Source: Hyalangium minutum
Lineage (GTDB): Bacteria > Myxococcota > Myxococcia > Myxococcales > Myxococcaceae
Length of the DNA stretch: 64,000 bases
Assembly: GCF_000737315.1 (NCBI RefSeq)
Contig: NZ_JMCB01000012.1
Location: forward strand, 62,001-126,000
Direction of reading: 5' to 3'
Made by a program: the position numbers and the translations under genes. Shown here in pieces: positions 1-64,000 of the stretch (position 1 is its first letter; each line of letters opens with the position of its first letter). The notes below the pieces were generated by a model. It did not search any database, was not told where the DNA came from, and worked only from the letters and a program-made list of their open reading frames with translations.

Positions 1-110
1 TCCAGCGCCTCCACCCGCACCGCTGTCTCATAGGCGTGGGGCTGCCAGGGCACCCCACGGCACCCGGCCACCAGCACCAAGCCCAGGGCCACCCCAAGGG
101 CGCGCATCAT
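1..110 (-). CDS. Lipoprotein, 5' part only (runs off the window start)
   Basis: Not in the ORF track. Reverse strand reads MMRALGVALGLVLVAGCRGVPWQPHAYETAVRVEAL, with lipobox VAGC. Its ATG (110-108) overlaps the kinase TGA (ATGA). Confidence 0.75.
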   Translation of the reverse strand, partial: MMRALGVALGLVLVAGCRGVPWQPHAYETAVRVEAL

Positions 111-1024
111 CCTCCCAACAGGGGCCGCAGCGCCTCCACCGTGAGCGGCCACCCGGCGCGCTGCGCCAGGGTCTCGAGCGCCTTGATGAACTCCGCCGCC
201 GTCTGGAACCGCTTCGCCCGGTCCGCGAAGAGCGCCTTGCGCACCAGCTGCACCGAGTAGTCCGGCAGCCCCAGGTTGAGCGAAGACAGCAGCGGCACCC
301 GCGCGTCCCTCACCTTGAGCGCCAGCTCCGCCTCACCCGTCTCGCCATACAGCCGCCGGTTGGCGAACAGCTCCCAGAGGATGATGCCCACCGCGTACAG
401 GTCCGTGCGCGTGTCCACCGGCTGCCCCAGCACCTGCTCCGGGCTCATGTACGCCATGGTGCCGCGCATCGCGCCCGCCTCGCCCTGCATCATCCCCTCT
501 ACCTCGGCCACGCCGAAGTCCGTGAGCTTCACATCCCCCTGCACGCTCAGCAGGATGTTGTTGGGGTTCACGTCCCGGTGGATGATGTTCGCCCCGTTCT
601 CCCCCACCTTCGCGCGGTGCAGGTAGTCCAGCGCCTTGAGCACGCACCAGGCGATGTAGCAGGAGGCCTCGGGCGGCATGGACGTACCCACCTGCCGCAG
701 CAGCCCCTGCATGAACCCCAGGGTCCGGCCGCTCACCAGCTCCTGCACCATCAGGTAGTCCTGGCCCGCCTTGAACAGGCGGAAGGTGCGGACGATGTTC
801 GGGTGGCGCAGGCGCACCGTGAGCTTCGCCTCATCCACGAAGGACTTCACGTACGCCGCATCCGCCCGGAACGAGGGATGCAGCCGCTTGAGCACCACCT
901 CCTCGGGCTCTCCCGGGGAGCGCTGCGTCGTGGCCTTGGCGCGCGCTTGGTACACCTCGGCCATTCCGCCCACGGCGAGACGGCCGACGACTTCGTACCC
1001 TCCTAACTCCTGCGCTTCCGCCAC
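107..1024 (-). CDS. Hanks-type Ser/Thr protein kinase (kinase domain only)
   Basis: GGMAEVY, VVLKRL, HRDVNPNNILL, DFG and GTMAYMSPEQ motifs; GTG start. Confidence 0.95.
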   Translation of the reverse strand: MAEAQELGGYEVVGRLAVGGMAEVYQARAKATTQRSPGEPEEVVLKRLHPSFRADAAYVKSFVDEAKLTVRLRHPNIVRTFRLFKAGQDYLMVQELVSGRTLGFMQGLLRQVGTSMPPEASCYIAWCVLKALDYLHRAKVGENGANIIHRDVNPNNILLSVQGDVKLTDFGVAEVEGMMQGEAGAMRGTMAYMSPEQVLGQPVDTRTDLYAVGIILWELFANRRLYGETGEAELALKVRDARVPLLSSLNLGLPDYSVQLVRKALFADRAKRFQTAAEFIKALETLAQRAGWPLTVEALRPLLGG

Positions 1025-1057
1025 GATGTGGAGCCTAACGTGCCTGCTCTCGCCCGA

Positions 1058-2485
1058 CTATTCCTTGAGCAGGGATGTGAAGAGACTTTCATACCGCCGT
1101 GCCGAGGACGTCCAGGAGAAATCCCGCTGCATGCCCCGGCGCCGGAACCCTTCCAGCCGGGATGGATCCGCGTAGAGCGCCTGCGCCCGCCGCATGGCCG
1201 CCAGCATCGCCGCCGGATGGAAGGCCTCGAAGAGGATGCCGTTGCCCTCCAGCCCTCCCTCCACCGTGTCCACCAGCCCTCCCGTGGCCCGGACGATGGG
1301 CACCGTTCCATACTTCAGAGAATACATCTGATTCAGCCCACACGGCTCGTACCGGCTGGGCATCAGGAAGAAGTCCGCCCCCGCCTCCACCAGGTGTGAG
1401 AACCCCTTGTGGAACCCGATGTAGACGCCCACCTGCTTTGGGAAGCGCGCCTGGAGCGCCCGCAGGCCCTCCTCGTACTGCCCCTCGCCGCTGCCAATCG
1501 CCACGAAGCGGATGTCCGACTGGAGCGCCACCGGCATCACCTCCAGCAGCAAGTCGATGCCCTTCTGGTACGCCAACCGGCTGACGATGCCGAACACCGG
1601 CGCATCCGTCTCCTCCAGCCCCGACTCCTTCAGCAGGGTCCGCTTGCAGGCCGCTTTCCCCGTCATCTCCTCCGGGGTGTAGCGCGCCGGGATCAGGGTG
1701 TCCTGGGCCGGATCCCACTCGTGCGTGTCGATGCCGTTGAGGATGCCCACCAGCCGCCCATGCTGCCGGCGCAGCAACCCTTCCAGGTTGCAGCCCGCCT
1801 CCGGCGTCTGGATCTCCTTGGCATAGGTGGGCGACACGGTGGTGATGGCGTCCGCGAACGTCAGGCCCGCCTTGAGGAAGTTCACCGTGTCGTAGAACTC
1901 GATACCGTCGTGGGCGTTGAACAAGTCCCACGGCAGCCCCAGCTCGCCCATGATGTCCTTCCTGAACTGCCCCTGGTAGGCCAGGTTGTGGATGGTCATC
2001 ACCGTGCGGGCGCGCGACAGCGGAGAGGCCTGGAAGCCGCGCTTGAGCGCTACCGGCACCAGCCCCGTCTGCCAGTCGTTGACGTGGACGATGTCCGGAA
2101 TGAAGCGCAGCCGCTGGGCCGCCTGGAGCGCACCCACGCTCAGGTAGGCGTAGCGCCGGTAGTTATCGCCAAACTCCCCGAGCGCATCCCCGTAGATGCC
2201 TTTTCGGCCGAAGAAGCGTTCATTCTCCAGGAAGAGCACCTCGAGGCGCTCGGACAGCCGCACCGAGAGGATGGGCCCTGTCTCCTCGCCAAAGGGGAAG
2301 CGCACGTGGAGCGAGTGCCCCGTGGGCGTCAGCCGGGGGTCCTTCACGTCCGCGTAGCGCGGGGTGACGACCTTGACGTCATGGCCCAGCTCGGCGAGCG
2401 CCGCCGGGAGCGCTCCGGCCACGTCCCCGAGGCCTCCCGTCTTGGAGAACGGGGTGACCTCCGAGGCGATGAACAGAATCTTCAT
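1058..2485 (-). CDS. glgA: Glycogen synthase
   Basis: [11 protein letters not shown]-glucose motif, Hx[27 protein letters not shown]. Confidence 0.97.
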
Positions 2486-2582
2486 TCCCCAACCATGCCG
2501 TGTGGAGCCTGTGAGTCAACCTTCTTCCGAAGCGGTGCCAGGACGGTCTTCCCTCGACGGGGGGGATGTTAGGGTGCCCCTC

Positions 2583-3167
2583 ATGGAACTGCCCATGGAT
2601 CCCATCGAGCACTTCGCCATCCTCTTCGAGCAGGCGAAGAAGGCCATCCCCGTGGACCCCAACGCGATGATCGTCTCCACGGTGGGGGACGACGGCCACC
2701 CGTCCTCGCGGGTGGTGCTGCTCAAGGACTTCGACGCGCGCGGCTTCGTCTTCTACACCAACTTCGAGAGCCGCAAGGGGCGCGAGCTGCTGGCCCACCC
2801 GAACGCGGCGCTCCTCTTCTATTGGGCCCCGCTGGAGCGGCAGGTGCGCATCGAGGGCCGTGTGGAGCCCGTCTCCTCCGAGGAGGCGGACGCGTACTTC
2901 CAGAGCCGGGCGCGAGGCAGCCAGATCGGCGCCTGGGCGAGCCTCCAGAGCCAGCCGCTGCCGTCTCGCCACCTGCTGGAGGCCCGGGTGGAGGCGCTCA
3001 CCCGTCAGTACGAGGGCAAGACGGTGCCCCGCCCTTCCCACTGGTCGGGCTTTCGGGTCATCCCCGAGCGCATCGAGTTCTGGCACGCGCGCCCCAGCCG
3101 CCTGCACGAGCGCATCGTCTACCAGCGCGACGCGGACGGCTGGAGCACCGAGTTCCTCTACCCATGA
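2583..3167 (+). CDS. pdxH: Pyridoxamine 5'-phosphate oxidase (myxobacterial fprA position)
   Basis: [38 protein letters not shown]. Start trimmed from the ORF track (2574, 2583 or 2595 possible). Confidence 0.95.
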
Positions 3168-3189
3168 GCCACGGGCGCGAGCCCTCCGG

Positions 3190-3900
3190 CTACCAGGGAA
3201 GCTCCTTGCCTTGATAGTCGAAGAAGCGGCCGCTGTTGACGAGGGTGAGCTCGTCGATGACGCGCAGCATCCCCTGGACGGAGTCCTCCACGCGGGTGGG
3301 CGCCATCTTGCCGCCCATGTCCGTCTGCACCCAGCCGGGGCTGAGCACGGCGGTGATGAGCCCCTGCTCGCGGAAGTCCACGGCCATGGTGCGCATGCCC
3401 GCATTGAGCGCGGCCTTGGACATGCGGTACGCGTACGCGCCTCCGGCGATCCCATAGACGCCCGCAGGCGTGTTGTCCGCCAGCGAGGCCATGTGAGTCG
3501 TCAGGTGGACGATCTTCCGGGTGTTTCCCTTGAGCACAAAGGGAATCAGCGCGGAGGATAGGCGGATGGGACCCACGGCGTTGGTCTCCATCACCTGGCT
3601 CATGTCTTCGAAGTCCATGTCCACCAGCGGATGCCACTTCCCGCCGATGCCCGCGTTGTTGATCAACACGTCGACGGGCGCCTCGCCCACCCGGGAGGCG
3701 AAGGCCTTCACACTGTCGGTGTCGGTGATGTCGAGGGAGTGAATGCGCAGGCGAGCACCGGCTTCGCGCGCCAGGGAGGCCAGCTGCCGGGCCTCCGAGG
3801 GAACACGAGCCCCAGCTTCTACGGTGTCGCCACGAGCGAGGAGTTGTCGGACAAATTCAAGGCCAATACCGCGACTGGCCCCTGAGATGGCGTAGCGCAT
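3190..3900 (-). CDS. csgA: C-signal short-chain dehydrogenase CsgA ortholog
   Basis: MRYAISGASRGIGLEFVRQLLARGD...AYAYRMSKAALN...PGWVQTDMGG...SGRFFDYQGKELPW closely matches M. xanthus CsgA as recalled, and it lies between pdxH/fprA and hemG as in that species. Confidence 0.88.
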   Translation of the reverse strand: MRYAISGASRGIGLEFVRQLLARGDTVEAGARVPSEARQLASLAREAGARLRIHSLDITDTDSVKAFASRVGEAPVDVLINNAGIGGKWHPLVDMDFEDMSQVMETNAVGPIRLSSALIPFVLKGNTRKIVHLTTHMASLADNTPAGVYGIAGGAYAYRMSKAALNAGMRTMAVDFREQGLITAVLSPGWVQTDMGGKMAPTRVEDSVQGMLRVIDELTLVNSGRFFDYQGKELPW

Positions 3901-3987
3901 GGGATCCATTAGGCGCTTCGCTCGATGCAGTTTCAACCGATGGGACTCTTGACCCGAGGGACCTACACGAAGCAAAGGAATCCCTGA

Positions 3988-5379
<1,392 letters not shown>

Positions 5380-5397
5380 CACACGCCTGGGTGGAAC

Positions 5398-6333
5398 ATG
5401 ACGCGCCGCGGACTTCTCGTACTGCTCTGGGTGGGACTGCTGCCGGCGGTGGCGGCCGGCGGCAAGGCCCCGAAGCCGGAGCCGGTGAAGCGCTTCATCA
5501 GCGAGGCGGCCCTGAAAAACCTCGAGTGCGTCACCCAGTGGGAGCAGATCTGCGCGGACGATCCCGCGCGCAACCACCTGCTCGAGCTCACCCGCGGCAC
5601 ACTGCGGTACCGGACGTGGCCGGATGGGAACGTGGCGTATGACATCCTCGGCCGGAGCGGGAAGCTGCTTCAGTTGGCGGCGCCGGGCAGCCGTCAGGAG
5701 GTGGCCACCCTCAAGCAGGAGAAGGACGAGGCGCTCTACAAAGGACCGAACAACGTCCCCGTGAAGTGCAAGCTGCCGAACTGCGCCATGGTGCCGGAGT
5801 GCCTTCCCCCGGAGCCGGCTGTCACGGTGCGGTTCGTCAGCGAGGCCCGCCTCACCCAGCGCATCAAAGAGCTGATGCCGCTGGTGCCGGAGCGGCAGTG
5901 TCCCAAGCAGAAGCCCGAGTATCTCGCGCCCAAGGCGGGCGAACGCTGCCTCAACACCCGCAAGCCTTACATTCCCCCGGCCCGGCTGGTTCGGAAACAG
6001 GCCCCCGTGCGCATCGACGCGCAGCCCCTGCGGCTCTTCCTGTCGAACGACGAGCGTACGCTGCTGGACAATGAGGCGGAGCCGCTGCTCGAGGCCGTGC
6101 GGCTCTTCTATACGTCGCGGCTGGCGCGGAACTCCCGGACGCGAGGCGCGCTGACGGTCCGCCTGCACTTTCCCCCGGGTGACAAGCGGCCCGAAGTCTA
6201 CGTGCAGAAGGACGAGCCCCGCGACGCGGACCTCACGGCGTGCCTGAGCGCAGCGCTGCGCTCCAAGGAGCTGTTCCCATGGCGGCCGTCCCAGGTGGCC
6301 GATCTGGAGCTCTCCTTCCTCTTCTCGCGCTGA
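5398..6333 (+). CDS. Exported hypothetical protein with a C-terminus resembling the AgmX/PglI (TonB-C-like) domain
   Basis: Signal peptide MTRRGLLVLLWVGLLPAVAA; C-terminal G-ALTVRLHF...DADLTACL...FP...LSFLF pattern. Confidence 0.6.
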   Translation: MTRRGLLVLLWVGLLPAVAAGGKAPKPEPVKRFISEAALKNLECVTQWEQICADDPARNHLLELTRGTLRYRTWPDGNVAYDILGRSGKLLQLAAPGSRQEVATLKQEKDEALYKGPNNVPVKCKLPNCAMVPECLPPEPAVTVRFVSEARLTQRIKELMPLVPERQCPKQKPEYLAPKAGERCLNTRKPYIPPARLVRKQAPVRIDAQPLRLFLSNDERTLLDNEAEPLLEAVRLFYTSRLARNSRTRGALTVRLHFPPGDKRPEVYVQKDEPRDADLTACLSAALRSKELFPWRPSQVADLELSFLFSR

Positions 6334-6416
6334 GTGACTTGCCGGGTATGCTGCGAACCGGGCAACGTGAAGAGCCCCAACGCATCCTGATTCCGCGGAC
6401 ATTGCCAGGAGGAGAC

Positions 6417-7454
6417 ATGAACAAGGCGTGGTGGCTGGGCGTACTGTGCTGTCTGACTGCGGTGTGGGGATGCAGCAAGGACAAGACGGAGCCCGTGTCC
6501 GCGGGGCAAACCGCGAGCGGGACTGCGGCCACGAAGCCCGCCCCAGCCAAGGTGAAGCTGGCGCTGGACTGGGTGCCCGAGCCGGAGTTCGGCGGCTTCT
6601 ACGCCGCGCGCGAGATCGGGGCCTTCGCGCGCCATGAGCTGGAGGTGGAGATCCTCGGCGGTGGCGCCGGGGCTCCGGTGGCGCAGATGGTGGCGACGGG
6701 ACAGGCGGACTTCGGCACCACGAGCGCGGACTCGGTGCTGACGGCCCGGGCCCGAGGCGTGGACCTGGTGCCTCTGTTCGCCACGTACCAGACGACGCCG
6801 CACGCCCTCATGGCCCACGCCTCCAAGGGGTTCACGAGCATGGCGCAGGTGCTCACCAGCGGCAGCACGGTGGCCCTGGAGCCGGGCCTGGCCTACGCGC
6901 AGTTCCTGAAGAAGAAGTACGGCTTCGACAAGGTGAAGATCGTTCCCTACGACGGCGGCGTGGCCCGCTTCCTGGCGGACAAGGACTTCGTCCAGCAGTG
7001 CTTCCTCACCTCGGAGCCGCTGGCGGCCAAGAAGCAGGGCGGAGACCCTGTGCTCTTCAAGGTGGCGGACGAAGGCTTCAACCCCTACGCCACGGTGGTG
7101 GTGACGCGCGGTGAGCTGTTGAAGCAGCAGCCCGAGCGCGTGCGCGCCTTCGTGGACGCGGTGCGCGAGGGGTGGCGCGCCTACCTGGACAACCCCAAGC
7201 AGGCCAATGACGTGATGGCGAAGCTGAACACCACCATGGACGCGGAGACCTTCGCCCGGGTCGCCGAGACGCAGAAGCCGCTCATCGAGACCGACGAGAC
7301 GCGCGCCAAGGGGCTGGGCGCCATGAGCAGGGAGCGCTGGGAGACGCTGGGCCAGCAGCTCGTGGACCTGGGCATCATCGAGAAAACGCCCCCGGTGGAT
7401 GAGTACCTGCGGCCCGAGTTCCTGGGCGCTCCTGCCCCCGCCCCCGCGAAGTAA
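6417..7454 (+). CDS. NMT1/THI5-family ABC solute-binding lipoprotein
   Basis: RBS GGAGG then ATG at 6417; lipobox VWGC; LALDWVPEPEFGGFY, VATGQADFG, GFNPYATVVV. Confidence 0.85.
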   Translation: MNKAWWLGVLCCLTAVWGCSKDKTEPVSAGQTASGTAATKPAPAKVKLALDWVPEPEFGGFYAAREIGAFARHELEVEILGGGAGAPVAQMVATGQADFGTTSADSVLTARARGVDLVPLFATYQTTPHALMAHASKGFTSMAQVLTSGSTVALEPGLAYAQFLKKKYGFDKVKIVPYDGGVARFLADKDFVQQCFLTSEPLAAKKQGGDPVLFKVADEGFNPYATVVVTRGELLKQQPERVRAFVDAVREGWRAYLDNPKQANDVMAKLNTTMDAETFARVAETQKPLIETDETRAKGLGAMSRERWETLGQQLVDLGIIEKTPPVDEYLRPEFLGAPAPAPAK

Positions 7455-7483
7455 GCCCTCAGCGCACCGGAGCAAGCCACGCC

Positions 7484-8188
7484 ATGAAGGAAGCGCTCGT
7501 CATCACCGGAGCCAGCAAAGGAATCGGCCTCGCCACGGCGAAGCTGTTCCGCGAGAGGGGGGCCGTCGTGGTGAACCTCTCGCGCTCCCGCTGCGAGCAG
7601 GAGGGAGTCCTCAACCTGACGGTGGACCTGACCCTGGCCGGGTTCGAGCGCAGGGTGGAGGCCCCGCTCCTTCAGGCCATCGCGGGCTGTGAGCGGCTGG
7701 TGCTCGTCCACAACGCCGCCGTTCTGGAGCAGGACTCTGCGGACGCGGGCTCGCCAGACGTGCTTCGGCGGGCGCTGGAGGTGGAGGTCGTCGCCCCCAC
7801 GGTCCTCAACCGACTGCTGATCCCGAAGATGCCCCAGGGCTCGTCCGTGGTGTACGTGGGGTCGACGCTGTCGGAGAAGGCCGTCTCCGGCATCTACTCC
7901 TACGTGGTGGCCAAGCACGCCAACGTGGGAATGATGCGAGCCACCTGCCAGGACCTGCTTGGGCGCGGCGTGCACACGGTCTGTGTGTGCCCCGGAGTGA
8001 CCGACACCGAGACGTTGCAGAAGCGGGTAGCGGGAGATGCGAAGACGCTCGAGGTGCTGCGCTCCATCACGGGCGAGGGCCGCCTCATCGAGCCGCAGGA
8101 AATCGCCCGGGTGATCGCCTTCGCGGCCGACCACCCGGTGCTCAACGGCACCCTTATCCACGCGAACCTCGGGCAGAAAGAGAACTAG
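7484..8188 (+). CDS. Short-chain dehydrogenase/reductase
   Basis: TGASKGIG, HNAA, YVVAK (YxxxK), PGVTDT. Confidence 0.9.
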   Translation: MKEALVITGASKGIGLATAKLFRERGAVVVNLSRSRCEQEGVLNLTVDLTLAGFERRVEAPLLQAIAGCERLVLVHNAAVLEQDSADAGSPDVLRRALEVEVVAPTVLNRLLIPKMPQGSSVVYVGSTLSEKAVSGIYSYVVAKHANVGMMRATCQDLLGRGVHTVCVCPGVTDTETLQKRVAGDAKTLEVLRSITGEGRLIEPQEIARVIAFAADHPVLNGTLIHANLGQKEN

Positions 8189-8195
8189 GACGGCC

Positions 8196-8705
8196 ATGAC
8201 CTCGCGCCATCGGATCTTCGTCAGCAAGGACGTCCTGAAGTTCTCGTCGGCCCACATGACGGTGTTCCCGGATGGCTCCAAGGAGCGCCTCCACGGCCAC
8301 AACTTCCAGGTGCTGCTGGAGTTCGAACTCCACACGACGAAGCTGGTCTCGCTGCTGGACTTCGGGCTGGTGAAGCAGACGCTGGCCCAGGTGTGCGCGC
8401 GGTGGGATCAGCGGCTGCTGCTCGGCACGCGCTGCCCCGCCTTCGAGCTGGTGAAGCAGGACGCCACGGAGGTGGAGTTCAAGCTCTGCGGCAAGCGCTA
8501 CGTGGTGCCTGCGGACGAAGTGGCGCTGCTGCCCCTGGAGAACGTGGTGGTGGAGACGCTGGCCGAGGAGCTGGCCTTCGTGCTGGTGGAGCAGCTGGGC
8601 TCCCTGCTGAAGCGGGACGTGGTGGCCGCCATGATCGTCACGGTGAGCGAGTCCACGAACCAGGGCGGCTCATACCGGTGGGAGTGGGAGCCCCGGCCGT
8701 CCTGA
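8196..8705 (+). CDS. 6-pyruvoyl-tetrahydropterin synthase family protein, PTPS-III type
   Basis: FSSAH...ERLHGHNF gives the E-x2-H-G-H signature, with no catalytic Cys before HGH. Confidence 0.85.
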   Translation: MTSRHRIFVSKDVLKFSSAHMTVFPDGSKERLHGHNFQVLLEFELHTTKLVSLLDFGLVKQTLAQVCARWDQRLLLGTRCPAFELVKQDATEVEFKLCGKRYVVPADEVALLPLENVVVETLAEELAFVLVEQLGSLLKRDVVAAMIVTVSESTNQGGSYRWEWEPRPS

Positions 8706-8728
8706 GCGGCGCGGAGCCCCTCCGGCAG

Positions 8729-8758
8729 CGACCGCTCACCCCTCCGGCACGACCGCTC
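8729..8758 (+). promoter_or_regulatory. Candidate LytTR operator CGACCGCTC-N12-CGACCGCTC
   Basis: Perfect 9-bp direct repeats at 8729-8737 and 8750-8758 (21-bp period), 72 bp upstream of the operon encoding the LytTR regulator. Possible -10 CATTCT at 8794-8799. Confidence 0.7.
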
Positions 8759-8829
8759 GGCCTGTTCCCGGCCACGTCGGAGCCGGCCGGCATCATTCTC
8801 ACTCCCACCACGCCGCCCCGGAGTGAGCC

Positions 8830-8940
8830 ATGACCTCGCTGTCGATGCCGCTGCTGATCGTCTCCGCCGTCCTCCTGTTCCCCTTCGTGCTGGTGGGTTC
8901 CATCGTCCTGGACCTGACCGAGGCGGAGGTGTCGCCGTGA
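8830..8940 (+). CDS. Small 36-aa single-pass membrane protein (not in ORF track)
   Basis: MTSLSMPLLIVSAVLLFPFVLVGSIVLDLTEAEVSP; GGAG just upstream; high third-position GC; stop overlaps the next GTG (GTGA). Confidence 0.65.
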   Translation: MTSLSMPLLIVSAVLLFPFVLVGSIVLDLTEAEVSP

Positions 8941-9509
8941 AGGCCAAGCGCCTGCTGGATCTGGCCCTGCTCTTACCGCTGGTGCCGTTCTTCGGGCTGG
9001 CGGTGGGGGTGCTGGCACTGGTGGTGCTCGTCGTGGACGGCCGGCCGGTGTTCTTCACCCAGCCACGCCTGGGCCAGGGGCGGCGCGTGTTCCGCATCCT
9101 GAAGCTGCGCACCATGACGTGCGAGGCGGACATGCGCGCCCGGCGCCCTACCCGGCTCGGGAACCTGCTGCGCCACCACGGCCTGGATGAGCTGCCCCAG
9201 CTCTTCAATGTCCTCATTGGGGATATGAGCCTGGTGGGGCCGCGCCCGCTGACTCCAGATGACGCGGAGCGTTTGATTGCCGCGCATCCGCCCCTGGCTG
9301 CCCGCTTCGAGGTGCCTCCGGGCATCACGGGGTTGGCGCAGGTGTGCCAGGCGCGCGGGGCGGCACTCACGGCGCAGCTGGATGCCGAGTATGCTCAGAC
9401 GTCGAGCGCCATCGTGGATATCGGCATCCTTCTCCGCACCACCTGGATCAACGTTGTCGGCAAGCGCCGGGGTGCACGGCCGCTGCCGCCGCACCTCGTC
9501 CCGCGATGA
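8937..9509 (+). CDS. Bacterial sugar transferase (small monotopic phosphoglycosyl transferase, PglC/WbaP-C-like)
   Basis: KRLLDL, KLRTM, LDELPQLFNVLIGDMSLVGPRP, PGITGLAQV; GTG start at 8937. Confidence 0.9.
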   Translation: MKAKRLLDLALLLPLVPFFGLAVGVLALVVLVVDGRPVFFTQPRLGQGRRVFRILKLRTMTCEADMRARRPTRLGNLLRHHGLDELPQLFNVLIGDMSLVGPRPLTPDDAERLIAAHPPLAARFEVPPGITGLAQVCQARGAALTAQLDAEYAQTSSAIVDIGILLRTTWINVVGKRRGARPLPPHLVPR

Positions 9510-10561
9510 TCTGGATCCCGGAAGGCTCCATCGTCCGCGCGACGCTGCGCGCGCTGATTGCCCCGAAGCGGCTGGTGCCCATCCTGCTGGTGGCGGCGTC
9601 ACTGGTGTTCGCGCAGGCGAGGTTCAGCCGGGATCCGCTGGCCGTGCCGCTGGGCGTCATGCTGTGCATTCTCTTCGTGGCGGCGGCGCCGGTGTCCTAC
9701 CGGGTGCTGTTCCCCGAGGGCCTCGACCTGAGCCACGGTGGCGTGCGGCTGGTGCTCTACGGGGCGATGGGCAGCGGCGTGGTGCTCTCGACGGGGTATG
9801 TGCTGCCGAAGATGCTGAAGATGGGGCCGACGTTCCTGACGCAGCCGGTCAACCTGGCGGTGTGTGGGGCCCTGTATCTGGTGGGGGGATGGGGCTTGGG
9901 GCGGGACATCGACTTCGAGGAGTCGCTGGCGCGAGAGCGAGCCCGGGCGGAGAGGCTCCAGTTGGAGGCGGAGCAGGCGCAGCTCCTGGCGCTGCGGAGC
10001 CACCTGGATCCACACTTCCTGTTCAACACGCTGAACGCCATCGCGGAGTGGTGCCGGACGGACGGGGCGGTGGCGGAAGCGGCGGTGCTCAAGCTGTCAG
10101 CCATGCTGCGCAGCGTGCTGGCGGGGGTGCGGAGCGCGACGTGGCCGATGGAGAAAGAGCTGGAGCTGCTGCGCACCTTGTTCGACCTGCACCTGCTGCG
10201 AGACCCGGAGCTGTTCCAGCTGACGTTCGACGTTTCTCCTGGAGTGAGTGAGGTGCCAGTACCACCGCTGATGTTGTTGCCGCTGGCGGAGAACGCGGTG
10301 AAGCACGGCCCAGCGGCGGGGCATCGCGGGCGCATCTCATTGCAGCTGGCACAGCGTGAGAACGAGCTGGTGTTCACCTTGGAGAACCCGGGGGCCTCGA
10401 AAGGTCCACGACCGGGCAGCACGGGCCTGCCGACGGTGGAGCGGCGGCTTGCGCTGGCCTACGGTGGGGCGGCGCGGTTCTCGCTAGAGAGCGCCGAGGG
10501 CCGCACCCGCGTCACAGTCACCCTGCCCCGCTCGGGCCCTCTGCTGGGAGTCATCACGTGA
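9506..10561 (+). CDS. LytS/YehU-family membrane sensor histidine kinase
   Basis: About 4 N-terminal TM segments; LRSHLDPHFLFNTLNAI; LPLAENAVKHG; ATGA overlap with the sugar transferase. Confidence 0.92.
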   Translation: MIWIPEGSIVRATLRALIAPKRLVPILLVAASLVFAQARFSRDPLAVPLGVMLCILFVAAAPVSYRVLFPEGLDLSHGGVRLVLYGAMGSGVVLSTGYVLPKMLKMGPTFLTQPVNLAVCGALYLVGGWGLGRDIDFEESLARERARAERLQLEAEQAQLLALRSHLDPHFLFNTLNAIAEWCRTDGAVAEAAVLKLSAMLRSVLAGVRSATWPMEKELELLRTLFDLHLLRDPELFQLTFDVSPGVSEVPVPPLMLLPLAENAVKHGPAAGHRGRISLQLAQRENELVFTLENPGASKGPRPGSTGLPTVERRLALAYGGAARFSLESAEGRTRVTVTLPRSGPLLGVIT

Positions 10562-11334
10562 GCCAGTCCCTGCGTGTCCTGATTGCCGACGACGAGCTGC
10601 TGGCGCGCAAGCGCCTGGCGCGGCTGCTGAGCGCAATGCCGGAAGTGAAAGTGTGCGGCGAGGCCGCGGACGGCGAGGCGGTGCTCGCGGCAGCCCGAGC
10701 AGGAGGATTGGACGTCATCCTGCTGGACATCCACATGCCGGGGCTGAGTGGACTGGATGCGCTGTCGCTGCTGCCCGAGGACGGGCCGGGCGTCATCCTG
10801 TGTACGGCCCACGCCGAGCACGCAGTGGATGCGTTCGAGTACGGAGCGGTGGACTACGTGCTGAAGCCGGTGGAGGCCGCGCGCCTACAGAAGGCGCTGG
10901 AGCGGGCTCGGGCGAGGATGAGCCCCAAGGAAGGCGCGCAGGAGCCTACTCGGGGACAGGCCACGGGCTCCAAAGGGCTGGCGCGGCTGCCCATCCCAAC
11001 GCGGCAGGGAATCGTGCTGGTAGATCCGGAGACGATCTCACACGCGACGCTGGAGGGCGAGCTGGTGACAGTGTTCACCACACAGGGCGAGTTCCTCACC
11101 GATTTCACGTTGAACGAGTTGGCCGACAAGCTGCCGGTGGAAGGCTTCCAGCGAGTGCATCGGCGCGCACTGCTGAACCTGGCGCACGTGACGCGGCTGG
11201 AGCCCCTTGAGACCGGGGGCTACATCGCGAAAACCGCGAAGGGGCACTCGGTGGAGGTCAGCCGCCAGTCTGCCCGGGAGCTCCGCCGGATGCTGGGACT
11301 GCGCAAAGGCACCGACGAAGACTCGGGCGCCTGA
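10558..11334 (+). CDS. LytTR-family response regulator
   Basis: REC domain (IADDE, LLDIHMP, FEYGAVDYVLKP) plus LytTR domain (FQRVHRRALLNL, VEVSRQ); GTGA overlap with the kinase. Confidence 0.95.
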   Translation: MSQSLRVLIADDELLARKRLARLLSAMPEVKVCGEAADGEAVLAAARAGGLDVILLDIHMPGLSGLDALSLLPEDGPGVILCTAHAEHAVDAFEYGAVDYVLKPVEAARLQKALERARARMSPKEGAQEPTRGQATGSKGLARLPIPTRQGIVLVDPETISHATLEGELVTVFTTQGEFLTDFTLNELADKLPVEGFQRVHRRALLNLAHVTRLEPLETGGYIAKTAKGHSVEVSRQSARELRRMLGLRKGTDEDSGA

Positions 11335-11345
11335 AGGCCATCCCG

Positions 11346-14300
11346 TCACTCAGGCCATTTCTGGGCAGCTTCGTGCACCCATGCGCGGATCTCCTCCGCC
11401 CCAAGCGGCAGATCATCTTTCCACAGCCGCACGGTGCCATCTATTCCGGTGGATACGAGATAGCGCCCATCAGGCGAAAAAGCTACGCGAGTGACATCTC
11501 CTTCATGGCCCAGCAGGACCCTGGCCTTGCCGCTCTGCAAGTCCCATAAATGTATAGATCCATCTACGTCGCCAGTTGCCAAGCGCTGGCCATCTGGCGA
11601 GAGGGCCATGTCGAATATGGGATCGAAGCCCTCCGTGAGGTAACCTAAGTGTTTGCGCGTCTCCACATCCCATCGCATGAGCACGCTAAACGGCCCACCG
11701 GTAAACAACTGCTTTCCATCGGCAGAGAACAGCAGTGTGCCTGTAGAAAGCGACTCCAACAGTTCCCCCTCTTTCCCATCGAGTGGTTGCAACCAAGTGC
11801 CTTCTGAACCACCCGCTGCAAGAAAGTGACTGTCGGGAGAGAAGGCGCTGGCCGACAATTCCCCCCGATGGCGATGAACCGTGCGTCCTACCCCATTGGT
11901 CAGTTCCCACAACCGCAATTCGCCGTCTGCACTTCCCGAGGCGAGATAGTGCCCATCTGGAGAAAAGGAGAGCGTGAAAACGCGTTCTTCATGGCGCCCT
12001 AAAACACGGCTCTTGCCAGAAGATACATCCCACAACCAGACTCCACCTGAGGCATCGCCCCCTGCTATCCGAGTACCGCCAGCACTCAGCGCTAGCACGC
12101 CGATAGGCTGATCCGAGGAACGGAAGCGCTGTAGCAACTGGCCTGACTCGTTCCACAAGGCAACTGTGCCATCAACTCCAGCTGTGACCAACCGAGAGCC
12201 GTCCGAAAGAGCATAAGCCGCTGTCATTCCGCCCTCATGGGCACTCGTCTCCACAATGGAATCACCCCTCACGTTGGAGAGACGCACCTTGTTGCCGTTG
12301 TTCCAGGTATCGAGCAAGTGGCTACCACCCTGAGTCCACGCCAGAGTCGTGACAGTCCCAAGCAATCTCTCGTTCAATTCAGAGTTTTTTGTAAATTCTC
12401 GCGATTTCGGTGCCGTAGGCATGGAGGTTCTGTCGTGTCGCACAATGATGCGGGGAAATGGATCACTCTCTTTTAAGCGATAAAGACGGACGTTGACACG
12501 TTCTGCAACAGCCAGCCACTCTCCATTGGGAGAGAACGCCGCTGAAAAAATGAACTCACTTGTCTTTGACAGGAGGCGGGATGTTCCTGTGGCGAGTTCA
12601 AACAACAGCAACCGTGCACTGCCAGTCTGCGCCTCCCCTATTACCAACCACTGACCATCCGGCGAGAATAAAGCGAGTGGAGTTTGCGCAGGATCCCAGT
12701 CCCTTGTACTGATGATGTCCCGAGAAGCACCAGTCTCCAGATCATGAAGTTTAATACCTCCGCCATTGCAGTCGCGACTCCCGTATGCGAGCCACCGCCC
12801 GTCTGGCGAGAGGGCAATGGAGTGCAACCAATCCTGGCCAGTTTTTAGCGTGTGCTTCCGCCCATCCACATGGTCCCACAGGAAGATCTCCCCCTGACGT
12901 ATCCCAATAGCCAAGGACCCCACTTGTGATGCAACCCCAACTGCACGGACTCGTTGAACCCCCTCACAGAGTTGCTGGCTCGACCCCTCTTTGAGTTCCC
13001 AGAGTTTAGCGACATTGTCCTCTTTCCCAACTGAGACCCCCTGCTCCCCGCCGGGGAGGAGGTGGAACTGACGAATCCCTCCTAAGTGGGACCCCACGAG
13101 TCGGCTCACCCCCGACGCTACGTCCCACCATCGGATCTGCCCATCCAACGCTGCCGAAATGAGACCGCGACCATTGGGCAAAAACGCTAGGCCTGTCACG
13201 CCCAAGGTATGGCCCGTCAGGTCGCGGGAGGCCCCTGTGTCTATCTCCCTCAGTTTGATGGGGCCATACCTGCTGCTTGTGGCTATGTACTTTCCATCCG
13301 GCGAAAAGACGCCGATCCCAGCTTGCGAGTCATGGGTTGCCACCACACGGCTTGTACCTGCTTGGATGTCCCACAACCGGGCTGTTCGGTCATCATTAGT
13401 TGTGAGTAGCCAGCGACCATCTGGTGAGAACCGGAGAGCACGAATGGATTGTGTATGACCTTTCAATTGTGTAGCCATTCCCAACGAGACAGCATCCGCA
13501 GCCAACGTGCGGACCTGCCCCCACTGAGCAAAAGAGGGCGCCAGCGAGTCCAGCAATTTGAGAACCCGCTCGGGCGAGTGCGCCAATGAGTTACGTGCCT
13601 CGATAATGGTGAGTTCGTCTGCGCGCTGGGTGGCTTTACGCTCAGCCTCCTCAGCAGCCACCTGCTTCTCTTCTGCCCGGTCACGCTCGTGACGGACGCG
13701 CTGGTAGTCGAACACTGCACCCGCCACGAGAGCCGCCAGCGCTACGACTGCGACTCGAAGCGGTGCTTGATATTGCCGGGCGAAGCGCCGCATCCGCTGC
13801 CACACCGAGTACTGGTGTGAGCCCACCAACTGTCCAGACGTGAAGCGCCTGAGGTCTTCGGCGAACTCCCGGGCGCTCGGGTAGCGATGCTCGGGTTCAC
13901 GCTTCATGGCGCGTGAGACAATGGTGAGCAGTTCCTCGGGAACCTGCGGCTGGAGATGAGCGAGCGGCGTCGGCTCCTCCTTCAGCACTTTCTGGAGCAC
14001 CTCCTGAACGGATTTGCCCTGATAGGGTGACTGGCCAGAAAGCACCTGATAGAGCATGGCGCCCAAGGCGTAGACATCAGCTCGCTCGTCGACGGCCTTG
14101 CCCGCAGCCTGCTCCGGAGGAAGGTAGGCCGGCGTCCCCATCACCGTGCCTTCCTGGGTGTACTCGGATCCAAGCGGCAGAGAGGAACCTGTACTGGACT
14201 CTGGATGACTGGGCTCAATCCGATCAAGTTCCTTGCAGAGCCCCCAGTCCACAACGACCGTCTCGCCGAACTCTCCCACCAGCACATTTGCGGGCTTGAG

Positions 14301-14792
14301 GTCTCTGTGAATGATCCGCTGGCTGTGCGCGTAGGCGATAGCCTCGGCCACCGTTAGCACATGTGGCAAGGCGGCCAAACGTTCAGCCAGTGTGTGCAAT
14401 GATTCGATGAACCGCGCCAGGGAGCGACCAGCAACGAGCTTCATGGCGTAAAAGGGCTCGCCGCTCGGCCAGCGCCCAGCTTCATAGACAGGGACGATGG
14501 CCGGGTGCTGCAGACGGGCCGTAATCCGCGCCTCGCGCACGAAGCGCGTCTCAAGTTCGCCGCCAGACTTGCGCAGTTCCTTCAGCGCAACGATTCGCTC
14601 AAGTTGGAGATCCTTCGCTCGAATGATTCGGCCCTGTCCCCCCTCTGCAACGACACCATACAGCAGATAGCGTTCACGATTCGCAACCTGCAGGTCCTGT
14701 GCGGTCCCCTCAGCGTTCGAACCGGAGACGGTGAGGGTTGGAGTGTCTTTCCCAGGCGGAGGAGGTGGAGCGGGCGGACTGTTCTCTTCCAT
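11346..14792 (-). CDS. Ser/Thr kinase with coiled coil and many WD40 repeats (lower GC)
   Basis: HRDLKPANVL, DWG, GTPAYLPPEQ; repeated GH...FSPDG...WD units; start trimmed to ATG 14792. Confidence 0.93.
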   Translation of the reverse strand: MEENSPPAPPPPPGKDTPTLTVSGSNAEGTAQDLQVANRERYLLYGVVAEGGQGRIIRAKDLQLERIVALKELRKSGGELETRFVREARITARLQHPAIVPVYEAGRWPSGEPFYAMKLVAGRSLARFIESLHTLAERLAALPHVLTVAEAIAYAHSQRIIHRDLKPANVLVGEFGETVVVDWGLCKELDRIEPSHPESSTGSSLPLGSEYTQEGTVMGTPAYLPPEQAAGKAVDERADVYALGAMLYQVLSGQSPYQGKSVQEVLQKVLKEEPTPLAHLQPQVPEELLTIVSRAMKREPEHRYPSAREFAEDLRRFTSGQLVGSHQYSVWQRMRRFARQYQAPLRVAVVALAALVAGAVFDYQRVRHERDRAEEKQVAAEEAERKATQRADELTIIEARNSLAHSPERVLKLLDSLAPSFAQWGQVRTLAADAVSLGMATQLKGHTQSIRALRFSPDGRWLLTTNDDRTARLWDIQAGTSRVVATHDSQAGIGVFSPDGKYIATSSRYGPIKLREIDTGASRDLTGHTLGVTGLAFLPNGRGLISAALDGQIRWWDVASGVSRLVGSHLGGIRQFHLLPGGEQGVSVGKEDNVAKLWELKEGSSQQLCEGVQRVRAVGVASQVGSLAIGIRQGEIFLWDHVDGRKHTLKTGQDWLHSIALSPDGRWLAYGSRDCNGGGIKLHDLETGASRDIISTRDWDPAQTPLALFSPDGQWLVIGEAQTGSARLLLFELATGTSRLLSKTSEFIFSAAFSPNGEWLAVAERVNVRLYRLKESDPFPRIIVRHDRTSMPTAPKSREFTKNSELNERLLGTVTTLAWTQGGSHLLDTWNNGNKVRLSNVRGDSIVETSAHEGGMTAAYALSDGSRLVTAGVDGTVALWNESGQLLQRFRSSDQPIGVLALSAGGTRIAGGDASGGVWLWDVSSGKSRVLGRHEERVFTLSFSPDGHYLASGSADGELRLWELTNGVGRTVHRHRGELSASAFSPDSHFLAAGGSEGTWLQPLDGKEGELLESLSTGTLLFSADGKQLFTGGPFSVLMRWDVETRKHLGYLTEGFDPIFDMALSPDGQRLATGDVDGSIHLWDLQSGKARVLLGHEGDVTRVAFSPDGRYLVSTGIDGTVRLWKDDLPLGAEEIRAWVHEAAQKWPE

Positions 14793-14862
14793 AGGCAAAG
14801 CGCACGGTACTGCACATATGCCTTTGAAAGCGAAGCGACTAGGCAGGTAGGAGCCCGGCTCC

Positions 14863-16347
14863 TCAGTCAAGTGGCCATTCGTGCACGGGGGCTCCGGACT
14901 CGGCGTGCTGGCGGTAGCGCTCCAGAAGCGCGGCGAGCGCGTCTGCCTTGGGCATCTGTTTCTCCAGCTTCGCGAGCACCTGGCGCTGCCAACTCGCTCC
15001 CGTGCGCCGTGCCGCCACGCGGGCCTGGATGATGCCTAGCATCGCGTCGGCCTCCTCGGCGTCCACGCCTCCCTCCACCAGCCCGCGCCGCGCCACCGGT
15101 AACAGCCTCGGAACCAACTCGGCGACGGGCACTGGCCGAGGCGAGGGCGCCGACTCCGAAGGCCACAGCAGCGTCGCTTCCATGCCCTGCTTCGCCGCCC
15201 GGAGGAAGTTCCCCCGTGCGGAATCGAAAGGCATCGCCGGCAGCATCGCGTCCATCTGGTTCGCCAGCCCCAACGTCAGCCCCAGCAGGAACGCCCCGTT
15301 GGCCACCATGTCCACCACCGTGGGGCCCGCAGGCAGCGCGCGGAACTCGATGCGCAGGTGCCCCCCGCACTTCGGGTCGTAGATGGCTCGGTTCCAACTC
15401 CACACAGTGCTCTGATGGAGACGCAGCTCATCCAGCCCCGGGAGTTCCCCCCGCGACAGGCACTCCAGTGGGGACTTCGCGCCCACCACCGGCAACAGGG
15501 GCGCGTACAGTGCCACCACCTCCGAAAACAGCTCCAGCGCCCCCTCGCGCGCCCAGCCATGGCCGAACGTCACCCGCGCGTGAGAAGAGCCCGGCTCCGT
15601 CGGCTCGCCCCGGTCGTCCACGGCCTGCCGGAACAGCGCCACCCGTGTTTCCTCCCACAACCTCCGGCCCAGGAAGAACGGCGAGTTGGTCGATACCGCC
15701 AGCACCGGCGCCGTCGCGAGTTGCGCCGCGTTGTACATCCGCGCGAACTCCGCAGGCTCCACTCGCAGGTGGAACTGCAGCGACGTGTTCGCCCCCTCCA
15801 GCGTCACGTCGTCCCAGGTAAGCGACAGCGTGTCCTCGCCCGAGATGGCTACCTGGAAGGGAGTTTCCCGCCTCCGCCGGATGGCCGCTGAGAGCGCCCG
15901 GTACCGCGGCATGCCCGTCAGCGCTCCACTGCCCAGGTCCGCCTCCCGCAGCGTGGGAAGAATCCCCGTGACGACCACGTGCGCGCCCTGGGTGGCGGCG
16001 GCGCGGCGGACCTCGCGCAGGGTGTCCTCGAACTCCTCGCGCAGCGCCGTGAACGGCCGACCCGCCAACGGTGAGGGCCGCAGGTTGGTCTCCAGGTTGA
16101 AGCGGTCGATCTCCAGCGTCACGCGGGGGTCCATCGTCTGCCCCAGCACCTGGCGGTTCACCGGCAAGGGGAAGCCCGCCGAATCCACCAAGAACAGCTC
16201 CAGCTCCGCCCCCACCGTGCGCGGACCGACCCCAAAGTCCGGGCGGCTCAGCAGCCGCCGCAACGCCTCCACGTTCTCGAGCAGCCGCTGGGAGAAGCGC
16301 CGGTAGTCCTCGGGGGCGAATTCCTCGCGTTCAATGGCCAGACCCAT
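14863..16347 (-). CDS. Glutamate-cysteine ligase family 2 (GCS2) / carboxylate-amine ligase
   Basis: VGAELEL, EIDRFNLE, SLQFHL, RIEFRALPAGP; substrate not determinable. Confidence 0.82.
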   Translation of the reverse strand: MGLAIEREEFAPEDYRRFSQRLLENVEALRRLLSRPDFGVGPRTVGAELELFLVDSAGFPLPVNRQVLGQTMDPRVTLEIDRFNLETNLRPSPLAGRPFTALREEFEDTLREVRRAAATQGAHVVVTGILPTLREADLGSGALTGMPRYRALSAAIRRRRETPFQVAISGEDTLSLTWDDVTLEGANTSLQFHLRVEPAEFARMYNAAQLATAPVLAVSTNSPFFLGRRLWEETRVALFRQAVDDRGEPTEPGSSHARVTFGHGWAREGALELFSEVVALYAPLLPVVGAKSPLECLSRGELPGLDELRLHQSTVWSWNRAIYDPKCGGHLRIEFRALPAGPTVVDMVANGAFLLGLTLGLANQMDAMLPAMPFDSARGNFLRAAKQGMEATLLWPSESAPSPRPVPVAELVPRLLPVARRGLVEGGVDAEEADAMLGIIQARVAARRTGASWQRQVLAKLEKQMPKADALAALLERYRQHAESGAPVHEWPLD

Positions 16348-16473
16348 ACGGAAGACATGGGCATGCCCCCATTCCCCGGCAGGCTGCCCGCCGCAGCCCG
16401 CGCATGGCCGCCTGCTCTAGTGGCAAGCAACACTTGACCGGCCGCCTGCCCCCATGCCAGTCCAGCCTCTGCA

Positions 16474-16854
16474 ATGAGCCTGCTGACTGCCCTCACCCGG
16501 AACGTCGCCGAGACCTCGCCCAACGCCGAGGACCCTCGCCTGCGCACCCGCCTCTACTCCCTGTCCCGAGAGACGGTGTGGAACAGCGTCCAGCAGGTCG
16601 CTGCGCTGCAGCCGGGTTGGACGGTCACCAAGCGGGATCCGGTCGAGGGAACGCTCGAGGCCGAGGCGCGCACCCGACTCCTCAAGCTCGTGGAAGACGT
16701 CACCATCCGCGTGCGGCCGGCCAGCGGCCAGCGCGTCTCCGTAGACGTCCTCTCCCGCTCCCGCGTCGGTAAAGGGGACTTTGGCACCAACGCCCGGAGA
16801 ATCCACCGGTACCTCGAAGCCTTGGACGGCACCCTGGCCCCCTCGAGGACCTGA
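16474..16854 (+). CDS. DUF1499-like protein
   Basis: AEARTRLLKLVEDVTIRV...VDVLSRSRVGKGDFGTNARRI. Confidence 0.8.
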   Translation: MSLLTALTRNVAETSPNAEDPRLRTRLYSLSRETVWNSVQQVAALQPGWTVTKRDPVEGTLEAEARTRLLKLVEDVTIRVRPASGQRVSVDVLSRSRVGKGDFGTNARRIHRYLEALDGTLAPSRT

Positions 16855-16931
16855 CGCCTCCGTCAGCCCGGCTCCGGGGCGGCCGTCCCCGAGCAATTCC
16901 TCCTCCTGCTGTGTTATCGCTCGACGACACC

Positions 16932-18035
<1,104 letters not shown>

Positions 18036-18089
18036 GTGTGGGAGGGCGGACCCGGTTAAGGTCCGTACCGCTCGCCTCGGAGGACCTCC

Positions 18090-18953
18090 ATGCCTGCAGC
18101 CTCGCCTCTCCCCGCCGCCGCCGCCGGTACGTTCCGGCTCGGTGACATGACCGTCAACCGCATGGGCTTCGGCGCCATGCGCATCACTGGCCAGGGCGTC
18201 TGGGGCGAGCCCAAGGACGTCGAAGGCTGCAAGCGCCTCCTGCGCCGCGTGGTGGAACTGGGCATCAACCTCATCGACACCGCCGCCTCATACGGGCCGG
18301 ACGTGTCCGAGCGCCTCATTGGCGAGACGCTCCACCCGTACGCCAACGGCCTCGTCATCGCCACCAAGGGCGGCCTCACCCGCAGCGGCCCGGGCGGCTG
18401 GCACGCCCACTGCTCTCCCGAGGAGCTCACGAGAGACCTCGAAGGCAGCCTGCGCAAGCTGCGCGTGGAGCGCATTGACTTGTACCAGCTGCACACAGTG
18501 GATCCGAAGGTGCCCTTCGAGGACTCCGTGGGCACGCTCGCGCGCCTGCGCGAGCAGGGGAAGATTCGCCACGTGGGCCTGTCCAACGTCTCCGTGGAGC
18601 AACTGCGCAAGGCGCGGAAGATCGTTCCCATCGTCTCGGTGCAGAACCGCTACAACCTCTCGGATCGCTACAGCGAGGACGTGCTCATCGAGTGCGAGAA
18701 GGAGGGCATCGGCTTCCTGCCATGGTACCCGCTCGCCGCGAGTTCCCTGGCCACCGAGGCCAGCCCGCTCGCGCAGGCCGCGAAGCGGCACAACGTCACT
18801 CCGGGGCAGCTCGCACTCGCGTGGCTGCTGCACCGCTCGCCGGTCATGCTGCCCATCCCCGGCACCTCCTCCATCGCCCACCTGGAGGAGAACACCGCGG
18901 CCGCGGCCGTGAAGCTCTCGCCCGACGAGGTCCGCCAGTTGGGCGGCCGGTGA
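18090..18953 (+). CDS. Aldo/keto reductase
   Basis: MGFGAM, IDTAASYG, VIATKGG, IDLYQLH, GLSNV, SVQNRYN, PIPGTSS. Confidence 0.95.
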   Translation: MPAASPLPAAAAGTFRLGDMTVNRMGFGAMRITGQGVWGEPKDVEGCKRLLRRVVELGINLIDTAASYGPDVSERLIGETLHPYANGLVIATKGGLTRSGPGGWHAHCSPEELTRDLEGSLRKLRVERIDLYQLHTVDPKVPFEDSVGTLARLREQGKIRHVGLSNVSVEQLRKARKIVPIVSVQNRYNLSDRYSEDVLIECEKEGIGFLPWYPLAASSLATEASPLAQAAKRHNVTPGQLALAWLLHRSPVMLPIPGTSSIAHLEENTAAAAVKLSPDEVRQLGGR

Positions 18954-18986
18954 GCGCGGGAGGAACTCTGGCAGGCCACCGCCAGT

Positions 18987-19613
18987 TCAAGGCTGCGGTG
19001 GAGCTACCCCACCGTCCCCCTCCGGCACCTCGCTGAGGTCTACCTCTGGGAGCTTCCTCAAGATCGAGAACGCGGGATCATCCATCAGGTGCCGGAGTCC
19101 TTCCGGCACTCCGCCATCTGTTTCGGGCACCGGGGGGCGCACGGCACGAATGGGCACGCTCGCAATCAGCGCTCCATCGAATGAAGAGACCAGGAGCTGA
19201 GCGTCAATGCACTCCGGTCCGATTCCAGTGAAGTATTCGCTGAACAAGGTGAAGCGAACGGTCCGCCCATACCAGTCACCCGGGCTGAGAATCAAAAGGT
19301 CATCTGGGCCGGGTTTGGCTCCGAATGAGTCCATGATCATCCGGGCGTGCGGCCGCCTTGCACAATCCGCCACGCCCTGGATGTCGGGAGCGAACCGTTT
19401 GTTCAGACGGAGGACCTTCTCCTCAGGACTGACAAGAACCCTCCCTGAGAGGGTAAACCCGTCATATTGAACATCCTGGAACTCGACTTTGACGCGTGGC
19501 GGGACTTCTGCGGCATCTGCTCCCGGCGTTGCCTCATCCTGGGTCCAGAAGGGAATGCAGCCACACGCTGCAACCAAGACCAACCCCACAGCTCCGAGTC
19601 TCCTCTGGCTCAT
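18987..19613 (-). CDS. Hypothetical lipoprotein (lower GC)
   Basis: MSQRRLGAVGLVLVAACGC signal/lipobox; no recognised domain. Confidence 0.75.
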   Translation of the reverse strand: MSQRRLGAVGLVLVAACGCIPFWTQDEATPGADAAEVPPRVKVEFQDVQYDGFTLSGRVLVSPEEKVLRLNKRFAPDIQGVADCARRPHARMIMDSFGAKPGPDDLLILSPGDWYGRTVRFTLFSEYFTGIGPECIDAQLLVSSFDGALIASVPIRAVRPPVPETDGGVPEGLRHLMDDPAFSILRKLPEVDLSEVPEGDGGVAPPQP

Positions 19614-19876
19614 CGGTAAGACGACCTCTCGCCCTTCTCATCCACACAGGCACATTCGGGAATGGGTATCTCTGGGGCATCGTTTCCCGGAACGTTGTGA
19701 CCTTGCTTATGGTTCCACCCACAAGAGTGCGCAACCTCGTGGATGACGGCCTTCACGACGCATGAATGAGAGGCGGGCTCTTCGCACCAATGGGTCTCTT
19801 GCACGGGAAAAAACGAATGGAGCGTCCCGTAGTAGGAGACCACCGTAAACGCGCAGGAGCTGTGCGAGAGACACAC
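19610..19876 (-). pseudogene. Probable 5'-truncated Cys-rich HExxH zinc-peptidase fragment
   Basis: VKAVIHEVAHSCGWNH. In-frame TGA immediately upstream (19882-19880) and no clear RBS or start; its stop overlaps the lipoprotein ATG (ATGA). Confidence 0.5.
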
Positions 19877-19950
19877 CCTTCAGCGCCCAACGCTCATGCA
19901 TGCACTGATTCTACCTCCACCCATGTGCCGACAGGCCACACCGTTGAGGC

Positions 19951-20685
19951 TCAGGATAGGCCTCCCCTCACCCTCAGCTCCCGTTCGAACACGGGGAGGT
20001 GGCTCGCGGCCTCGCTCACCAGACCGAGGAACGCCCGTGCCGCGTCCGTGAGCGGGATGCCCATCGTCCTCAGCGTACGCCGGTGATCCACCAGCACCAC
20101 GGTCATCGCCGCCAGCGCAATGCTCCACCACGCCACCTGCCACACCGCGCGCATCGGCGCGCCCCACCCCTGCCGCGCGAAGAACTCGCCGTGGAAGTCC
20201 AGGTGGTGCTGCTCGTCCTCGCAGATCTGCTCCAGCCCTCCGCGCAGTCCACCCTCGGGCAGCCGCGAGGCCAGCAGTCCATAGAAGGAGCCGCCCACCA
20301 CCTCCGCCGCCAGCAGCACCAGCATCTTCAGCCGCAAGCCCAGCAGCCTCCGCCCGAAGACGAAGAGGCGCTCGGTCCAGTTGCGCGCCAGCAACTTGCC
20401 GCCCAGGCCTCGCACCATCAGCCCGAGGATGCGTGCATGTCGCCCTTCCTCCGCCACGAAGAGCTTGAGCGCCGCGCGGTAGTCCGCGTCGATGCCGGGC
20501 ACCTTTGCCCGGTCGATCTCATGCGCGATGCGTCCCTCTCCCGCCTCGCCGAGTTGGAACGTCGCCAGGGACGCCACCAGCGCGGAGCGCCACGCCTCAG
20601 GCACCTCCTCCGCTCGCTCCAGCCCCTCGGGCAGGGGCCGCTGCCGGTTCAGCTCGAAGTGTCTCCGCCAGTCGCTCCACCGCAT
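19951..20685 (-). CDS. Ferritin-like (di-iron) domain protein
   Basis: LGEAGE...EEGRH...AAE...DEQHH carboxylate/His pattern; RBS AGGAGAGG. Confidence 0.82.
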   Translation of the reverse strand: MRWSDWRRHFELNRQRPLPEGLERAEEVPEAWRSALVASLATFQLGEAGEGRIAHEIDRAKVPGIDADYRAALKLFVAEEGRHARILGLMVRGLGGKLLARNWTERLFVFGRRLLGLRLKMLVLLAAEVVGGSFYGLLASRLPEGGLRGGLEQICEDEQHHLDFHGEFFARQGWGAPMRAVWQVAWWSIALAAMTVVLVDHRRTLRTMGIPLTDAARAFLGLVSEAASHLPVFERELRVRGGLS

Positions 20686-20772
20686 GGTCCTCTCCTTCGC
20701 GAGACGCGGGCCGCGTCCCTCACGCGAAAGAGAGATGCCTCATCCCCGAGCACTCAGAGCGAGGACTCGCCC

Positions 20773-20802
20773 GAGCGGTCGCGCCTTGCCTCCAAGCGGT
20801 CG
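20773..20802 (-). promoter_or_regulatory. Second candidate LytTR operator CGACCGCTT-N12-CGACCGCTC
   Basis: On the minus strand: 20802-20794 and 20781-20773, 21-bp period, 88 bp upstream of the ferritin-like gene. Confidence 0.68.
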
Positions 20803-20993
20803 CGCAGCACCTGCGAGCATTCCCCTCGTCAGCGCACTCCTCTGTTCAGTGGCAACGGATGCGGGGGTACTTCCGACACCACACGTCACGATGTTGATCG
20901 TGGACACTCGCGCCAAAGCGCCACGAGGCCTCTTGCGTGAACTCGGCACGTGGGCACATTCTTCGAAGTGGCAACACCGAGGGAGGTGGGGCG

Positions 20994-21380
20994 ATGCAGC
21001 TGGCCATCCATGAGCACGCGACGGTGGAAGAGGCGAGCACGGACCTGCTCGCGAGCATCCTCACGCCCGCCACCTGGCTCTCCATCGAGGAGCAGGCGGC
21101 GGATGCATCCCTGCGTCCGGTACAGAACGCGCTCTACCAGCGCCGGGTCGGCCCGCTGCGCATCTGCGCGTGCGTGGAGGTGTCCACCTCGCTCGAAGTC
21201 TTCCTGCGCATTGCCTTCCGCGCGCCGGGGCTCACTCCGGTGAAGGCCGCCGATCACCTGGAGGCCTTCCTGCGCTCGCGCCTGCCGCTGACGCCCAACT
21301 CCGAGTGGCAGGTGGAGGTGGACGAGCGCCGGTGGATCCACTTCGTGCGGCGCTACGCCGGCACGCGCCTCCAGGCGTGA
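20994..21380 (+). CDS. Hypothetical protein (128 aa)
   Basis: RBS GGGAGG then ATG at 20994; typical codon bias; no recognised motif. Confidence 0.75.
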   Translation: MQLAIHEHATVEEASTDLLASILTPATWLSIEEQAADASLRPVQNALYQRRVGPLRICACVEVSTSLEVFLRIAFRAPGLTPVKAADHLEAFLRSRLPLTPNSEWQVEVDERRWIHFVRRYAGTRLQA

Positions 21381-21395
21381 GAGGCACGGCCGCGC

Positions 21396-23009
21396 TCACA
21401 TGAGCTTGTAGTAGCGCAGGGGCTGGCCCACGTTCTTCACGGGCGTCTCCGTGAGCGGACCGAACTGCAGCCCCTTCACCCAGGCATCCGTGGACTCGGC
21501 CAGCGCATGGCGCGCGCCCTCCATCACCAGCGTCTCGCGGAAGCCTCCGAGCGACTGCAGGCGCGCCGTCTGGTTCATCCCCGTGGAGAAGGCCGTGTAG
21601 TTCCGGTTGGGCCCGAGCAGGCCGCAGTTGACGTGCGCCAGGTTCACGCCGATGGCCACGCCCAGCCCGGGCAGTTGCACCTTCTTGCACAGCGCCATCA
21701 CTTCCTCCCGGGCGCTAAGCGACGCGGTGTACTGCTGGATGTCGTGCGCGGCGCGCAGCACGGCCTCGGCGCGCTGCTCGCGGCTCGTCTCGAAGAAGGG
21801 CGGGCCAAACAGGCCGATGACGCAGTCGCCCACCATCTTGTCGAACACGCCGCCGTGCTCCCAGATGAAGTCCACCACGCGCGCGCTCCACTCATCCACG
21901 AAGCGGGCAATGCTCTTGGGGCTGTCGAAGCCCTGCTCGCAGATGCGGGTGAAGCTGTTGATGTCCGCGAAGAGGATGCCCACCTCCTGATCCTGCGGCC
22001 GCAGGTGGTTGGCGTAGGCCGGGTCTCTCAGCAGTTCGTCGATGGTGTTGGTGCGGAAGAACTGCGACAGGTGGATGCGCTCGCGGTTGTAGTCCAGCAG
22101 GCGTTGGCTGAGGCCCGAGGCCAGCACCCGGACAATCTCCATGGTGTACGAGGAGAAGCCCTCGTCGCTCCACAGGACGATCTTCCCGAGCAGGTCGCCC
22201 GAGGAGGAGCCAGAGATGAGCACCACCTCCGAGGTACGCCCCCGGGCCTGGCCGAAGAGCTGGCGCAGCGAACCATCCACGCCCGTGAGGAGCTCCGGGC
22301 CGTGCTTCTGGATGAGGCGCTCCAGGTGCGGGCCGGGGCGCTCGGTGCTCTCGTACTCCAGGTGGCCGTGGCGCCAGGTGCGGTAGTGCAGCATCTGCGG
22401 GCGCACCGCGTCCCGGTACAGCAGCAGGAAGCCAGGCAGCCGCACCCGCTGCGACAACGCCAGCACCGCCTGATCCATCCCCACCTCGAAGACAGGGTTG
22501 GACAGGTGCTGGTTGCACTGGATGATGAGGTGTTGCTTCTCCGCCGCGGTGTGCACGAGGCACAGCACGGTGTCGAGCAGCTCGGCCACCGTCTCCAGAA
22601 TCCGGGAGATGCGCGCCGACTCCAACACGCCGGTGTGGTCCCCGGGGAAGAGCATGCCGATGGAGCCCACGCGGGTGCCCACCACGTCCAGTGGCTGGGT
22701 GACGAGCGTCCCCTCCTCCAGGCGCCGCACGCCGCTGGCCTCTTGCAACAACCCGCTGGGGTGGCGCTCGCCCCAGGGGCCCTCGTGCCACGTCTGCTCG
22801 GCCAGCTCCTCGTTGCGCGTGCTGAGGGCGATGGCGCGAGCGTCCGTCAGCTCCAGGACGCGCGGGAAGCACCGATCGAAGGTCTGCTGCAGACCCTCGC
22901 GGTTCTTGAGGCTCTCCTCCACCAGTTCATCGAGGGTGCGATGGAGGTGGCGCAACATCCGGAGCTCCTCCAACGAGGGCTCCGCGGGCAGCGTGTACGA
23001 CGCTTTCAT
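21396..23009 (-). CDS. Soluble class III adenylate cyclase with N-terminal GAF-like region
   Basis: LFADINSFT, FDKMVGDCV (Lys specifies ATP), NYTAFSTGMNQTARLQ. Confidence 0.88.
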   Translation of the reverse strand: MKASYTLPAEPSLEELRMLRHLHRTLDELVEESLKNREGLQQTFDRCFPRVLELTDARAIALSTRNEELAEQTWHEGPWGERHPSGLLQEASGVRRLEEGTLVTQPLDVVGTRVGSIGMLFPGDHTGVLESARISRILETVAELLDTVLCLVHTAAEKQHLIIQCNQHLSNPVFEVGMDQAVLALSQRVRLPGFLLLYRDAVRPQMLHYRTWRHGHLEYESTERPGPHLERLIQKHGPELLTGVDGSLRQLFGQARGRTSEVVLISGSSSGDLLGKIVLWSDEGFSSYTMEIVRVLASGLSQRLLDYNRERIHLSQFFRTNTIDELLRDPAYANHLRPQDQEVGILFADINSFTRICEQGFDSPKSIARFVDEWSARVVDFIWEHGGVFDKMVGDCVIGLFGPPFFETSREQRAEAVLRAAHDIQQYTASLSAREEVMALCKKVQLPGLGVAIGVNLAHVNCGLLGPNRNYTAFSTGMNQTARLQSLGGFRETLVMEGARHALAESTDAWVKGLQFGPLTETPVKNVGQPLRYYKLM

Positions 23010-23050
23010 GAGGCGAGGTTCTACAGCCCTCCGGCCTCCGTGTCACAGGC

Positions 23051-23911
23051 TCACCCGGACACCTGGGGGACATGCATCTCGCCGCCGGTCACCTTTCCCC
23101 CTGAGACCTCAATGACCCAGTACCCCTCCCGACCCGCCAGGGTGGAGGAGCCCGCTCCGAAGATGTGGGGGCGATCGGCGGTCGCGACGTGGTGGTAGCG
23201 GTGGTGAACGTGGCCGTGCAGCACCGCGTACCGAGGCCCCGGCAGCAGCTGGCAGAGCGCGTCCGCGTCCCGCAGCCCATGGAGCCACGAGTCCGGGCGG
23301 CCATGGTGCGTCAACGGCGCATGGTGGACCACCACGAGCACGGCGCGGTGCGCCAGCCGTGGATCCTTCACGATCGCCTCGAGCCCCTCCAACTGCGTGG
23401 GACCAATGAGGCCACTGGAGACGCCGGGGACAGGGGGGACGCGAGCCGAGAGGAGCCCTACGACAGCAGCTTCCTCGCCCACCAGCCGGACGAACGGAAA
23501 CGCGCCCTCCCGGCGGTGCTCGGGCAGGTCGCTCTCCAGGAGGTGGCCGAAGTAGCGCTCGAAGCGCCCTTTGCGGTGGCTGCCCGGGGTGTAGACGTCG
23601 TGGTTGCCTGGGATGATGGTGCACCGGCTCCGGTCCTCCACCAGCGGACCGAGCGCGGCGCGGGCGCGCTCGAACTCGGAGGGCAGCGCGTAGGCGGTGA
23701 GGTCTCCCGAGAGGATGAAGTGGTCGGCCTGATGCCCCTGGGCCTCGCGGGCGATGGCGGCGAGCGTCTCCGGGGCCTTGCGATACGCGCGAGCCCGCCC
23801 TCCGATCGTCAGCTCAGCCAGGGCCACCCAGCGGCGCCAGCCCAGCTTGAAGAACGACTGTGCGAAGTAGTCAGCGGTGATGTGGACGTCGGAGCAGTGG
23901 ACGAAGCGCAT
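23051..23911 (-). CDS. Calcineurin-like metallophosphoesterase (CpdA/Icc-like)
   Basis: SDVH, SGDLT, PGNHD, VHH, HGHVH. Confidence 0.9.
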   Translation of the reverse strand: MRFVHCSDVHITADYFAQSFFKLGWRRWVALAELTIGGRARAYRKAPETLAAIAREAQGHQADHFILSGDLTAYALPSEFERARAALGPLVEDRSRCTIIPGNHDVYTPGSHRKGRFERYFGHLLESDLPEHRREGAFPFVRLVGEEAAVVGLLSARVPPVPGVSSGLIGPTQLEGLEAIVKDPRLAHRAVLVVVHHAPLTHHGRPDSWLHGLRDADALCQLLPGPRYAVLHGHVHHRYHHVATADRPHIFGAGSSTLAGREGYWVIEVSGGKVTGGEMHVPQVSG

Positions 23912-24039
23912 GGAAGAGGCCCAGGCAGGAACGGCCCGCCCGGGGACAGCATTCTCTCCGAGCCAGGGGGGAGGGGAAGCAGCTTCGACAGGTGTCTCGC
24001 GCTCGACTGATAGAACCCGGCGGAGTACGAGTTCAGCCC

Positions 24040-25248
24040 ATGACGCGAACCGTGCTCCTCCTCAGCCTGCTCCTGGGCACCTCGAGTGGCGCTCAGAGCA
24101 CTTCCCGGCGGGTGGCCGTGCTGCCCTTCCAGGCGCTCTCGGGAGATGTGCCGGGGAAGGTGGGCCCCCGGCTGACGCAGCGGCTCGCCACCGAGGTGCG
24201 CGGCGTCGAGGGCCTGGAGCTGGCCGAGCCACCCGAGACAGAGCCCCCTCCGGATGCGCTCGCCCAGGCCCGCGAGGCGGTGAAGGAGGCCGTATCCCGC
24301 AGGCAGAAGCGCGACTTCGCGGGAGCGGAGGCCTCGCTCGGCCGGGCGCTTGATGCCTACGCAACCCCCGCCGTGGCCGCTGCCCTCCCAAGTGGGAGCG
24401 AGCTGGCCGATGCCCATGCGCTGCGCGCCGCGGTGCGCTACTCCCAAGGCCGGGATGAAGAGGCTGCACGGGAGCTCTCCTTCGCCCTGTCGCTCTCTCC
24501 GGGGCGAGCGCTTCCCCTGGCCGCCACCTCTCCCCTCTTCTCCCTCACAGTGGAGCGCGTGCGCGCGGAGCTTCAGCAAAAGCCTCGCGGCACCGTGCGC
24601 TTCGTCTCCGTGCCTCCGGGAGTGCCGGTGGCGCTCGACGGCCACCCCGTGGAGAGCGCTCCAGTGCGAGTGGTGGAGGTGCCACCAGGCCTGCACCTTT
24701 GGCGCGCCACCCTGCCCTCCGGAGAGGCCACGGGCGGGGTGGTAGAAGCGCTGAGCAACAAGGAGGTGGAGGTCCAGGTGCAGCCCCCGGGCGAGGGACC
24801 GGGCGCGGTGCTCGCCGCGGCGCTCGCGGGCAACCGGGTGGACGCGTCGGCGGTGGATGCGGCGACGGCGCTCGGACAGACGCTGCGCGCGGAGCTCGTC
24901 ATCTTCGGCACGGTATCCCGGACGGACCAGGGGCTCGCCATGGATGCCTTCGTGCATGCCCCCGGCTCGAAGACGCTGCGCCGGGTGCCGCGCATCGCCC
25001 TGGACACGGACCTGCTCGACGCGGGTCCACCGCTGCGGGAGCTGTCCGCCGCGGTGGCCTCGCGCGGGGCACAGCTCGGAGACGCTGTCACCCTGCCCGT
25101 GGCGCCCTCCCCCAGAGCTGCTGCCGCGCCGCGACCCTCTCAGGTGAAGTACCCGCTGGAGGACGTGCCCTTGAGCGCTCCGAAGCCCACGGCACCACCG
25201 CCCGCCCGTCCCCCCCTCGCCCCCAGGAAGCCGCTGGTTCGCCCATGA
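24040..25248 (+). CDS. Exported PEGA-domain protein
   Basis: Signal peptide; RRVAVLPF; helical region; PEGA-like GTVRFVSVPPGVPVALDG; Pro-rich tail. Confidence 0.75.
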   Translation: MTRTVLLLSLLLGTSSGAQSTSRRVAVLPFQALSGDVPGKVGPRLTQRLATEVRGVEGLELAEPPETEPPPDALAQAREAVKEAVSRRQKRDFAGAEASLGRALDAYATPAVAAALPSGSELADAHALRAAVRYSQGRDEEAARELSFALSLSPGRALPLAATSPLFSLTVERVRAELQQKPRGTVRFVSVPPGVPVALDGHPVESAPVRVVEVPPGLHLWRATLPSGEATGGVVEALSNKEVEVQVQPPGEGPGAVLAAALAGNRVDASAVDAATALGQTLRAELVIFGTVSRTDQGLAMDAFVHAPGSKTLRRVPRIALDTDLLDAGPPLRELSAAVASRGAQLGDAVTLPVAPSPRAAAAPRPSQVKYPLEDVPLSAPKPTAPPPARPPLAPRKPLVRP

Positions 25249-26189
25249 CCTTCCGCGGACGCTTCGCGCCCAGTCCCACGGGGCGCCTCCACCTCGGAAA
25301 TGCCCGGAGCGCGTTGCTCGGCTGGCTCCAGGCCCGTGCCGCGGGAGGCCAGTTCCTCCTGCGCGTGGAGGACCTCGACCGTGCGCGCTGCCGTCCCCAG
25401 TTCCTGGACGACCTGATGCGCGACCTGGAGTGGCTGGGCCTCACCTGGGACGAGCCTCCGCTCTTCCAGAGCGCACGGGACGACGTGTACCGGGACGCAC
25501 TGGAGCGGCTGGCACGGCTGGACCGTGTGTACCCCTGCTTCTGCACGCGCGCCGAGATCGCCCGTGCGGCCAGCGCTCCCCATGGCTTGAGCGACGAGGG
25601 CCCCCGCTACCCGGGAACCTGCGCCCACCTCTCCGCCGCCGAGATTACCGAGCGCTCCCTGACGCGCACGCCCGCGTACCGCTTCCGCTCCCTGCCCGGC
25701 GAGGTGCGCTTCGTGGACGGACTGCAAGGTCCCTCCTCGCAGGACGTGGCGGCGGTGGTGGGGGACTTCGTGGTGCGCCGCAATGACGGTGTGGCCAGCT
25801 ACCAGCTCGCGGTGGTGGTGGACGATGCCGCCTCGGGCATCACCCACGTGCTGCGAGGGGATGATCTGCTCAGCTCCACCCCTCGGCAGCTCCAGCTCTA
25901 CGCGGCGCTCGAGCTGCCCGCGCCCGAGTTCTTCCACGTCCCACTGGTGCTGGGCGAGGACGGCAAGCGGCTTGCCAAGCGCGAGGGTGCGTTCGCACTG
26001 GCCGAGCTCCGCGAGCGGGGACTACCAGCCGAGCGCGTCCTCGGACTGCTCGCCGCGTGGAGCGGGCTGGGAGACGGGAGCCCCGTGGCGCTGGAAGAGC
26101 TGGTCCGGCGCTTCCGGCCCGAGGTGCTGCCTCGCGCTCCCGTCGTGGCGCGGGAGCAGACGCTCGTCACTGCGCTGGGGCTGGGCTGA
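25245..26189 (+). CDS. gluQ: Glutamyl-Q tRNA(Asp) synthetase
   Basis: RFAPSPTGRLHLGN, CFCTR...YPGTC, RGDDLLSST, KRLAKR; no anticodon-binding domain; ATGA overlap with the upstream gene. Confidence 0.92.
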   Translation: MTFRGRFAPSPTGRLHLGNARSALLGWLQARAAGGQFLLRVEDLDRARCRPQFLDDLMRDLEWLGLTWDEPPLFQSARDDVYRDALERLARLDRVYPCFCTRAEIARAASAPHGLSDEGPRYPGTCAHLSAAEITERSLTRTPAYRFRSLPGEVRFVDGLQGPSSQDVAAVVGDFVVRRNDGVASYQLAVVVDDAASGITHVLRGDDLLSSTPRQLQLYAALELPAPEFFHVPLVLGEDGKRLAKREGAFALAELRERGLPAERVLGLLAAWSGLGDGSPVALEELVRRFRPEVLPRAPVVAREQTLVTALGLG

Positions 26190-26273
26190 CGCTGACCACA
26201 TGCCCATCTTCTCCTTTGGATGGCTCCGAGCGCTCGGCGGTCGGCCGGGCGCTCCCTCTCAGGAGAGACTCAC

Positions 26274-27206
26274 ATGGTAGAGATCGTGGAAAAGCCGCGC
26301 GTCGAGGCGATACCCGGAGTTCCCTTCAAGCTCAGCTGGGGCGCCATCTTCGGCGGTACGTTCGTAGCGTTAGGAGTATGGATCCTGCTGTACGCGCTGG
26401 GGCTGGCGCTGGGCTTCTCCTCCGTGGACCCCAATAACCCCGGCAGCGCGAAGTCCGCGGGCATTGGCACGGGCATCTGGTCGCTGATCGCCCCGCTCAT
26501 CGCGCTCTTCGTGGGAGGCCTGGTCGCAGCCCGGACAGCGGGCGTGGTGGACAAGATGGGCGGCGCGCTGCACGGCGCGGTGCTCTGGGGACTCACGACG
26601 CTGGTGGGCGTCATCGTGATGGGCATGGCGCTCTCCTCGCTGCTGGGAGCCGTCTTCAACGTGGGGAAGACCGCGGTGGAAGTCACGGGAGCCGCCATCT
26701 CCGGAGCCGCCTCGCCGGGGTCCCCAGCCAGGAAGATTGCTAGCGCGTTCGGGCTGAACGCGGAGGACGCGCTCGCCCCCGTCAACCAGCGGCTGCGGCA
26801 GGAGGGCAAGGCGCCCATCACCACGGACCAGCTCCAGGCGGCCACGAGGGATGTCCTCAACACCGCCATCCAGCAGGGCCGGCTGGACCGGGAGCTGCTG
26901 GTGAACGCCGTCGCCCAGAACACGGCGCTCTCGCTCCAGGACGCGGAGGGCATCGCCAGCCGGATTGAGGTCCAGTGGAACCAGGCCCAGAACCAGGTAG
27001 CGCAGGTGGGCCAGCAGGTGCAGCAGGAAGCACTGAAGGCCGCGGACACCACGGGCCGCGTGTTCTGGGGCGTGTTCGCCGCGCTCCTGTTCGGGCTCGT
27101 CTCGGCCATCCTCGGAGCCACGCTGGGGGTGAGCAGGCGCCAGCGCTACTACGCGGAGGATACTGCCGTCCCGCCCATGGGCCCGCGCCGTGAGGTGTAT
27201 CCGTAG
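26274..27206 (+). CDS. Multi-pass membrane protein of unknown function
   Basis: SWGAIFGG; four N-terminal TM helices, a soluble helical loop and a C-terminal TM; RBS AGGAG. Confidence 0.75.
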   Translation: MVEIVEKPRVEAIPGVPFKLSWGAIFGGTFVALGVWILLYALGLALGFSSVDPNNPGSAKSAGIGTGIWSLIAPLIALFVGGLVAARTAGVVDKMGGALHGAVLWGLTTLVGVIVMGMALSSLLGAVFNVGKTAVEVTGAAISGAASPGSPARKIASAFGLNAEDALAPVNQRLRQEGKAPITTDQLQAATRDVLNTAIQQGRLDRELLVNAVAQNTALSLQDAEGIASRIEVQWNQAQNQVAQVGQQVQQEALKAADTTGRVFWGVFAALLFGLVSAILGATLGVSRRQRYYAEDTAVPPMGPRREVYP

Positions 27207-27257
27207 GGTATCGCTCCTGCCCGGCCTCGCCTTGGAATCCCGAGGCGAGGCCCTGGC

Positions 27258-29186
27258 TCAGGAGGCTGGGGATTCCGTCATCACGCCGCGCACGAACTCG
27301 CGCAGCTCCTTCGGCGTGAAGGGCTTCTCCATGTGGCGGTTCTTCACCCGGCCCAGGAAATCACGGGCCATGGGCGTGAAGGCGCCTCCCGTCAGGAACA
27401 CCACCCGCGAGGACTGCTCCGGTGCCACGCGAGCGATCTCCTCGAAGAGATCCATGCCGCTCATCTCCGGCATCATCAGATCGCAGAGGATCAGATCGTA
27501 GCGCTCGCCGCGGATCAGCTGCGTCAGCGCCTCGCGTGCGCTCGTCAGCGCGGTGATGTCGTGCTCTTGCCGGAGCGAGCGCGAGATGGCCGTGCCGATC
27601 ATGGGTTCGTCGTCCACGCTGAGGATGCGTCCCCGGCGGCCAGGGCACGGCGCGGGAGCGGCCAAGGGCTGCGCGGCAGTGGGCTCGGTGACGACAGCGG
27701 GCAGGATGACCCGGAAGGTACTGCCCTGGCCCAGCTTGCTCTCCACCTCCATGCGCCCGTTGAAGCCCGTGACGATGCCCAGGCAGATGGAGAGACTGAG
27801 TCCCGTCGTCCCTCCACCCGGCCGGATCGTGAGAAACGGCTCGAAGATCCGGTCCCGCAGCTCCGGAGGGATGCCTACTCCCGTGTCGTGGATCTCGATG
27901 ATGGCCAGGTTGTCCTTCCGCCGGGTGACGACGCGGATCTGGTGCCGGTCCACGGCGTTCTCGGGGGTGGCCCTCGCGGCGTTGACGAGCAGGTTGAGGA
28001 ACACCTGCCCCAGCCGCGGCTCCTGCGCCTCCACGATGAGTGTGTCCGTGTACTCGCGGACGAGCAGGGCCCGGTGGCGAATCTCGTTCCACGCCAGGCG
28101 CACCGCGGACTCGAGCACGCGGTGAACGTCCACCTGCGTGTTGCGCGCCTCGCGCTCCACCTGGGAGAAGAGCCGCAGTTGCTGGGTAATCTCCCGGATG
28201 CGCTGCACGCCCTGCTGGGTTTCGGCGAGCAGCTCGCGCAGCTCTTCACGCCGGTCTCCCTCCAACGGGAGGCTCGGGAAGATCTCCGTCTCCAGGTGGG
28301 AGAGGTTGGCCATCACATAGGCCAGCGGGTTGTTGATCTCGTGGCCGATGCCTCCGGCAAGCGTCCCCAGTGAAGCCATGCGATCCGACAGCATGAGCCG
28401 GGCCTGCATCTGCCGGCGCTCCGTCAGGTCGCGGACGATCCACATGGAGCACGGGTGCCCATCGAACACGACGATGAAGTGGGCGACCTCCACGGGGACA
28501 ATCCCTCCAGGGTGGCGCAGGAACCGCAGCTCCCTCACCGAGCGCGCGCCCTGATGGCCCTCCAGCTTGACGTGCGGCAGGATGTCCCGATCCTCGGGGT
28601 GGATGAAGGACATCATCTGCGCGCTCGTCATGCCTACGAACTCTTCCGTGGAGGTGCCCCCCAGCAGCGCGACGATCGCGGGGTTGGCGTAGATGAGCCG
28701 CTCCTCGTGCCACACGCTGATGGCATCCGGGAGCCGCTCGATGAGCTCGCGGAAGCTCTCCTGAGAGCGGCGCAGCGCCTCCACCATGCGTGCCTGCTGG
28801 AGCGTGTAACGAACAGCGCGCGTCAGCACCATGGGCGTCAGCTGGGCTTTCACCAGGAAGTCCGCGGCACCGCCCTCCAGGGCCCTGCGGTCAATCTCGG
28901 CATCGGCCACCCCCGTCAACAGGATGACCGGCACATGGCACCCGCGCTCCCGCGCCTGCTTCAGCAGCTCGATCCCCGTCTGTGATCCCAGGTGGTAGTC
29001 GAGCAGGCACATGTCATGGCGACCCTCACACAACGCCTCGAGCGCCGTGTCCGTGTCATCCCTCCAGTCAAGCTCCACTGGTTCGGAGCGCACGCCTCGC
29101 AAGGCGTCTCGTACGAGCACGTAGTCATCTTCGTCATCCTCGATGAGGAGGACGCGAATGGGACGTTGGCTGGCCTCCGGCGTCAT
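27258..29186 (-). CDS. Hybrid histidine kinase REC-PAS-HisKA-HATPase-REC
   Basis: IEDDEDD/LLDY REC; PAS; GHEINNPL; NLLVNAA; DTGVGI; C-terminal VDDE/LCDLMMP REC. Confidence 0.93.
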   Translation of the reverse strand: MTPEASQRPIRVLLIEDDEDDYVLVRDALRGVRSEPVELDWRDDTDTALEALCEGRHDMCLLDYHLGSQTGIELLKQARERGCHVPVILLTGVADAEIDRRALEGGAADFLVKAQLTPMVLTRAVRYTLQQARMVEALRRSQESFRELIERLPDAISVWHEERLIYANPAIVALLGGTSTEEFVGMTSAQMMSFIHPEDRDILPHVKLEGHQGARSVRELRFLRHPGGIVPVEVAHFIVVFDGHPCSMWIVRDLTERRQMQARLMLSDRMASLGTLAGGIGHEINNPLAYVMANLSHLETEIFPSLPLEGDRREELRELLAETQQGVQRIREITQQLRLFSQVEREARNTQVDVHRVLESAVRLAWNEIRHRALLVREYTDTLIVEAQEPRLGQVFLNLLVNAARATPENAVDRHQIRVVTRRKDNLAIIEIHDTGVGIPPELRDRIFEPFLTIRPGGGTTGLSLSICLGIVTGFNGRMEVESKLGQGSTFRVILPAVVTEPTAAQPLAAPAPCPGRRGRILSVDDEPMIGTAISRSLRQEHDITALTSAREALTQLIRGERYDLILCDLMMPEMSGMDLFEEIARVAPEQSSRVVFLTGGAFTPMARDFLGRVKNRHMEKPFTPKELREFVRGVMTESPAS

Positions 29187-30499
29187 GGCTGAGCGGGCTG
29201 CGCGACCGCCTGTACCTGCGGGAGGCGGATGGTGAACGTAGAGCCTTGGCCGGGAGAGCTGTGGGCAGCGATGGTGCCGCCGTGGCGCTCGGCGATCTTG
29301 CGGCAGATGGCCAGCCCGAGCCCGGTGCCCTCGTACTTGCCGCGCCCATGCAAGCGCTGGAAGAGGGCGAAAATCTTCTCCGCGTGCTTCTCCTCGAAGC
29401 CGATGCCGTTGTCCTGCACGAGGATCTCGTGGCGTCCGGACTCCTTCTCTACCGAGGCCTCGAGGGTGATGCGCGGCGGGGCATCCTCGCGGCGGAACTT
29501 GAGGGCATTGCTCAGCAAGTTCTGCAGCAGCTGCCGCATCTGGGTCGGGTCACCCTGGATGACGGGGAGCTCCCCCACCGTAACGGTGGCCTTCGCCTGC
29601 TCAATGGCCACCTCGAGATCTCCCAGCACCTCGCGGGCGATGGTGGACAGATCCACGCGGGTGAAGGGCTGAGCCTTGGAGGTCACACGGGCGAAGGCGA
29701 GCAAGTCTTCAATCAGCCGCCGCATGCGCGTGGCGGCGTTGTGCATCCGCTCCAAGTAGTCCTGGGCCTCGGGGGCCAGCGTCCCGGCTGTCACTGTCTT
29801 CAAGCGCTCGCCGAAGGACTGGATCTTCCGAAGCGGCTCCTGCAAGTCATGCGAGGCCACGGACGCGAAGCTCTCCAGCTCGCGGTTGGACTGCGCCAGC
29901 TCGCGGTTGGACTGCTCCAACTGGAGCTGCGTCTTCTTGAGGCTCGTGACGTCGGTGGTGATCATCGTAAAACCGACAATCTGCCCCTCGTCCCGGATGG
30001 GCCCCACGCGCACCACGTACCATGAGGGTCCCGTGTCGGCGTACGACTGGACATCATACGAGTCCGGCACACCCGTCTCGAGCACCCTGTGGAAGACGGC
30101 CCGGCACCGCTCATGGTCCGCGGGCAGGAGGAAGTCGTAGACGCTGCGGCCCAGCACCTGCTCGTACGTCAGGCCGGGGATGGTGAAGTTGACGAAGCGG
30201 ATCCGATCGGAGGTGTCGGCGGTCATCATCATGTTCTGCGACTGCTCGACGAGCGCCCCGATGCCGAACTTCTCCACCGAAGACAGCCGGCGGGCCTCCA
30301 GCAGTGCCGCATGCTCGTTGAGGGCCTGAGCCACACGTCCCAGAGGGCCAGAGCCTGTCCGGCAGCGGATATGCGGCTCGTTGGTGGCCAGCCTTTGGAT
30401 GAACTCCACCAGTTCTTCAGGGGTGACGTCGGTTCCTCCTTCGAGTGACGCCTGGCTCCCCGCTGCTGGCTTCCCCTTGACAGCCGCATCCTGGCTCAT
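29183..30499 (-). CDS. Cytoplasmic PAS sensor histidine kinase (Cph1-like HisKA)
   Basis: ASHDLQEPLRKI, NLLSNALKF, DNGIG, GTGLGLAIC; start trimmed to ATG 30499; ATGA overlap with the hybrid kinase. Confidence 0.93.
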   Translation of the reverse strand: MSQDAAVKGKPAAGSQASLEGGTDVTPEELVEFIQRLATNEPHIRCRTGSGPLGRVAQALNEHAALLEARRLSSVEKFGIGALVEQSQNMMMTADTSDRIRFVNFTIPGLTYEQVLGRSVYDFLLPADHERCRAVFHRVLETGVPDSYDVQSYADTGPSWYVVRVGPIRDEGQIVGFTMITTDVTSLKKTQLQLEQSNRELAQSNRELESFASVASHDLQEPLRKIQSFGERLKTVTAGTLAPEAQDYLERMHNAATRMRRLIEDLLAFARVTSKAQPFTRVDLSTIAREVLGDLEVAIEQAKATVTVGELPVIQGDPTQMRQLLQNLLSNALKFRREDAPPRITLEASVEKESGRHEILVQDNGIGFEEKHAEKIFALFQRLHGRGKYEGTGLGLAICRKIAERHGGTIAAHSSPGQGSTFTIRLPQVQAVAQPAQP

Positions 30500-30615
30500 C
30501 CGTCTGGCTCCTCTCGAGATGCGTGCACACGCAGAGGGGAGCGCCGCTCGCCCCCTGGCCCCCTGGCCATGTACACTTCCCCCCCAACATATCCTGCAAA
30601 AGAGGGGGCAGGCAC

Positions 30616-32277
30616 ATGCCGCAGTGGGACCATCGCGCGGATGTCGTGGTCGTTGGATCTGGAGGTGCGGCATGTGCTGCAGCAGCCGCCGCCGTGGACC
30701 GAGGCGCCTCGGTCGTCATGCTGGAAGCCGCGGATACGGCTGGAGGCACCACCCGGCGCTCCGGCGGCGCGTACTGGATTCCCAACAACTCCCTCATGCG
30801 AGCCCAGGGGTTCACGGATCCGCGCGCGGATGCCCTGAAGCTGATGGCGCGCCTGGCCTACCCTACGCTCTACGACCCGGACCCGCCGCGGCTCGGGCTG
30901 CCCAAGCTCCAGTACGACTTGCTCGCGGCGTTCTACGACAACGCGTCGTCCGCCATCGACCGGCTGCGCCAGCTGGGCGCGCTGGACCCGATCATCCTGC
31001 CCAATTACGGCTACTCGCCCAACCCGGTCACGGATCCGGACTACTTCGCGGAGCTGCCGGAGAACAAGGCCCCGTACGGGCGCGTGCTCACGGCCAAGTC
31101 GCCTCCCGGCTCCACTGAGTTCCCCGGCCTCTACCTCTCCGAGGGGATGCTGCAACACCTGAGGAGCCGGAACGTGCCCATCCTCCTGGGACACCGGGTA
31201 ACGGACGTCCTGCGGAACGGGCGGGGCGAGGTGATTGGCGTCGAGGCGGAGCACGACGGCTGCACGCGCTTCATCCGTGCGAAGCGCGGGGTGGTGTTCG
31301 GCTCGGGAGGCTTCGCGCACGATCGGGACAAGCTGCGCTCGCACCTGCGGGGCCCCATCTTCGGCAGCTGCAGCGTCACCACGAGCCAGGGCGCCTTCGT
31401 AGACATCGGCGGCAAGACAGGCGCCGAGCTGGGCAACCTCTCCAATGGCTTCTACTACCAGGCGGCGCTCGAGGATCCGGCGGCCCACGAGGGCTACGTG
31501 GTCCGCCCGGACGCGCACGTGTTCTTCCCGTATGGGGACAGCACGATCCTGGTGAATAAGTACGGCCAGCGCGTGGTGAACGAGAAGTCGCCGTACCACG
31601 TGCGGACCCAGAGCCACTTCCACTGGCGCCAGACGGAGTACCCAAACCTGGTGCAGTTCATGATCTGGGACCAGTGGACGGCCAACGAGCCCACGTTCTG
31701 GCCGTGGCGCGGCGTCGTTCCGCTGCCGGGGCAGTCCTCTCCGCTCGTCATCCAGGCGGCGACCCTCGAGCAGCTCGCCCAGCGCATCAGCGCGCGCCTT
31801 GACGCGATGCGCGGCCTGCGCTTCCTGAGCAGCAACATCGTCCCCAACGTGCGGCTCTCACCTGACTTCGTCTCCTCGCTGCGGGCCACCCTCCAGCGCT
31901 TCAACACGTTCGCGGCAACAGGCGTGGACCTCGACTTCCACCGCGGCGAGACACCGCTGGAGCGGGCTTGGCAGGGGCCGTCGCGCAGCACCACCGGCAA
32001 CCGGACGATGTACCCGCTGTCGCCGAACGGGCCGTTCTACTGTGCCATCCTGGGCGCCGCGACGTTGGACACGTGCGGCGGACCGGTGATTGGCACGAAC
32101 GCCCAGGTGCTCCGCCCCGACAGCACGCCCATTCCGGGGCTGTACGGCGCGGGCAACTGCATCGCGTCTCCCACCGGCCAGGCCTACTGGGGCGCAGGCG
32201 GTACACTGGGACCGGCCATCACCTTCGGCTTCATCGCCGGACGGAGCGCCGCCAGCGCCGCGCTGCTCCCGGACTGA
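30616..32277 (+). CDS. FAD-dependent oxidoreductase, 3-ketosteroid delta-1-dehydrogenase (KstD)-like
   Basis: VVVGSGGA, GGTTRRSGGAYWIPNN, TCGGP...PIPGLYGAGN, YWGAGGTLGPAITFG. Confidence 0.8.
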   Translation: MPQWDHRADVVVVGSGGAACAAAAAAVDRGASVVMLEAADTAGGTTRRSGGAYWIPNNSLMRAQGFTDPRADALKLMARLAYPTLYDPDPPRLGLPKLQYDLLAAFYDNASSAIDRLRQLGALDPIILPNYGYSPNPVTDPDYFAELPENKAPYGRVLTAKSPPGSTEFPGLYLSEGMLQHLRSRNVPILLGHRVTDVLRNGRGEVIGVEAEHDGCTRFIRAKRGVVFGSGGFAHDRDKLRSHLRGPIFGSCSVTTSQGAFVDIGGKTGAELGNLSNGFYYQAALEDPAAHEGYVVRPDAHVFFPYGDSTILVNKYGQRVVNEKSPYHVRTQSHFHWRQTEYPNLVQFMIWDQWTANEPTFWPWRGVVPLPGQSSPLVIQAATLEQLAQRISARLDAMRGLRFLSSNIVPNVRLSPDFVSSLRATLQRFNTFAATGVDLDFHRGETPLERAWQGPSRSTTGNRTMYPLSPNGPFYCAILGAATLDTCGGPVIGTNAQVLRPDSTPIPGLYGAGNCIASPTGQAYWGAGGTLGPAITFGFIAGRSAASAALLPD

Positions 32278-32299
32278 CGCCAGCGGCCAGAAGCGCGCT

Positions 32300-33511
32300 T
32301 CAGGAGCGCGCGCTGTGCCAGGCGGCGGACCGCTCGGCCAGGGCGCACCGCAGGACATTCTCCGCGCTGAACCCGTGACCCGAGGCACCGGGGTTGGCGA
32401 TGTGAAGCACCGTCGAGGAGAGCGCGTCGATGAGCACCGGTCGCCGTTGGTCTCCCGAGGGCCGGCCGGTGCGGTAATCAATTGCCTGCCCTTGGAGATC
32501 CGTGCCGGTCTCGCCCACCGTGGCGCCCCCCCGGATGCCCTTCCCAGCCAGTATCCAGCTGGTCTCGGGCCAGTGGTCCTTCCCGCCTGAGGCGCTGTAT
32601 TGCGGCGCCCGGCCGAACTCGCTGCCGATGACGAGCGTCGTCTGCTCGAAGAGCGAGCCGTGCGCGTTATGCGTGGACTTCAACGCGTCGATGAAGCGCG
32701 CGAGGTCATCCAGCGCGGGGACGAGCCGGCGGCGCTGGAGCGCCAGGTGCTCGTGGTGCGCGTCCAGGTGAAGCGAGCGGGTGGAGACGGTGACGGCCTT
32801 GGCGAAGTTGCCTTGGAGGGCGTGGAGCGCAAGCCGCAGCTGCGGGCCCAGCACGGCATCTCGGTACGGCGACGCGGGCTCCGCCGTCCGCAGCAGCCGA
32901 GCGAGTGGATCCTCCGGCCCCTGCTCGCGCGAGCGGAGCCACGGCTCGACCTTTGCCGTGCGGCCTCTCGGGTCGAACAGCGCCTGGGCCAGCGGAAGCG
33001 AGACCCCAGCGGAGGCTGGACCGGCGTCGGACTCGAAGTCCTCCGGTGTCTGCCCCAGCGCCAGGTGAGGAATGGGCGCGTCACCTGGAAGCGCGGCGCC
33101 CAGCAGCTCCCCCAACCAGGGCTCATGAGCGGAGGCCTTCACCCGGCCGCGCTGAGCGGTGCGCTCGCCCACGGGGTGGAGCTCCGTGTCCGTGCGCACG
33201 CCGTGGATGAGGCACAGAGCGGCATCATGCCGGAGCAGGTCTCCAACCAAGGGGCCAAACATCCGGTGCGTCCCCTGCCGGCGCTCATCCGCGCGGTAGC
33301 CTGGCTCGATGCGTCCACGGGTCAACGCAGCGTCCTTGGGGTCGACGGTGAGGACCCCATCGAGTCCCCCCCAGAGGAAGACGCTCACCACGTACTGCCG
33401 AGGAGAAGAGCCGAGGGAACCATTCCAGGCCGACGCCTGTCCTGGCAGCAGAGAGCCTGCGGTCCCCGCCAGCGCAGCTCCCAACAAGGAGCGTCGGGTG
33501 AATCGGCTCAT
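32300..33511 (-). CDS. DUF1501-like Tat-exported protein
   Basis: FTRRSLL twin-arginine signal; VSVFLWGGLDG; LDAH; TTLVIGSEFGRAP; GKDHWP; GGATVGETG. Confidence 0.82.
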   Translation of the reverse strand: MSRFTRRSLLGAALAGTAGSLLPGQASAWNGSLGSSPRQYVVSVFLWGGLDGVLTVDPKDAALTRGRIEPGYRADERRQGTHRMFGPLVGDLLRHDAALCLIHGVRTDTELHPVGERTAQRGRVKASAHEPWLGELLGAALPGDAPIPHLALGQTPEDFESDAGPASAGVSLPLAQALFDPRGRTAKVEPWLRSREQGPEDPLARLLRTAEPASPYRDAVLGPQLRLALHALQGNFAKAVTVSTRSLHLDAHHEHLALQRRRLVPALDDLARFIDALKSTHNAHGSLFEQTTLVIGSEFGRAPQYSASGGKDHWPETSWILAGKGIRGGATVGETGTDLQGQAIDYRTGRPSGDQRRPVLIDALSSTVLHIANPGASGHGFSAENVLRCALAERSAAWHSARS

Positions 33512-33594
33512 GTTCCCCTCCCTCGGATGACTCACCCGCCAGAATACAAGGTTTCTGGACGGAAGCGGCGACAGCCGAGTGGCATATTGGAGAT

Positions 33595-34173
33595 ATGCGG
33601 GGCCGCTCCGTTCTCTTCTGGGTTCTCCTGCCCTTCGTGGGCCTGTGCGCAGTGGCGCTCTGGCTCACCCACCCGGCCGCTCCTCCTTCTCCCGCCGCCC
33701 CAGTCGAGCCGCAGCCTTCCGTCCGGGCGCCCGCGCCTCCTCCTCCCTCGGTCCCCCAGTCCCGGACATTCGGGGAAGGCTCGACGCTGCCCTCCCGCTC
33801 GCCCCCGCCCCCGCCCATCACCATCCCCGAGGCCGAGCCTCGCGAGCAGGCCTCCTCGGGCACCGTGGACAAGGAGGATGTGCGCCAGGCCATCCAGACG
33901 GTGGTTCCGCTGATTCGCGAGTGCTTCCAGGACGTGGCCGAGCGCTTCCCCGGGCCCCACACGGTGACGCTGAAGTTCACCATCGAGGGCCAGGGGCTGA
34001 CCGGGTTCTTCCGGGACGGGGAGGTGGTGGACTCGACCCTCCAGGACCCGTTCGCCCTGGCCTGCTTCCTGGATTCGCTGTTGGATGTCCGATTCCCTGC
34101 CCCCCGAGGGGGTGGCAAGGTGACCATCACCTACCCTTTCCACTTCCAACCTGGGACGGACGCTGGCCGTTGA
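33595..34173 (+). CDS. Membrane-anchored AgmX/PglI C-terminal-domain protein
   Basis: N-terminal TM, Pro-rich linker, IRECF...LKFTI...CFL...RFPAPRGGGKVTITYPFHF. Confidence 0.8.
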   Translation: MRGRSVLFWVLLPFVGLCAVALWLTHPAAPPSPAAPVEPQPSVRAPAPPPPSVPQSRTFGEGSTLPSRSPPPPPITIPEAEPREQASSGTVDKEDVRQAIQTVVPLIRECFQDVAERFPGPHTVTLKFTIEGQGLTGFFRDGEVVDSTLQDPFALACFLDSLLDVRFPAPRGGGKVTITYPFHFQPGTDAGR

Positions 34174-34208
34174 GGCGCCCTTTGCGTAAGGTGCCCTCGC
34201 TCAGCAGC

Positions 34209-35051
34209 ATGCCCGCCACCATCGAACAGCTTGGACCTCAGCACACGGATGCTTTGCGGTCGTTCCTGGCGAAGGACTCGACGCACAACATCTACCTGCT
34301 CGGTCTCTTCGAAGAGTTCGGCATCGTCCCGCGAGCGGGGCGAGCGCGGTTCGCTTTTCACGGCCGGTTCGATGGGAAGAACCTGACGGCGGCCCTCTTC
34401 GTGGGCGGCGAGGGTGGGCTGGTGGTGCCCTCGGCGAGCGACCCGGCCTTCATCAGCGAACTGGCCGAGAGCCTGGGCTCGCAGTTGCGGCTCCAGGCCT
34501 CGGTGGGCGAGAAGCCCACGGTGGATGCACTGGTGCGCATCCTCGGGAACAACGCCAAGCCCCGGCTGTCGCGGGTGCAGCGGCTGTTCGCCGTGTCCGC
34601 CGATGACCTGGGGCCCTTCACCAACCCCATCCTCCGGCTGGCCAAGGAGGAGGACCTGCCCCGGCTGATGCCGCTGGCGCTCGGCGCGGTGCGCGAGCTG
34701 ATGGAGCGGGACCCCCTGGCCGAGGACCCGAACGGCTATGAGGCGCGGGTGATGCAGCGCGTGCGCGGCCGGCGGACCTACGTGCTGGAGGAGAACGGCA
34801 CGCTGATCTTCAAGGTGGACATCGGCAGCCGCTCGCAGCACGGGGCGGAGCTCGAGGGCCTCTACACCCTGCCTCAGGAGCGCAACAAGGGCCACGCGAC
34901 GCTGTGCCTGGGGCAGATCTGCCGGCACCTGCTGTCCTCGCTGCCTCGGCTGGTGATACGGGTGGACGAGAAGGACGAGAGCACGGCGCGAATTGCCCGG
35001 AAGGTGGGCTTCCTGGCCGGACGCGTTCAGCGCCTCGTGTTGTTGGAATAG
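34209..35051 (+). CDS. GNAT acetyltransferase with DUF4081-like N-terminal domain
   Basis: LIFKVDIGS...LEGLYTLPQERNKGHAT acetyl-CoA motif; start trimmed from the ORF track. Confidence 0.8.
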   Translation: MPATIEQLGPQHTDALRSFLAKDSTHNIYLLGLFEEFGIVPRAGRARFAFHGRFDGKNLTAALFVGGEGGLVVPSASDPAFISELAESLGSQLRLQASVGEKPTVDALVRILGNNAKPRLSRVQRLFAVSADDLGPFTNPILRLAKEEDLPRLMPLALGAVRELMERDPLAEDPNGYEARVMQRVRGRRTYVLEENGTLIFKVDIGSRSQHGAELEGLYTLPQERNKGHATLCLGQICRHLLSSLPRLVIRVDEKDESTARIARKVGFLAGRVQRLVLLE

Positions 35052-35056
35052 GAACC

Positions 35057-35677
35057 ATGTCTCGGCCGACGCCCAGCCGCCGCCCTCTCTCGGGAGAGGG
35101 CCCTGTCATCCTCCACTCGGCCACGGATCCGCGTTGGCTGCCGCAGGCCCTCGAGCGCTTCAACGAGGTGCTGGTGGACCATGCCCACTGCGAGAAGAAG
35201 GCTGCGGCGAACGCGCTCTCACTGCTGCAGGCGTACCCGGAGCTGCCGGGCCTTCCGGCGCAGATGGCACGGCTGGCGCGCGAGGAGAGCGCGCACCTGG
35301 CCCGAGTGCTGGACCTGATGGCGGCGCGGGGGCTGACGCTGAGCAAGGACGCGGGGGACCCGTACGCGCAGGGGCTGCAGAAGCTCATCCGGACTCCGGC
35401 GGGGGAGCGAAAGGTGGACCGGCTGCTGGTGGCGGCCATCATCGAAGCACGCTCCTGCGAGCGCCTCTCGCTGCTGTCCGAGGGCTTGGAGGATCCGGCG
35501 CTGCGCCGCTTCTATGGAGAGCTGGCGCAGTCCGAGGACGGGCACCAGTCCCTCTTCTACCGGCTGGCCGTGACGGCGGGCGGAGACGAGGCCACCATCC
35601 ACGAGCGGCTGGAGTTCCTGCTGGCCCGCGAGGCCGAGGTGATTGCCTCCGTGGGGCTGCGCGCCGCGATTCACTGA
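35057..35677 (+). CDS. miaE: tRNA-(ms2io6A)-hydroxylase MiaE-like
   Basis: LVDHAHCEKKAA, REESAH, DRLLVAAIIEARSCER, SEDGH. Confidence 0.88.
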   Translation: MSRPTPSRRPLSGEGPVILHSATDPRWLPQALERFNEVLVDHAHCEKKAAANALSLLQAYPELPGLPAQMARLAREESAHLARVLDLMAARGLTLSKDAGDPYAQGLQKLIRTPAGERKVDRLLVAAIIEARSCERLSLLSEGLEDPALRRFYGELAQSEDGHQSLFYRLAVTAGGDEATIHERLEFLLAREAEVIASVGLRAAIH

Positions 35678-35723
35678 GCGGCGAGCCCGGCTGGTGTGTC
35701 CTCAAGGTTCCCGGAGTCTGGGC

Positions 35724-35767
35724 TGGGTAAAGACAGACACCCGAGCGGCAGGTAAACCGAGACATCC
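35724..35767 (+). repeat. Two degenerate copies of a 19-bp GGGTAAAGCCAGACACCC-like unit, 25-bp period
   Basis: TGGGTAAAGACAGACACCC (35724-35742) and CAGGTAAACCGAGACATCC (35749-35767). Confidence 0.7.
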
Positions 35768-35975
35768 CCTCATTTTCTCAACCCCCTGTAACTGCTGGGA
35801 ATTTCAGCCAGTCTGATGTGTGAATCCGTGAATCACTGGGTTTCGTCGAAATCAGGGGATGGTTCAGATTGATGGCAAGAAGGCGGTGCGTGCGAATTGT
35901 GTGCATCAATTTCCACAGTGCCGGGCTCCAGTCCTTTCGAAGGGACGATTCCTTTCAAACGACTTGGAGAACCTC

Positions 35976-37268
35976 GTGCTTCAGACCTGGAAAACCTGGA
36001 TGCTCACCGCGGGCCTCGCCGCCCAGTTCGCCTGCGGGGGCCCCGCCTCCGACACCCCCGACACGCTGGAGCAACCGCAGGGCGTGGCCCTGACGGGCTC
36101 GAACGCCGTCCAGCGGCTCGACACGGCGCCCCTGGCGAAGGGCGTGGACGTCACGGCGCTCGTCGCTTTGAACTATCACTCGCTCGCGCTCGCCCCCACC
36201 CTGCAAGGCAACGCCTTGTTCAGCCCGGGCAGTGCCAGCTCCATCATCCAGACGAGCGACGGCGGTTATGCGTTCACCGGCACCTTCAAAGCGCTGGGCA
36301 CCGACGACATCCTCCTGGTGAAGCTCGACGCCTTCCTGAATGTCCAGTGGGCCTACGCCTATGGCACCTCCAACGCGGAATCCGGCGTCGAGGTCCGCCA
36401 GACGAGTGATGGCGGGTTCATGATCGCGGGACAGATTTTCCAGAACGCCACCACCAACTTCGATTTCTATCTCGTCAGGACCGACTCCACGGGCAACCCC
36501 TATTGGCAGCTTTCCAACGGCGGCACTCTCCATGAGTACGCCACCGCCATGGAGGTGACTCCTGACGGCGGATGCATCATCGTCGGCAAAACCCAGAGCA
36601 ACCTGGGCTACCAGAACGCCTACATGGTGAAGTTCTCCTCCGTGGGAGCCGTGCAGTGGAGCCGGTCGTTCTCGAGCGGCGACTCTGGAACCTACGAGTT
36701 CAGGGGCGTGGCCAACGTTCCAGGCGGTGGCTATGTCGCCGTCGGCAGCCGGCAGGTCAAGGTGTCCTCGTCGACCTGGGAGACCTTTGGCTACGCCGTG
36801 AAGGTGAACAGCGCCGGCTCGACGCTCTTCGAGGTCAGCTCGGGACGCTTCGCGGGCCTGGAGGCAGTGACCGCGACCTCCACCGGCTACGTGGCCGTGG
36901 GCTACATCTATCCGGTGTCGGGCGCCGACTTCTATGCGGTCCGCTTCAGCCCCACGGGCGGCACCCTCTGGGCCTGGAGCCTCAACGCGGGAACGAACGG
37001 GGATTATCTGAGTGATGTCAAGCTCGCCAGCGATGGCAACTACGTCGTCACGGGCACCATCTCCCCGACCCTGACCCAGCAGAACCTCCGCCTCATGAAG
37101 CTGGATAACAGTGGAATCCGGCTCTGGGATTTCTACCCCTACGCCAGCACCGTGAACACGAATGGTCAGAGCCTCGCCATCACCAGCGATGGAGGCTTCA
37201 TCAACAGCGGCGGCTACACCGACAGCACCAACACCTGGTACCTGCTGCTCAGCAAGTTCTCGCCCTGA
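35976..37268 (+). CDS. Lipoprotein with seven TSDGG-type beta-propeller repeats
   Basis: RBS GGAGA then GTG at 35976; lipobox AQFAC; repeats IQTSDGGY, RQTSDGGF, EVTPDGGC, ANVPGGGY, TATSTGY, KLASDGNY, AITSDGGF. Confidence 0.82.
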   Translation: MLQTWKTWMLTAGLAAQFACGGPASDTPDTLEQPQGVALTGSNAVQRLDTAPLAKGVDVTALVALNYHSLALAPTLQGNALFSPGSASSIIQTSDGGYAFTGTFKALGTDDILLVKLDAFLNVQWAYAYGTSNAESGVEVRQTSDGGFMIAGQIFQNATTNFDFYLVRTDSTGNPYWQLSNGGTLHEYATAMEVTPDGGCIIVGKTQSNLGYQNAYMVKFSSVGAVQWSRSFSSGDSGTYEFRGVANVPGGGYVAVGSRQVKVSSSTWETFGYAVKVNSAGSTLFEVSSGRFAGLEAVTATSTGYVAVGYIYPVSGADFYAVRFSPTGGTLWAWSLNAGTNGDYLSDVKLASDGNYVVTGTISPTLTQQNLRLMKLDNSGIRLWDFYPYASTVNTNGQSLAITSDGGFINSGGYTDSTNTWYLLLSKFSP

Positions 37269-37287
37269 GAGCGCCCCGTGGGCACCA

Positions 37288-37356
37288 TGGGTAAGGCCAG
37301 ACACCCGTAGGATGGGTGAGGCCAGACACCCAAGCTGGGGGTAAAGCCAGACACCC
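37288..37356 (+). repeat. Three tandem REP-like units, 25-bp period
   Basis: TGGGTAAGGCCAGACACCC (37288), TGGGTGAGGCCAGACACCC (37313), GGGGTAAAGCCAGACACCC (37338); GGGT/ACCC arms can pair. Confidence 0.85.
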
Positions 37357-37414
37357 AAGCTGGGGAAGCCTGTCGTGTGTCTTCTCTTCTGCATGCAGTT
37401 GGAAAACTTTACGT

Positions 37415-37441
37415 GTCTGTAGCACTGCGCTACAGACTTTT
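37415..37441 (+). terminator. Perfect 9-bp inverted repeat plus T-run (terminator or operator)
   Basis: GTCTGTAGC-ACTGC-GCTACAGAC-TTTT. Confidence 0.5.
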
Positions 37442-37675
37442 ACAGAAGCAAGGGCGCGGTCCCTCTCCAACGCGTCCAACGGCGGGCACCGTGTCGTGGC
37501 CTGACCGGCTGTCCTCCCGCTCTTACCCCCAGATTCATCGCATCGCCGAGCCACGGAGCCGCTGAGGCTCCGTGCGCCTCTGCTTCACTGCCGTCAATCC
37601 CTGTCACTTGCGACGTTTCGTCGGAAGAGCTGCTTGGCGCGGCTTGGAAGACGTGCGTCTTGAAGGAGCACGTGT

Positions 37676-40030
37676 ATGTCTCATCCCCCGTATCGTTTCC
37701 AGAGCACCCGGAGGGCGCTGCGCAAGACGGCCCTCGTCCTGTCGGCCCTCACCTTCGGCCTCAACGGCTGCAGCACCCAGCCCTCCGCGCCCCAGCAGCA
37801 GGAGCAGGAGGACTCCGCCACCGCCACCTTCTCCATCAAGGCCGCGGACTTCTTCGAGTCCTCTGGCCAGAGCGGCTCCCGCTCCTCCGCTTCGCTGCGC
37901 TCGGCCCAGGCCTTCACCTTCAACGAGGTGACGACGCTGCGCATCACCGTGAAGGACAAGGTCTCCAACACGCCGCTCTACGTGAACTTCGATTTGGGCT
38001 TCTCCGCGGGCGAGTGGAGCGGAGAGATTCCCTTCCTCCCCAAGAACAAGGCGCTCGTCTTCCACGCGGCGGCCCTCAACTCCGCACGCGAGGTGCTCTT
38101 CGAGGGAGACACCGAGCAGACCCTGTCGCTCCCCTACCAGACCATCATCATTGCCCTGTCCGCCGCCAATGACGGCCGGACCATCAGCATCCCCCGCATC
38201 CGGAAGATCTCCGTGCCCTCGGCCTTCGGCTCTGACCAGGCCGGCAACGTCTCCTTCTCCGTGGAGGCCAACACCGGAGAGACGCTCACCTATGAAATCA
38301 CTCCCGCGCAGGGAGGCGGCACCTTCTACCCGGTGAACGGCTCCTTCACCCTGGCGACCACCTCGGGCACCTTCGTCAGCCAGTACGTGCCGCCCACCGT
38401 CAGCTCCAACACCGAGTTCGAGCACACGGTGAAGGTCACCAACCCGGCTGGCCACTCCGTCACCACCACCTTCAAGACCAAGATCAAGCCGCCCGGTACC
38501 ACCGACGGCGTGCAGAACACCGGCATCACGGTGCTCTTCGCCCCGGTCATCAACAGCGTGAGCTCGAGCCGCATCACCGGCACCGGCAACGTGCTCTTCC
38601 AGGCCTCGGTGGCTGACAACGACGCCGCGACGGACCTCCGGTACGCCTGGAGCTTCACGTCCGCCCCGAGCACGAACTTCAACCTGACCTTCACCAACAA
38701 CGGCACCACCAACCCCGCCACCCTGCAGAATTACACGACGGCCGCGCAGGGCACCATCACGCTGGCCGTGACGGACACCGACAACGCGACGACGACGCTC
38801 ACCTACCCGCTGACGCCCAACCAGTTCCCCGACAACCCCGTCGTGGAGGGCGGGCTGACCGGCATCAACACCATCCGCGCGGGCGAGTCCCACACCTGCG
38901 CGCTCTTCAACAACGGCAACCTGCGCTGCTGGGGGCTCAACAGCAGCGGCGAGCTCGGCTACGGCAACACCTTCGACATCGGCGATAACGAGCAGCCCTT
39001 CACGGCGGGCGACGTGCCGCTGGTGGGCGTGGGCTCCAAGCTGGCGGTGGGCGCCCACCACACCTGCGCCCTGCTGGACACGGGCCTGGTGCGCTGCTGG
39101 GGCAACAACCAGTACGGCCAGCTCGGCTACAACACCACCCTCAACGTGGGGGATGGCGAGCCCATCGTCAACTACGGCTACGTCAACCTGGGCGGCATCG
39201 CGGTGAAGATCGCCGCGGGCGCCGAGCACACCTGCGCCCTGATGAACACGGGCAACGTGCGCTGCTGGGGCCGCAACAACTACGGCCAGCTCGGCCGGGG
39301 CCACGCCAATGACGTGGGTGACAACGAGCAGCCGTATGAAGGCGGGGACAGCGACGTGAACGTGGGAGGCACCGTGAAGAACATCGTCGCCGGTGGCCAC
39401 CACACCTGCGCCCTGCTGGACAACGGCCACGTGCGCTGCTGGGGCTTCAACGCCTACGGCCAGCTGGGCTACAGGGACCACACCCCTCTCGGTGACAGCG
39501 AGGATCCCGCCTCCAGGGGAGATGTGCCGGTGGGCGGAGACACCGTCCTGCAGCTGGCGGCGGGCGAGAACCACACCTGCGCGGTGCTCAGCACCGGCAA
39601 CCTGCGCTGCTGGGGCTACAACGGCTTCGGCCAGCTGGGCTACGGCAACACCGCCAGCGTCGACACGCCCTCCGAGGCGGGTGATGTGGACGTGGGCGGT
39701 CAGGTGCTCCAGGTGGCCACGGGCAAGCTCCACACCTGCGCCCTGCTGGGCACCGGCGACCTCAAGTGCTGGGGCAACGGCGGCAGCGGCCGGCTGGGCT
39801 ACGGCAGCGCCTCGCACCGGCTCGCGCCCACCACCGTTGTGGACTTGGGTGGCTCCAGCGCCTTCCAGGTGACGGCGGGTGGCAGCCACACCTGCGCGCT
39901 GCTGAGCACGGGCGGCGCCCGCTGCTGGGGTGAGAACGCGGCCGGCCAGCTGGGCTACGGCCACGTCCGCGACATCGGCGACACCGAGCTGCCCTCCTCC
40001 GAGAACGACCTCCAGCTCCTCGCGCCGTAG
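37676..40030 (+). CDS. Lipoprotein: Ig-like stalk plus seven RCC1/BLIP-II repeats
   Basis: Lipobox LNGC; seven HTCAL...G...CWG.N..GQLG repeats. Confidence 0.92.
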   Translation: MSHPPYRFQSTRRALRKTALVLSALTFGLNGCSTQPSAPQQQEQEDSATATFSIKAADFFESSGQSGSRSSASLRSAQAFTFNEVTTLRITVKDKVSNTPLYVNFDLGFSAGEWSGEIPFLPKNKALVFHAAALNSAREVLFEGDTEQTLSLPYQTIIIALSAANDGRTISIPRIRKISVPSAFGSDQAGNVSFSVEANTGETLTYEITPAQGGGTFYPVNGSFTLATTSGTFVSQYVPPTVSSNTEFEHTVKVTNPAGHSVTTTFKTKIKPPGTTDGVQNTGITVLFAPVINSVSSSRITGTGNVLFQASVADNDAATDLRYAWSFTSAPSTNFNLTFTNNGTTNPATLQNYTTAAQGTITLAVTDTDNATTTLTYPLTPNQFPDNPVVEGGLTGINTIRAGESHTCALFNNGNLRCWGLNSSGELGYGNTFDIGDNEQPFTAGDVPLVGVGSKLAVGAHHTCALLDTGLVRCWGNNQYGQLGYNTTLNVGDGEPIVNYGYVNLGGIAVKIAAGAEHTCALMNTGNVRCWGRNNYGQLGRGHANDVGDNEQPYEGGDSDVNVGGTVKNIVAGGHHTCALLDNGHVRCWGFNAYGQLGYRDHTPLGDSEDPASRGDVPVGGDTVLQLAAGENHTCAVLSTGNLRCWGYNGFGQLGYGNTASVDTPSEAGDVDVGGQVLQVATGKLHTCALLGTGDLKCWGNGGSGRLGYGSASHRLAPTTVVDLGGSSAFQVTAGGSHTCALLSTGGARCWGENAAGQLGYGHVRDIGDTELPSSENDLQLLAP

Positions 40031-40045
40031 TTCCCCGTCGTGCTG

Positions 40046-40080
40046 GGGCGAGGGCTCTCCCGGGCCCTCGCCCTTTTCTT
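40046..40080 (+). terminator. Intrinsic terminator-like hairpin
   Basis: GGGCGAGGGC-TCTCCCGG-GCCCTCGCCC followed by TTTTCTT. Confidence 0.78.
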
Positions 40081-40101
40081 GCGGCCACGAAGGTGACCTT
40101 C

Positions 40102-42543
40102 ATGAAGAAAGCCTCCACTCCCCTGCTGTTGGCGCTGGGGCTGGCGCTGCTCGCGGGCTGCTCTGCCTCTTCCGGCACGGGCTCGGCACAGCTTGCTGTC
40201 TCGTTGCCCCAGGCGCTCTCCGCCTCCGTCTCCCGCGTCTCGGTCACTGTCAGCGCCGCGGACATGCCCTCTGTCTCCGTGGACCTCGTCTTCTCCCACA
40301 GCGTCTGGGGCGGCTTGCTCAGCTCGCTGCCCGCGGGCTCCCACCGCACCTTCCTGGCCCGGGCCTTCGACGCCTCCGGCACCCTTCTCTATGAGGGTTC
40401 TGCCTCCGGCATCTCCCTCTCCGCCAACCAGACCGCCCTGGTCGCCCTGACCCTTCAACAAGTCGATGCACCGCCTCCGTTCCAGAACGCGGCCCCGTTC
40501 ATCGACTCCCTGGCCGCCGCTTCCACCTCGGTAACCGCGGGCGGCACCCTCTCCCTGGTGGCCGCCGCACATGACCCGAACGCGGGCGATACGCTCACCT
40601 ACGCCTGGTCCTCCACCGCGGGCTCCTTCTCCTCGGCCACCGCTGCCTCCACCTCGTGGACGGCGCCTTCCACCCTCGGCCTTCAGACCCTCACCCTCAC
40701 CGTCACGGACTCCAGGGGCCTTTCCTCCAGCGTCTCGCTGGCCATCTCCGTCACCCCGAGCCCGGCGCTGGGCAGCGCGCAGATCACCATCTCCTTCAAT
40801 CTCTCTCCCCAGGTGGCCTCCCTCAGCGCCACGCCCACCCGGCTGGCTGTCGGACAGGCCACGGCGGTCTCCGTCTCGGCCTCGGACCTGGATGGCGACA
40901 GCCTGTCCTACGCTTGGAACGCCTCGTGCGCGGGCTCCTGGGCCAATGCCACCTCCAGCGCGGCCCAGTTCACTCCGTCGGCCCTGCCTTTCGGCACCTG
41001 CAACAACTGCCGCCTCACCGTTACCGTCTCTGACGCGCGCGGCGGGCAGACCACCGGCACCGTGGCCTTGTGCGTCAGCAACATCCCCACCACCAACCAC
41101 CTCCAGCCTGTCATCGTCTCCGCCTCCAGCTCGTCAGGCACCGCCACGGCCGGACAGGTGATCACCTATGAGGTGATGGCCAGCGACCCCGAGGGTTCCG
41201 CGCTCTCCTTCTCCTGGACGGCCACCACTGGCTCTCTGAGCACCGCGGCCACCACCGCCTCCTCCAGCCGCATCACCTGGACGGCTCCGCCCTGTGTCCG
41301 GAGCAGCCCGGTTCCTGAGCTCACCGCCACCATCACCAACGCCTTCCACCTGACAGCCACCCAGAGCTTCTCCATCACCGGGCTACCGCTCTGTCCTCCG
41401 CCGAGCTGGGCCTCGACAGGCGCCATGCTCTCGCCTCGCGGCTACCACACGGCCACGCTGCTGCCCAACGGCAAGGTCCTCGTCGCGGGGGGCAGCCACC
41501 AGGGGCGCCTCGCGACGGCGGAGCTGTACGATCCGGCCTCGGGTACCTGGAGCGCGACAGGTCCCATGCTCGCGCCTCGTGACGGCCACACGGCGACGCT
41601 GCTGCTCAACGGCAAGGTCCTCGTCGTGGGGGGCAACCCCCAGGGGCTCCTCGCGACGGCGGAGCTGTACGATCCGGCCACTGGCACCTGGAGCGCGACA
41701 GGACCCATGCTCGCACCTCGTGACGGCCACACGGCGACGCTGCTGCTCAACGGCAAGGTCCTCGTCGCGGGGAGCTGGGGCTACAGCGGGGCTCCAGCGA
41801 CCACGGAGCTGTATGACCCGGTCTCAGGCACCTGGAGCGATGCTGGCAGACTGCTCCCGGCTCGCTCCTACGCCATGGAGACGCTGCTGCCCAACGGCAA
41901 GGTGCTCATCGTGGGGGAAGACGCGCAGGGCAACCTCTCCCCGGTGGAGTACGACCCGGCCGGGGGCACCTGGAGCGACACAGGTGGCACGACCTCTGGC
42001 CGTTGGAACTACACGGCGACGCTGCTGCCCAGCGGGCGACTGCTCATCACTGGAGGGTTCGGCAACCCCGGGCTCCTCGCGGCGGCGGAAGCGTACGACC
42101 CGGCCTCGGGCACCTGGAGCGCTGCCGGCACCATGTCCTTGCATCGCTACTCCCATACGGCGGTGCCGCTGCGCTCCGGCAAGGTGCTCGTCTTCGGGGG
42201 AGACGGCTGGGGCGGCGATCTCGCGGCGGCCGAGGTGTACGACCCGGCGTCGAGCACCTTCGGCCCCGCGGGTACCATGCTGACACGCCGCACCTCTCCT
42301 TGGGCGATGGTGCTGCCTGACGGCCGGGTGCTCATCGCGGGGGGATACGACCTCCAGTCCCATTTGCCTATGGCCGCGGCGGAGGAGTACGACCCGGCCA
42401 CGGACACCTGGAGCCCCGCAGGCGCCATGCTCACGCCTCGCAATGGCTACAGGGTGACGTTGTTGCCCGACGGCAGGGTGCTCGTCACGGGTGGATCCGG
42501 CACCACCGGCGGTCTCACGCAGGCGGAGCTCTACACACCTTGA
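40102..42543 (+). CDS. Kelch array gene 1: lipoprotein, 4 Ig-like domains plus 8 Kelch repeats
   Basis: Lipobox LAGC; CNNC.LTVTV.D.RGGQ; eight TATLL.NGKVL-type repeats; ends AELYTP. Confidence 0.93.
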   Translation: MKKASTPLLLALGLALLAGCSASSGTGSAQLAVSLPQALSASVSRVSVTVSAADMPSVSVDLVFSHSVWGGLLSSLPAGSHRTFLARAFDASGTLLYEGSASGISLSANQTALVALTLQQVDAPPPFQNAAPFIDSLAAASTSVTAGGTLSLVAAAHDPNAGDTLTYAWSSTAGSFSSATAASTSWTAPSTLGLQTLTLTVTDSRGLSSSVSLAISVTPSPALGSAQITISFNLSPQVASLSATPTRLAVGQATAVSVSASDLDGDSLSYAWNASCAGSWANATSSAAQFTPSALPFGTCNNCRLTVTVSDARGGQTTGTVALCVSNIPTTNHLQPVIVSASSSSGTATAGQVITYEVMASDPEGSALSFSWTATTGSLSTAATTASSSRITWTAPPCVRSSPVPELTATITNAFHLTATQSFSITGLPLCPPPSWASTGAMLSPRGYHTATLLPNGKVLVAGGSHQGRLATAELYDPASGTWSATGPMLAPRDGHTATLLLNGKVLVVGGNPQGLLATAELYDPATGTWSATGPMLAPRDGHTATLLLNGKVLVAGSWGYSGAPATTELYDPVSGTWSDAGRLLPARSYAMETLLPNGKVLIVGEDAQGNLSPVEYDPAGGTWSDTGGTTSGRWNYTATLLPSGRLLITGGFGNPGLLAAAEAYDPASGTWSAAGTMSLHRYSHTAVPLRSGKVLVFGGDGWGGDLAAAEVYDPASSTFGPAGTMLTRRTSPWAMVLPDGRVLIAGGYDLQSHLPMAAAEEYDPATDTWSPAGAMLTPRNGYRVTLLPDGRVLVTGGSGTTGGLTQAELYTP

Positions 42544-42590
42544 GCCGCGCGAGCCGTTGGACCTCCTTCCTCAGACACGAGAACTCCCTC

Positions 42591-44915
42591 ATGAACAAAA
42601 GCTCCCTCTCCCTGCTGCTGGCGCTGGGGCTGGCGCTGCTCGCGGGTTGCTCGCCCTCTTCCTCCGGCACCGGCTCGATTCAGTTCGCCGTCGCGGTGCC
42701 CCAGGCGCTCTCCGCCTCCGTCTCCCGCGTCTCCGTCACTGCGCTCGCCGCCGATTTCCCCTCCGTCTCGGTGGACCTTGTCTTCGCCAACGGCTCCTGG
42801 GGCGGCACGCTCGGCGACCTCCCCGCAGGCGCCCATCGCACCTTCCTGGCCCGGGCTTTCGACGCTTCGGGCACTGCGCTCTTCGAGGGCTCTGCCTCCG
42901 GCGTCTCCATCGCCGCTGGCCAGACCGCTCTGGTCGCCATCACCCTCCAGCAAGTCAACGCGCCTGCCTTCCAGAACGAAGCCCCGATCATTGACTCCCT
43001 GACGGCCTCCTCCACCTCGGTGTCCGTGGGCAACTCCCTCTCGCTCGCCGCTTCCGCGAGCGATCCCAATCCCGGAGACACGCTCTCCTACGCCTGGACC
43101 GCCACCGCAGGCTCCTTCTCCTCGGCCACCGCGGCCTCCACCTCGTGGACGGCTCCGGCCTCCACCGGCATTCAAACCCTCTCCCTCACCGTGACGGACT
43201 CCCGGGGCCTCTCCTCCTCCATCACGGTGGTGGTCAACGTCCTCCCCTCGGGGGAGCAGGGCCAGGCGCAGCTCTCCATCTCCTTCAATTCCACCCCTCG
43301 CGTGGATTCCCTCAACGCCACGGCCTCCCAACTGGCCGTGGGGCAGAGCACCGCGGTGTCCGCCTCGGCCTCGGATCTGGATGGCGACAGCCTCACCTAT
43401 TCCTGGAGTAACTCGTGCGCGGGCTCCTGGGCCAACGCCGCCTCCCGCGCCGCGCAGTTCACTCCCTCCGAGCTGCCTGCCAGCACCTGCAACAACTGCG
43501 ACCTGACCGTCACCGTCTCCGACGGGCGCGGCGGGCAGACCACCGGCACCGTGGCGCTGTGCGTCCGAGCGCCTCCCGAGCTCAATCACCTTCCTCCTCT
43601 CATTCTCTCCGCCTCCGGCAGCTCGGGTACGGCCACGGCGAGGCAGGTGCTCACCTATGAGGTGGTGGCCAGCGACCCCGAGGGCTCCGCGCTCTCCTTC
43701 TCCTGGACAGCCACCGCCGGCTCGCTGGGCACCGCGGCCGACAGCGCCTCCTCCAGCCGCATCACCTGGACGGCCCCTGGCTGTGTCAGTGAAGGCACTC
43801 CTCTGGCCATCACCGCCACCATCACCAACGCTTTCCACCTGACGGCCACGAAGAGCTTCTCGGTCACGGGGTTGCCTGTCTGTGTCCCCCCGAGCTGGAC
43901 CTCGACGGGCTCCCTGGTTTCGCCTCGTTACGGCCACACAGCGACGCTGTTGCCCAGCGGCAAGGTCCTCGTCGTGGGGGGCTGGGGTTCCAGCAGTACC
44001 TCCCTGGCGACCGCGGAACTGTATGACCCAGCGACGGGCACCTGGAGCGCAACAGGCTCCCTGCACGGATCGCGCGTGAACCACACGGCGACGCTGCTGA
44101 GCAACGGCCAAGTGCTCGTCGCGGCAGGGACAGGATCCGGCAGTCCCGGAATGTACGGGACGGCGGAGGTGTACGATCCCGCCTCGGGTACCTGGCGCGA
44201 GACAGGCCTCCTGACCTTGCCTCGCGTCTTCGCCTCCGCGACCCTGCTGCTTGATGGCCAGGTGCTTCTCACGGGAGGCATCAACGAGAGGTCAGGCTTC
44301 CTCGCGGCGGCGGAGGTCTTGGACCCGTCCGCGGGGATAGGCACCTGGAGAGCGACCGGCTCCATGGCCTCGGCGCGCTTCTTCCACACGACAACACGGC
44401 TGCCGAACGGCAAGGTGCTCGTTGCGGCCGGACTCGACTCGGGTGTCCCTTCCACCACGGCGGAGGTGTACGACCCAGCCTCGGGCTCTTGGAGTGCGAC
44501 GGGCTCCATGGGCTCGCCTCATTCCTGGCACGCGGCGACGCTGCTGAACAACGGCAGGGTGCTCGTCACGGGGAGCGCCTACGGGCCACCGCCGCAGGTG
44601 ACAGCAGAGGTGTACGACCCGGCTTCGAACTCTTGGAGCGCGGCTGCTTCCATGCTCACGCCTCGCGCGTACCACTCAGCGACGCTGCTGAAGAACGGCC
44701 GAGTGCTCATCGCAGGGGGTGATGGCGGCCCGCTCGCGCCCGCAGAGGAGTACGACCCCACCTCGGATACCTGGAGCGCTGCGGGCTCCATGCTCACGCC
44801 TCGCAGCGGCACCACGGCGACGCTGCTGCTCAACGGCCAGGTCCTGTTCGTGGGGGGCGTCTCGGGCAGCGATCCCCTCTCGACGGCGGAGCTGTACACG
44901 CCCGGCACTCCTTAA
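42591..44915 (+). CDS. Kelch array gene 2: stalk plus 7 Kelch repeats
   Basis: MNKSSLSLLLALGLALLAGC; same architecture. Confidence 0.93.
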   Translation: MNKSSLSLLLALGLALLAGCSPSSSGTGSIQFAVAVPQALSASVSRVSVTALAADFPSVSVDLVFANGSWGGTLGDLPAGAHRTFLARAFDASGTALFEGSASGVSIAAGQTALVAITLQQVNAPAFQNEAPIIDSLTASSTSVSVGNSLSLAASASDPNPGDTLSYAWTATAGSFSSATAASTSWTAPASTGIQTLSLTVTDSRGLSSSITVVVNVLPSGEQGQAQLSISFNSTPRVDSLNATASQLAVGQSTAVSASASDLDGDSLTYSWSNSCAGSWANAASRAAQFTPSELPASTCNNCDLTVTVSDGRGGQTTGTVALCVRAPPELNHLPPLILSASGSSGTATARQVLTYEVVASDPEGSALSFSWTATAGSLGTAADSASSSRITWTAPGCVSEGTPLAITATITNAFHLTATKSFSVTGLPVCVPPSWTSTGSLVSPRYGHTATLLPSGKVLVVGGWGSSSTSLATAELYDPATGTWSATGSLHGSRVNHTATLLSNGQVLVAAGTGSGSPGMYGTAEVYDPASGTWRETGLLTLPRVFASATLLLDGQVLLTGGINERSGFLAAAEVLDPSAGIGTWRATGSMASARFFHTTTRLPNGKVLVAAGLDSGVPSTTAEVYDPASGSWSATGSMGSPHSWHAATLLNNGRVLVTGSAYGPPPQVTAEVYDPASNSWSAAASMLTPRAYHSATLLKNGRVLIAGGDGGPLAPAEEYDPTSDTWSAAGSMLTPRSGTTATLLLNGQVLFVGGVSGSDPLSTAELYTPGTP

Positions 44916-44935
44916 GTCCCTGGAGCCATTCCTTC

Positions 44936-47260
44936 ATGAAGAAGACTCCCTCTCTCCTGCTGTTGATGCTGGGGCTGGCGCTGCTCGCGGGCTGCTCTGC
45001 CTCTTTCTCTGACACGGGCTCGGCACAGCTTGCCGTCCTCCTCCCTCGCTCGGACTCCTCCTCCATCTCCCGCGTCTCGGTCACCGCCAGTGCGGCGGAC
45101 CTCCCCTCGGCTTCCGTGGACCTTGCCTCCTCCCACGGACTTCAGGGAGGGAACCTCGGCAACCTCCCCGCAGGTGCCAACCGCTCCTTCCTAGCGGAGG
45201 CCTTCGACGCCGCGGGCAACCGGCTCTTCCAGGGCTCCGCCTCCGGCGTTCCCATCTCCGCTGGCCAGTCCGCCTTCGTGGCCATCACCCTCCAAGCGCT
45301 CAACGCGCCTCAGTCCTCGCTGAATGAGCCCCCGGTGATTGACTCGCTGGTGGCCTCCTCGACTTCCGTGGCCGTGGGTGGCTCCATCTCTTTGCAGGCC
45401 ACGGCCCATGGACTTCACCCGGAGGAGCCCCTCACCTACGCCTGGTCTTCTTCCGCAGGTTCCTTCGCCTCGGACTCCGAGGCCTCCACCTCGTGGACGG
45501 CGCCTTCCACTCCTGGCGCGCAGACCCTCACCGTCACCGTGACGGACTCTGGAGGCCTCTCCTCCAGCGCCTCCGTGGACCTCGAGGTTCTCTCGAGCGA
45601 TGGACACGGTTCGGCGCAAATCACTGTCTCCTTTAATAGCGCTCCCAGCGTGGCGTCCCTCAGCGTCACGGCCTCGCAGCTCGCGGTGGGGCAGAGCACT
45701 TCGGTGTCCGCCTCGGCCTCGGACCTGGATGACGACAGCCTCTCCTACGCCTGGAGCGCCTCGTGCGCGGGCTCCTGGGCCAACGCTTCCTCCAGCGCCG
45801 CGGAGTTCACCCCCTCCGCGCTGCCCGGTGGCTCTTGCAACAACTGCGACCTGACCGTCACCGTCTCCGATGGGCGCGGCGGGCAGACCACTGGCACCTT
45901 GGCCCTGTGTGTCAGCACGAGCGCCCCTCCCAACCGCTTCCCTCCCCGCCTCCTCGGCTCCTACAGCTCCGCGTTTCCCTGGGAGCTCATCTCCGCAGGA
46001 CAGGTGCTCACCTACGAGGTCGTGGCCACCGATCCCCAGGGCTCCGCGCTCTCGTTCTCCTGGGCCGCCAACACCGGCTCGCTGGGTACACCGGCCTCCA
46101 GCGCCTCCCAGAGCCGCACCACGTGGACGGCCCCCACGTGTGCCAGTGAGGGCACCACTCCTGCCATCACCGCCACCTTCACCAATGCCTTCAGCCTGCG
46201 TGACTCGAAGCGCTTCGAGGTCATAGGACTGCCCACCTGCGTCGTCTCGGCCTGGACCGCGACGGCCGCCATGGGCACGGCGCGCCGAGACCCCACGGCG
46301 ACGCTGCTGTCCGACGGCAAGGTGCTCGTCTCGGGGGGACAGAACACCGCCGCTCTCGCCTCGGCGGAGGTGTACACGCCGGCTTCGGGCACCTGGCGCG
46401 CGACGGGCCCTCTGGCCGCCGCTCGCTACAGTCACGCGGCGGCACCGCTGCCCCATGGCAGCGTGCTCGTCTCGGGGGGCTACAACAGTACGAACGGCTA
46501 CCTCGCGGCAGCGGAGCTGTACAACCCGGCCTCCAACACCTGGAGCGCGACGGGCCCCATGCTCTCCCCGCGCTACCTCCACACGGCGACGCCGCTGCCG
46601 GACGGCAAGGTGCTCGTCACCGGCGGCTATAACAGCGCGAGCGGCTATCTGGCGACAGCCGAGGTGTACAGCCCGGCCTCCGGAACCTGGAGCGCGACGG
46701 GGGCCATGAGCACCCTGCGCGGATACCACACGGCCACATTGCTGAATAACGGCAAGGTGCTCGTCGCAGGGGGACGCGGTAACAGCAGCAGCGCCTTCCT
46801 CGCAACGGCGGAGCTGTACGATCCGGCCACCGGCACCTGGAGTTCCACCGGCGCCATGTCCTCGCCTCGCGCGAGCCACACGGCGACGCTGCTGCCTGAC
46901 GGCAAGGTGCTCATCTCGGGGGGAACCAACCGGAGCACCTACTTGGCGACGGCGGAGCTGTACGATCCGGCCACAGGCACCTGGAGCGCCACCGGCTCCA
47001 TGTCCACGGCGCGCGCTAGCTCCGCAGCGGGGGTGATGTCCAACGGCAAGGTGCTCATCGCCGGAGGCATCCGGAGCACCACCTATCTGTCCACGGCCGA
47101 GGCCTACAACCCCAGCACGGGCACCTGGACCTCCGCTGGCTCCATGGGCTCGGCCCGCGGGTATCACGCGGTGGTGGCACTGCCCAACGGCAAGGTGCTC
47201 GTGGCGGGAGGCAACACCGGCAGCACTCCGCTCGCGACGGCCGAGCTGTTCACGCCCTGA
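44936..47260 (+). CDS. Kelch array gene 3: stalk plus 7 Kelch repeats
   Basis: MKKTPSLLLLMLGLALLAGC; same architecture. Confidence 0.93.
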   Translation: MKKTPSLLLLMLGLALLAGCSASFSDTGSAQLAVLLPRSDSSSISRVSVTASAADLPSASVDLASSHGLQGGNLGNLPAGANRSFLAEAFDAAGNRLFQGSASGVPISAGQSAFVAITLQALNAPQSSLNEPPVIDSLVASSTSVAVGGSISLQATAHGLHPEEPLTYAWSSSAGSFASDSEASTSWTAPSTPGAQTLTVTVTDSGGLSSSASVDLEVLSSDGHGSAQITVSFNSAPSVASLSVTASQLAVGQSTSVSASASDLDDDSLSYAWSASCAGSWANASSSAAEFTPSALPGGSCNNCDLTVTVSDGRGGQTTGTLALCVSTSAPPNRFPPRLLGSYSSAFPWELISAGQVLTYEVVATDPQGSALSFSWAANTGSLGTPASSASQSRTTWTAPTCASEGTTPAITATFTNAFSLRDSKRFEVIGLPTCVVSAWTATAAMGTARRDPTATLLSDGKVLVSGGQNTAALASAEVYTPASGTWRATGPLAAARYSHAAAPLPHGSVLVSGGYNSTNGYLAAAELYNPASNTWSATGPMLSPRYLHTATPLPDGKVLVTGGYNSASGYLATAEVYSPASGTWSATGAMSTLRGYHTATLLNNGKVLVAGGRGNSSSAFLATAELYDPATGTWSSTGAMSSPRASHTATLLPDGKVLISGGTNRSTYLATAELYDPATGTWSATGSMSTARASSAAGVMSNGKVLIAGGIRSTTYLSTAEAYNPSTGTWTSAGSMGSARGYHAVVALPNGKVLVAGGNTGSTPLATAELFTP

Positions 47261-47313
47261 ACCCCACGGCCCCGAGAAGTCCCCTTCACGCCTCCACGCT
47301 CGAGGACTGTCTG

Positions 47314-48039
47314 ATGAAGAGAATCGCCACGCACCTGCTATTGGCCTGTGTGCTGCCGTTGCTCGCGGGCTGTGAGCCCTCCTCCTCGGAGATGGGCTCG
47401 GCCCAGCTCGCGGTATCCATGCCCCAAGCGCTCTCGGCCTCGGTCTCGCGCGTCTCCATCACCGCCCTCGGCGCGGAGGTGCCCGCCGTCTCCGTGGATC
47501 TCGCCCTGTCTGGGAGCACCTGGGGCGGCATGCTCGGCAACCTGCCTGCCGGCTCCCACCGTACCTTCCTGGCCCAGGCCTTCGACGCCGCGGGCACCCA
47601 GCGCTACGAGGGCTCCGCTTCGGGCATCTCCATCGCCGCGAACCAGTCCACCCTGGTCGCCATCACCTTGCAGCAGGTCAACGCGCCGCCTCCCTTCCAG
47701 AACGAGGCCCCGATCATCGACTCGCTGACGGCCCCCACCCCCTCGGTGGTGACGGGTGGAGTGCTCACCCTGGAGGCCTCCGCTCATGATCCCAACGCGG
47801 GCGACACGCTCACGTACTCCTGGTCTTCCGCTGCGGGAACCTTCACCTCGGCCTCCTCCGCATCCACCGTGTGGACGGCGCCAGCCACCACCGGGCTGCA
47901 GACCCTCGCCCTCACCGTGACGGACTCCCAGGGCCTCGCCTCGACGCTCTCCCTGACCGTCAGCGTCACCCCGAGCCTCGTGCTGGGCATTGCCCACGCC
48001 AGCGGTCCTCGCGAGACGGCGGATCTGTCCACCCCCTGA
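47314..48039 (+). CDS. Kelch array gene 4: headless derivative (signal plus 2 Ig domains fused to a family-like C-terminus)
   Basis: Lipobox LAGC; first two stalk domains intact; ends ETADLSTP, resembling TAELYTP. May be a pseudogene. Confidence 0.8.
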   Translation: MKRIATHLLLACVLPLLAGCEPSSSEMGSAQLAVSMPQALSASVSRVSITALGAEVPAVSVDLALSGSTWGGMLGNLPAGSHRTFLAQAFDAAGTQRYEGSASGISIAANQSTLVAITLQQVNAPPPFQNEAPIIDSLTAPTPSVVTGGVLTLEASAHDPNAGDTLTYSWSSAAGTFTSASSASTVWTAPATTGLQTLALTVTDSQGLASTLSLTVSVTPSLVLGIAHASGPRETADLSTP

Positions 48040-48070
48040 GCTTCCGCTCCTTCCACCCATGGGCCACCTC

Positions 48071-51000
48071 ATGAAAAACGGACTCTCGGGCCTGCTGTTG
48101 ACGCTCGCGCTGGCGCTGCTCATGGGCTGCCCAGCCTCTTCCTCGGGCACTGGCTCGGTGCAGCTCGCCGTCTCGGTGCCCCAGCCGCTGGCCTCTTCGG
48201 TCTCTCGCGTGTCCGTCACCTTCAGCGCCGAGGATGCTCCGTCTTTCTCCGTGGAGCTGCTCGCCGCCAACGGCTCCTGGCGCGGATTCCTCAGCAACCT
48301 CCCCGCGGGCAACAACCGCACGTTCCTGGCGCAGGCGTTCGATGCCTCGGGCGCCAAGCTCTTCGAGGGCTCCGCCTCCGGCGTCACTCTCTTCGCGGAT
48401 CAGACCGCCTGGGTGGCCGTGACCCTGCAGCGAGTCGATGCGCCCCCGCCCTTCCAGAACGCAGCCCCGTTCATCGACTCGCTGGCCGCCTCCTCTACCT
48501 CGGTGATGGCGGACAGCGCCCTCGCCCTCGTGGCTTCGGCCCATGATCCCAACGCGGGTGATACGCTCTCCTACGCCTGGACCTCCACTGCGGGCAGCTT
48601 CTCCTCCAGCACCGAGGCCACCACCGCGTGGACGGCGCCGGACTCCGCGGGCCTCCAGACCCTCACCCTCACCGTGACGGACCCGGGCGGCCTGACCTCT
48701 CGCCTCGCCCTGACCATCCACGTCCTCCCGAGCGGAGGGCACGGAGAGGCGCAGTTCTCCATCCTCTTCAACAATGCGCCGGAGGTGATGACGCTGAGCG
48801 CGGCTCCCACCCGGCTGACAGCGGGACAGGCCACGGCGGTCTCCGCCTCGGCCTCGGACATGGATGGGGACACACTCGCCTATGCCTGGAGTGCCTCCTG
48901 CGAGGGCACATGGAGCAATGCCTCCTCCCGCTCCGCGCAGTTCACACCTTCCCTGCTGCCGCAGGCCTCCTGTAACAACTGCCGCCTCACGGTCACCGTC
49001 TCCGACGGGCGCGGAGGGCAGACCACGGGCACCGTGGCCCTGTGCGTCTCGGAGCCTCCAGCTCCCCAGCACTTCCCGCCGTTCTTCACCTCCGCCACGC
49101 GTTCCTCGGAGAGCGCCACTTCCGGACAGGTGCTCACCTTCGACGTGAGCGCCAGCGATCCCCAGGACTCCGCGCTCTCTTTCTCCTGGAGCGCCACCCT
49201 CGGTACGCTGGGCACCCCAGCCTCCACGGCCTCCTCCAGCCGCGTCACCTGGACGGCGCCCCAGTGCGTCAGCGATGGCAGCGCGCCCGTCCTTACCGCC
49301 ACTGTCACCAACTCCTTCGGCCTGACGGCCACCCACCGCTTCACCGTGCCGGGGCTGCCAGCCTGCTCCATGGGTTGGGCCCTGGCGGGCTCCATGAGCA
49401 CGCCTCGCGGAGGCCACACTGCGACGGTGCTGAGCAGCGGCAAGGTGCTCGTGGCGGGAGGACAGAACACCCAAGGCTCCCTCACGGCGGCAGAGCTGTA
49501 CGACCCGGCCTCCCGCACTTGGAGCACGGCCGCCTCCATGACGCAGCGCCGCTACCACGCCACAGCCACGCGGCTGAACACCGGCAAGGTGCTCGTCTCG
49601 GGAGGAATCGACGGCAGCACGCCTCTGGCGGCGGCGGAGCTGTACGACCCGGCCTCAGGCTCCTGGAGTGCCACGGCGCCCATGACCTCGGCCCGCTACG
49701 AGCACACGGCGACGCTGCTCCCGGACGGCAGGGTGCTCGTCTCCGGGGGACGCAACGCCAGCGGTGTTCTCAAGACGGCGGAGGTGTACGACCCGGCCTC
49801 CGGTACCTGGAGCACGGCGGGCGCCATGGCCACGCCTCGGTACTTCCACACGGCCGCGCTGCTGAACACGGGCAAGGTGCTCGTTGCTGGAGGCTCGAGC
49901 AACGGGAGCACCGTCCTCGCGACGGCGGAGCTGTACGACCCGGCCTCCGGCACTTGGAGCGACACGGCCCCCATGGCTTCGCCTCGGTGGAGCCACACGG
50001 CGGCGCTGCTGAGCAGCGGCAAGGTCCTCGTGACTGGGGGGCGCTACGACGCGAGCGTCCTGGCGGCGGCGGAGCTGTACGAGCCTGCCTCGGGCTCCTG
50101 GAGCACCGCAGGCACCATGGCCTCGCCACACTTCTCGCCCGCGGTGGCAGTGCTGCAGAACGGCAAGGTGCTCGTCTCGGGAGGCCAGAACAGCAGCGGC
50201 CATCTGGCGGCGGTGGAGCTGTACAACCCGGTGGCGGGCACATGGAGCGCGGCGCCGGCCATGAACGCGCCCCACAATGATCACACCGCCACGCTGTTGC
50301 CCAATGGCCAGGTGCTGGTGGCAGGGGGGCGCAACAACAGCGGCTTCCCCACATCGGCGGAGGCATATGGCCTGAGCGGGCGGGTGGACTGCGCGACCGA
50401 TGCCCACTGCGAGGCAGGCTTCTATTGCGTGGCCTCGGCGTGCGTGACGAAGAAGGCGGACGGGGAGACGTGCACGGGAGCCAACCAATGCTCGGGTGCC
50501 CAGTGCATGGGAGGCATCTGCTGCTCCACCTGCCAGTGGCTTCCTCCGCGGCTCAGCTCGGTCAGTCCCGCCCAAGCGAAGGCTGGGACACTGGTGACGC
50601 TCATGGGTGCGGACTTCGTCCCGGGAATCACCGGCCGGATTGGCTCGACGTCTTGCACCTCCACGGTGTTCGTCTCTTCGACGTCCGCCACCTGCACCGT
50701 GCCCACCCTCACGAATGGGACCTACGCGATCACGGTCACCCACCCGGACGGGCTGAGCTCCACCCTCGCAGCCGCGCTCATTTATGACAGCACGCCGCCA
50801 GCCGGAGGCGGCACCCTCAACGATGGCATCGCCTCCAATTCCCTCACCACCTCGCCCACCCTGACGTGGACGGCCTTCACCGACGCGGGCAGCGGGTTGG
50901 ACCATTACGAGTACGCTCTCGGCACCACGCTGGGAGGCACCCAGGCCAGGGGCTGGACCGTCTTCACTCCCAACGCGGGCCCGAGCTTCACCCTCACCGG

Positions 51001-53971
51001 GCTGACGCTCACGGGCGGAACCACCTACTACCCTTCGATCCGGGCCTACGACCGCGCTGGCAACTTCACCACGCTCACCGGCAACGGCTGGCTCGTCGAC
51101 ACGACTGCGCCCCAGGCTCCCACGGGGCTCAACGATGGAACCGCCACCTCCGCGGCATCCGCATCTCCCATCGCCTCCTGGACGGCGAGCACCGACGTGG
51201 GGAGCGGCATTGCCCGCTACGAGCTGGCGATCGGCTCGAGCGCGGGCGGCACCGACCTCCTCAACTGGACGTCCGTTGGGAACGTCACCAGCGCCTCGCA
51301 GGCGGGCCTGACGCTGTCACCCGGAATGACCTACTACACGTCCGTTCGCGCGTCCGACCAGGCGGGCAACGTGAGCGCCGCCGCCCTGGGGGATGGCTGG
51401 ACGTACACCCTGCAGGGCCCCACCACGCTGGTCTTCATGCCCATGGACCATGCAGGCCCCACCACGACCGACAACTCGTCGGTGGACTTCGTGAACTTCG
51501 CGAACGCCGGAGTGCACCTCCGTCCCGTCCAGAACCCGTCCATCTCGACCGTCGCACCCAAGTACGGCGCGGGCAGCGGCGCCTTCCAGAATGGCTCTCT
51601 GCAGACCGGCAGCAGCACCGCCAACGTCATCGGGAACAGCGACTTCACCCTCGAGTTCTGGGTCAAGCACAGCTCCCTGGGGTTCTTCGGTTCCCCTGTC
51701 ATCTCCGGCAGCGGCTGGGACATCTCCCTGGGGAACACGGGCTACAACAACAGCGCGGACTTCGCCTACTACCCCACCCAGAACAGCGGCTACCGGCATT
51801 GGGGGGGAGACATCGGCTGGGGCGTGCTGCCGGCGAACACCTGGAATCACCTGTCGATCTCCCGCTCCGGCACGACCCTCTACACGCACCTCAATGGCGT
51901 GCTGAAGCAGACGGTGACCATCGCGGCGGGCGCACGGCTGGAAGGCACCGCCGCGGCCTCGACCCTCACGGTGGGCGGCCACCCCTCGTACATCGATGAT
52001 CTGCGGATCACCGTCGGCGGCGTGACGCACACCACCGCGAACTTCACGCCCACGCAGCTCACGCCCCTGCCGTTCCTCTACCTGCCAATGGATGGACCGG
52101 GGAGCGGAGAGCTTCCCACCGCGGATTTCCGGAACATGGTGCCCGGAGGTGTCTCGCTGTCCGCCTCGGGTGCGCCGCTCATCACCCCCGCGGCCAGTGC
52201 CTGCGGCGGCTGCGGAGACTTCACGGCGGGGACCCTGTCGACGCCCGTGTCCGCGGCGAACGCGCTCGGGACGCGCGACTTCACCCTCGAGTTCTGGGTC
52301 AAGCACAGCTCCCTGGATCCGGGGAACTCGCCGGTGCTCTCGGGAGGCAACGGCACCACCACCTTCTGGGACATCTCCCTGGGCAACACGGTGTTCAACG
52401 GCAACGCGAACTTCGCCTTCTATGCCACGCAGATGGGAGGCAACCGCGGCTGGGGAGGAGACATCAGCTGGGGAGTCCTGCCCCGCGACACCTGGACGCA
52501 CCTGTCCCTCACCCGCAAGGGCACGTCCCTGATCACTCACAAGAACGGCATCCTGGTGGAGACGGTGACAATCCTCGCCACCGACAGGATGGAGGGGCCG
52601 AACACCACGTCCGCCATCACGATCGGCGGATACCCGGCCTCTCTGGACGATGTGATGCTCACCGTGGGGGCGGCCCGGCACACCACCGCGAACTTCCCGG
52701 TGGCGCGAGTGCCCTCTACGCCTCGCCCTGTCACGGTGGAGCCGCATGTCCTTCTCCCGTTGGACGGAGCGAACGGCTCGACGGCCTTTCCGAACTTCGC
52801 CGCCAATGGCGTGACCTTCAGCGCGGTAGCGGCGCCAGCCATTACCACGGCGGCCGCCCGGTATGGGGGCGCGAGCGGCAACTTCCAGAGCGGCTCGCTG
52901 ACCACCGCCACCACCTCGGGCAACGTGATTGGCACCCGCGACTTCACGATCGAGTTCTGGGTGAACTTCTCCGCCCTCAGCGGTGCCTTCACTCCGGTGG
53001 TCGCCGGCAACGGATGGATGATCTCGCTGGGCAATACCAACTACAACAACTCAGCCACCTTCAATTTCGCCAACCAGAGTGACCCATGGGGAGGGCCCGT
53101 GGAGTGGGGCGTCCTGCCGCGCAACACGTGGACCCATCTGGCCGTCTCCCGCTTCCAGGACCGGCTCTACACGCACAAGAACGGGGTGCTCGTCTCGGTC
53201 ACCTCGATTGCGCCCACGGCGCACATGGAGGGAGGGGCCACCACCTCGGCGCTGCAGCTCGGGCAGAGCCCGTCGTACCTGGACGACGTGCAGATCACGA
53301 TCGGCAGCGCGAAGTACACGACGGCCAACTTCGGCGTCGCGCCCCAGCTCACCCGGCCGTTCATGCACTTCCCGATGGACGGCGCGAACCTGTCGGCGTC
53401 CTTCCCGAACCACGGGACGGGCCCAGCGGTGACCACCGTCGACTCGCCCACCCTCACCACTGCGGGAGCGCTGCACGGCGGAGCCTCCGCCAACTTCACG
53501 GCGGGCAGCCTCACCACCGCGGCGAGCTCGGGCTACCGGCTGGGGGCCCAGGACTTCACCATTGAGTTCTGGGTGAAGAACCCCGGGCTGGGGCTGACTG
53601 GCTCTCCCGTCATCTATGGCTCCGGCTGGGACATCTCGCTGGGGAACCGGGGCTACAACAACAACGCCGACTTCGCTTACTACCCCACCGAGAACAGCGG
53701 CTACCGGCACTGGGGGGGAGACATCGGCTGGGGCGTGCTGCCCCTGAACACCTGGGTCCACCTCTCCCTGAGCCGGACGGGCACGGGCTTGTACACGCAC
53801 AAGAATGGCGTGCTCGTCTCGACCCTGACGATTCCCGCCACCGCCGCGATGGAAGGCCCGAACGCCACGTCGACCCTCGTGATCGGCGGACACCCCAGCT
53901 ACGTGGATGACCTGCAAGTGACGATCGGCAAGGCGCGGCACACCCGCGCGAACTTCAACGTGTTCCCATGA
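48071..53971 (+). CDS. Kelch array gene 5: giant lipoprotein (stalk, 7 Kelch, Cys-rich, IPT/TIG-like, 2 FN3-like, 4 LamG-like)
   Basis: MKNGLSGLLLTLALALLMGC; four DFTxEFWV...WGVLP.NTW.HL...Y.DD..(I/L)T.G repeats at the C-terminus. Confidence 0.92.
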   Translation: MKNGLSGLLLTLALALLMGCPASSSGTGSVQLAVSVPQPLASSVSRVSVTFSAEDAPSFSVELLAANGSWRGFLSNLPAGNNRTFLAQAFDASGAKLFEGSASGVTLFADQTAWVAVTLQRVDAPPPFQNAAPFIDSLAASSTSVMADSALALVASAHDPNAGDTLSYAWTSTAGSFSSSTEATTAWTAPDSAGLQTLTLTVTDPGGLTSRLALTIHVLPSGGHGEAQFSILFNNAPEVMTLSAAPTRLTAGQATAVSASASDMDGDTLAYAWSASCEGTWSNASSRSAQFTPSLLPQASCNNCRLTVTVSDGRGGQTTGTVALCVSEPPAPQHFPPFFTSATRSSESATSGQVLTFDVSASDPQDSALSFSWSATLGTLGTPASTASSSRVTWTAPQCVSDGSAPVLTATVTNSFGLTATHRFTVPGLPACSMGWALAGSMSTPRGGHTATVLSSGKVLVAGGQNTQGSLTAAELYDPASRTWSTAASMTQRRYHATATRLNTGKVLVSGGIDGSTPLAAAELYDPASGSWSATAPMTSARYEHTATLLPDGRVLVSGGRNASGVLKTAEVYDPASGTWSTAGAMATPRYFHTAALLNTGKVLVAGGSSNGSTVLATAELYDPASGTWSDTAPMASPRWSHTAALLSSGKVLVTGGRYDASVLAAAELYEPASGSWSTAGTMASPHFSPAVAVLQNGKVLVSGGQNSSGHLAAVELYNPVAGTWSAAPAMNAPHNDHTATLLPNGQVLVAGGRNNSGFPTSAEAYGLSGRVDCATDAHCEAGFYCVASACVTKKADGETCTGANQCSGAQCMGGICCSTCQWLPPRLSSVSPAQAKAGTLVTLMGADFVPGITGRIGSTSCTSTVFVSSTSATCTVPTLTNGTYAITVTHPDGLSSTLAAALIYDSTPPAGGGTLNDGIASNSLTTSPTLTWTAFTDAGSGLDHYEYALGTTLGGTQARGWTVFTPNAGPSFTLTGLTLTGGTTYYPSIRAYDRAGNFTTLTGNGWLVDTTAPQAPTGLNDGTATSAASASPIASWTASTDVGSGIARYELAIGSSAGGTDLLNWTSVGNVTSASQAGLTLSPGMTYYTSVRASDQAGNVSAAALGDGWTYTLQGPTTLVFMPMDHAGPTTTDNSSVDFVNFANAGVHLRPVQNPSISTVAPKYGAGSGAFQNGSLQTGSSTANVIGNSDFTLEFWVKHSSLGFFGSPVISGSGWDISLGNTGYNNSADFAYYPTQNSGYRHWGGDIGWGVLPANTWNHLSISRSGTTLYTHLNGVLKQTVTIAAGARLEGTAAASTLTVGGHPSYIDDLRITVGGVTHTTANFTPTQLTPLPFLYLPMDGPGSGELPTADFRNMVPGGVSLSASGAPLITPAASACGGCGDFTAGTLSTPVSAANALGTRDFTLEFWVKHSSLDPGNSPVLSGGNGTTTFWDISLGNTVFNGNANFAFYATQMGGNRGWGGDISWGVLPRDTWTHLSLTRKGTSLITHKNGILVETVTILATDRMEGPNTTSAITIGGYPASLDDVMLTVGAARHTTANFPVARVPSTPRPVTVEPHVLLPLDGANGSTAFPNFAANGVTFSAVAAPAITTAAARYGGASGNFQSGSLTTATTSGNVIGTRDFTIEFWVNFSALSGAFTPVVAGNGWMISLGNTNYNNSATFNFANQSDPWGGPVEWGVLPRNTWTHLAVSRFQDRLYTHKNGVLVSVTSIAPTAHMEGGATTSALQLGQSPSYLDDVQITIGSAKYTTANFGVAPQLTRPFMHFPMDGANLSASFPNHGTGPAVTTVDSPTLTTAGALHGGASANFTAGSLTTAASSGYRLGAQDFTIEFWVKNPGLGLTGSPVIYGSGWDISLGNRGYNNNADFAYYPTENSGYRHWGGDIGWGVLPLNTWVHLSLSRTGTGLYTHKNGVLVSTLTIPATAAMEGPNATSTLVIGGHPSYVDDLQVTIGKARHTRANFNVFP

Positions 53972-56289
53972 CCATGCCCCATCCCTCTCACTGTTTCCGC
54001 TCCCCTTCTTCCCACTTGCTGCTGGCGCTGACGCTGGCACTGCTCACGAGCTGCTCGCCCCCTTCGGAGATCGGCTCGGCTCAGTTTGTCGTCTCGGTGC
54101 CTCAAGCCCTCTCCGCCTCCATCTCCCGCGTCTCGGTCACAGCCAGCGCCGCCGACTTCCCCTCCTTCTCGGTGGATCTGGCTTCCTCCAATGGCTCCTG
54201 GGGCGGACTGCTGGGCAACCTCGCCGCGGGCTCCAACCGTTCCTTCCTCGCGCAGGCCTTCGATGCCTCCGGCACCAAGCTCTACGAGGGCTCCGCCTCG
54301 GGCGTCTCCATCGCCGCGGACCAGACCGCGCTGGTCGCCATCACCCTCCAGCAGGTCAATGCGCCGCCTCCCTTCCAGAACGCGGCGCCCGTCATCGACT
54401 CGCTGACGGCCTCCTCCACCTCCGTGGCCGCAGGCGGCTCCCTCTCTCTTCAGGCCTCCGCGCATGATCCGAACGCGGGCGACACGCTCTCCTACGCCTG
54501 GTCCTCCACCTCCGGCTCCTTCTCCTCGGCTTCCGCAGCTTCCACCTCGTGGATCGCTCCGGCCTCTTCCGGCACTCAGACCCTCACCTTCACCGCCACG
54601 GACTCCCGAGGCCTTGCCTCTCGCGTCTCTCTGACCATTAACGTCACCCCGAGCGGGGGGCACGGGGACGCTCAGATCTCCATCTCCTTCAACACCTCTC
54701 CCGTCGTCGCCTCCATCAGCGCCACCGCTTCTCAGCTGGCTGTGGGACAAAGCACCTCCGCCTCCGCCTCCGCCTCGGACTCGGACGGCGACAGCCTCTC
54801 CTACTCCTGGAGTGCCTCCTGTGCAGGCACCTGGACCAACGCCTCCTCCAGCTCCGCCCAGTTCACTCCCTCCGCTGTGCCCACGGGCTCCTGTAACAAC
54901 TGCGACCTCACCGTCTCTGTCTCTGACGGCCGCGGCGGGCAGACCACCGGCACCCTCGCCCTGTGCGTCTCCCCTCCTTCCTCCAGCCACGTCAGTCCCG
55001 TTATCACCTCCTTCTATCGCTCCTCGAACACCGCCACGCCCGGCCAGGTGCTCACCTTTGATGTGAGCGCCAGCGACCCCGAGGGCTCCGCGCTCTCCTT
55101 CTCCTGGACGGCCACCTCCGGCTCGCTGGGTACCCCCGCCCACACGGCCTCCTCCAGCCGCATCACCTGGACAGCGCCCTCCTGTGCCTCTTCCCTCTCG
55201 CCCCCGAGCATCACCGCCACCGTCACCAATGCCTTCAACCTGACGGCCGCGAAGAGCTTCACCGTCACGGGGCTACCGTCCTGTGGGTGGACCTCGACGG
55301 GCTTCATGACCGAGGGGCGCTCTGGGCACGCATCCACCCTGCTCCTCTCTGGCAAGGTGCTCGTCACGGGCGGAGCCATTGTCCTCGCCGGAAGGGCCAC
55401 GGCGGAGGTGTACGACCCGGACGCGGGCACCTGGAGCACCACGCGTTCCATGATCTCCGCCCGCTTTGTCCACACGGCGACGCTGCTGCCCAATGGCAAA
55501 GTGCTCGTCGCGGGGGGATACGACCGGGGCTACATGGCGACGGCAGAGGTGTACGACCCGGCCACGGGCACCTGGAGCGCGACGGGCTCCATGGCCACGC
55601 CTCGTGGCTACCACACGGCGACGCTGCTTCCGAACGGCAAGGTGCTCGTCGCGGGGGGATGGTTCACAGGCCCAGGCCCCCTCACGTCGGTGGAGGTGTA
55701 CGACCCCGCCTCGGGCACCTGGAGCACTGTCGCCTCGATGCCCTCCGCCCACGGCGAGCACACGGCGACCCTGCTGAACAACGGCAATCTCCTGGTCGCT
55801 GGCGGACACCTCGATGGGCATCGGAGCAACGCCCACGCGGCGGTGGAGGTGTACGACCCGGCTGCGAACTCCTGGAGCACGACCGCTCCCATGACTTCGC
55901 GACGTGGGGGCCACGCGGCGGCGCTTCTGGCCAACGGCAAGGTCCTCGTCACAGGGGGAACCCACGGTGGCAGCGCTCTGGCGGCGGCGGAGGTGTACGA
56001 CCCGGCCTCAGGCACCTGGAGCGCTGCGGGCTCCATGCTCTCCTCGCGTGACATGCACAAAGCGACGCGGCTGCCCAACGGCCAGATTCTCGTCACAGGG
56101 GGCCAAAACGGGAGCTATCTCGCGACAGCGGAGCTGTTTGACCCGGCTTCAGGCTCCTGGAGTGCAGCCCCCCTCATGGCTTCCACTCGCCGCGAGCACA
56201 CCGCGACGCTGCTGAACAACGGCAAGGTGCTCATCTCCGGCGGATACAACGGCGGCTATCTCACGGCGGCGGAGCTGTACACGCCCTGA
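53968..56289 (+). CDS. Kelch array gene 6: stalk plus 7 Kelch repeats
   Basis: ATGA overlap with gene 5; lipobox LTSC. Confidence 0.93.
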   Translation: MTMPHPSHCFRSPSSHLLLALTLALLTSCSPPSEIGSAQFVVSVPQALSASISRVSVTASAADFPSFSVDLASSNGSWGGLLGNLAAGSNRSFLAQAFDASGTKLYEGSASGVSIAADQTALVAITLQQVNAPPPFQNAAPVIDSLTASSTSVAAGGSLSLQASAHDPNAGDTLSYAWSSTSGSFSSASAASTSWIAPASSGTQTLTFTATDSRGLASRVSLTINVTPSGGHGDAQISISFNTSPVVASISATASQLAVGQSTSASASASDSDGDSLSYSWSASCAGTWTNASSSSAQFTPSAVPTGSCNNCDLTVSVSDGRGGQTTGTLALCVSPPSSSHVSPVITSFYRSSNTATPGQVLTFDVSASDPEGSALSFSWTATSGSLGTPAHTASSSRITWTAPSCASSLSPPSITATVTNAFNLTAAKSFTVTGLPSCGWTSTGFMTEGRSGHASTLLLSGKVLVTGGAIVLAGRATAEVYDPDAGTWSTTRSMISARFVHTATLLPNGKVLVAGGYDRGYMATAEVYDPATGTWSATGSMATPRGYHTATLLPNGKVLVAGGWFTGPGPLTSVEVYDPASGTWSTVASMPSAHGEHTATLLNNGNLLVAGGHLDGHRSNAHAAVEVYDPAANSWSTTAPMTSRRGGHAAALLANGKVLVTGGTHGGSALAAAEVYDPASGTWSAAGSMLSSRDMHKATRLPNGQILVTGGQNGSYLATAELFDPASGSWSAAPLMASTRREHTATLLNNGKVLISGGYNGGYLTAAELYTP

Positions 56290-56348
56290 GCCCCGCGAGT
56301 CATTGAACCTCATCCCCCACACTCCGTCTCCCATCTGAAGGCACAGCC

Positions 56349-58622
56349 ATGCCCATCCACCCACGGCGCTCCTGTCTGGCAGGAGCGCTGCTGCTCTCCG
56401 TCTTTGCCTGCACCCCCTCTCAGCCCACGGGCTCCGTTCAGTTCGCGGCCTCTACCCAGCAGGCGCTCTCCGCCAGTGACGTCACCCGCGTCAAGGTGAC
56501 GGTCTCTGCTTCGGACATGTCCTCTCTCGTCGTCGACATGGCCCAAACAAACGGCTCCTGGGGCGGCCTCATCGGCAACATTCCCGCGGGCACCCACCGC
56601 TCGTTCCTCGCAGAGGCCTTTGACACCTCGGGCACCCTGCGCTTCCAGGGCTCCACCTCCGCCGTCACCATCACCGCCAACCAGACCACCGCTGTCGCTC
56701 TCACGCTTCAGGAGCTGGCTCTCCCTCCGCCCTACTCCAATGAGGCGCCGATCATCGACTCCCTCGTCGCCTCCTCGACTTCTGTCCAGGCCGGTGGCTC
56801 TCTTTCCCTCACCGCCACGCTTCATGATCCCAACGCTGGGGACACCCTCACCCTGGCGTGGACGACCTCCGGCGGCACCTTCTCCGCGCCCGCCGCCGCC
56901 ACCACTTCCTGGACGGCCCCGGCCTCCCCCGGCCTCCAAACCTTCACCTTCACCGTGACGGACTCTCAGGGGGCAGCCGTCTCCGTTTCTCTGACTGTCA
57001 ACGTCGTCTCCGGTGCCTCCACCGGCAATGCGGCCCTCAACGTCTCCTTCAACCTGTGGCCGGTGGTCTCCAAGGTCTCTGCCTCTCTCAACCGCCTGGA
57101 TGCGGGACAGTCCACCACCGTCTCCGCGCTGGCCTCGGATACGGATGGCGATGCGCTCTCCTATCAGTGGACGGCCTCCTGCCCGGGAACCTGGACGAAT
57201 GCGACCTCGAGTGCCGCATCCTTCGTCCCCTCCTCCGTGCCAGCAGGCGCCTGCAACAACTGCCGGCTCACCGTCACCGTTCAAGACGGCCGAGGAGGAC
57301 AGACCACCGGCTCGCTCAACCTCTGTGTCGCCTCTTCCTCCACCGAGCACTTCCTTCCCACTTTCACCCACTTCTATCAGTCCGCCCCCTCCGCCTCTCC
57401 AGGCCAGACGGTCTCCTTTGGCGTCACCGCCATGGACTCCCAGGCCAGTTCCCTGACGTTCACCTGGACGGCCAACACCGGCTCGCTGGCCGTAGCGCAG
57501 AACACCGCCAGCACCAGCCAGGTCCATTGGACGGCCCCTGCCTGCGCGGTGACGGGTGTTCCTCCCACCGTCACTGCCACCGTCACCAATGCCTTTGGCC
57601 TCTCGGCCACCATCCCCTTCTCTCCCCCAGGCCTGCCGACGTGCACGCCCGGCTGGGCCACCACGGGCGCCCTGGCCGCAGCCCGCTCGGGCTCCACAGC
57701 CACTCTGCTCCCTTCTGGCAAGGTGCTCATCACGGGGGGCTACAACGGTGGCGCCCTCGCGACGGCAGAACTGTACGACCCGGGCTCGGGCACCTGGAGC
57801 ACCCTCAGCCCCATGATTTCGCCTCGCGGGTCCCACACGGCGACGCTGCTCCCCAATGGCAAGGTCCTCGTCGCGGGGGGCAACAACGGTGACGCCATCG
57901 CGGCGGCCGAAGTGTATGACCCGGCTTCGAATACCTGGAGCGCGACCGCCCCCATGCTCTCGCGTCGCGATGGCCCCTCGGCGACGCTGCTGGCCAATGG
58001 CAAGGTGCTCGTCGCAGGGGGATGGATTCGAAGCCCTCTCGCATCGGCGGAGGTGTACGACCCGGCCTCGGGCACCTGGAGCGCGGTCGGCTCCATGAGC
58101 TCACCCCACTGGGCCCACAAGGCGACGCTGCTGCCCAACGGCAAGGTGCTCGTCACGGGGGGTTCCCTCAGTGGGAATATGAACGCCAGCGACGCGGCGG
58201 CGGACGTGTACGACCCGGCCACGGGCACCTGGAGCGCGACCGCCTCGATGACCTCGCCCCGTATCGGCCACACGGCGACGCTGTTGACCAACGGCAAGGT
58301 GCTCGTCACGGGGGGATACGGCGGCACCTACTTCGCGACGGCAGAGGTATATGACCCGGCCGCTGGCACCTGGAGCGCCACGGCCTCCATGGCCTCACCT
58401 CACGTCTGGCACACGGCGACGCTGCTGACCAACAGCAAGGTGCTCATCGCGGGGGGCTCGACGGCGGAGGTGTACGACCCGGCCACGGGCACCTGGAGCG
58501 CCGCAGGCTCTCTGGCCTCAGCTCGCGAGTCCCACACGGCCACGCTGCTGACCAACGGCAAGGTGCTCGTCTCCGGAGGAGCCACCCATGGCTCCCTTGC
58601 GGCGGAGCTGTACACGCCCTGA
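56349..58622 (+). CDS. Kelch array gene 7: stalk (type B) plus 7 Kelch repeats
   Basis: MPIHPRRSCLAGALLLSVFAC. Confidence 0.93.
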   Translation: MPIHPRRSCLAGALLLSVFACTPSQPTGSVQFAASTQQALSASDVTRVKVTVSASDMSSLVVDMAQTNGSWGGLIGNIPAGTHRSFLAEAFDTSGTLRFQGSTSAVTITANQTTAVALTLQELALPPPYSNEAPIIDSLVASSTSVQAGGSLSLTATLHDPNAGDTLTLAWTTSGGTFSAPAAATTSWTAPASPGLQTFTFTVTDSQGAAVSVSLTVNVVSGASTGNAALNVSFNLWPVVSKVSASLNRLDAGQSTTVSALASDTDGDALSYQWTASCPGTWTNATSSAASFVPSSVPAGACNNCRLTVTVQDGRGGQTTGSLNLCVASSSTEHFLPTFTHFYQSAPSASPGQTVSFGVTAMDSQASSLTFTWTANTGSLAVAQNTASTSQVHWTAPACAVTGVPPTVTATVTNAFGLSATIPFSPPGLPTCTPGWATTGALAAARSGSTATLLPSGKVLITGGYNGGALATAELYDPGSGTWSTLSPMISPRGSHTATLLPNGKVLVAGGNNGDAIAAAEVYDPASNTWSATAPMLSRRDGPSATLLANGKVLVAGGWIRSPLASAEVYDPASGTWSAVGSMSSPHWAHKATLLPNGKVLVTGGSLSGNMNASDAAADVYDPATGTWSATASMTSPRIGHTATLLTNGKVLVTGGYGGTYFATAEVYDPAAGTWSATASMASPHVWHTATLLTNSKVLIAGGSTAEVYDPATGTWSAAGSLASARESHTATLLTNGKVLVSGGATHGSLAAELYTP

Positions 58623-58662
58623 GCCCTGCATGTCATCGGGCTCCATTTCTAAAGGACACGTC

Positions 58663-60963
58663 TTGCCCATCCACCCCCGTTTCTCCTGTCTCGTCACAGT
58701 GCTGCTGCTTGCTCTCTCCGCCTGCACCGAGCAGCCCACGGGCTCCGTCCAGTTCGCGGTCTCGGTGCCCCAGGCCCTCTCTGCCAGCGACGTCACCCGC
58801 GTCCAGGTGACCGTCTCCGCCTCGGACATGTCCTCGCTCGTGGTGGAGCTGGCCAAGACCCACGGCACCTGGGGCGGGCTCGTCGGCAACATCCCCGCGG
58901 GCGTCAACCGCGCCTTCCTGGCCGAGGCCTTCGACGCCTCTGGCGCCCTGCGCTTCCGGGGCTCCACCTCCGCCGTCACCATCAATGCCGACCAGACCCT
59001 CGCTGTGGCCCTCACCCTTCAGGAGCTGGCGCCCGCGCCTCCCTTCTCCAACGAAGCGCCCATCATCGACTCACTGGTGGCCTCTTCGACTTCCGTCCAG
59101 GCGGGCGCTTCTGTCTCCCTGACCACGACGGTGCATGATCCCAATGCGGGCGACACCCTCGCCCTGGCGTGGACCGCCACAGGCGGCACTTTCTCCGCGC
59201 CCACGGCCGCCACCACCACCTGGACGGCTCCAGCCTCGCTCGGCGTGCAGACCCTCACCTTCACCGTGACGGATTCTCAACGCGTGGCGGTCTCCGTCTC
59301 CCTGGCCGTCAACGTCGTCCCGGGTACTTCCACCGGCAGCGCGGCCATCAACGTCTCCTTCAACCTCTGGCCCGTCATCTCCCAGGTCTCCGCATCGCCC
59401 AGCCGCCTCGATGCCGGGCAGTCCACCACCGTCTCCGCCCAGATCTCCGATGCGGATGGCGACGCGCTCACCTACCAGTGGACCGCCTCCTGCCCCGGCA
59501 CATGGACGAATGCGGCCTCGAGTACCGCTTCCTTCGTTCCTTCCTCCGTCCCGGCGAGCGCCTGTAACAACTGCCGCCTCACGGTCACCGTCCAGGACGG
59601 GCGCGGCGGGCAGACGACCGGCGACCTCAACCTCTGCATCACCACCTCCTCCACCGAGCGCTTCCCTCCCAACATCATCAACTCCTTCCAATCCGCCGCC
59701 TCCGCCGCTCCTGGGGAGACAGTCTCCTTTGACGTCACCGCCATGGACGCTCAGGCCAGCTCGCTGACGTTTGCCTGGACAGCCAGCATCGGCGTGCTGG
59801 GGACGCCTGCCACCGACGCCTCCACCAGCCACATCACCTGGACGGCGCCCTCCTGTGTTCCCTCGGGGGCGACGCCCACTGTCATGGTCACCGTCACCAA
59901 CGCCTTCAACTTGACGGCCACCCGGAGCTTCACAGTGACGGGGCCGCCGGTCTGTACCGTGGGCTGGGCCTCGGCGGCCTCCATGGCCACGACTCGCCGC
60001 GAGCACACGGCGACGCTGCTGCCCAACGGCAAGGTCCTCGTCGCGGGAGGGTACAACGGTGGCCACTTGGCGACGGCGGCGCTGTACGACCCAGCCACAG
60101 GCACCTGGAGCACGACCGGCTCCATGATCATTCCTCGGAGCCTCCACGTGGCGGTCCTGCTGAACAACGGCAAGGTGTTCATCGTGGGAGGCACCAACGG
60201 GAGCCCTCTCCTGTCAGCGGAGGTGTACGACCCGGCCACGGGCACCTGGAGCGCAGCGGGGGTCATGAGCGCGGGGCGCTGGTTTCACACGGCCACGCTG
60301 CTGCCCACTGGCAAGGTCCTCGTCGCGGGCGGACACAACTACAACAACGGCTACCTGCCGACGGCAGAGCTGTACGATCCGGCCTCGAACACCTGGAGTA
60401 CGACGGCTTCCATGACCGTGGGGCGCCACCGCCACACGGCGACGTTACTGCCCAACGGCAAGGTGCTCGTCGCTGGAGGCTCCGACACCTTCTATCACGC
60501 GACGGCAATGGTGTATGACCCGGCCACGGGCACCTGGAGCGCCACGGGTTCCATGGCCTCTCCCCGACAGATACACACGGCGACGCTGCTGCCCAACGGC
60601 AAGGTCCTCGTTGCCGGAGGGCAGAACGGCAGCACCAGCTATCTGGCGACAGCCACGGTGTACGATCCGGCCACAGGCACGTGGAGCACGACGGGCGCCA
60701 TGGCCACCACCCGCCAATACCATACGGCAATCCTGCTGAGCAACGGCAAGGTGCTCGTCGCGGGCGGACAAGGCAGCAGCGATGCCCTCTCCAGTGCAGA
60801 GCTGTACGACTCCGCCACCGGCACCTGGAGCTCCGCAGGCTCGATGCCCTCCGCTCGCCAGCTTCATGCGGCGACGCTGCTGCCCAACAACAAGGTGTTC
60901 GTCACGGGTGGCTACAGCGCCAGCAGCAGTTATCTCGCGGGGACGGCGCTGTACTCGCCGTGA
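58663..60963 (+). CDS. Kelch array gene 8: stalk (type B) plus 7 Kelch repeats
   Basis: TTG start inferred from AAAGGA RBS and homology to gene 7 (PIHPR); lipobox LSAC. Confidence 0.9.
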   Translation: MPIHPRFSCLVTVLLLALSACTEQPTGSVQFAVSVPQALSASDVTRVQVTVSASDMSSLVVELAKTHGTWGGLVGNIPAGVNRAFLAEAFDASGALRFRGSTSAVTINADQTLAVALTLQELAPAPPFSNEAPIIDSLVASSTSVQAGASVSLTTTVHDPNAGDTLALAWTATGGTFSAPTAATTTWTAPASLGVQTLTFTVTDSQRVAVSVSLAVNVVPGTSTGSAAINVSFNLWPVISQVSASPSRLDAGQSTTVSAQISDADGDALTYQWTASCPGTWTNAASSTASFVPSSVPASACNNCRLTVTVQDGRGGQTTGDLNLCITTSSTERFPPNIINSFQSAASAAPGETVSFDVTAMDAQASSLTFAWTASIGVLGTPATDASTSHITWTAPSCVPSGATPTVMVTVTNAFNLTATRSFTVTGPPVCTVGWASAASMATTRREHTATLLPNGKVLVAGGYNGGHLATAALYDPATGTWSTTGSMIIPRSLHVAVLLNNGKVFIVGGTNGSPLLSAEVYDPATGTWSAAGVMSAGRWFHTATLLPTGKVLVAGGHNYNNGYLPTAELYDPASNTWSTTASMTVGRHRHTATLLPNGKVLVAGGSDTFYHATAMVYDPATGTWSATGSMASPRQIHTATLLPNGKVLVAGGQNGSTSYLATATVYDPATGTWSTTGAMATTRQYHTAILLSNGKVLVAGGQGSSDALSSAELYDSATGTWSSAGSMPSARQLHAATLLPNNKVFVTGGYSASSSYLAGTALYSP

Positions 60964-61016
60964 GCCCCCGAGTCCTCCGGTTCATTGACAGATTCATCCA
61001 CCTCAAGGATTGCCAC

Positions 61017-63347
61017 ATGAAGAGAACTTCCTCTTACCTGCTGCTGGCGGTGGGACTGGCGCTGTTCGCCGGTTGCTCCGACCCGTCTTCTTCCAACACC
61101 GGCTCTGCGCAGCTGGCGGCCTCCGTGCCGCAGGCCCTCTCCGCCAGCGACGTCACCCGCGTGAAGGTGACCGTCTCCGCCGCGGGCATGACCTCCCTCG
61201 TGGTGGACCTGGCCAAGAGCAACGGCACCTGGGGCGGCGTCATCGGCAGCATCCCCGCCGGCGCCAACCGCACCTTCCTCGCCGAGGCCTTCGACTCCAC
61301 TAACGCCAAGCGCTTCCAGGGGCAGGTCTCCAGCATCACCATCACCGCCAACCAGACCACCGCCGTGGCCCTCACACTCCAGGAGCTGGTGCCTCCGCCG
61401 CCGTATGGCAATGACGCGCCCCTCATCAACTCCGTGGTGGCAAACGTCACCACCGTGCAGACGGGCGGCGCCATCTCTCTGACCGCGACGGCGCAGGATC
61501 CCAACGCGGGGGACACCCTCACCTATCTGTGGACGGCCACTGGAGGCACCTTCTCCACCCCGGCCGCCGCGAACACCTCCTGGACGGCTCCGGCTTCGGC
61601 CAGCATCCAGACGCTCACCCTGACCGTGACGGACTCCCAGGGCGCGGCCGCGTCGATCTCCCTCGCCGTCAACGTCATCGCGGGTACCTCCGCTGGCACG
61701 GCGAACCTCTCCATCACCTTCAATCTCTTCCCCGTGGTCTCCAAGGTCACCGCGTCGCGCACCCGCGTGGACGTGGGCCAGCCCATCGCCCTCACCGCCA
61801 CCGCCTCGGATGCGGACGCGGATGCGATGACCTACCAGTGGGGCGCCGTGGGCTGCACCGGCACGTGGAGCAATGCGACCTCCAGCGCCGCCACGTTCGT
61901 GCCCTCGGCCATTCCGTCCAGCGCGTGCCACAACTGCCAGCTCACCGTCACGGTGCAGGACGGGCGAGGAGGCCAGGGCTCCGGGACAATCAACCTCTGC
62001 GTGGCCGCCGCCACCACCGAGCGCTTCCCGCCGCTCTTCACCAACTCCTACCAGTCAGCCACCACCACCGCGCCGGCGCAGACGGTGAGCTTCAACGTCA
62101 CCGCGCTGGATCCGCAGTCCAGCGCCATGACGTTCTCCTGGGTCTCGAGCATCGGTACGCTGGGCACGGCGCAGAACACCGCCAGCACCAGCCAAGTGGT
62201 GTGGACGGCGCCCTCTTGCGCGGTAACGGGCGTTCCCGTCTCCATCACGGCGTTCGCGACCAACGCGTATGGCGTCTTCGCCTCGAAGACCTTCTCTGTC
62301 ACGGGCCTGCCCGCGTGCGCGTCCGGATGGAGTACCGGGGCCTCGATGCTCACGAGCCGCTCGAACCACAGCGCCACGCTGCTGAGCTCCGGCAAGGTCC
62401 TGGTTGTAGGGGGCTACAATAACAACTACCTCGCCTCGGCGGAGCTGTATGACCCGGCCACCAACACCTGGTCCGCCGCGGGCGTGCTGACCTCGCGCCG
62501 CCGGTACCACACTGCGACCCTGCTGCCCTCGGGCAAGGTCCTCATCGCCGGCGGCACCGATGGCGGAGTCCTCGCCTCAGCGGAGCTGTATGACCCGGTC
62601 ACCAACTCCTGGTCCGCCGCGGCCCCCATGGGCACCACGCGCCAGAACGCCACGGCGACACTGCTCGCCTCGGGCAAGGTGCTCGTCGCGGGCGGCATCA
62701 ATAGCGGCTTCCTCAACTCGGTGGAGCTGTATGACCCAGCCACCAACTCCTGGTCCAACGCGGCGCCCATGAGCACGATGCGCACCGGCCACACCGCCAC
62801 CTTCCTCCCGGCCTCCGGCAAAGTGCTCGTCACGGGCGGCAACACCTACAGCGGAGTCACCAACTCGGTGGAGCTGTACAACCCCACCACGAACTCCTGG
62901 ACCACGGTGGCCCCGCTGAACACAGCCCGCAACGTCCACGCTGCGGCCGCGCTCGCTTCCGGCAAGGTGATCGTCACAGGGGGTTATAACGGCGCCTCCT
63001 ACTTCAACAACGCCGAGGTCTACGACCCGTCCACCAACACCTGGACCTCCGGGAGCACCTTCGGTGCGAGGCGCCAGGACCACACCGCCACCGCACTCGC
63101 TTCCGGCAAGGTCCTCCTCACGGGCGGGTACTACAGCTACTACAACGACGACGAAGACAACGGCACCGTCTTCCACGACGCCACGAGCCTCTACGACCCG
63201 GGCTCCAACACCTGGTCCTCCGGAGGAACGCTGCCGGGGGCTCGCGCGTACCACACGGCCACCCTGCTCCCCTCGGGCCGCGTCTTCGTCACCGGGGGCT
63301 ACAGCAACAGCGGCTTCCTGGGGACCTCGGCGCTCTACACGCCCTGA
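61017..63347 (+). CDS. Kelch array gene 9: stalk (type B) plus 7 Kelch repeats
   Basis: MKRTSSYLLLAVGLALFAGC; start trimmed from the ORF track. Confidence 0.93.
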   Translation: MKRTSSYLLLAVGLALFAGCSDPSSSNTGSAQLAASVPQALSASDVTRVKVTVSAAGMTSLVVDLAKSNGTWGGVIGSIPAGANRTFLAEAFDSTNAKRFQGQVSSITITANQTTAVALTLQELVPPPPYGNDAPLINSVVANVTTVQTGGAISLTATAQDPNAGDTLTYLWTATGGTFSTPAAANTSWTAPASASIQTLTLTVTDSQGAAASISLAVNVIAGTSAGTANLSITFNLFPVVSKVTASRTRVDVGQPIALTATASDADADAMTYQWGAVGCTGTWSNATSSAATFVPSAIPSSACHNCQLTVTVQDGRGGQGSGTINLCVAAATTERFPPLFTNSYQSATTTAPAQTVSFNVTALDPQSSAMTFSWVSSIGTLGTAQNTASTSQVVWTAPSCAVTGVPVSITAFATNAYGVFASKTFSVTGLPACASGWSTGASMLTSRSNHSATLLSSGKVLVVGGYNNNYLASAELYDPATNTWSAAGVLTSRRRYHTATLLPSGKVLIAGGTDGGVLASAELYDPVTNSWSAAAPMGTTRQNATATLLASGKVLVAGGINSGFLNSVELYDPATNSWSNAAPMSTMRTGHTATFLPASGKVLVTGGNTYSGVTNSVELYNPTTNSWTTVAPLNTARNVHAAAALASGKVIVTGGYNGASYFNNAEVYDPSTNTWTSGSTFGARRQDHTATALASGKVLLTGGYYSYYNDDEDNGTVFHDATSLYDPGSNTWSSGGTLPGARAYHTATLLPSGRVFVTGGYSNSGFLGTSALYTP

Positions 63348-63382
63348 GCACCCGGCCCCCCATCGCTCCCAGGAAATCCATT

Positions 63383-64000
63383 ATGAGAACTCCCTTCTCT
63401 CGCGGGCTGCTGGCGCTCGGGCTGGTGCTGGCTGCCAGCTGTGCTGCCCCTTCCTCTTCCAACACCGGCTCGGTCCAGTTCGCGGTCTCGGTGCCCCAAG
63501 CCCTCTCCACCAGCGACATCACCCGCGTCAAGGTGACGGTCTCTGCTGAGGACATGGCCTCCCTCGCCATCGAGCTGGCCAAGACCCATGGCGTCTGGGG
63601 TGGCATCATCGGCAACATCCCCACAGGCTCCCAGCGCGTTTTCCTCGCGGAGGCCTTCGACGCCGCTGGCGTCAAGCGCTTCCAGGGACAGACCTCCGGC
63701 GTCACCCTCAACGCCAACCAGATCACTGCCGTCGTCCTGACCCTTCAGGAGCTGTCACCCCCTCCACCCTACTCCAACGAGGCACCCGTCATTGACTCCC
63801 TCGTGGCCTCCTCCACGTCTGTCCAGACGGGAGGCTCCCTCTCCCTGACAGCCACCATTCATGATCCCAACGCAGGAGACACCCTCACCTCCGCGTGGGC
63901 GGCCTCTGGTGGATCCTTCTCTGCTCCCACGACGACCTCCTCCTCCTGGACGGCTCCGGCGTCTCCAGGGGTGCACATGGTCACCTTCACTGTGACGGAC
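63383..64000 (+). CDS. Kelch array gene 10, 5' part (runs off the window end; not in ORF track)
   Basis: MRTPFSRGLLALGLVLAASCAAPSSSNTGSVQFAVSVPQALSTSDITRVKVTV...SNEAPVIDSLVASS; its head is not visible in the window. Confidence 0.9.
   Translation, partial: MRTPFSRGLLALGLVLAASCAAPSSSNTGSVQFAVSVPQALSTSDITRVKVTVSAEDMASLAIELAKTHGVWGGIIGNIPTGSQRVFLAEAFDAAGVKRFQGQTSGVTLNANQITAVVLTLQELSPPPPYSNEAPVIDSLVASSTSVQTGGSLSLTATIHDPNAGDTLTSAWAASGGSFSAPTTTSSSWTAPASPGVHMVTFTVTD

Follow-up and report, generated by a model that had tools for sequence, protein, structure and literature searches.

Ten paralogous genes at the end of a 64,000-nucleotide stretch of DNA from the soil myxobacterium Hyalangium minutum DSM 14724 (JMCB01000012.1:62001-126000, the whole of which is referred to below as the window) probably code for a set of binding proteins (adhesins or receptors) that are anchored by lipid outside the cytoplasm and differ in their fixed specificities. 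We put the probability of this reading at about 0.6. Myxobacteria hunt and aggregate through cell contact, and to our knowledge few of their surface recognition proteins have been characterized. The locus defines a large taxon-restricted family, in which one lipid-anchored Ig-like stalk is combined with many alternative binding heads, and its Kelch subfamily has been expanded to arrays that reach ten or more genes. If surface-exposed, these proteins are candidates for adhesion to prey, matrix or kin and a natural scaffold for displaying binding modules.

From position 40102 on, ten paralogues follow each other back to back on the + strand with intergenic gaps of 0-59 bp, as was claimed in the first-pass annotation (ten same-strand genes with gaps of about 60 bp or less). 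The continuation of the array past the window, also noticed there, is real, since K10 passes position 64000, while the assumed “at least ten” members turned out to be exactly ten: K10 is the final gene of the array, it reaches approximately 1.65 kb beyond the window end, and the next gene codes for an unrelated 238-aa lipoprotein. Eight copies are of normal size (~740-810 aa), one is a giant (1966 aa) and one is a remnant of an in-frame deletion. K1 (40102..42543, +) encodes a lipoprotein in which a Kelch head of eight blades follows the four-domain stalk, blades 2 and 3 having arisen by a recent duplication at 41511-41787; the other normal heads have seven blades. K2 (42591..44915, +) combines the stalk with a seven-bladed head and terminates with ELYTPGTP, an end shared by the gene at the corresponding place of the metagenome array L083. 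K3 (44936..47260, +), the copy that was modelled, has the stalk in residues 27-428 and a seven-bladed head in residues 439-773, and its clear orthologues were found in Archangium, Corallococcus and two metagenome arrays. K4t (47314..48039, +; 241 aa) is the remnant: its internal deletion is in frame and it retains the lipobox, the first two stalk domains and approximately the last 12 codons (...ADLSTP and stop). In K5L (48071..53971, +; 1966 aa) the stalk and the Kelch head (to ~50366) are followed by a 1200-aa extension, composed of a Cys-rich linker (50390-50533), a TIG domain (50537-50779), two FN3-like domains (50777-51395) and four Laminin_G_3 domains (51395-53968). The start of K6 (53968/53974..56289, +; stalk and seven-bladed head) overlaps or abuts the K5L stop. 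K7 (56349..58622, +), K8 (58630..60963, +) and K9 (61017..63347, +), all with stalk and Kelch head, are followed by the 5′ part of K10 (63383..64000, +), the full 760-aa gene of which occupies positions 12367-14649 of sequence L081. K7 belongs to the second stalk clade (K7-K10) and K9 is the most divergent copy. For K8 the alternative start TTG 58663 is probably the true one, because its sequence is homologous to the MPIHPR start of K7.

Directly upstream lies a gene of a companion lipoprotein (37676..40030, +), in which a distantly related Ig/PKD stalk carries an RCC1 propeller. A terminator-like hairpin (40045..40074, +; 13 pairs including 10 G-C, followed by TTTCTT) separates its stop codon from K1. 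It ends just 28 bp ahead of the K1 start, and the promoter of the K1 array is left unexplained by a hairpin in this place. No intergenic terminator was found among the ten array genes, and K1-K10 are probably co-transcribed. The flanking genes (two-component kinases, FAD oxidoreductase, DUF1501, SDR, CitMHS, PEPCK) showed no conservation across the compared loci, where the RCC1 gene is the sole conserved neighbour, and a functional link with them was rejected.

All ten copies, the remnant included, possess the lipobox (LAGC, LMGC, LTSC, VFAC, LSAC, FAGC or AASC) located 17-23 residues after a plausible start, so that its earlier registration in each complete copy is confirmed; the criterion was a signal peptide terminating in [LVI][ASTVI][GAS]C. 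In Myxococcus xanthus lysine at position +2 of a lipoprotein directs it to the inner membrane and alanine at position +7 to the matrix, while other lipoproteins are sorted to the outer membrane (PMC3222651). The lipobox was recognized in 92 of the 94 family members, with S, A or T and never Lys at +2 and with Ala at +7 in 2 only. The lipobox Cys of the Hyalangium proteins would be acylated and, in view of the absence of Lys at +2, sorting to the outer membrane may be expected according to this rule, which derives from M. xanthus rather than Hyalangium. The stalk (~410 residues) is composed of four Ig/PKD-like beta-sandwich domains (D1-D4), for which a Pfam scan gave Big_9 and PKD matches along with strong Kelch matches, and carries six conserved Cys in D3 and D4. 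The cysteine pattern described for it previously (SC-x-G-x-W ... C(N/H)NC ... LC, then WTAPxC ... GLPxC) was present in all intact copies and its Cys residues are invariant in an alignment over the whole of D1-D4; they probably pair as disulfides. Structurally the stalk resembles the Ig/cadherin-like domain strings of adhesins and S-layer proteins, with matches to SbsB, cadherins, invasin and contactin (sequence identity 11-15%).

The head was identified as a Kelch propeller by its repeats of 44-56 residues in tandem, which combine a hydrophobic strand with a GG doublet and with conserved Tyr and Trp, and by Kelch_1 scores of 115-191 bits against a gathering cut-off of 20.1 in nine intact copies (Pfam, window). 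The AlphaFold2 model of K3 (pLDDT 87.5) contains four beta-sandwich domains and seven four-stranded blades, the latter with pLDDT 92-98, mostly 93-98, per ten-residue block, and an N-terminal strand closes the last blade. Foldseek aligned this head to the Kelch domains of Keap1, KLHL and NS1-BP proteins with TM-scores of 0.76-0.83 (target-normalised). Directly after the last blade the copies terminate with AELYTP, AELFTP, TALYSP or SALYTP, which agrees with the stereotyped end noted before. The picture of a constant stalk and a variable head turned out to be overstated, as the stalks of paralogues are on average 60% and their heads 53% identical, while a sharp contrast exists inside the head itself: 38% in BC and DA loops, 62% in AB and CD loops and 68% in strands. 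Judging from textbook Kelch topology and DSSP strand assignments, the variation between paralogues appears to be placed on one face of the propeller, that of BC and DA loops. Keap1/KLHL Kelch domains bind via the face formed by the same loops. The propeller sits at the distal end of the stalk, and a ligand would contact this face, where the paralogues differ.

The same stalk is used far more widely. We define here a myxobacterial family of stalked lipoproteins (lipobox, D1-D4 stalk, C-terminal head), and the intact array copies match its N-terminal D1-D4 over the full length with the conserved Cys pattern. The stalk was found in Myxococcaceae/Archangiaceae, at the N-terminus of most of the best 150 cluster representatives, and carries RCC1, fibrinogen_C, Laminin_G_3, DUF4215, ALK/LTK-GRD, TARSH_C, Lcl_C or TSP1 heads, or none; 66 stalk-bearing representatives included 12 with Kelch, 6 with RCC1 and 6 with LamG heads. 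Stalks of relatives with other heads are 41-53% identical over 92-99% of the length, and their heads begin at residue 430-460. Given the lectin-like and ECM-like heads on the same stalk, the most plausible ligands would be surface polymers or surface proteins of prey, kin or matrix. One may go further and regard the stalked lipoproteins as a predator pattern-recognition repertoire, a surface chassis with interchangeable heads, where each Kelch head serves for a different prey, kin or matrix molecule. The chassis may be peculiar to Myxococcaceae/Archangiaceae and its heads (Kelch, RCC1, fibrinogen-like, LamG, TSP1 and the C-type-lectin-like Lcl_C) may resemble innate-recognition and matrix-binding types of animals; if so, the arrayed Kelch heads would jointly determine the cells or polymers to which the swarm attaches. 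We consider this extension speculative and rather improbable.

The proteins could instead face the periplasm as outer-membrane lipoproteins and provide a scaffold or spacer for the machinery of the envelope, motility or matrix export. The majority of proteobacterial outer-membrane lipoproteins face the periplasm, the lipobox alone is no proof of surface exposure, a four-domain stalk could, judging from the model, span this compartment, and purifying selection on orthologues fits such a role as well. However, a housekeeping scaffold would hardly require ten paralogues that differ in their binding loops, the sister heads (fibrinogen_C, LamG, TSP1, Lcl_C) are of types usual in extracellular binding, and the Kelch copy number per lineage varies from 1 to at least 10. 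Based on these data we consider the periplasmic location unlikely, and binding proteins with different specificities remain the preferred interpretation.

The first-pass annotation described a diversifying set, and in its extreme form this means a rapidly evolving arms-race or variation system directed at phage, prey or kin, the heads of which are positively selected or exchanged by conversion. In the closest pairs of paralogues heads are indeed far more diverged than stalks (stalk 77% and head 55% identical for K7-K10, 74% and 54% for K1-K2), DA-loop omega between paralogues is ~0.9, although synonymous sites are near saturation at this distance, and blades were duplicated inside K1 and K10. 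However, pS amounts to 0.3-0.55 in each domain of each pair of paralogues, so that young conversion tracts are absent; neither the repeat search nor the per-domain synonymous divergence revealed gene-conversion tracts between the array genes. Across the array no direct repeats exceed 88% nucleotide identity, the one that reaches this value being inside K1, and no inverted repeats or near-identical cassettes were found. A start and a lipobox of its own are present in each copy. Between genes the search gave nothing, only the blade duplications inside K1 and K10, and recent gene conversion or cassette exchange was rejected. Judged on repeats and pS, the locus does not fall among cassette, gene-conversion or DGR-type variation systems. 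For one pair of K3 orthologues (83% identity), compared by a simple Nei-Gojobori count, omega was 0.13-0.50, approximately 0.3 throughout and 0.29 in the loops, which means that putative binding loops match strands in conservation.

The comparison of the locus across genomes, proposed with the first annotation, revealed conserved order and variable copy number. The RCC1 gene precedes Kelch arrays directly in three lineages, the order RCC1 gene, K1, K2, K3 is collinear in another lineage, and the RCC1-first order recurs in Corallococcus and in one metagenome contig. Two metagenome arrays, L083 and L084, proved to be the same sequence (99.995% identity) and were dropped as a source of data on strain variation. 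Concerted evolution of stalks accompanied by orthologous heads, hinted at by NJ trees, was not robust and is not claimed, since best hits differed by just a few percent (for example, 74 vs 73 for the stalk, 56 vs 61-64 for the head). Invariant content under uniform purifying selection had been named as the opposite of diversification; selection came close to this in the single orthologue pair compared, while content did not, as copy number differs among lineages. With old paralogues, loops as constrained as the rest of K3 and gene order preserved, “diversifying” is not supported, an arms-race system looks very unlikely, and the first reading is corrected to a repertoire that looks old and conserved, with fixed rather than fast-diversifying specificities. 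The copies go back to old tandem duplications, after which a copy was occasionally lost (K4t), blades were duplicated (K1, K10) and domains were added (K5L), and each of them now seems to be under purifying selection; the array would then store distinct fixed specificities rather than operate as an arms-race cassette system.

That the Kelch domains are enzymes, i.e. radical copper oxidases of galactose oxidase, glyoxal oxidase or GlxA type or NanM-like sugar mutarotases, is most improbable: public names of some relatives (“N-acetylneuraminic acid mutarotase”), partial Pfam Glyoxal_oxid_N matches (34-58 bits) and the existence of the galactose-oxidase-like developmental protein FbfB in myxobacteria (PMC4937300) are in its favour, but membership in the radical copper oxidase or NanM/YjhT mutarotase families was rejected with scores far below the curated cut-offs (88 and 77 bits vs 800 for GlxA model NF052501 of NCBIfam, 48.7 vs 416 for PRK14131 (NanM), 38.2 vs 256 for TIGR03547), Pfam NANM (25-45 vs 45) is at or under its cut-off and spans single repeats only, the C-terminal oxidase domain is absent (Pfam) because the genes stop at strand 3 of the last blade, and the top structural matches are peptide-binding Kelch domains. 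Galactose oxidase, GlxA and Stigmatella FbfB share with the Hyalangium proteins the seven-bladed Kelch propeller and, as a group, the occurrence in myxobacteria. The lipobox, the Ig/cadherin-like stalk, the exchanged heads, the Keap1/KLHL-like propeller and this failure of GlxA and NanM models all support the initial idea of binding modules on a standard chassis.

Among known proteins the eukaryotic KLHL, Keap1 and NS1-BP Kelch domains have the same repeat motif and fold and gave the best sequence and structure matches, but the Hyalangium proteins have seven or eight blades instead of six, are extracytoplasmic lipoproteins and lack BTB/BACK. Because the blades are unusually alike, the best PDB matches by sequence are designed Kelch proteins of symmetric type (SAKe). 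Invasin, SbsB and the ectodomains of cadherins likewise present a distal binding module on a beads-on-a-string beta-sandwich stalk, but compared to invasin and SbsB the anchor is an N-terminal lipid rather than a beta-barrel or SLH, and the head is a propeller. With the sequence identity so low, the likeness to Ig-string adhesins is best taken as an architectural analogy, not family membership. Leptospira SBBP/LipL53 propeller lipoproteins are also lipid-anchored, multi-domain, non-catalytic and arranged in paralogous sets, and the same is true for SusE/F-like surface glycan-binding lipoproteins of Bacteroidota, but neither LipL53 nor SusE/F-like proteins have a sequence relationship to the Hyalangium Kelch proteins. 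The sole match was a weak one, of a neighbouring 469-aa gene to the LipL53 model (35 bits vs cut-off 400), and no SusC/D-type transporter was found near the array. TraA of Myxococcus is another myxobacterial envelope protein with a variable recognition domain on a Cys-containing stalk. It is reportedly encoded by a single polymorphic locus and has a PA14-like variable domain and a MYXO-CTERM anchor, whereas the ten paralogues of Hyalangium are fixed, are anchored through the lipobox and have Kelch propellers as heads, and hypervariation is absent among orthologues. Pfam and NCBIfam scans of the array proteins gave no PA14-type domain and no MYXO-CTERM signal.

Existing database names of relatives are “kelch repeat-containing protein” only or the misnomers LivK and NanM. 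Literature searches pairing Kelch with myxobacterial terms gave no description of a stalked Kelch lipoprotein family; all they yielded was MXAN_5265/FbfB, a Kelch protein of glyoxal-oxidase type, MXAN_7222, listed as a “kelch domain protein” in a transcriptome table, and a protein with the RCC1 fold from M. xanthus vesicles.

The tandem array of Kelch lipoproteins in Hyalangium minutum DSM 14724 is a real feature, and with a probability of about 0.6 it represents a conserved set of lipoprotein adhesins or receptors of the outer membrane, each with its own specificity. Exact protein matches locate the window at 62001–126000 of contig JMCB01000012.1, an accession given in PMC5441343. Among known kinds of proteins the family was rated as belonging to lipid-anchored Ig-stalk adhesins. 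No description of it was found in the literature on Kelch proteins in myxobacteria, and an NCBIfam scan gave no family named for these proteins.

Since the G+C content is 64–72% across the window, except for one lower-G+C patch at 12–14 kb, long spurious open reading frames are present in every frame. Antisense frames of up to 786 aa overlie real genes (37604–39964 (−) and many others); they are by-products of high G+C, not genes. The genuine genes of the array are the set on the + strand. Taking as gene start the closest start codon 5' of each lipobox, we mapped K1 (40102–42543), K2 (42591–44915), K3 (44936–47260), the short K4t (47314–48039), the giant K5L (48071–53971), K6 (53968/53974–56289), K7 (56349–58622), K8 (58630 or TTG 58663–60963), K9 (61017–63347) and K10 (63383 onward), separated by gaps of 0–59 bp. 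Two starts are conceivable for K8: from ATG 58630 the signal peptide would have 32 residues, and TTG 58663 lines up with the K7 start (MPIHPR) and is preceded by an AAGGA motif. K10 is completed in the flanking locus (L081) as a protein of 760 aa and followed there by genes for an unrelated lipoprotein of 238 aa, an SDR, a CitMHS transporter and PEPCK, so the array, which ends ~1.65 kb past the window, contains exactly ten genes. The first-pass annotation had counted at least ten genes running past the window.

All ten genes encode a lipobox, and alignment of the copies bears out the Cys pattern and the AELYTP-type C-terminus, as had been claimed from the first reading. Pfam gave very strong Kelch scores together with Big_9 and PKD domains. 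The AlphaFold2 model of K3 (94 family sequences as input, mean pLDDT 87.5) consists of four beta-sandwich domains at residues 27–121, 134–219, 238–327 and 338–428, followed by a seven-bladed propeller at 439–773. The fourth strand of its last blade is the N-terminal strand around W440, and AELFTP is the third strand of the same blade, which explains why the genes stop at an AELFTP-type end.

The idea of binding heads on a common stalk is well supported and turned out to be broader than initially proposed. When only the K3 stalk served as query, proteins were retrieved that cover 92–99% of it at 41–53% identity and carry other C-terminal modules (RCC1, fibrinogen_C, Laminin_G_3, DUF4215, ALK/LTK glycine-rich, TARSH_C, Lcl_C and TSP1) starting in every case at residue 430–460; most of them have a lipobox, and headless stalk proteins of 430–440 aa were also found. 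Among 1.84 billion cluster representatives, a stalk profile had 1613 matches at the threshold of E ≤ 1e-30. In most of the best 150 of them the stalk is N-terminal, and total lengths are 400–1600 aa. Among 66 matches scanned, Kelch heads were found in 12, RCC1 and LamG in 6 each, ALK-GRD and fibrinogen-like in 3 each, and about half had no Pfam head. In Foldseek the modelled stalk (pLDDT 86.5) matched Ig/cadherin-like domain strings of SbsB, cadherins, invasin and contactins.

Nearest in structure to the K3 head are peptide-binding Kelch domains. As enzymes, GlxA (radical copper oxidase; 88 bits vs cut-off 800), NanM (48.7 vs 416) and YjhT (38 vs 256) were rejected. Relatives are named in databases as 'High-affinity leucine-specific transport system, periplasmic binding protein LivK', 'branched-chain amino acid ABC transporter' or 'N-acetylneuraminic acid mutarotase', and none of these names is backed by domain content.

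In the nine full copies mean pairwise identity is 60% for the stalk (48–77%) and 53% for the head (44–62%). Stalks form two clades, K1/K2/K3/K5L/K6 and K7–K10; in heads the clade structure is almost absent. Blades are alike regardless of position or gene (up to 70–77% identity), which accounts for much of the flat head signal and for designed symmetric Kelch proteins being the best PDB sequence matches. When head positions were classed by the strand assignments of the model, independently of variability, identity among paralogues was 38% in the BC and DA loops (between strands 2–3 and 4–1), 62% in the other two loops and 68% in strands. In the established topology of Kelch propellers the BC and DA loops share one face, that by which Keap1 binds Nrf2; by this analogy they would form the putative binding face here too.

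Synonymous divergence (pS, Nei-Gojobori counts) is 0.3–0.55 in every domain of every paralogue pair, hence the duplicates are old. By per-domain pS no segment in any pair looks recently converted, and a repeat search revealed neither inverted repeats nor any repeat shared between genes at more than ~84% identity. Between paralogues omega (a dN/dS-type ratio) is 0.1–0.4 in D2 and D3, 0.5–0.7 in D4 and head, and 0.7–0.9 in BC and DA loops. More telling on selection is the comparison of K3 with its orthologue P0002, a protein of equal length and 83% identity encoded on a metagenome contig, where its gene is flanked by the end of a K2-like gene (ELYTPGSP*) and the start of a K4-like one. With pS of 0.21–0.38, omega is 0.31 in D1, 0.29 in D2, 0.13 in D3, 0.50 in D4 and 0.33 in the head; BC and DA loops (79.6% identity, omega 0.29) are conserved like strands (80.7%). 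The "diversifying" character ascribed to the array in the first-pass annotation is therefore not supported, and the putative binding face appears to be maintained once a paralogue exists.

Full relatives with stalk and Kelch head occur in Corallococcus, Archangium, Hyalangium, Stigmatella, Cystobacter, Vitiosangium and Pyxidicoccus, and the Kelch part alone is 50–55% identical to proteins from many soil phyla. H. minutum itself has at least three further members on other contigs. On a metagenome contig of 40.5 kb, genes for a histidine kinase and an RCC1 lipoprotein precede a run of at least eight Kelch copies, the first three of which are best matches of K1, K2 and K3 in order (67, 68 and 68%); the second shares ELYTPGTP, the odd end of K2. 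In Corallococcus praedator the gene for an RCC1 lipoprotein is followed by a K3 orthologue (68%), a giant of 2049 aa, a gene for the stalk alone and a further Kelch copy. RCC1 lipoproteins of these two loci are 64% and 73% identical to that at 37676–40030 in the window. In H. gracile a single copy adjoins an SDR gene. From this shared order and differing counts it follows that the locus is old, variable in copy number and partly collinear. Its history is one of birth-and-death evolution, not rapid turnover. The C. praedator giant (12266–18412 of its locus) combines a single stalk with ~25 Kelch-like strand motifs, a number suggestive of multiple propellers in the same chain; proteins of ~1080–1100 aa related to it, common in Corallococcus and Archangium, are probably double-propeller forms.

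Some copies depart from the standard. K4t retains the first ~225 and the last ~12 codons, its tail ACGGCGGATCTGTCCACCCCCTGA aligning with ACGGCGGAGCTGTACACGCCCTGA of K2 and K6; it is an in-frame internal-deletion remnant, in which loss of ~1.6 kb joined the D2 end to the last ~12 codons. On a related metagenome contig, L086, a K4-like gene starts at the corresponding place (2634–3161, partial at the contig end). K5L runs on past its propeller into a linker with ten Cys and then one TIG, two FN3-like and four Laminin_G_3 domains. K1 is eight-bladed because one blade was duplicated: the DNA of the adjacent blades 41511–41646 and 41652–41787 is 88% identical. In K10, two blades with a single blade between them (~13.7–14.4 kb of L081) are 85% identical in protein.

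In M. xanthus lipoproteins Lys at +2 marks the inner membrane and Ala at +7 the matrix, and outer-membrane ones have no conserved signal (PMC3222651). Of 92 family members none has K at +2, the residue there being S, A or T, and only two have Ala at +7; by analogy the outer membrane is the default predicted location. The window's RCC1-propeller lipoprotein has the lipobox LNGC and, at mature position +7, an Ala, the matrix-sorting signature of M. xanthus. A published list of vesicle-specific proteins of that species includes MXAN_0889, which has an RCC1 fold (PMC4158809). The window's RCC1 protein contains a distant version of the Kelch-family stalk (26% identity, E 7e-4) without the Cys pattern.

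The only convincing terminator-like hairpin (40045–40074; 13 pairs, of which 10 are G-C, followed by TTTCTT) is found after the RCC1 stop and only 28 bp 5' of the K1 start; it may attenuate transcription that runs on from the RCC1 gene. Terminator-like sites were not found between array genes, and their overall count matches that of shuffled controls; we infer that the ten genes are probably co-transcribed. No promoter of the array is apparent. Further upstream, 35859–37268 encodes a 469-aa protein with TSDGG-type repeats and a weak match to SBBP beta-propeller lipoproteins (35 bits vs cut-off 400), so that three propeller types, SBBP-like, RCC1 and Kelch, stand in a row. The window's only lower-G+C patch (0.58 vs ~0.68 elsewhere) is the site of a 1174-aa Ser/Thr kinase fused to WD40 repeats (11346–14870, −).
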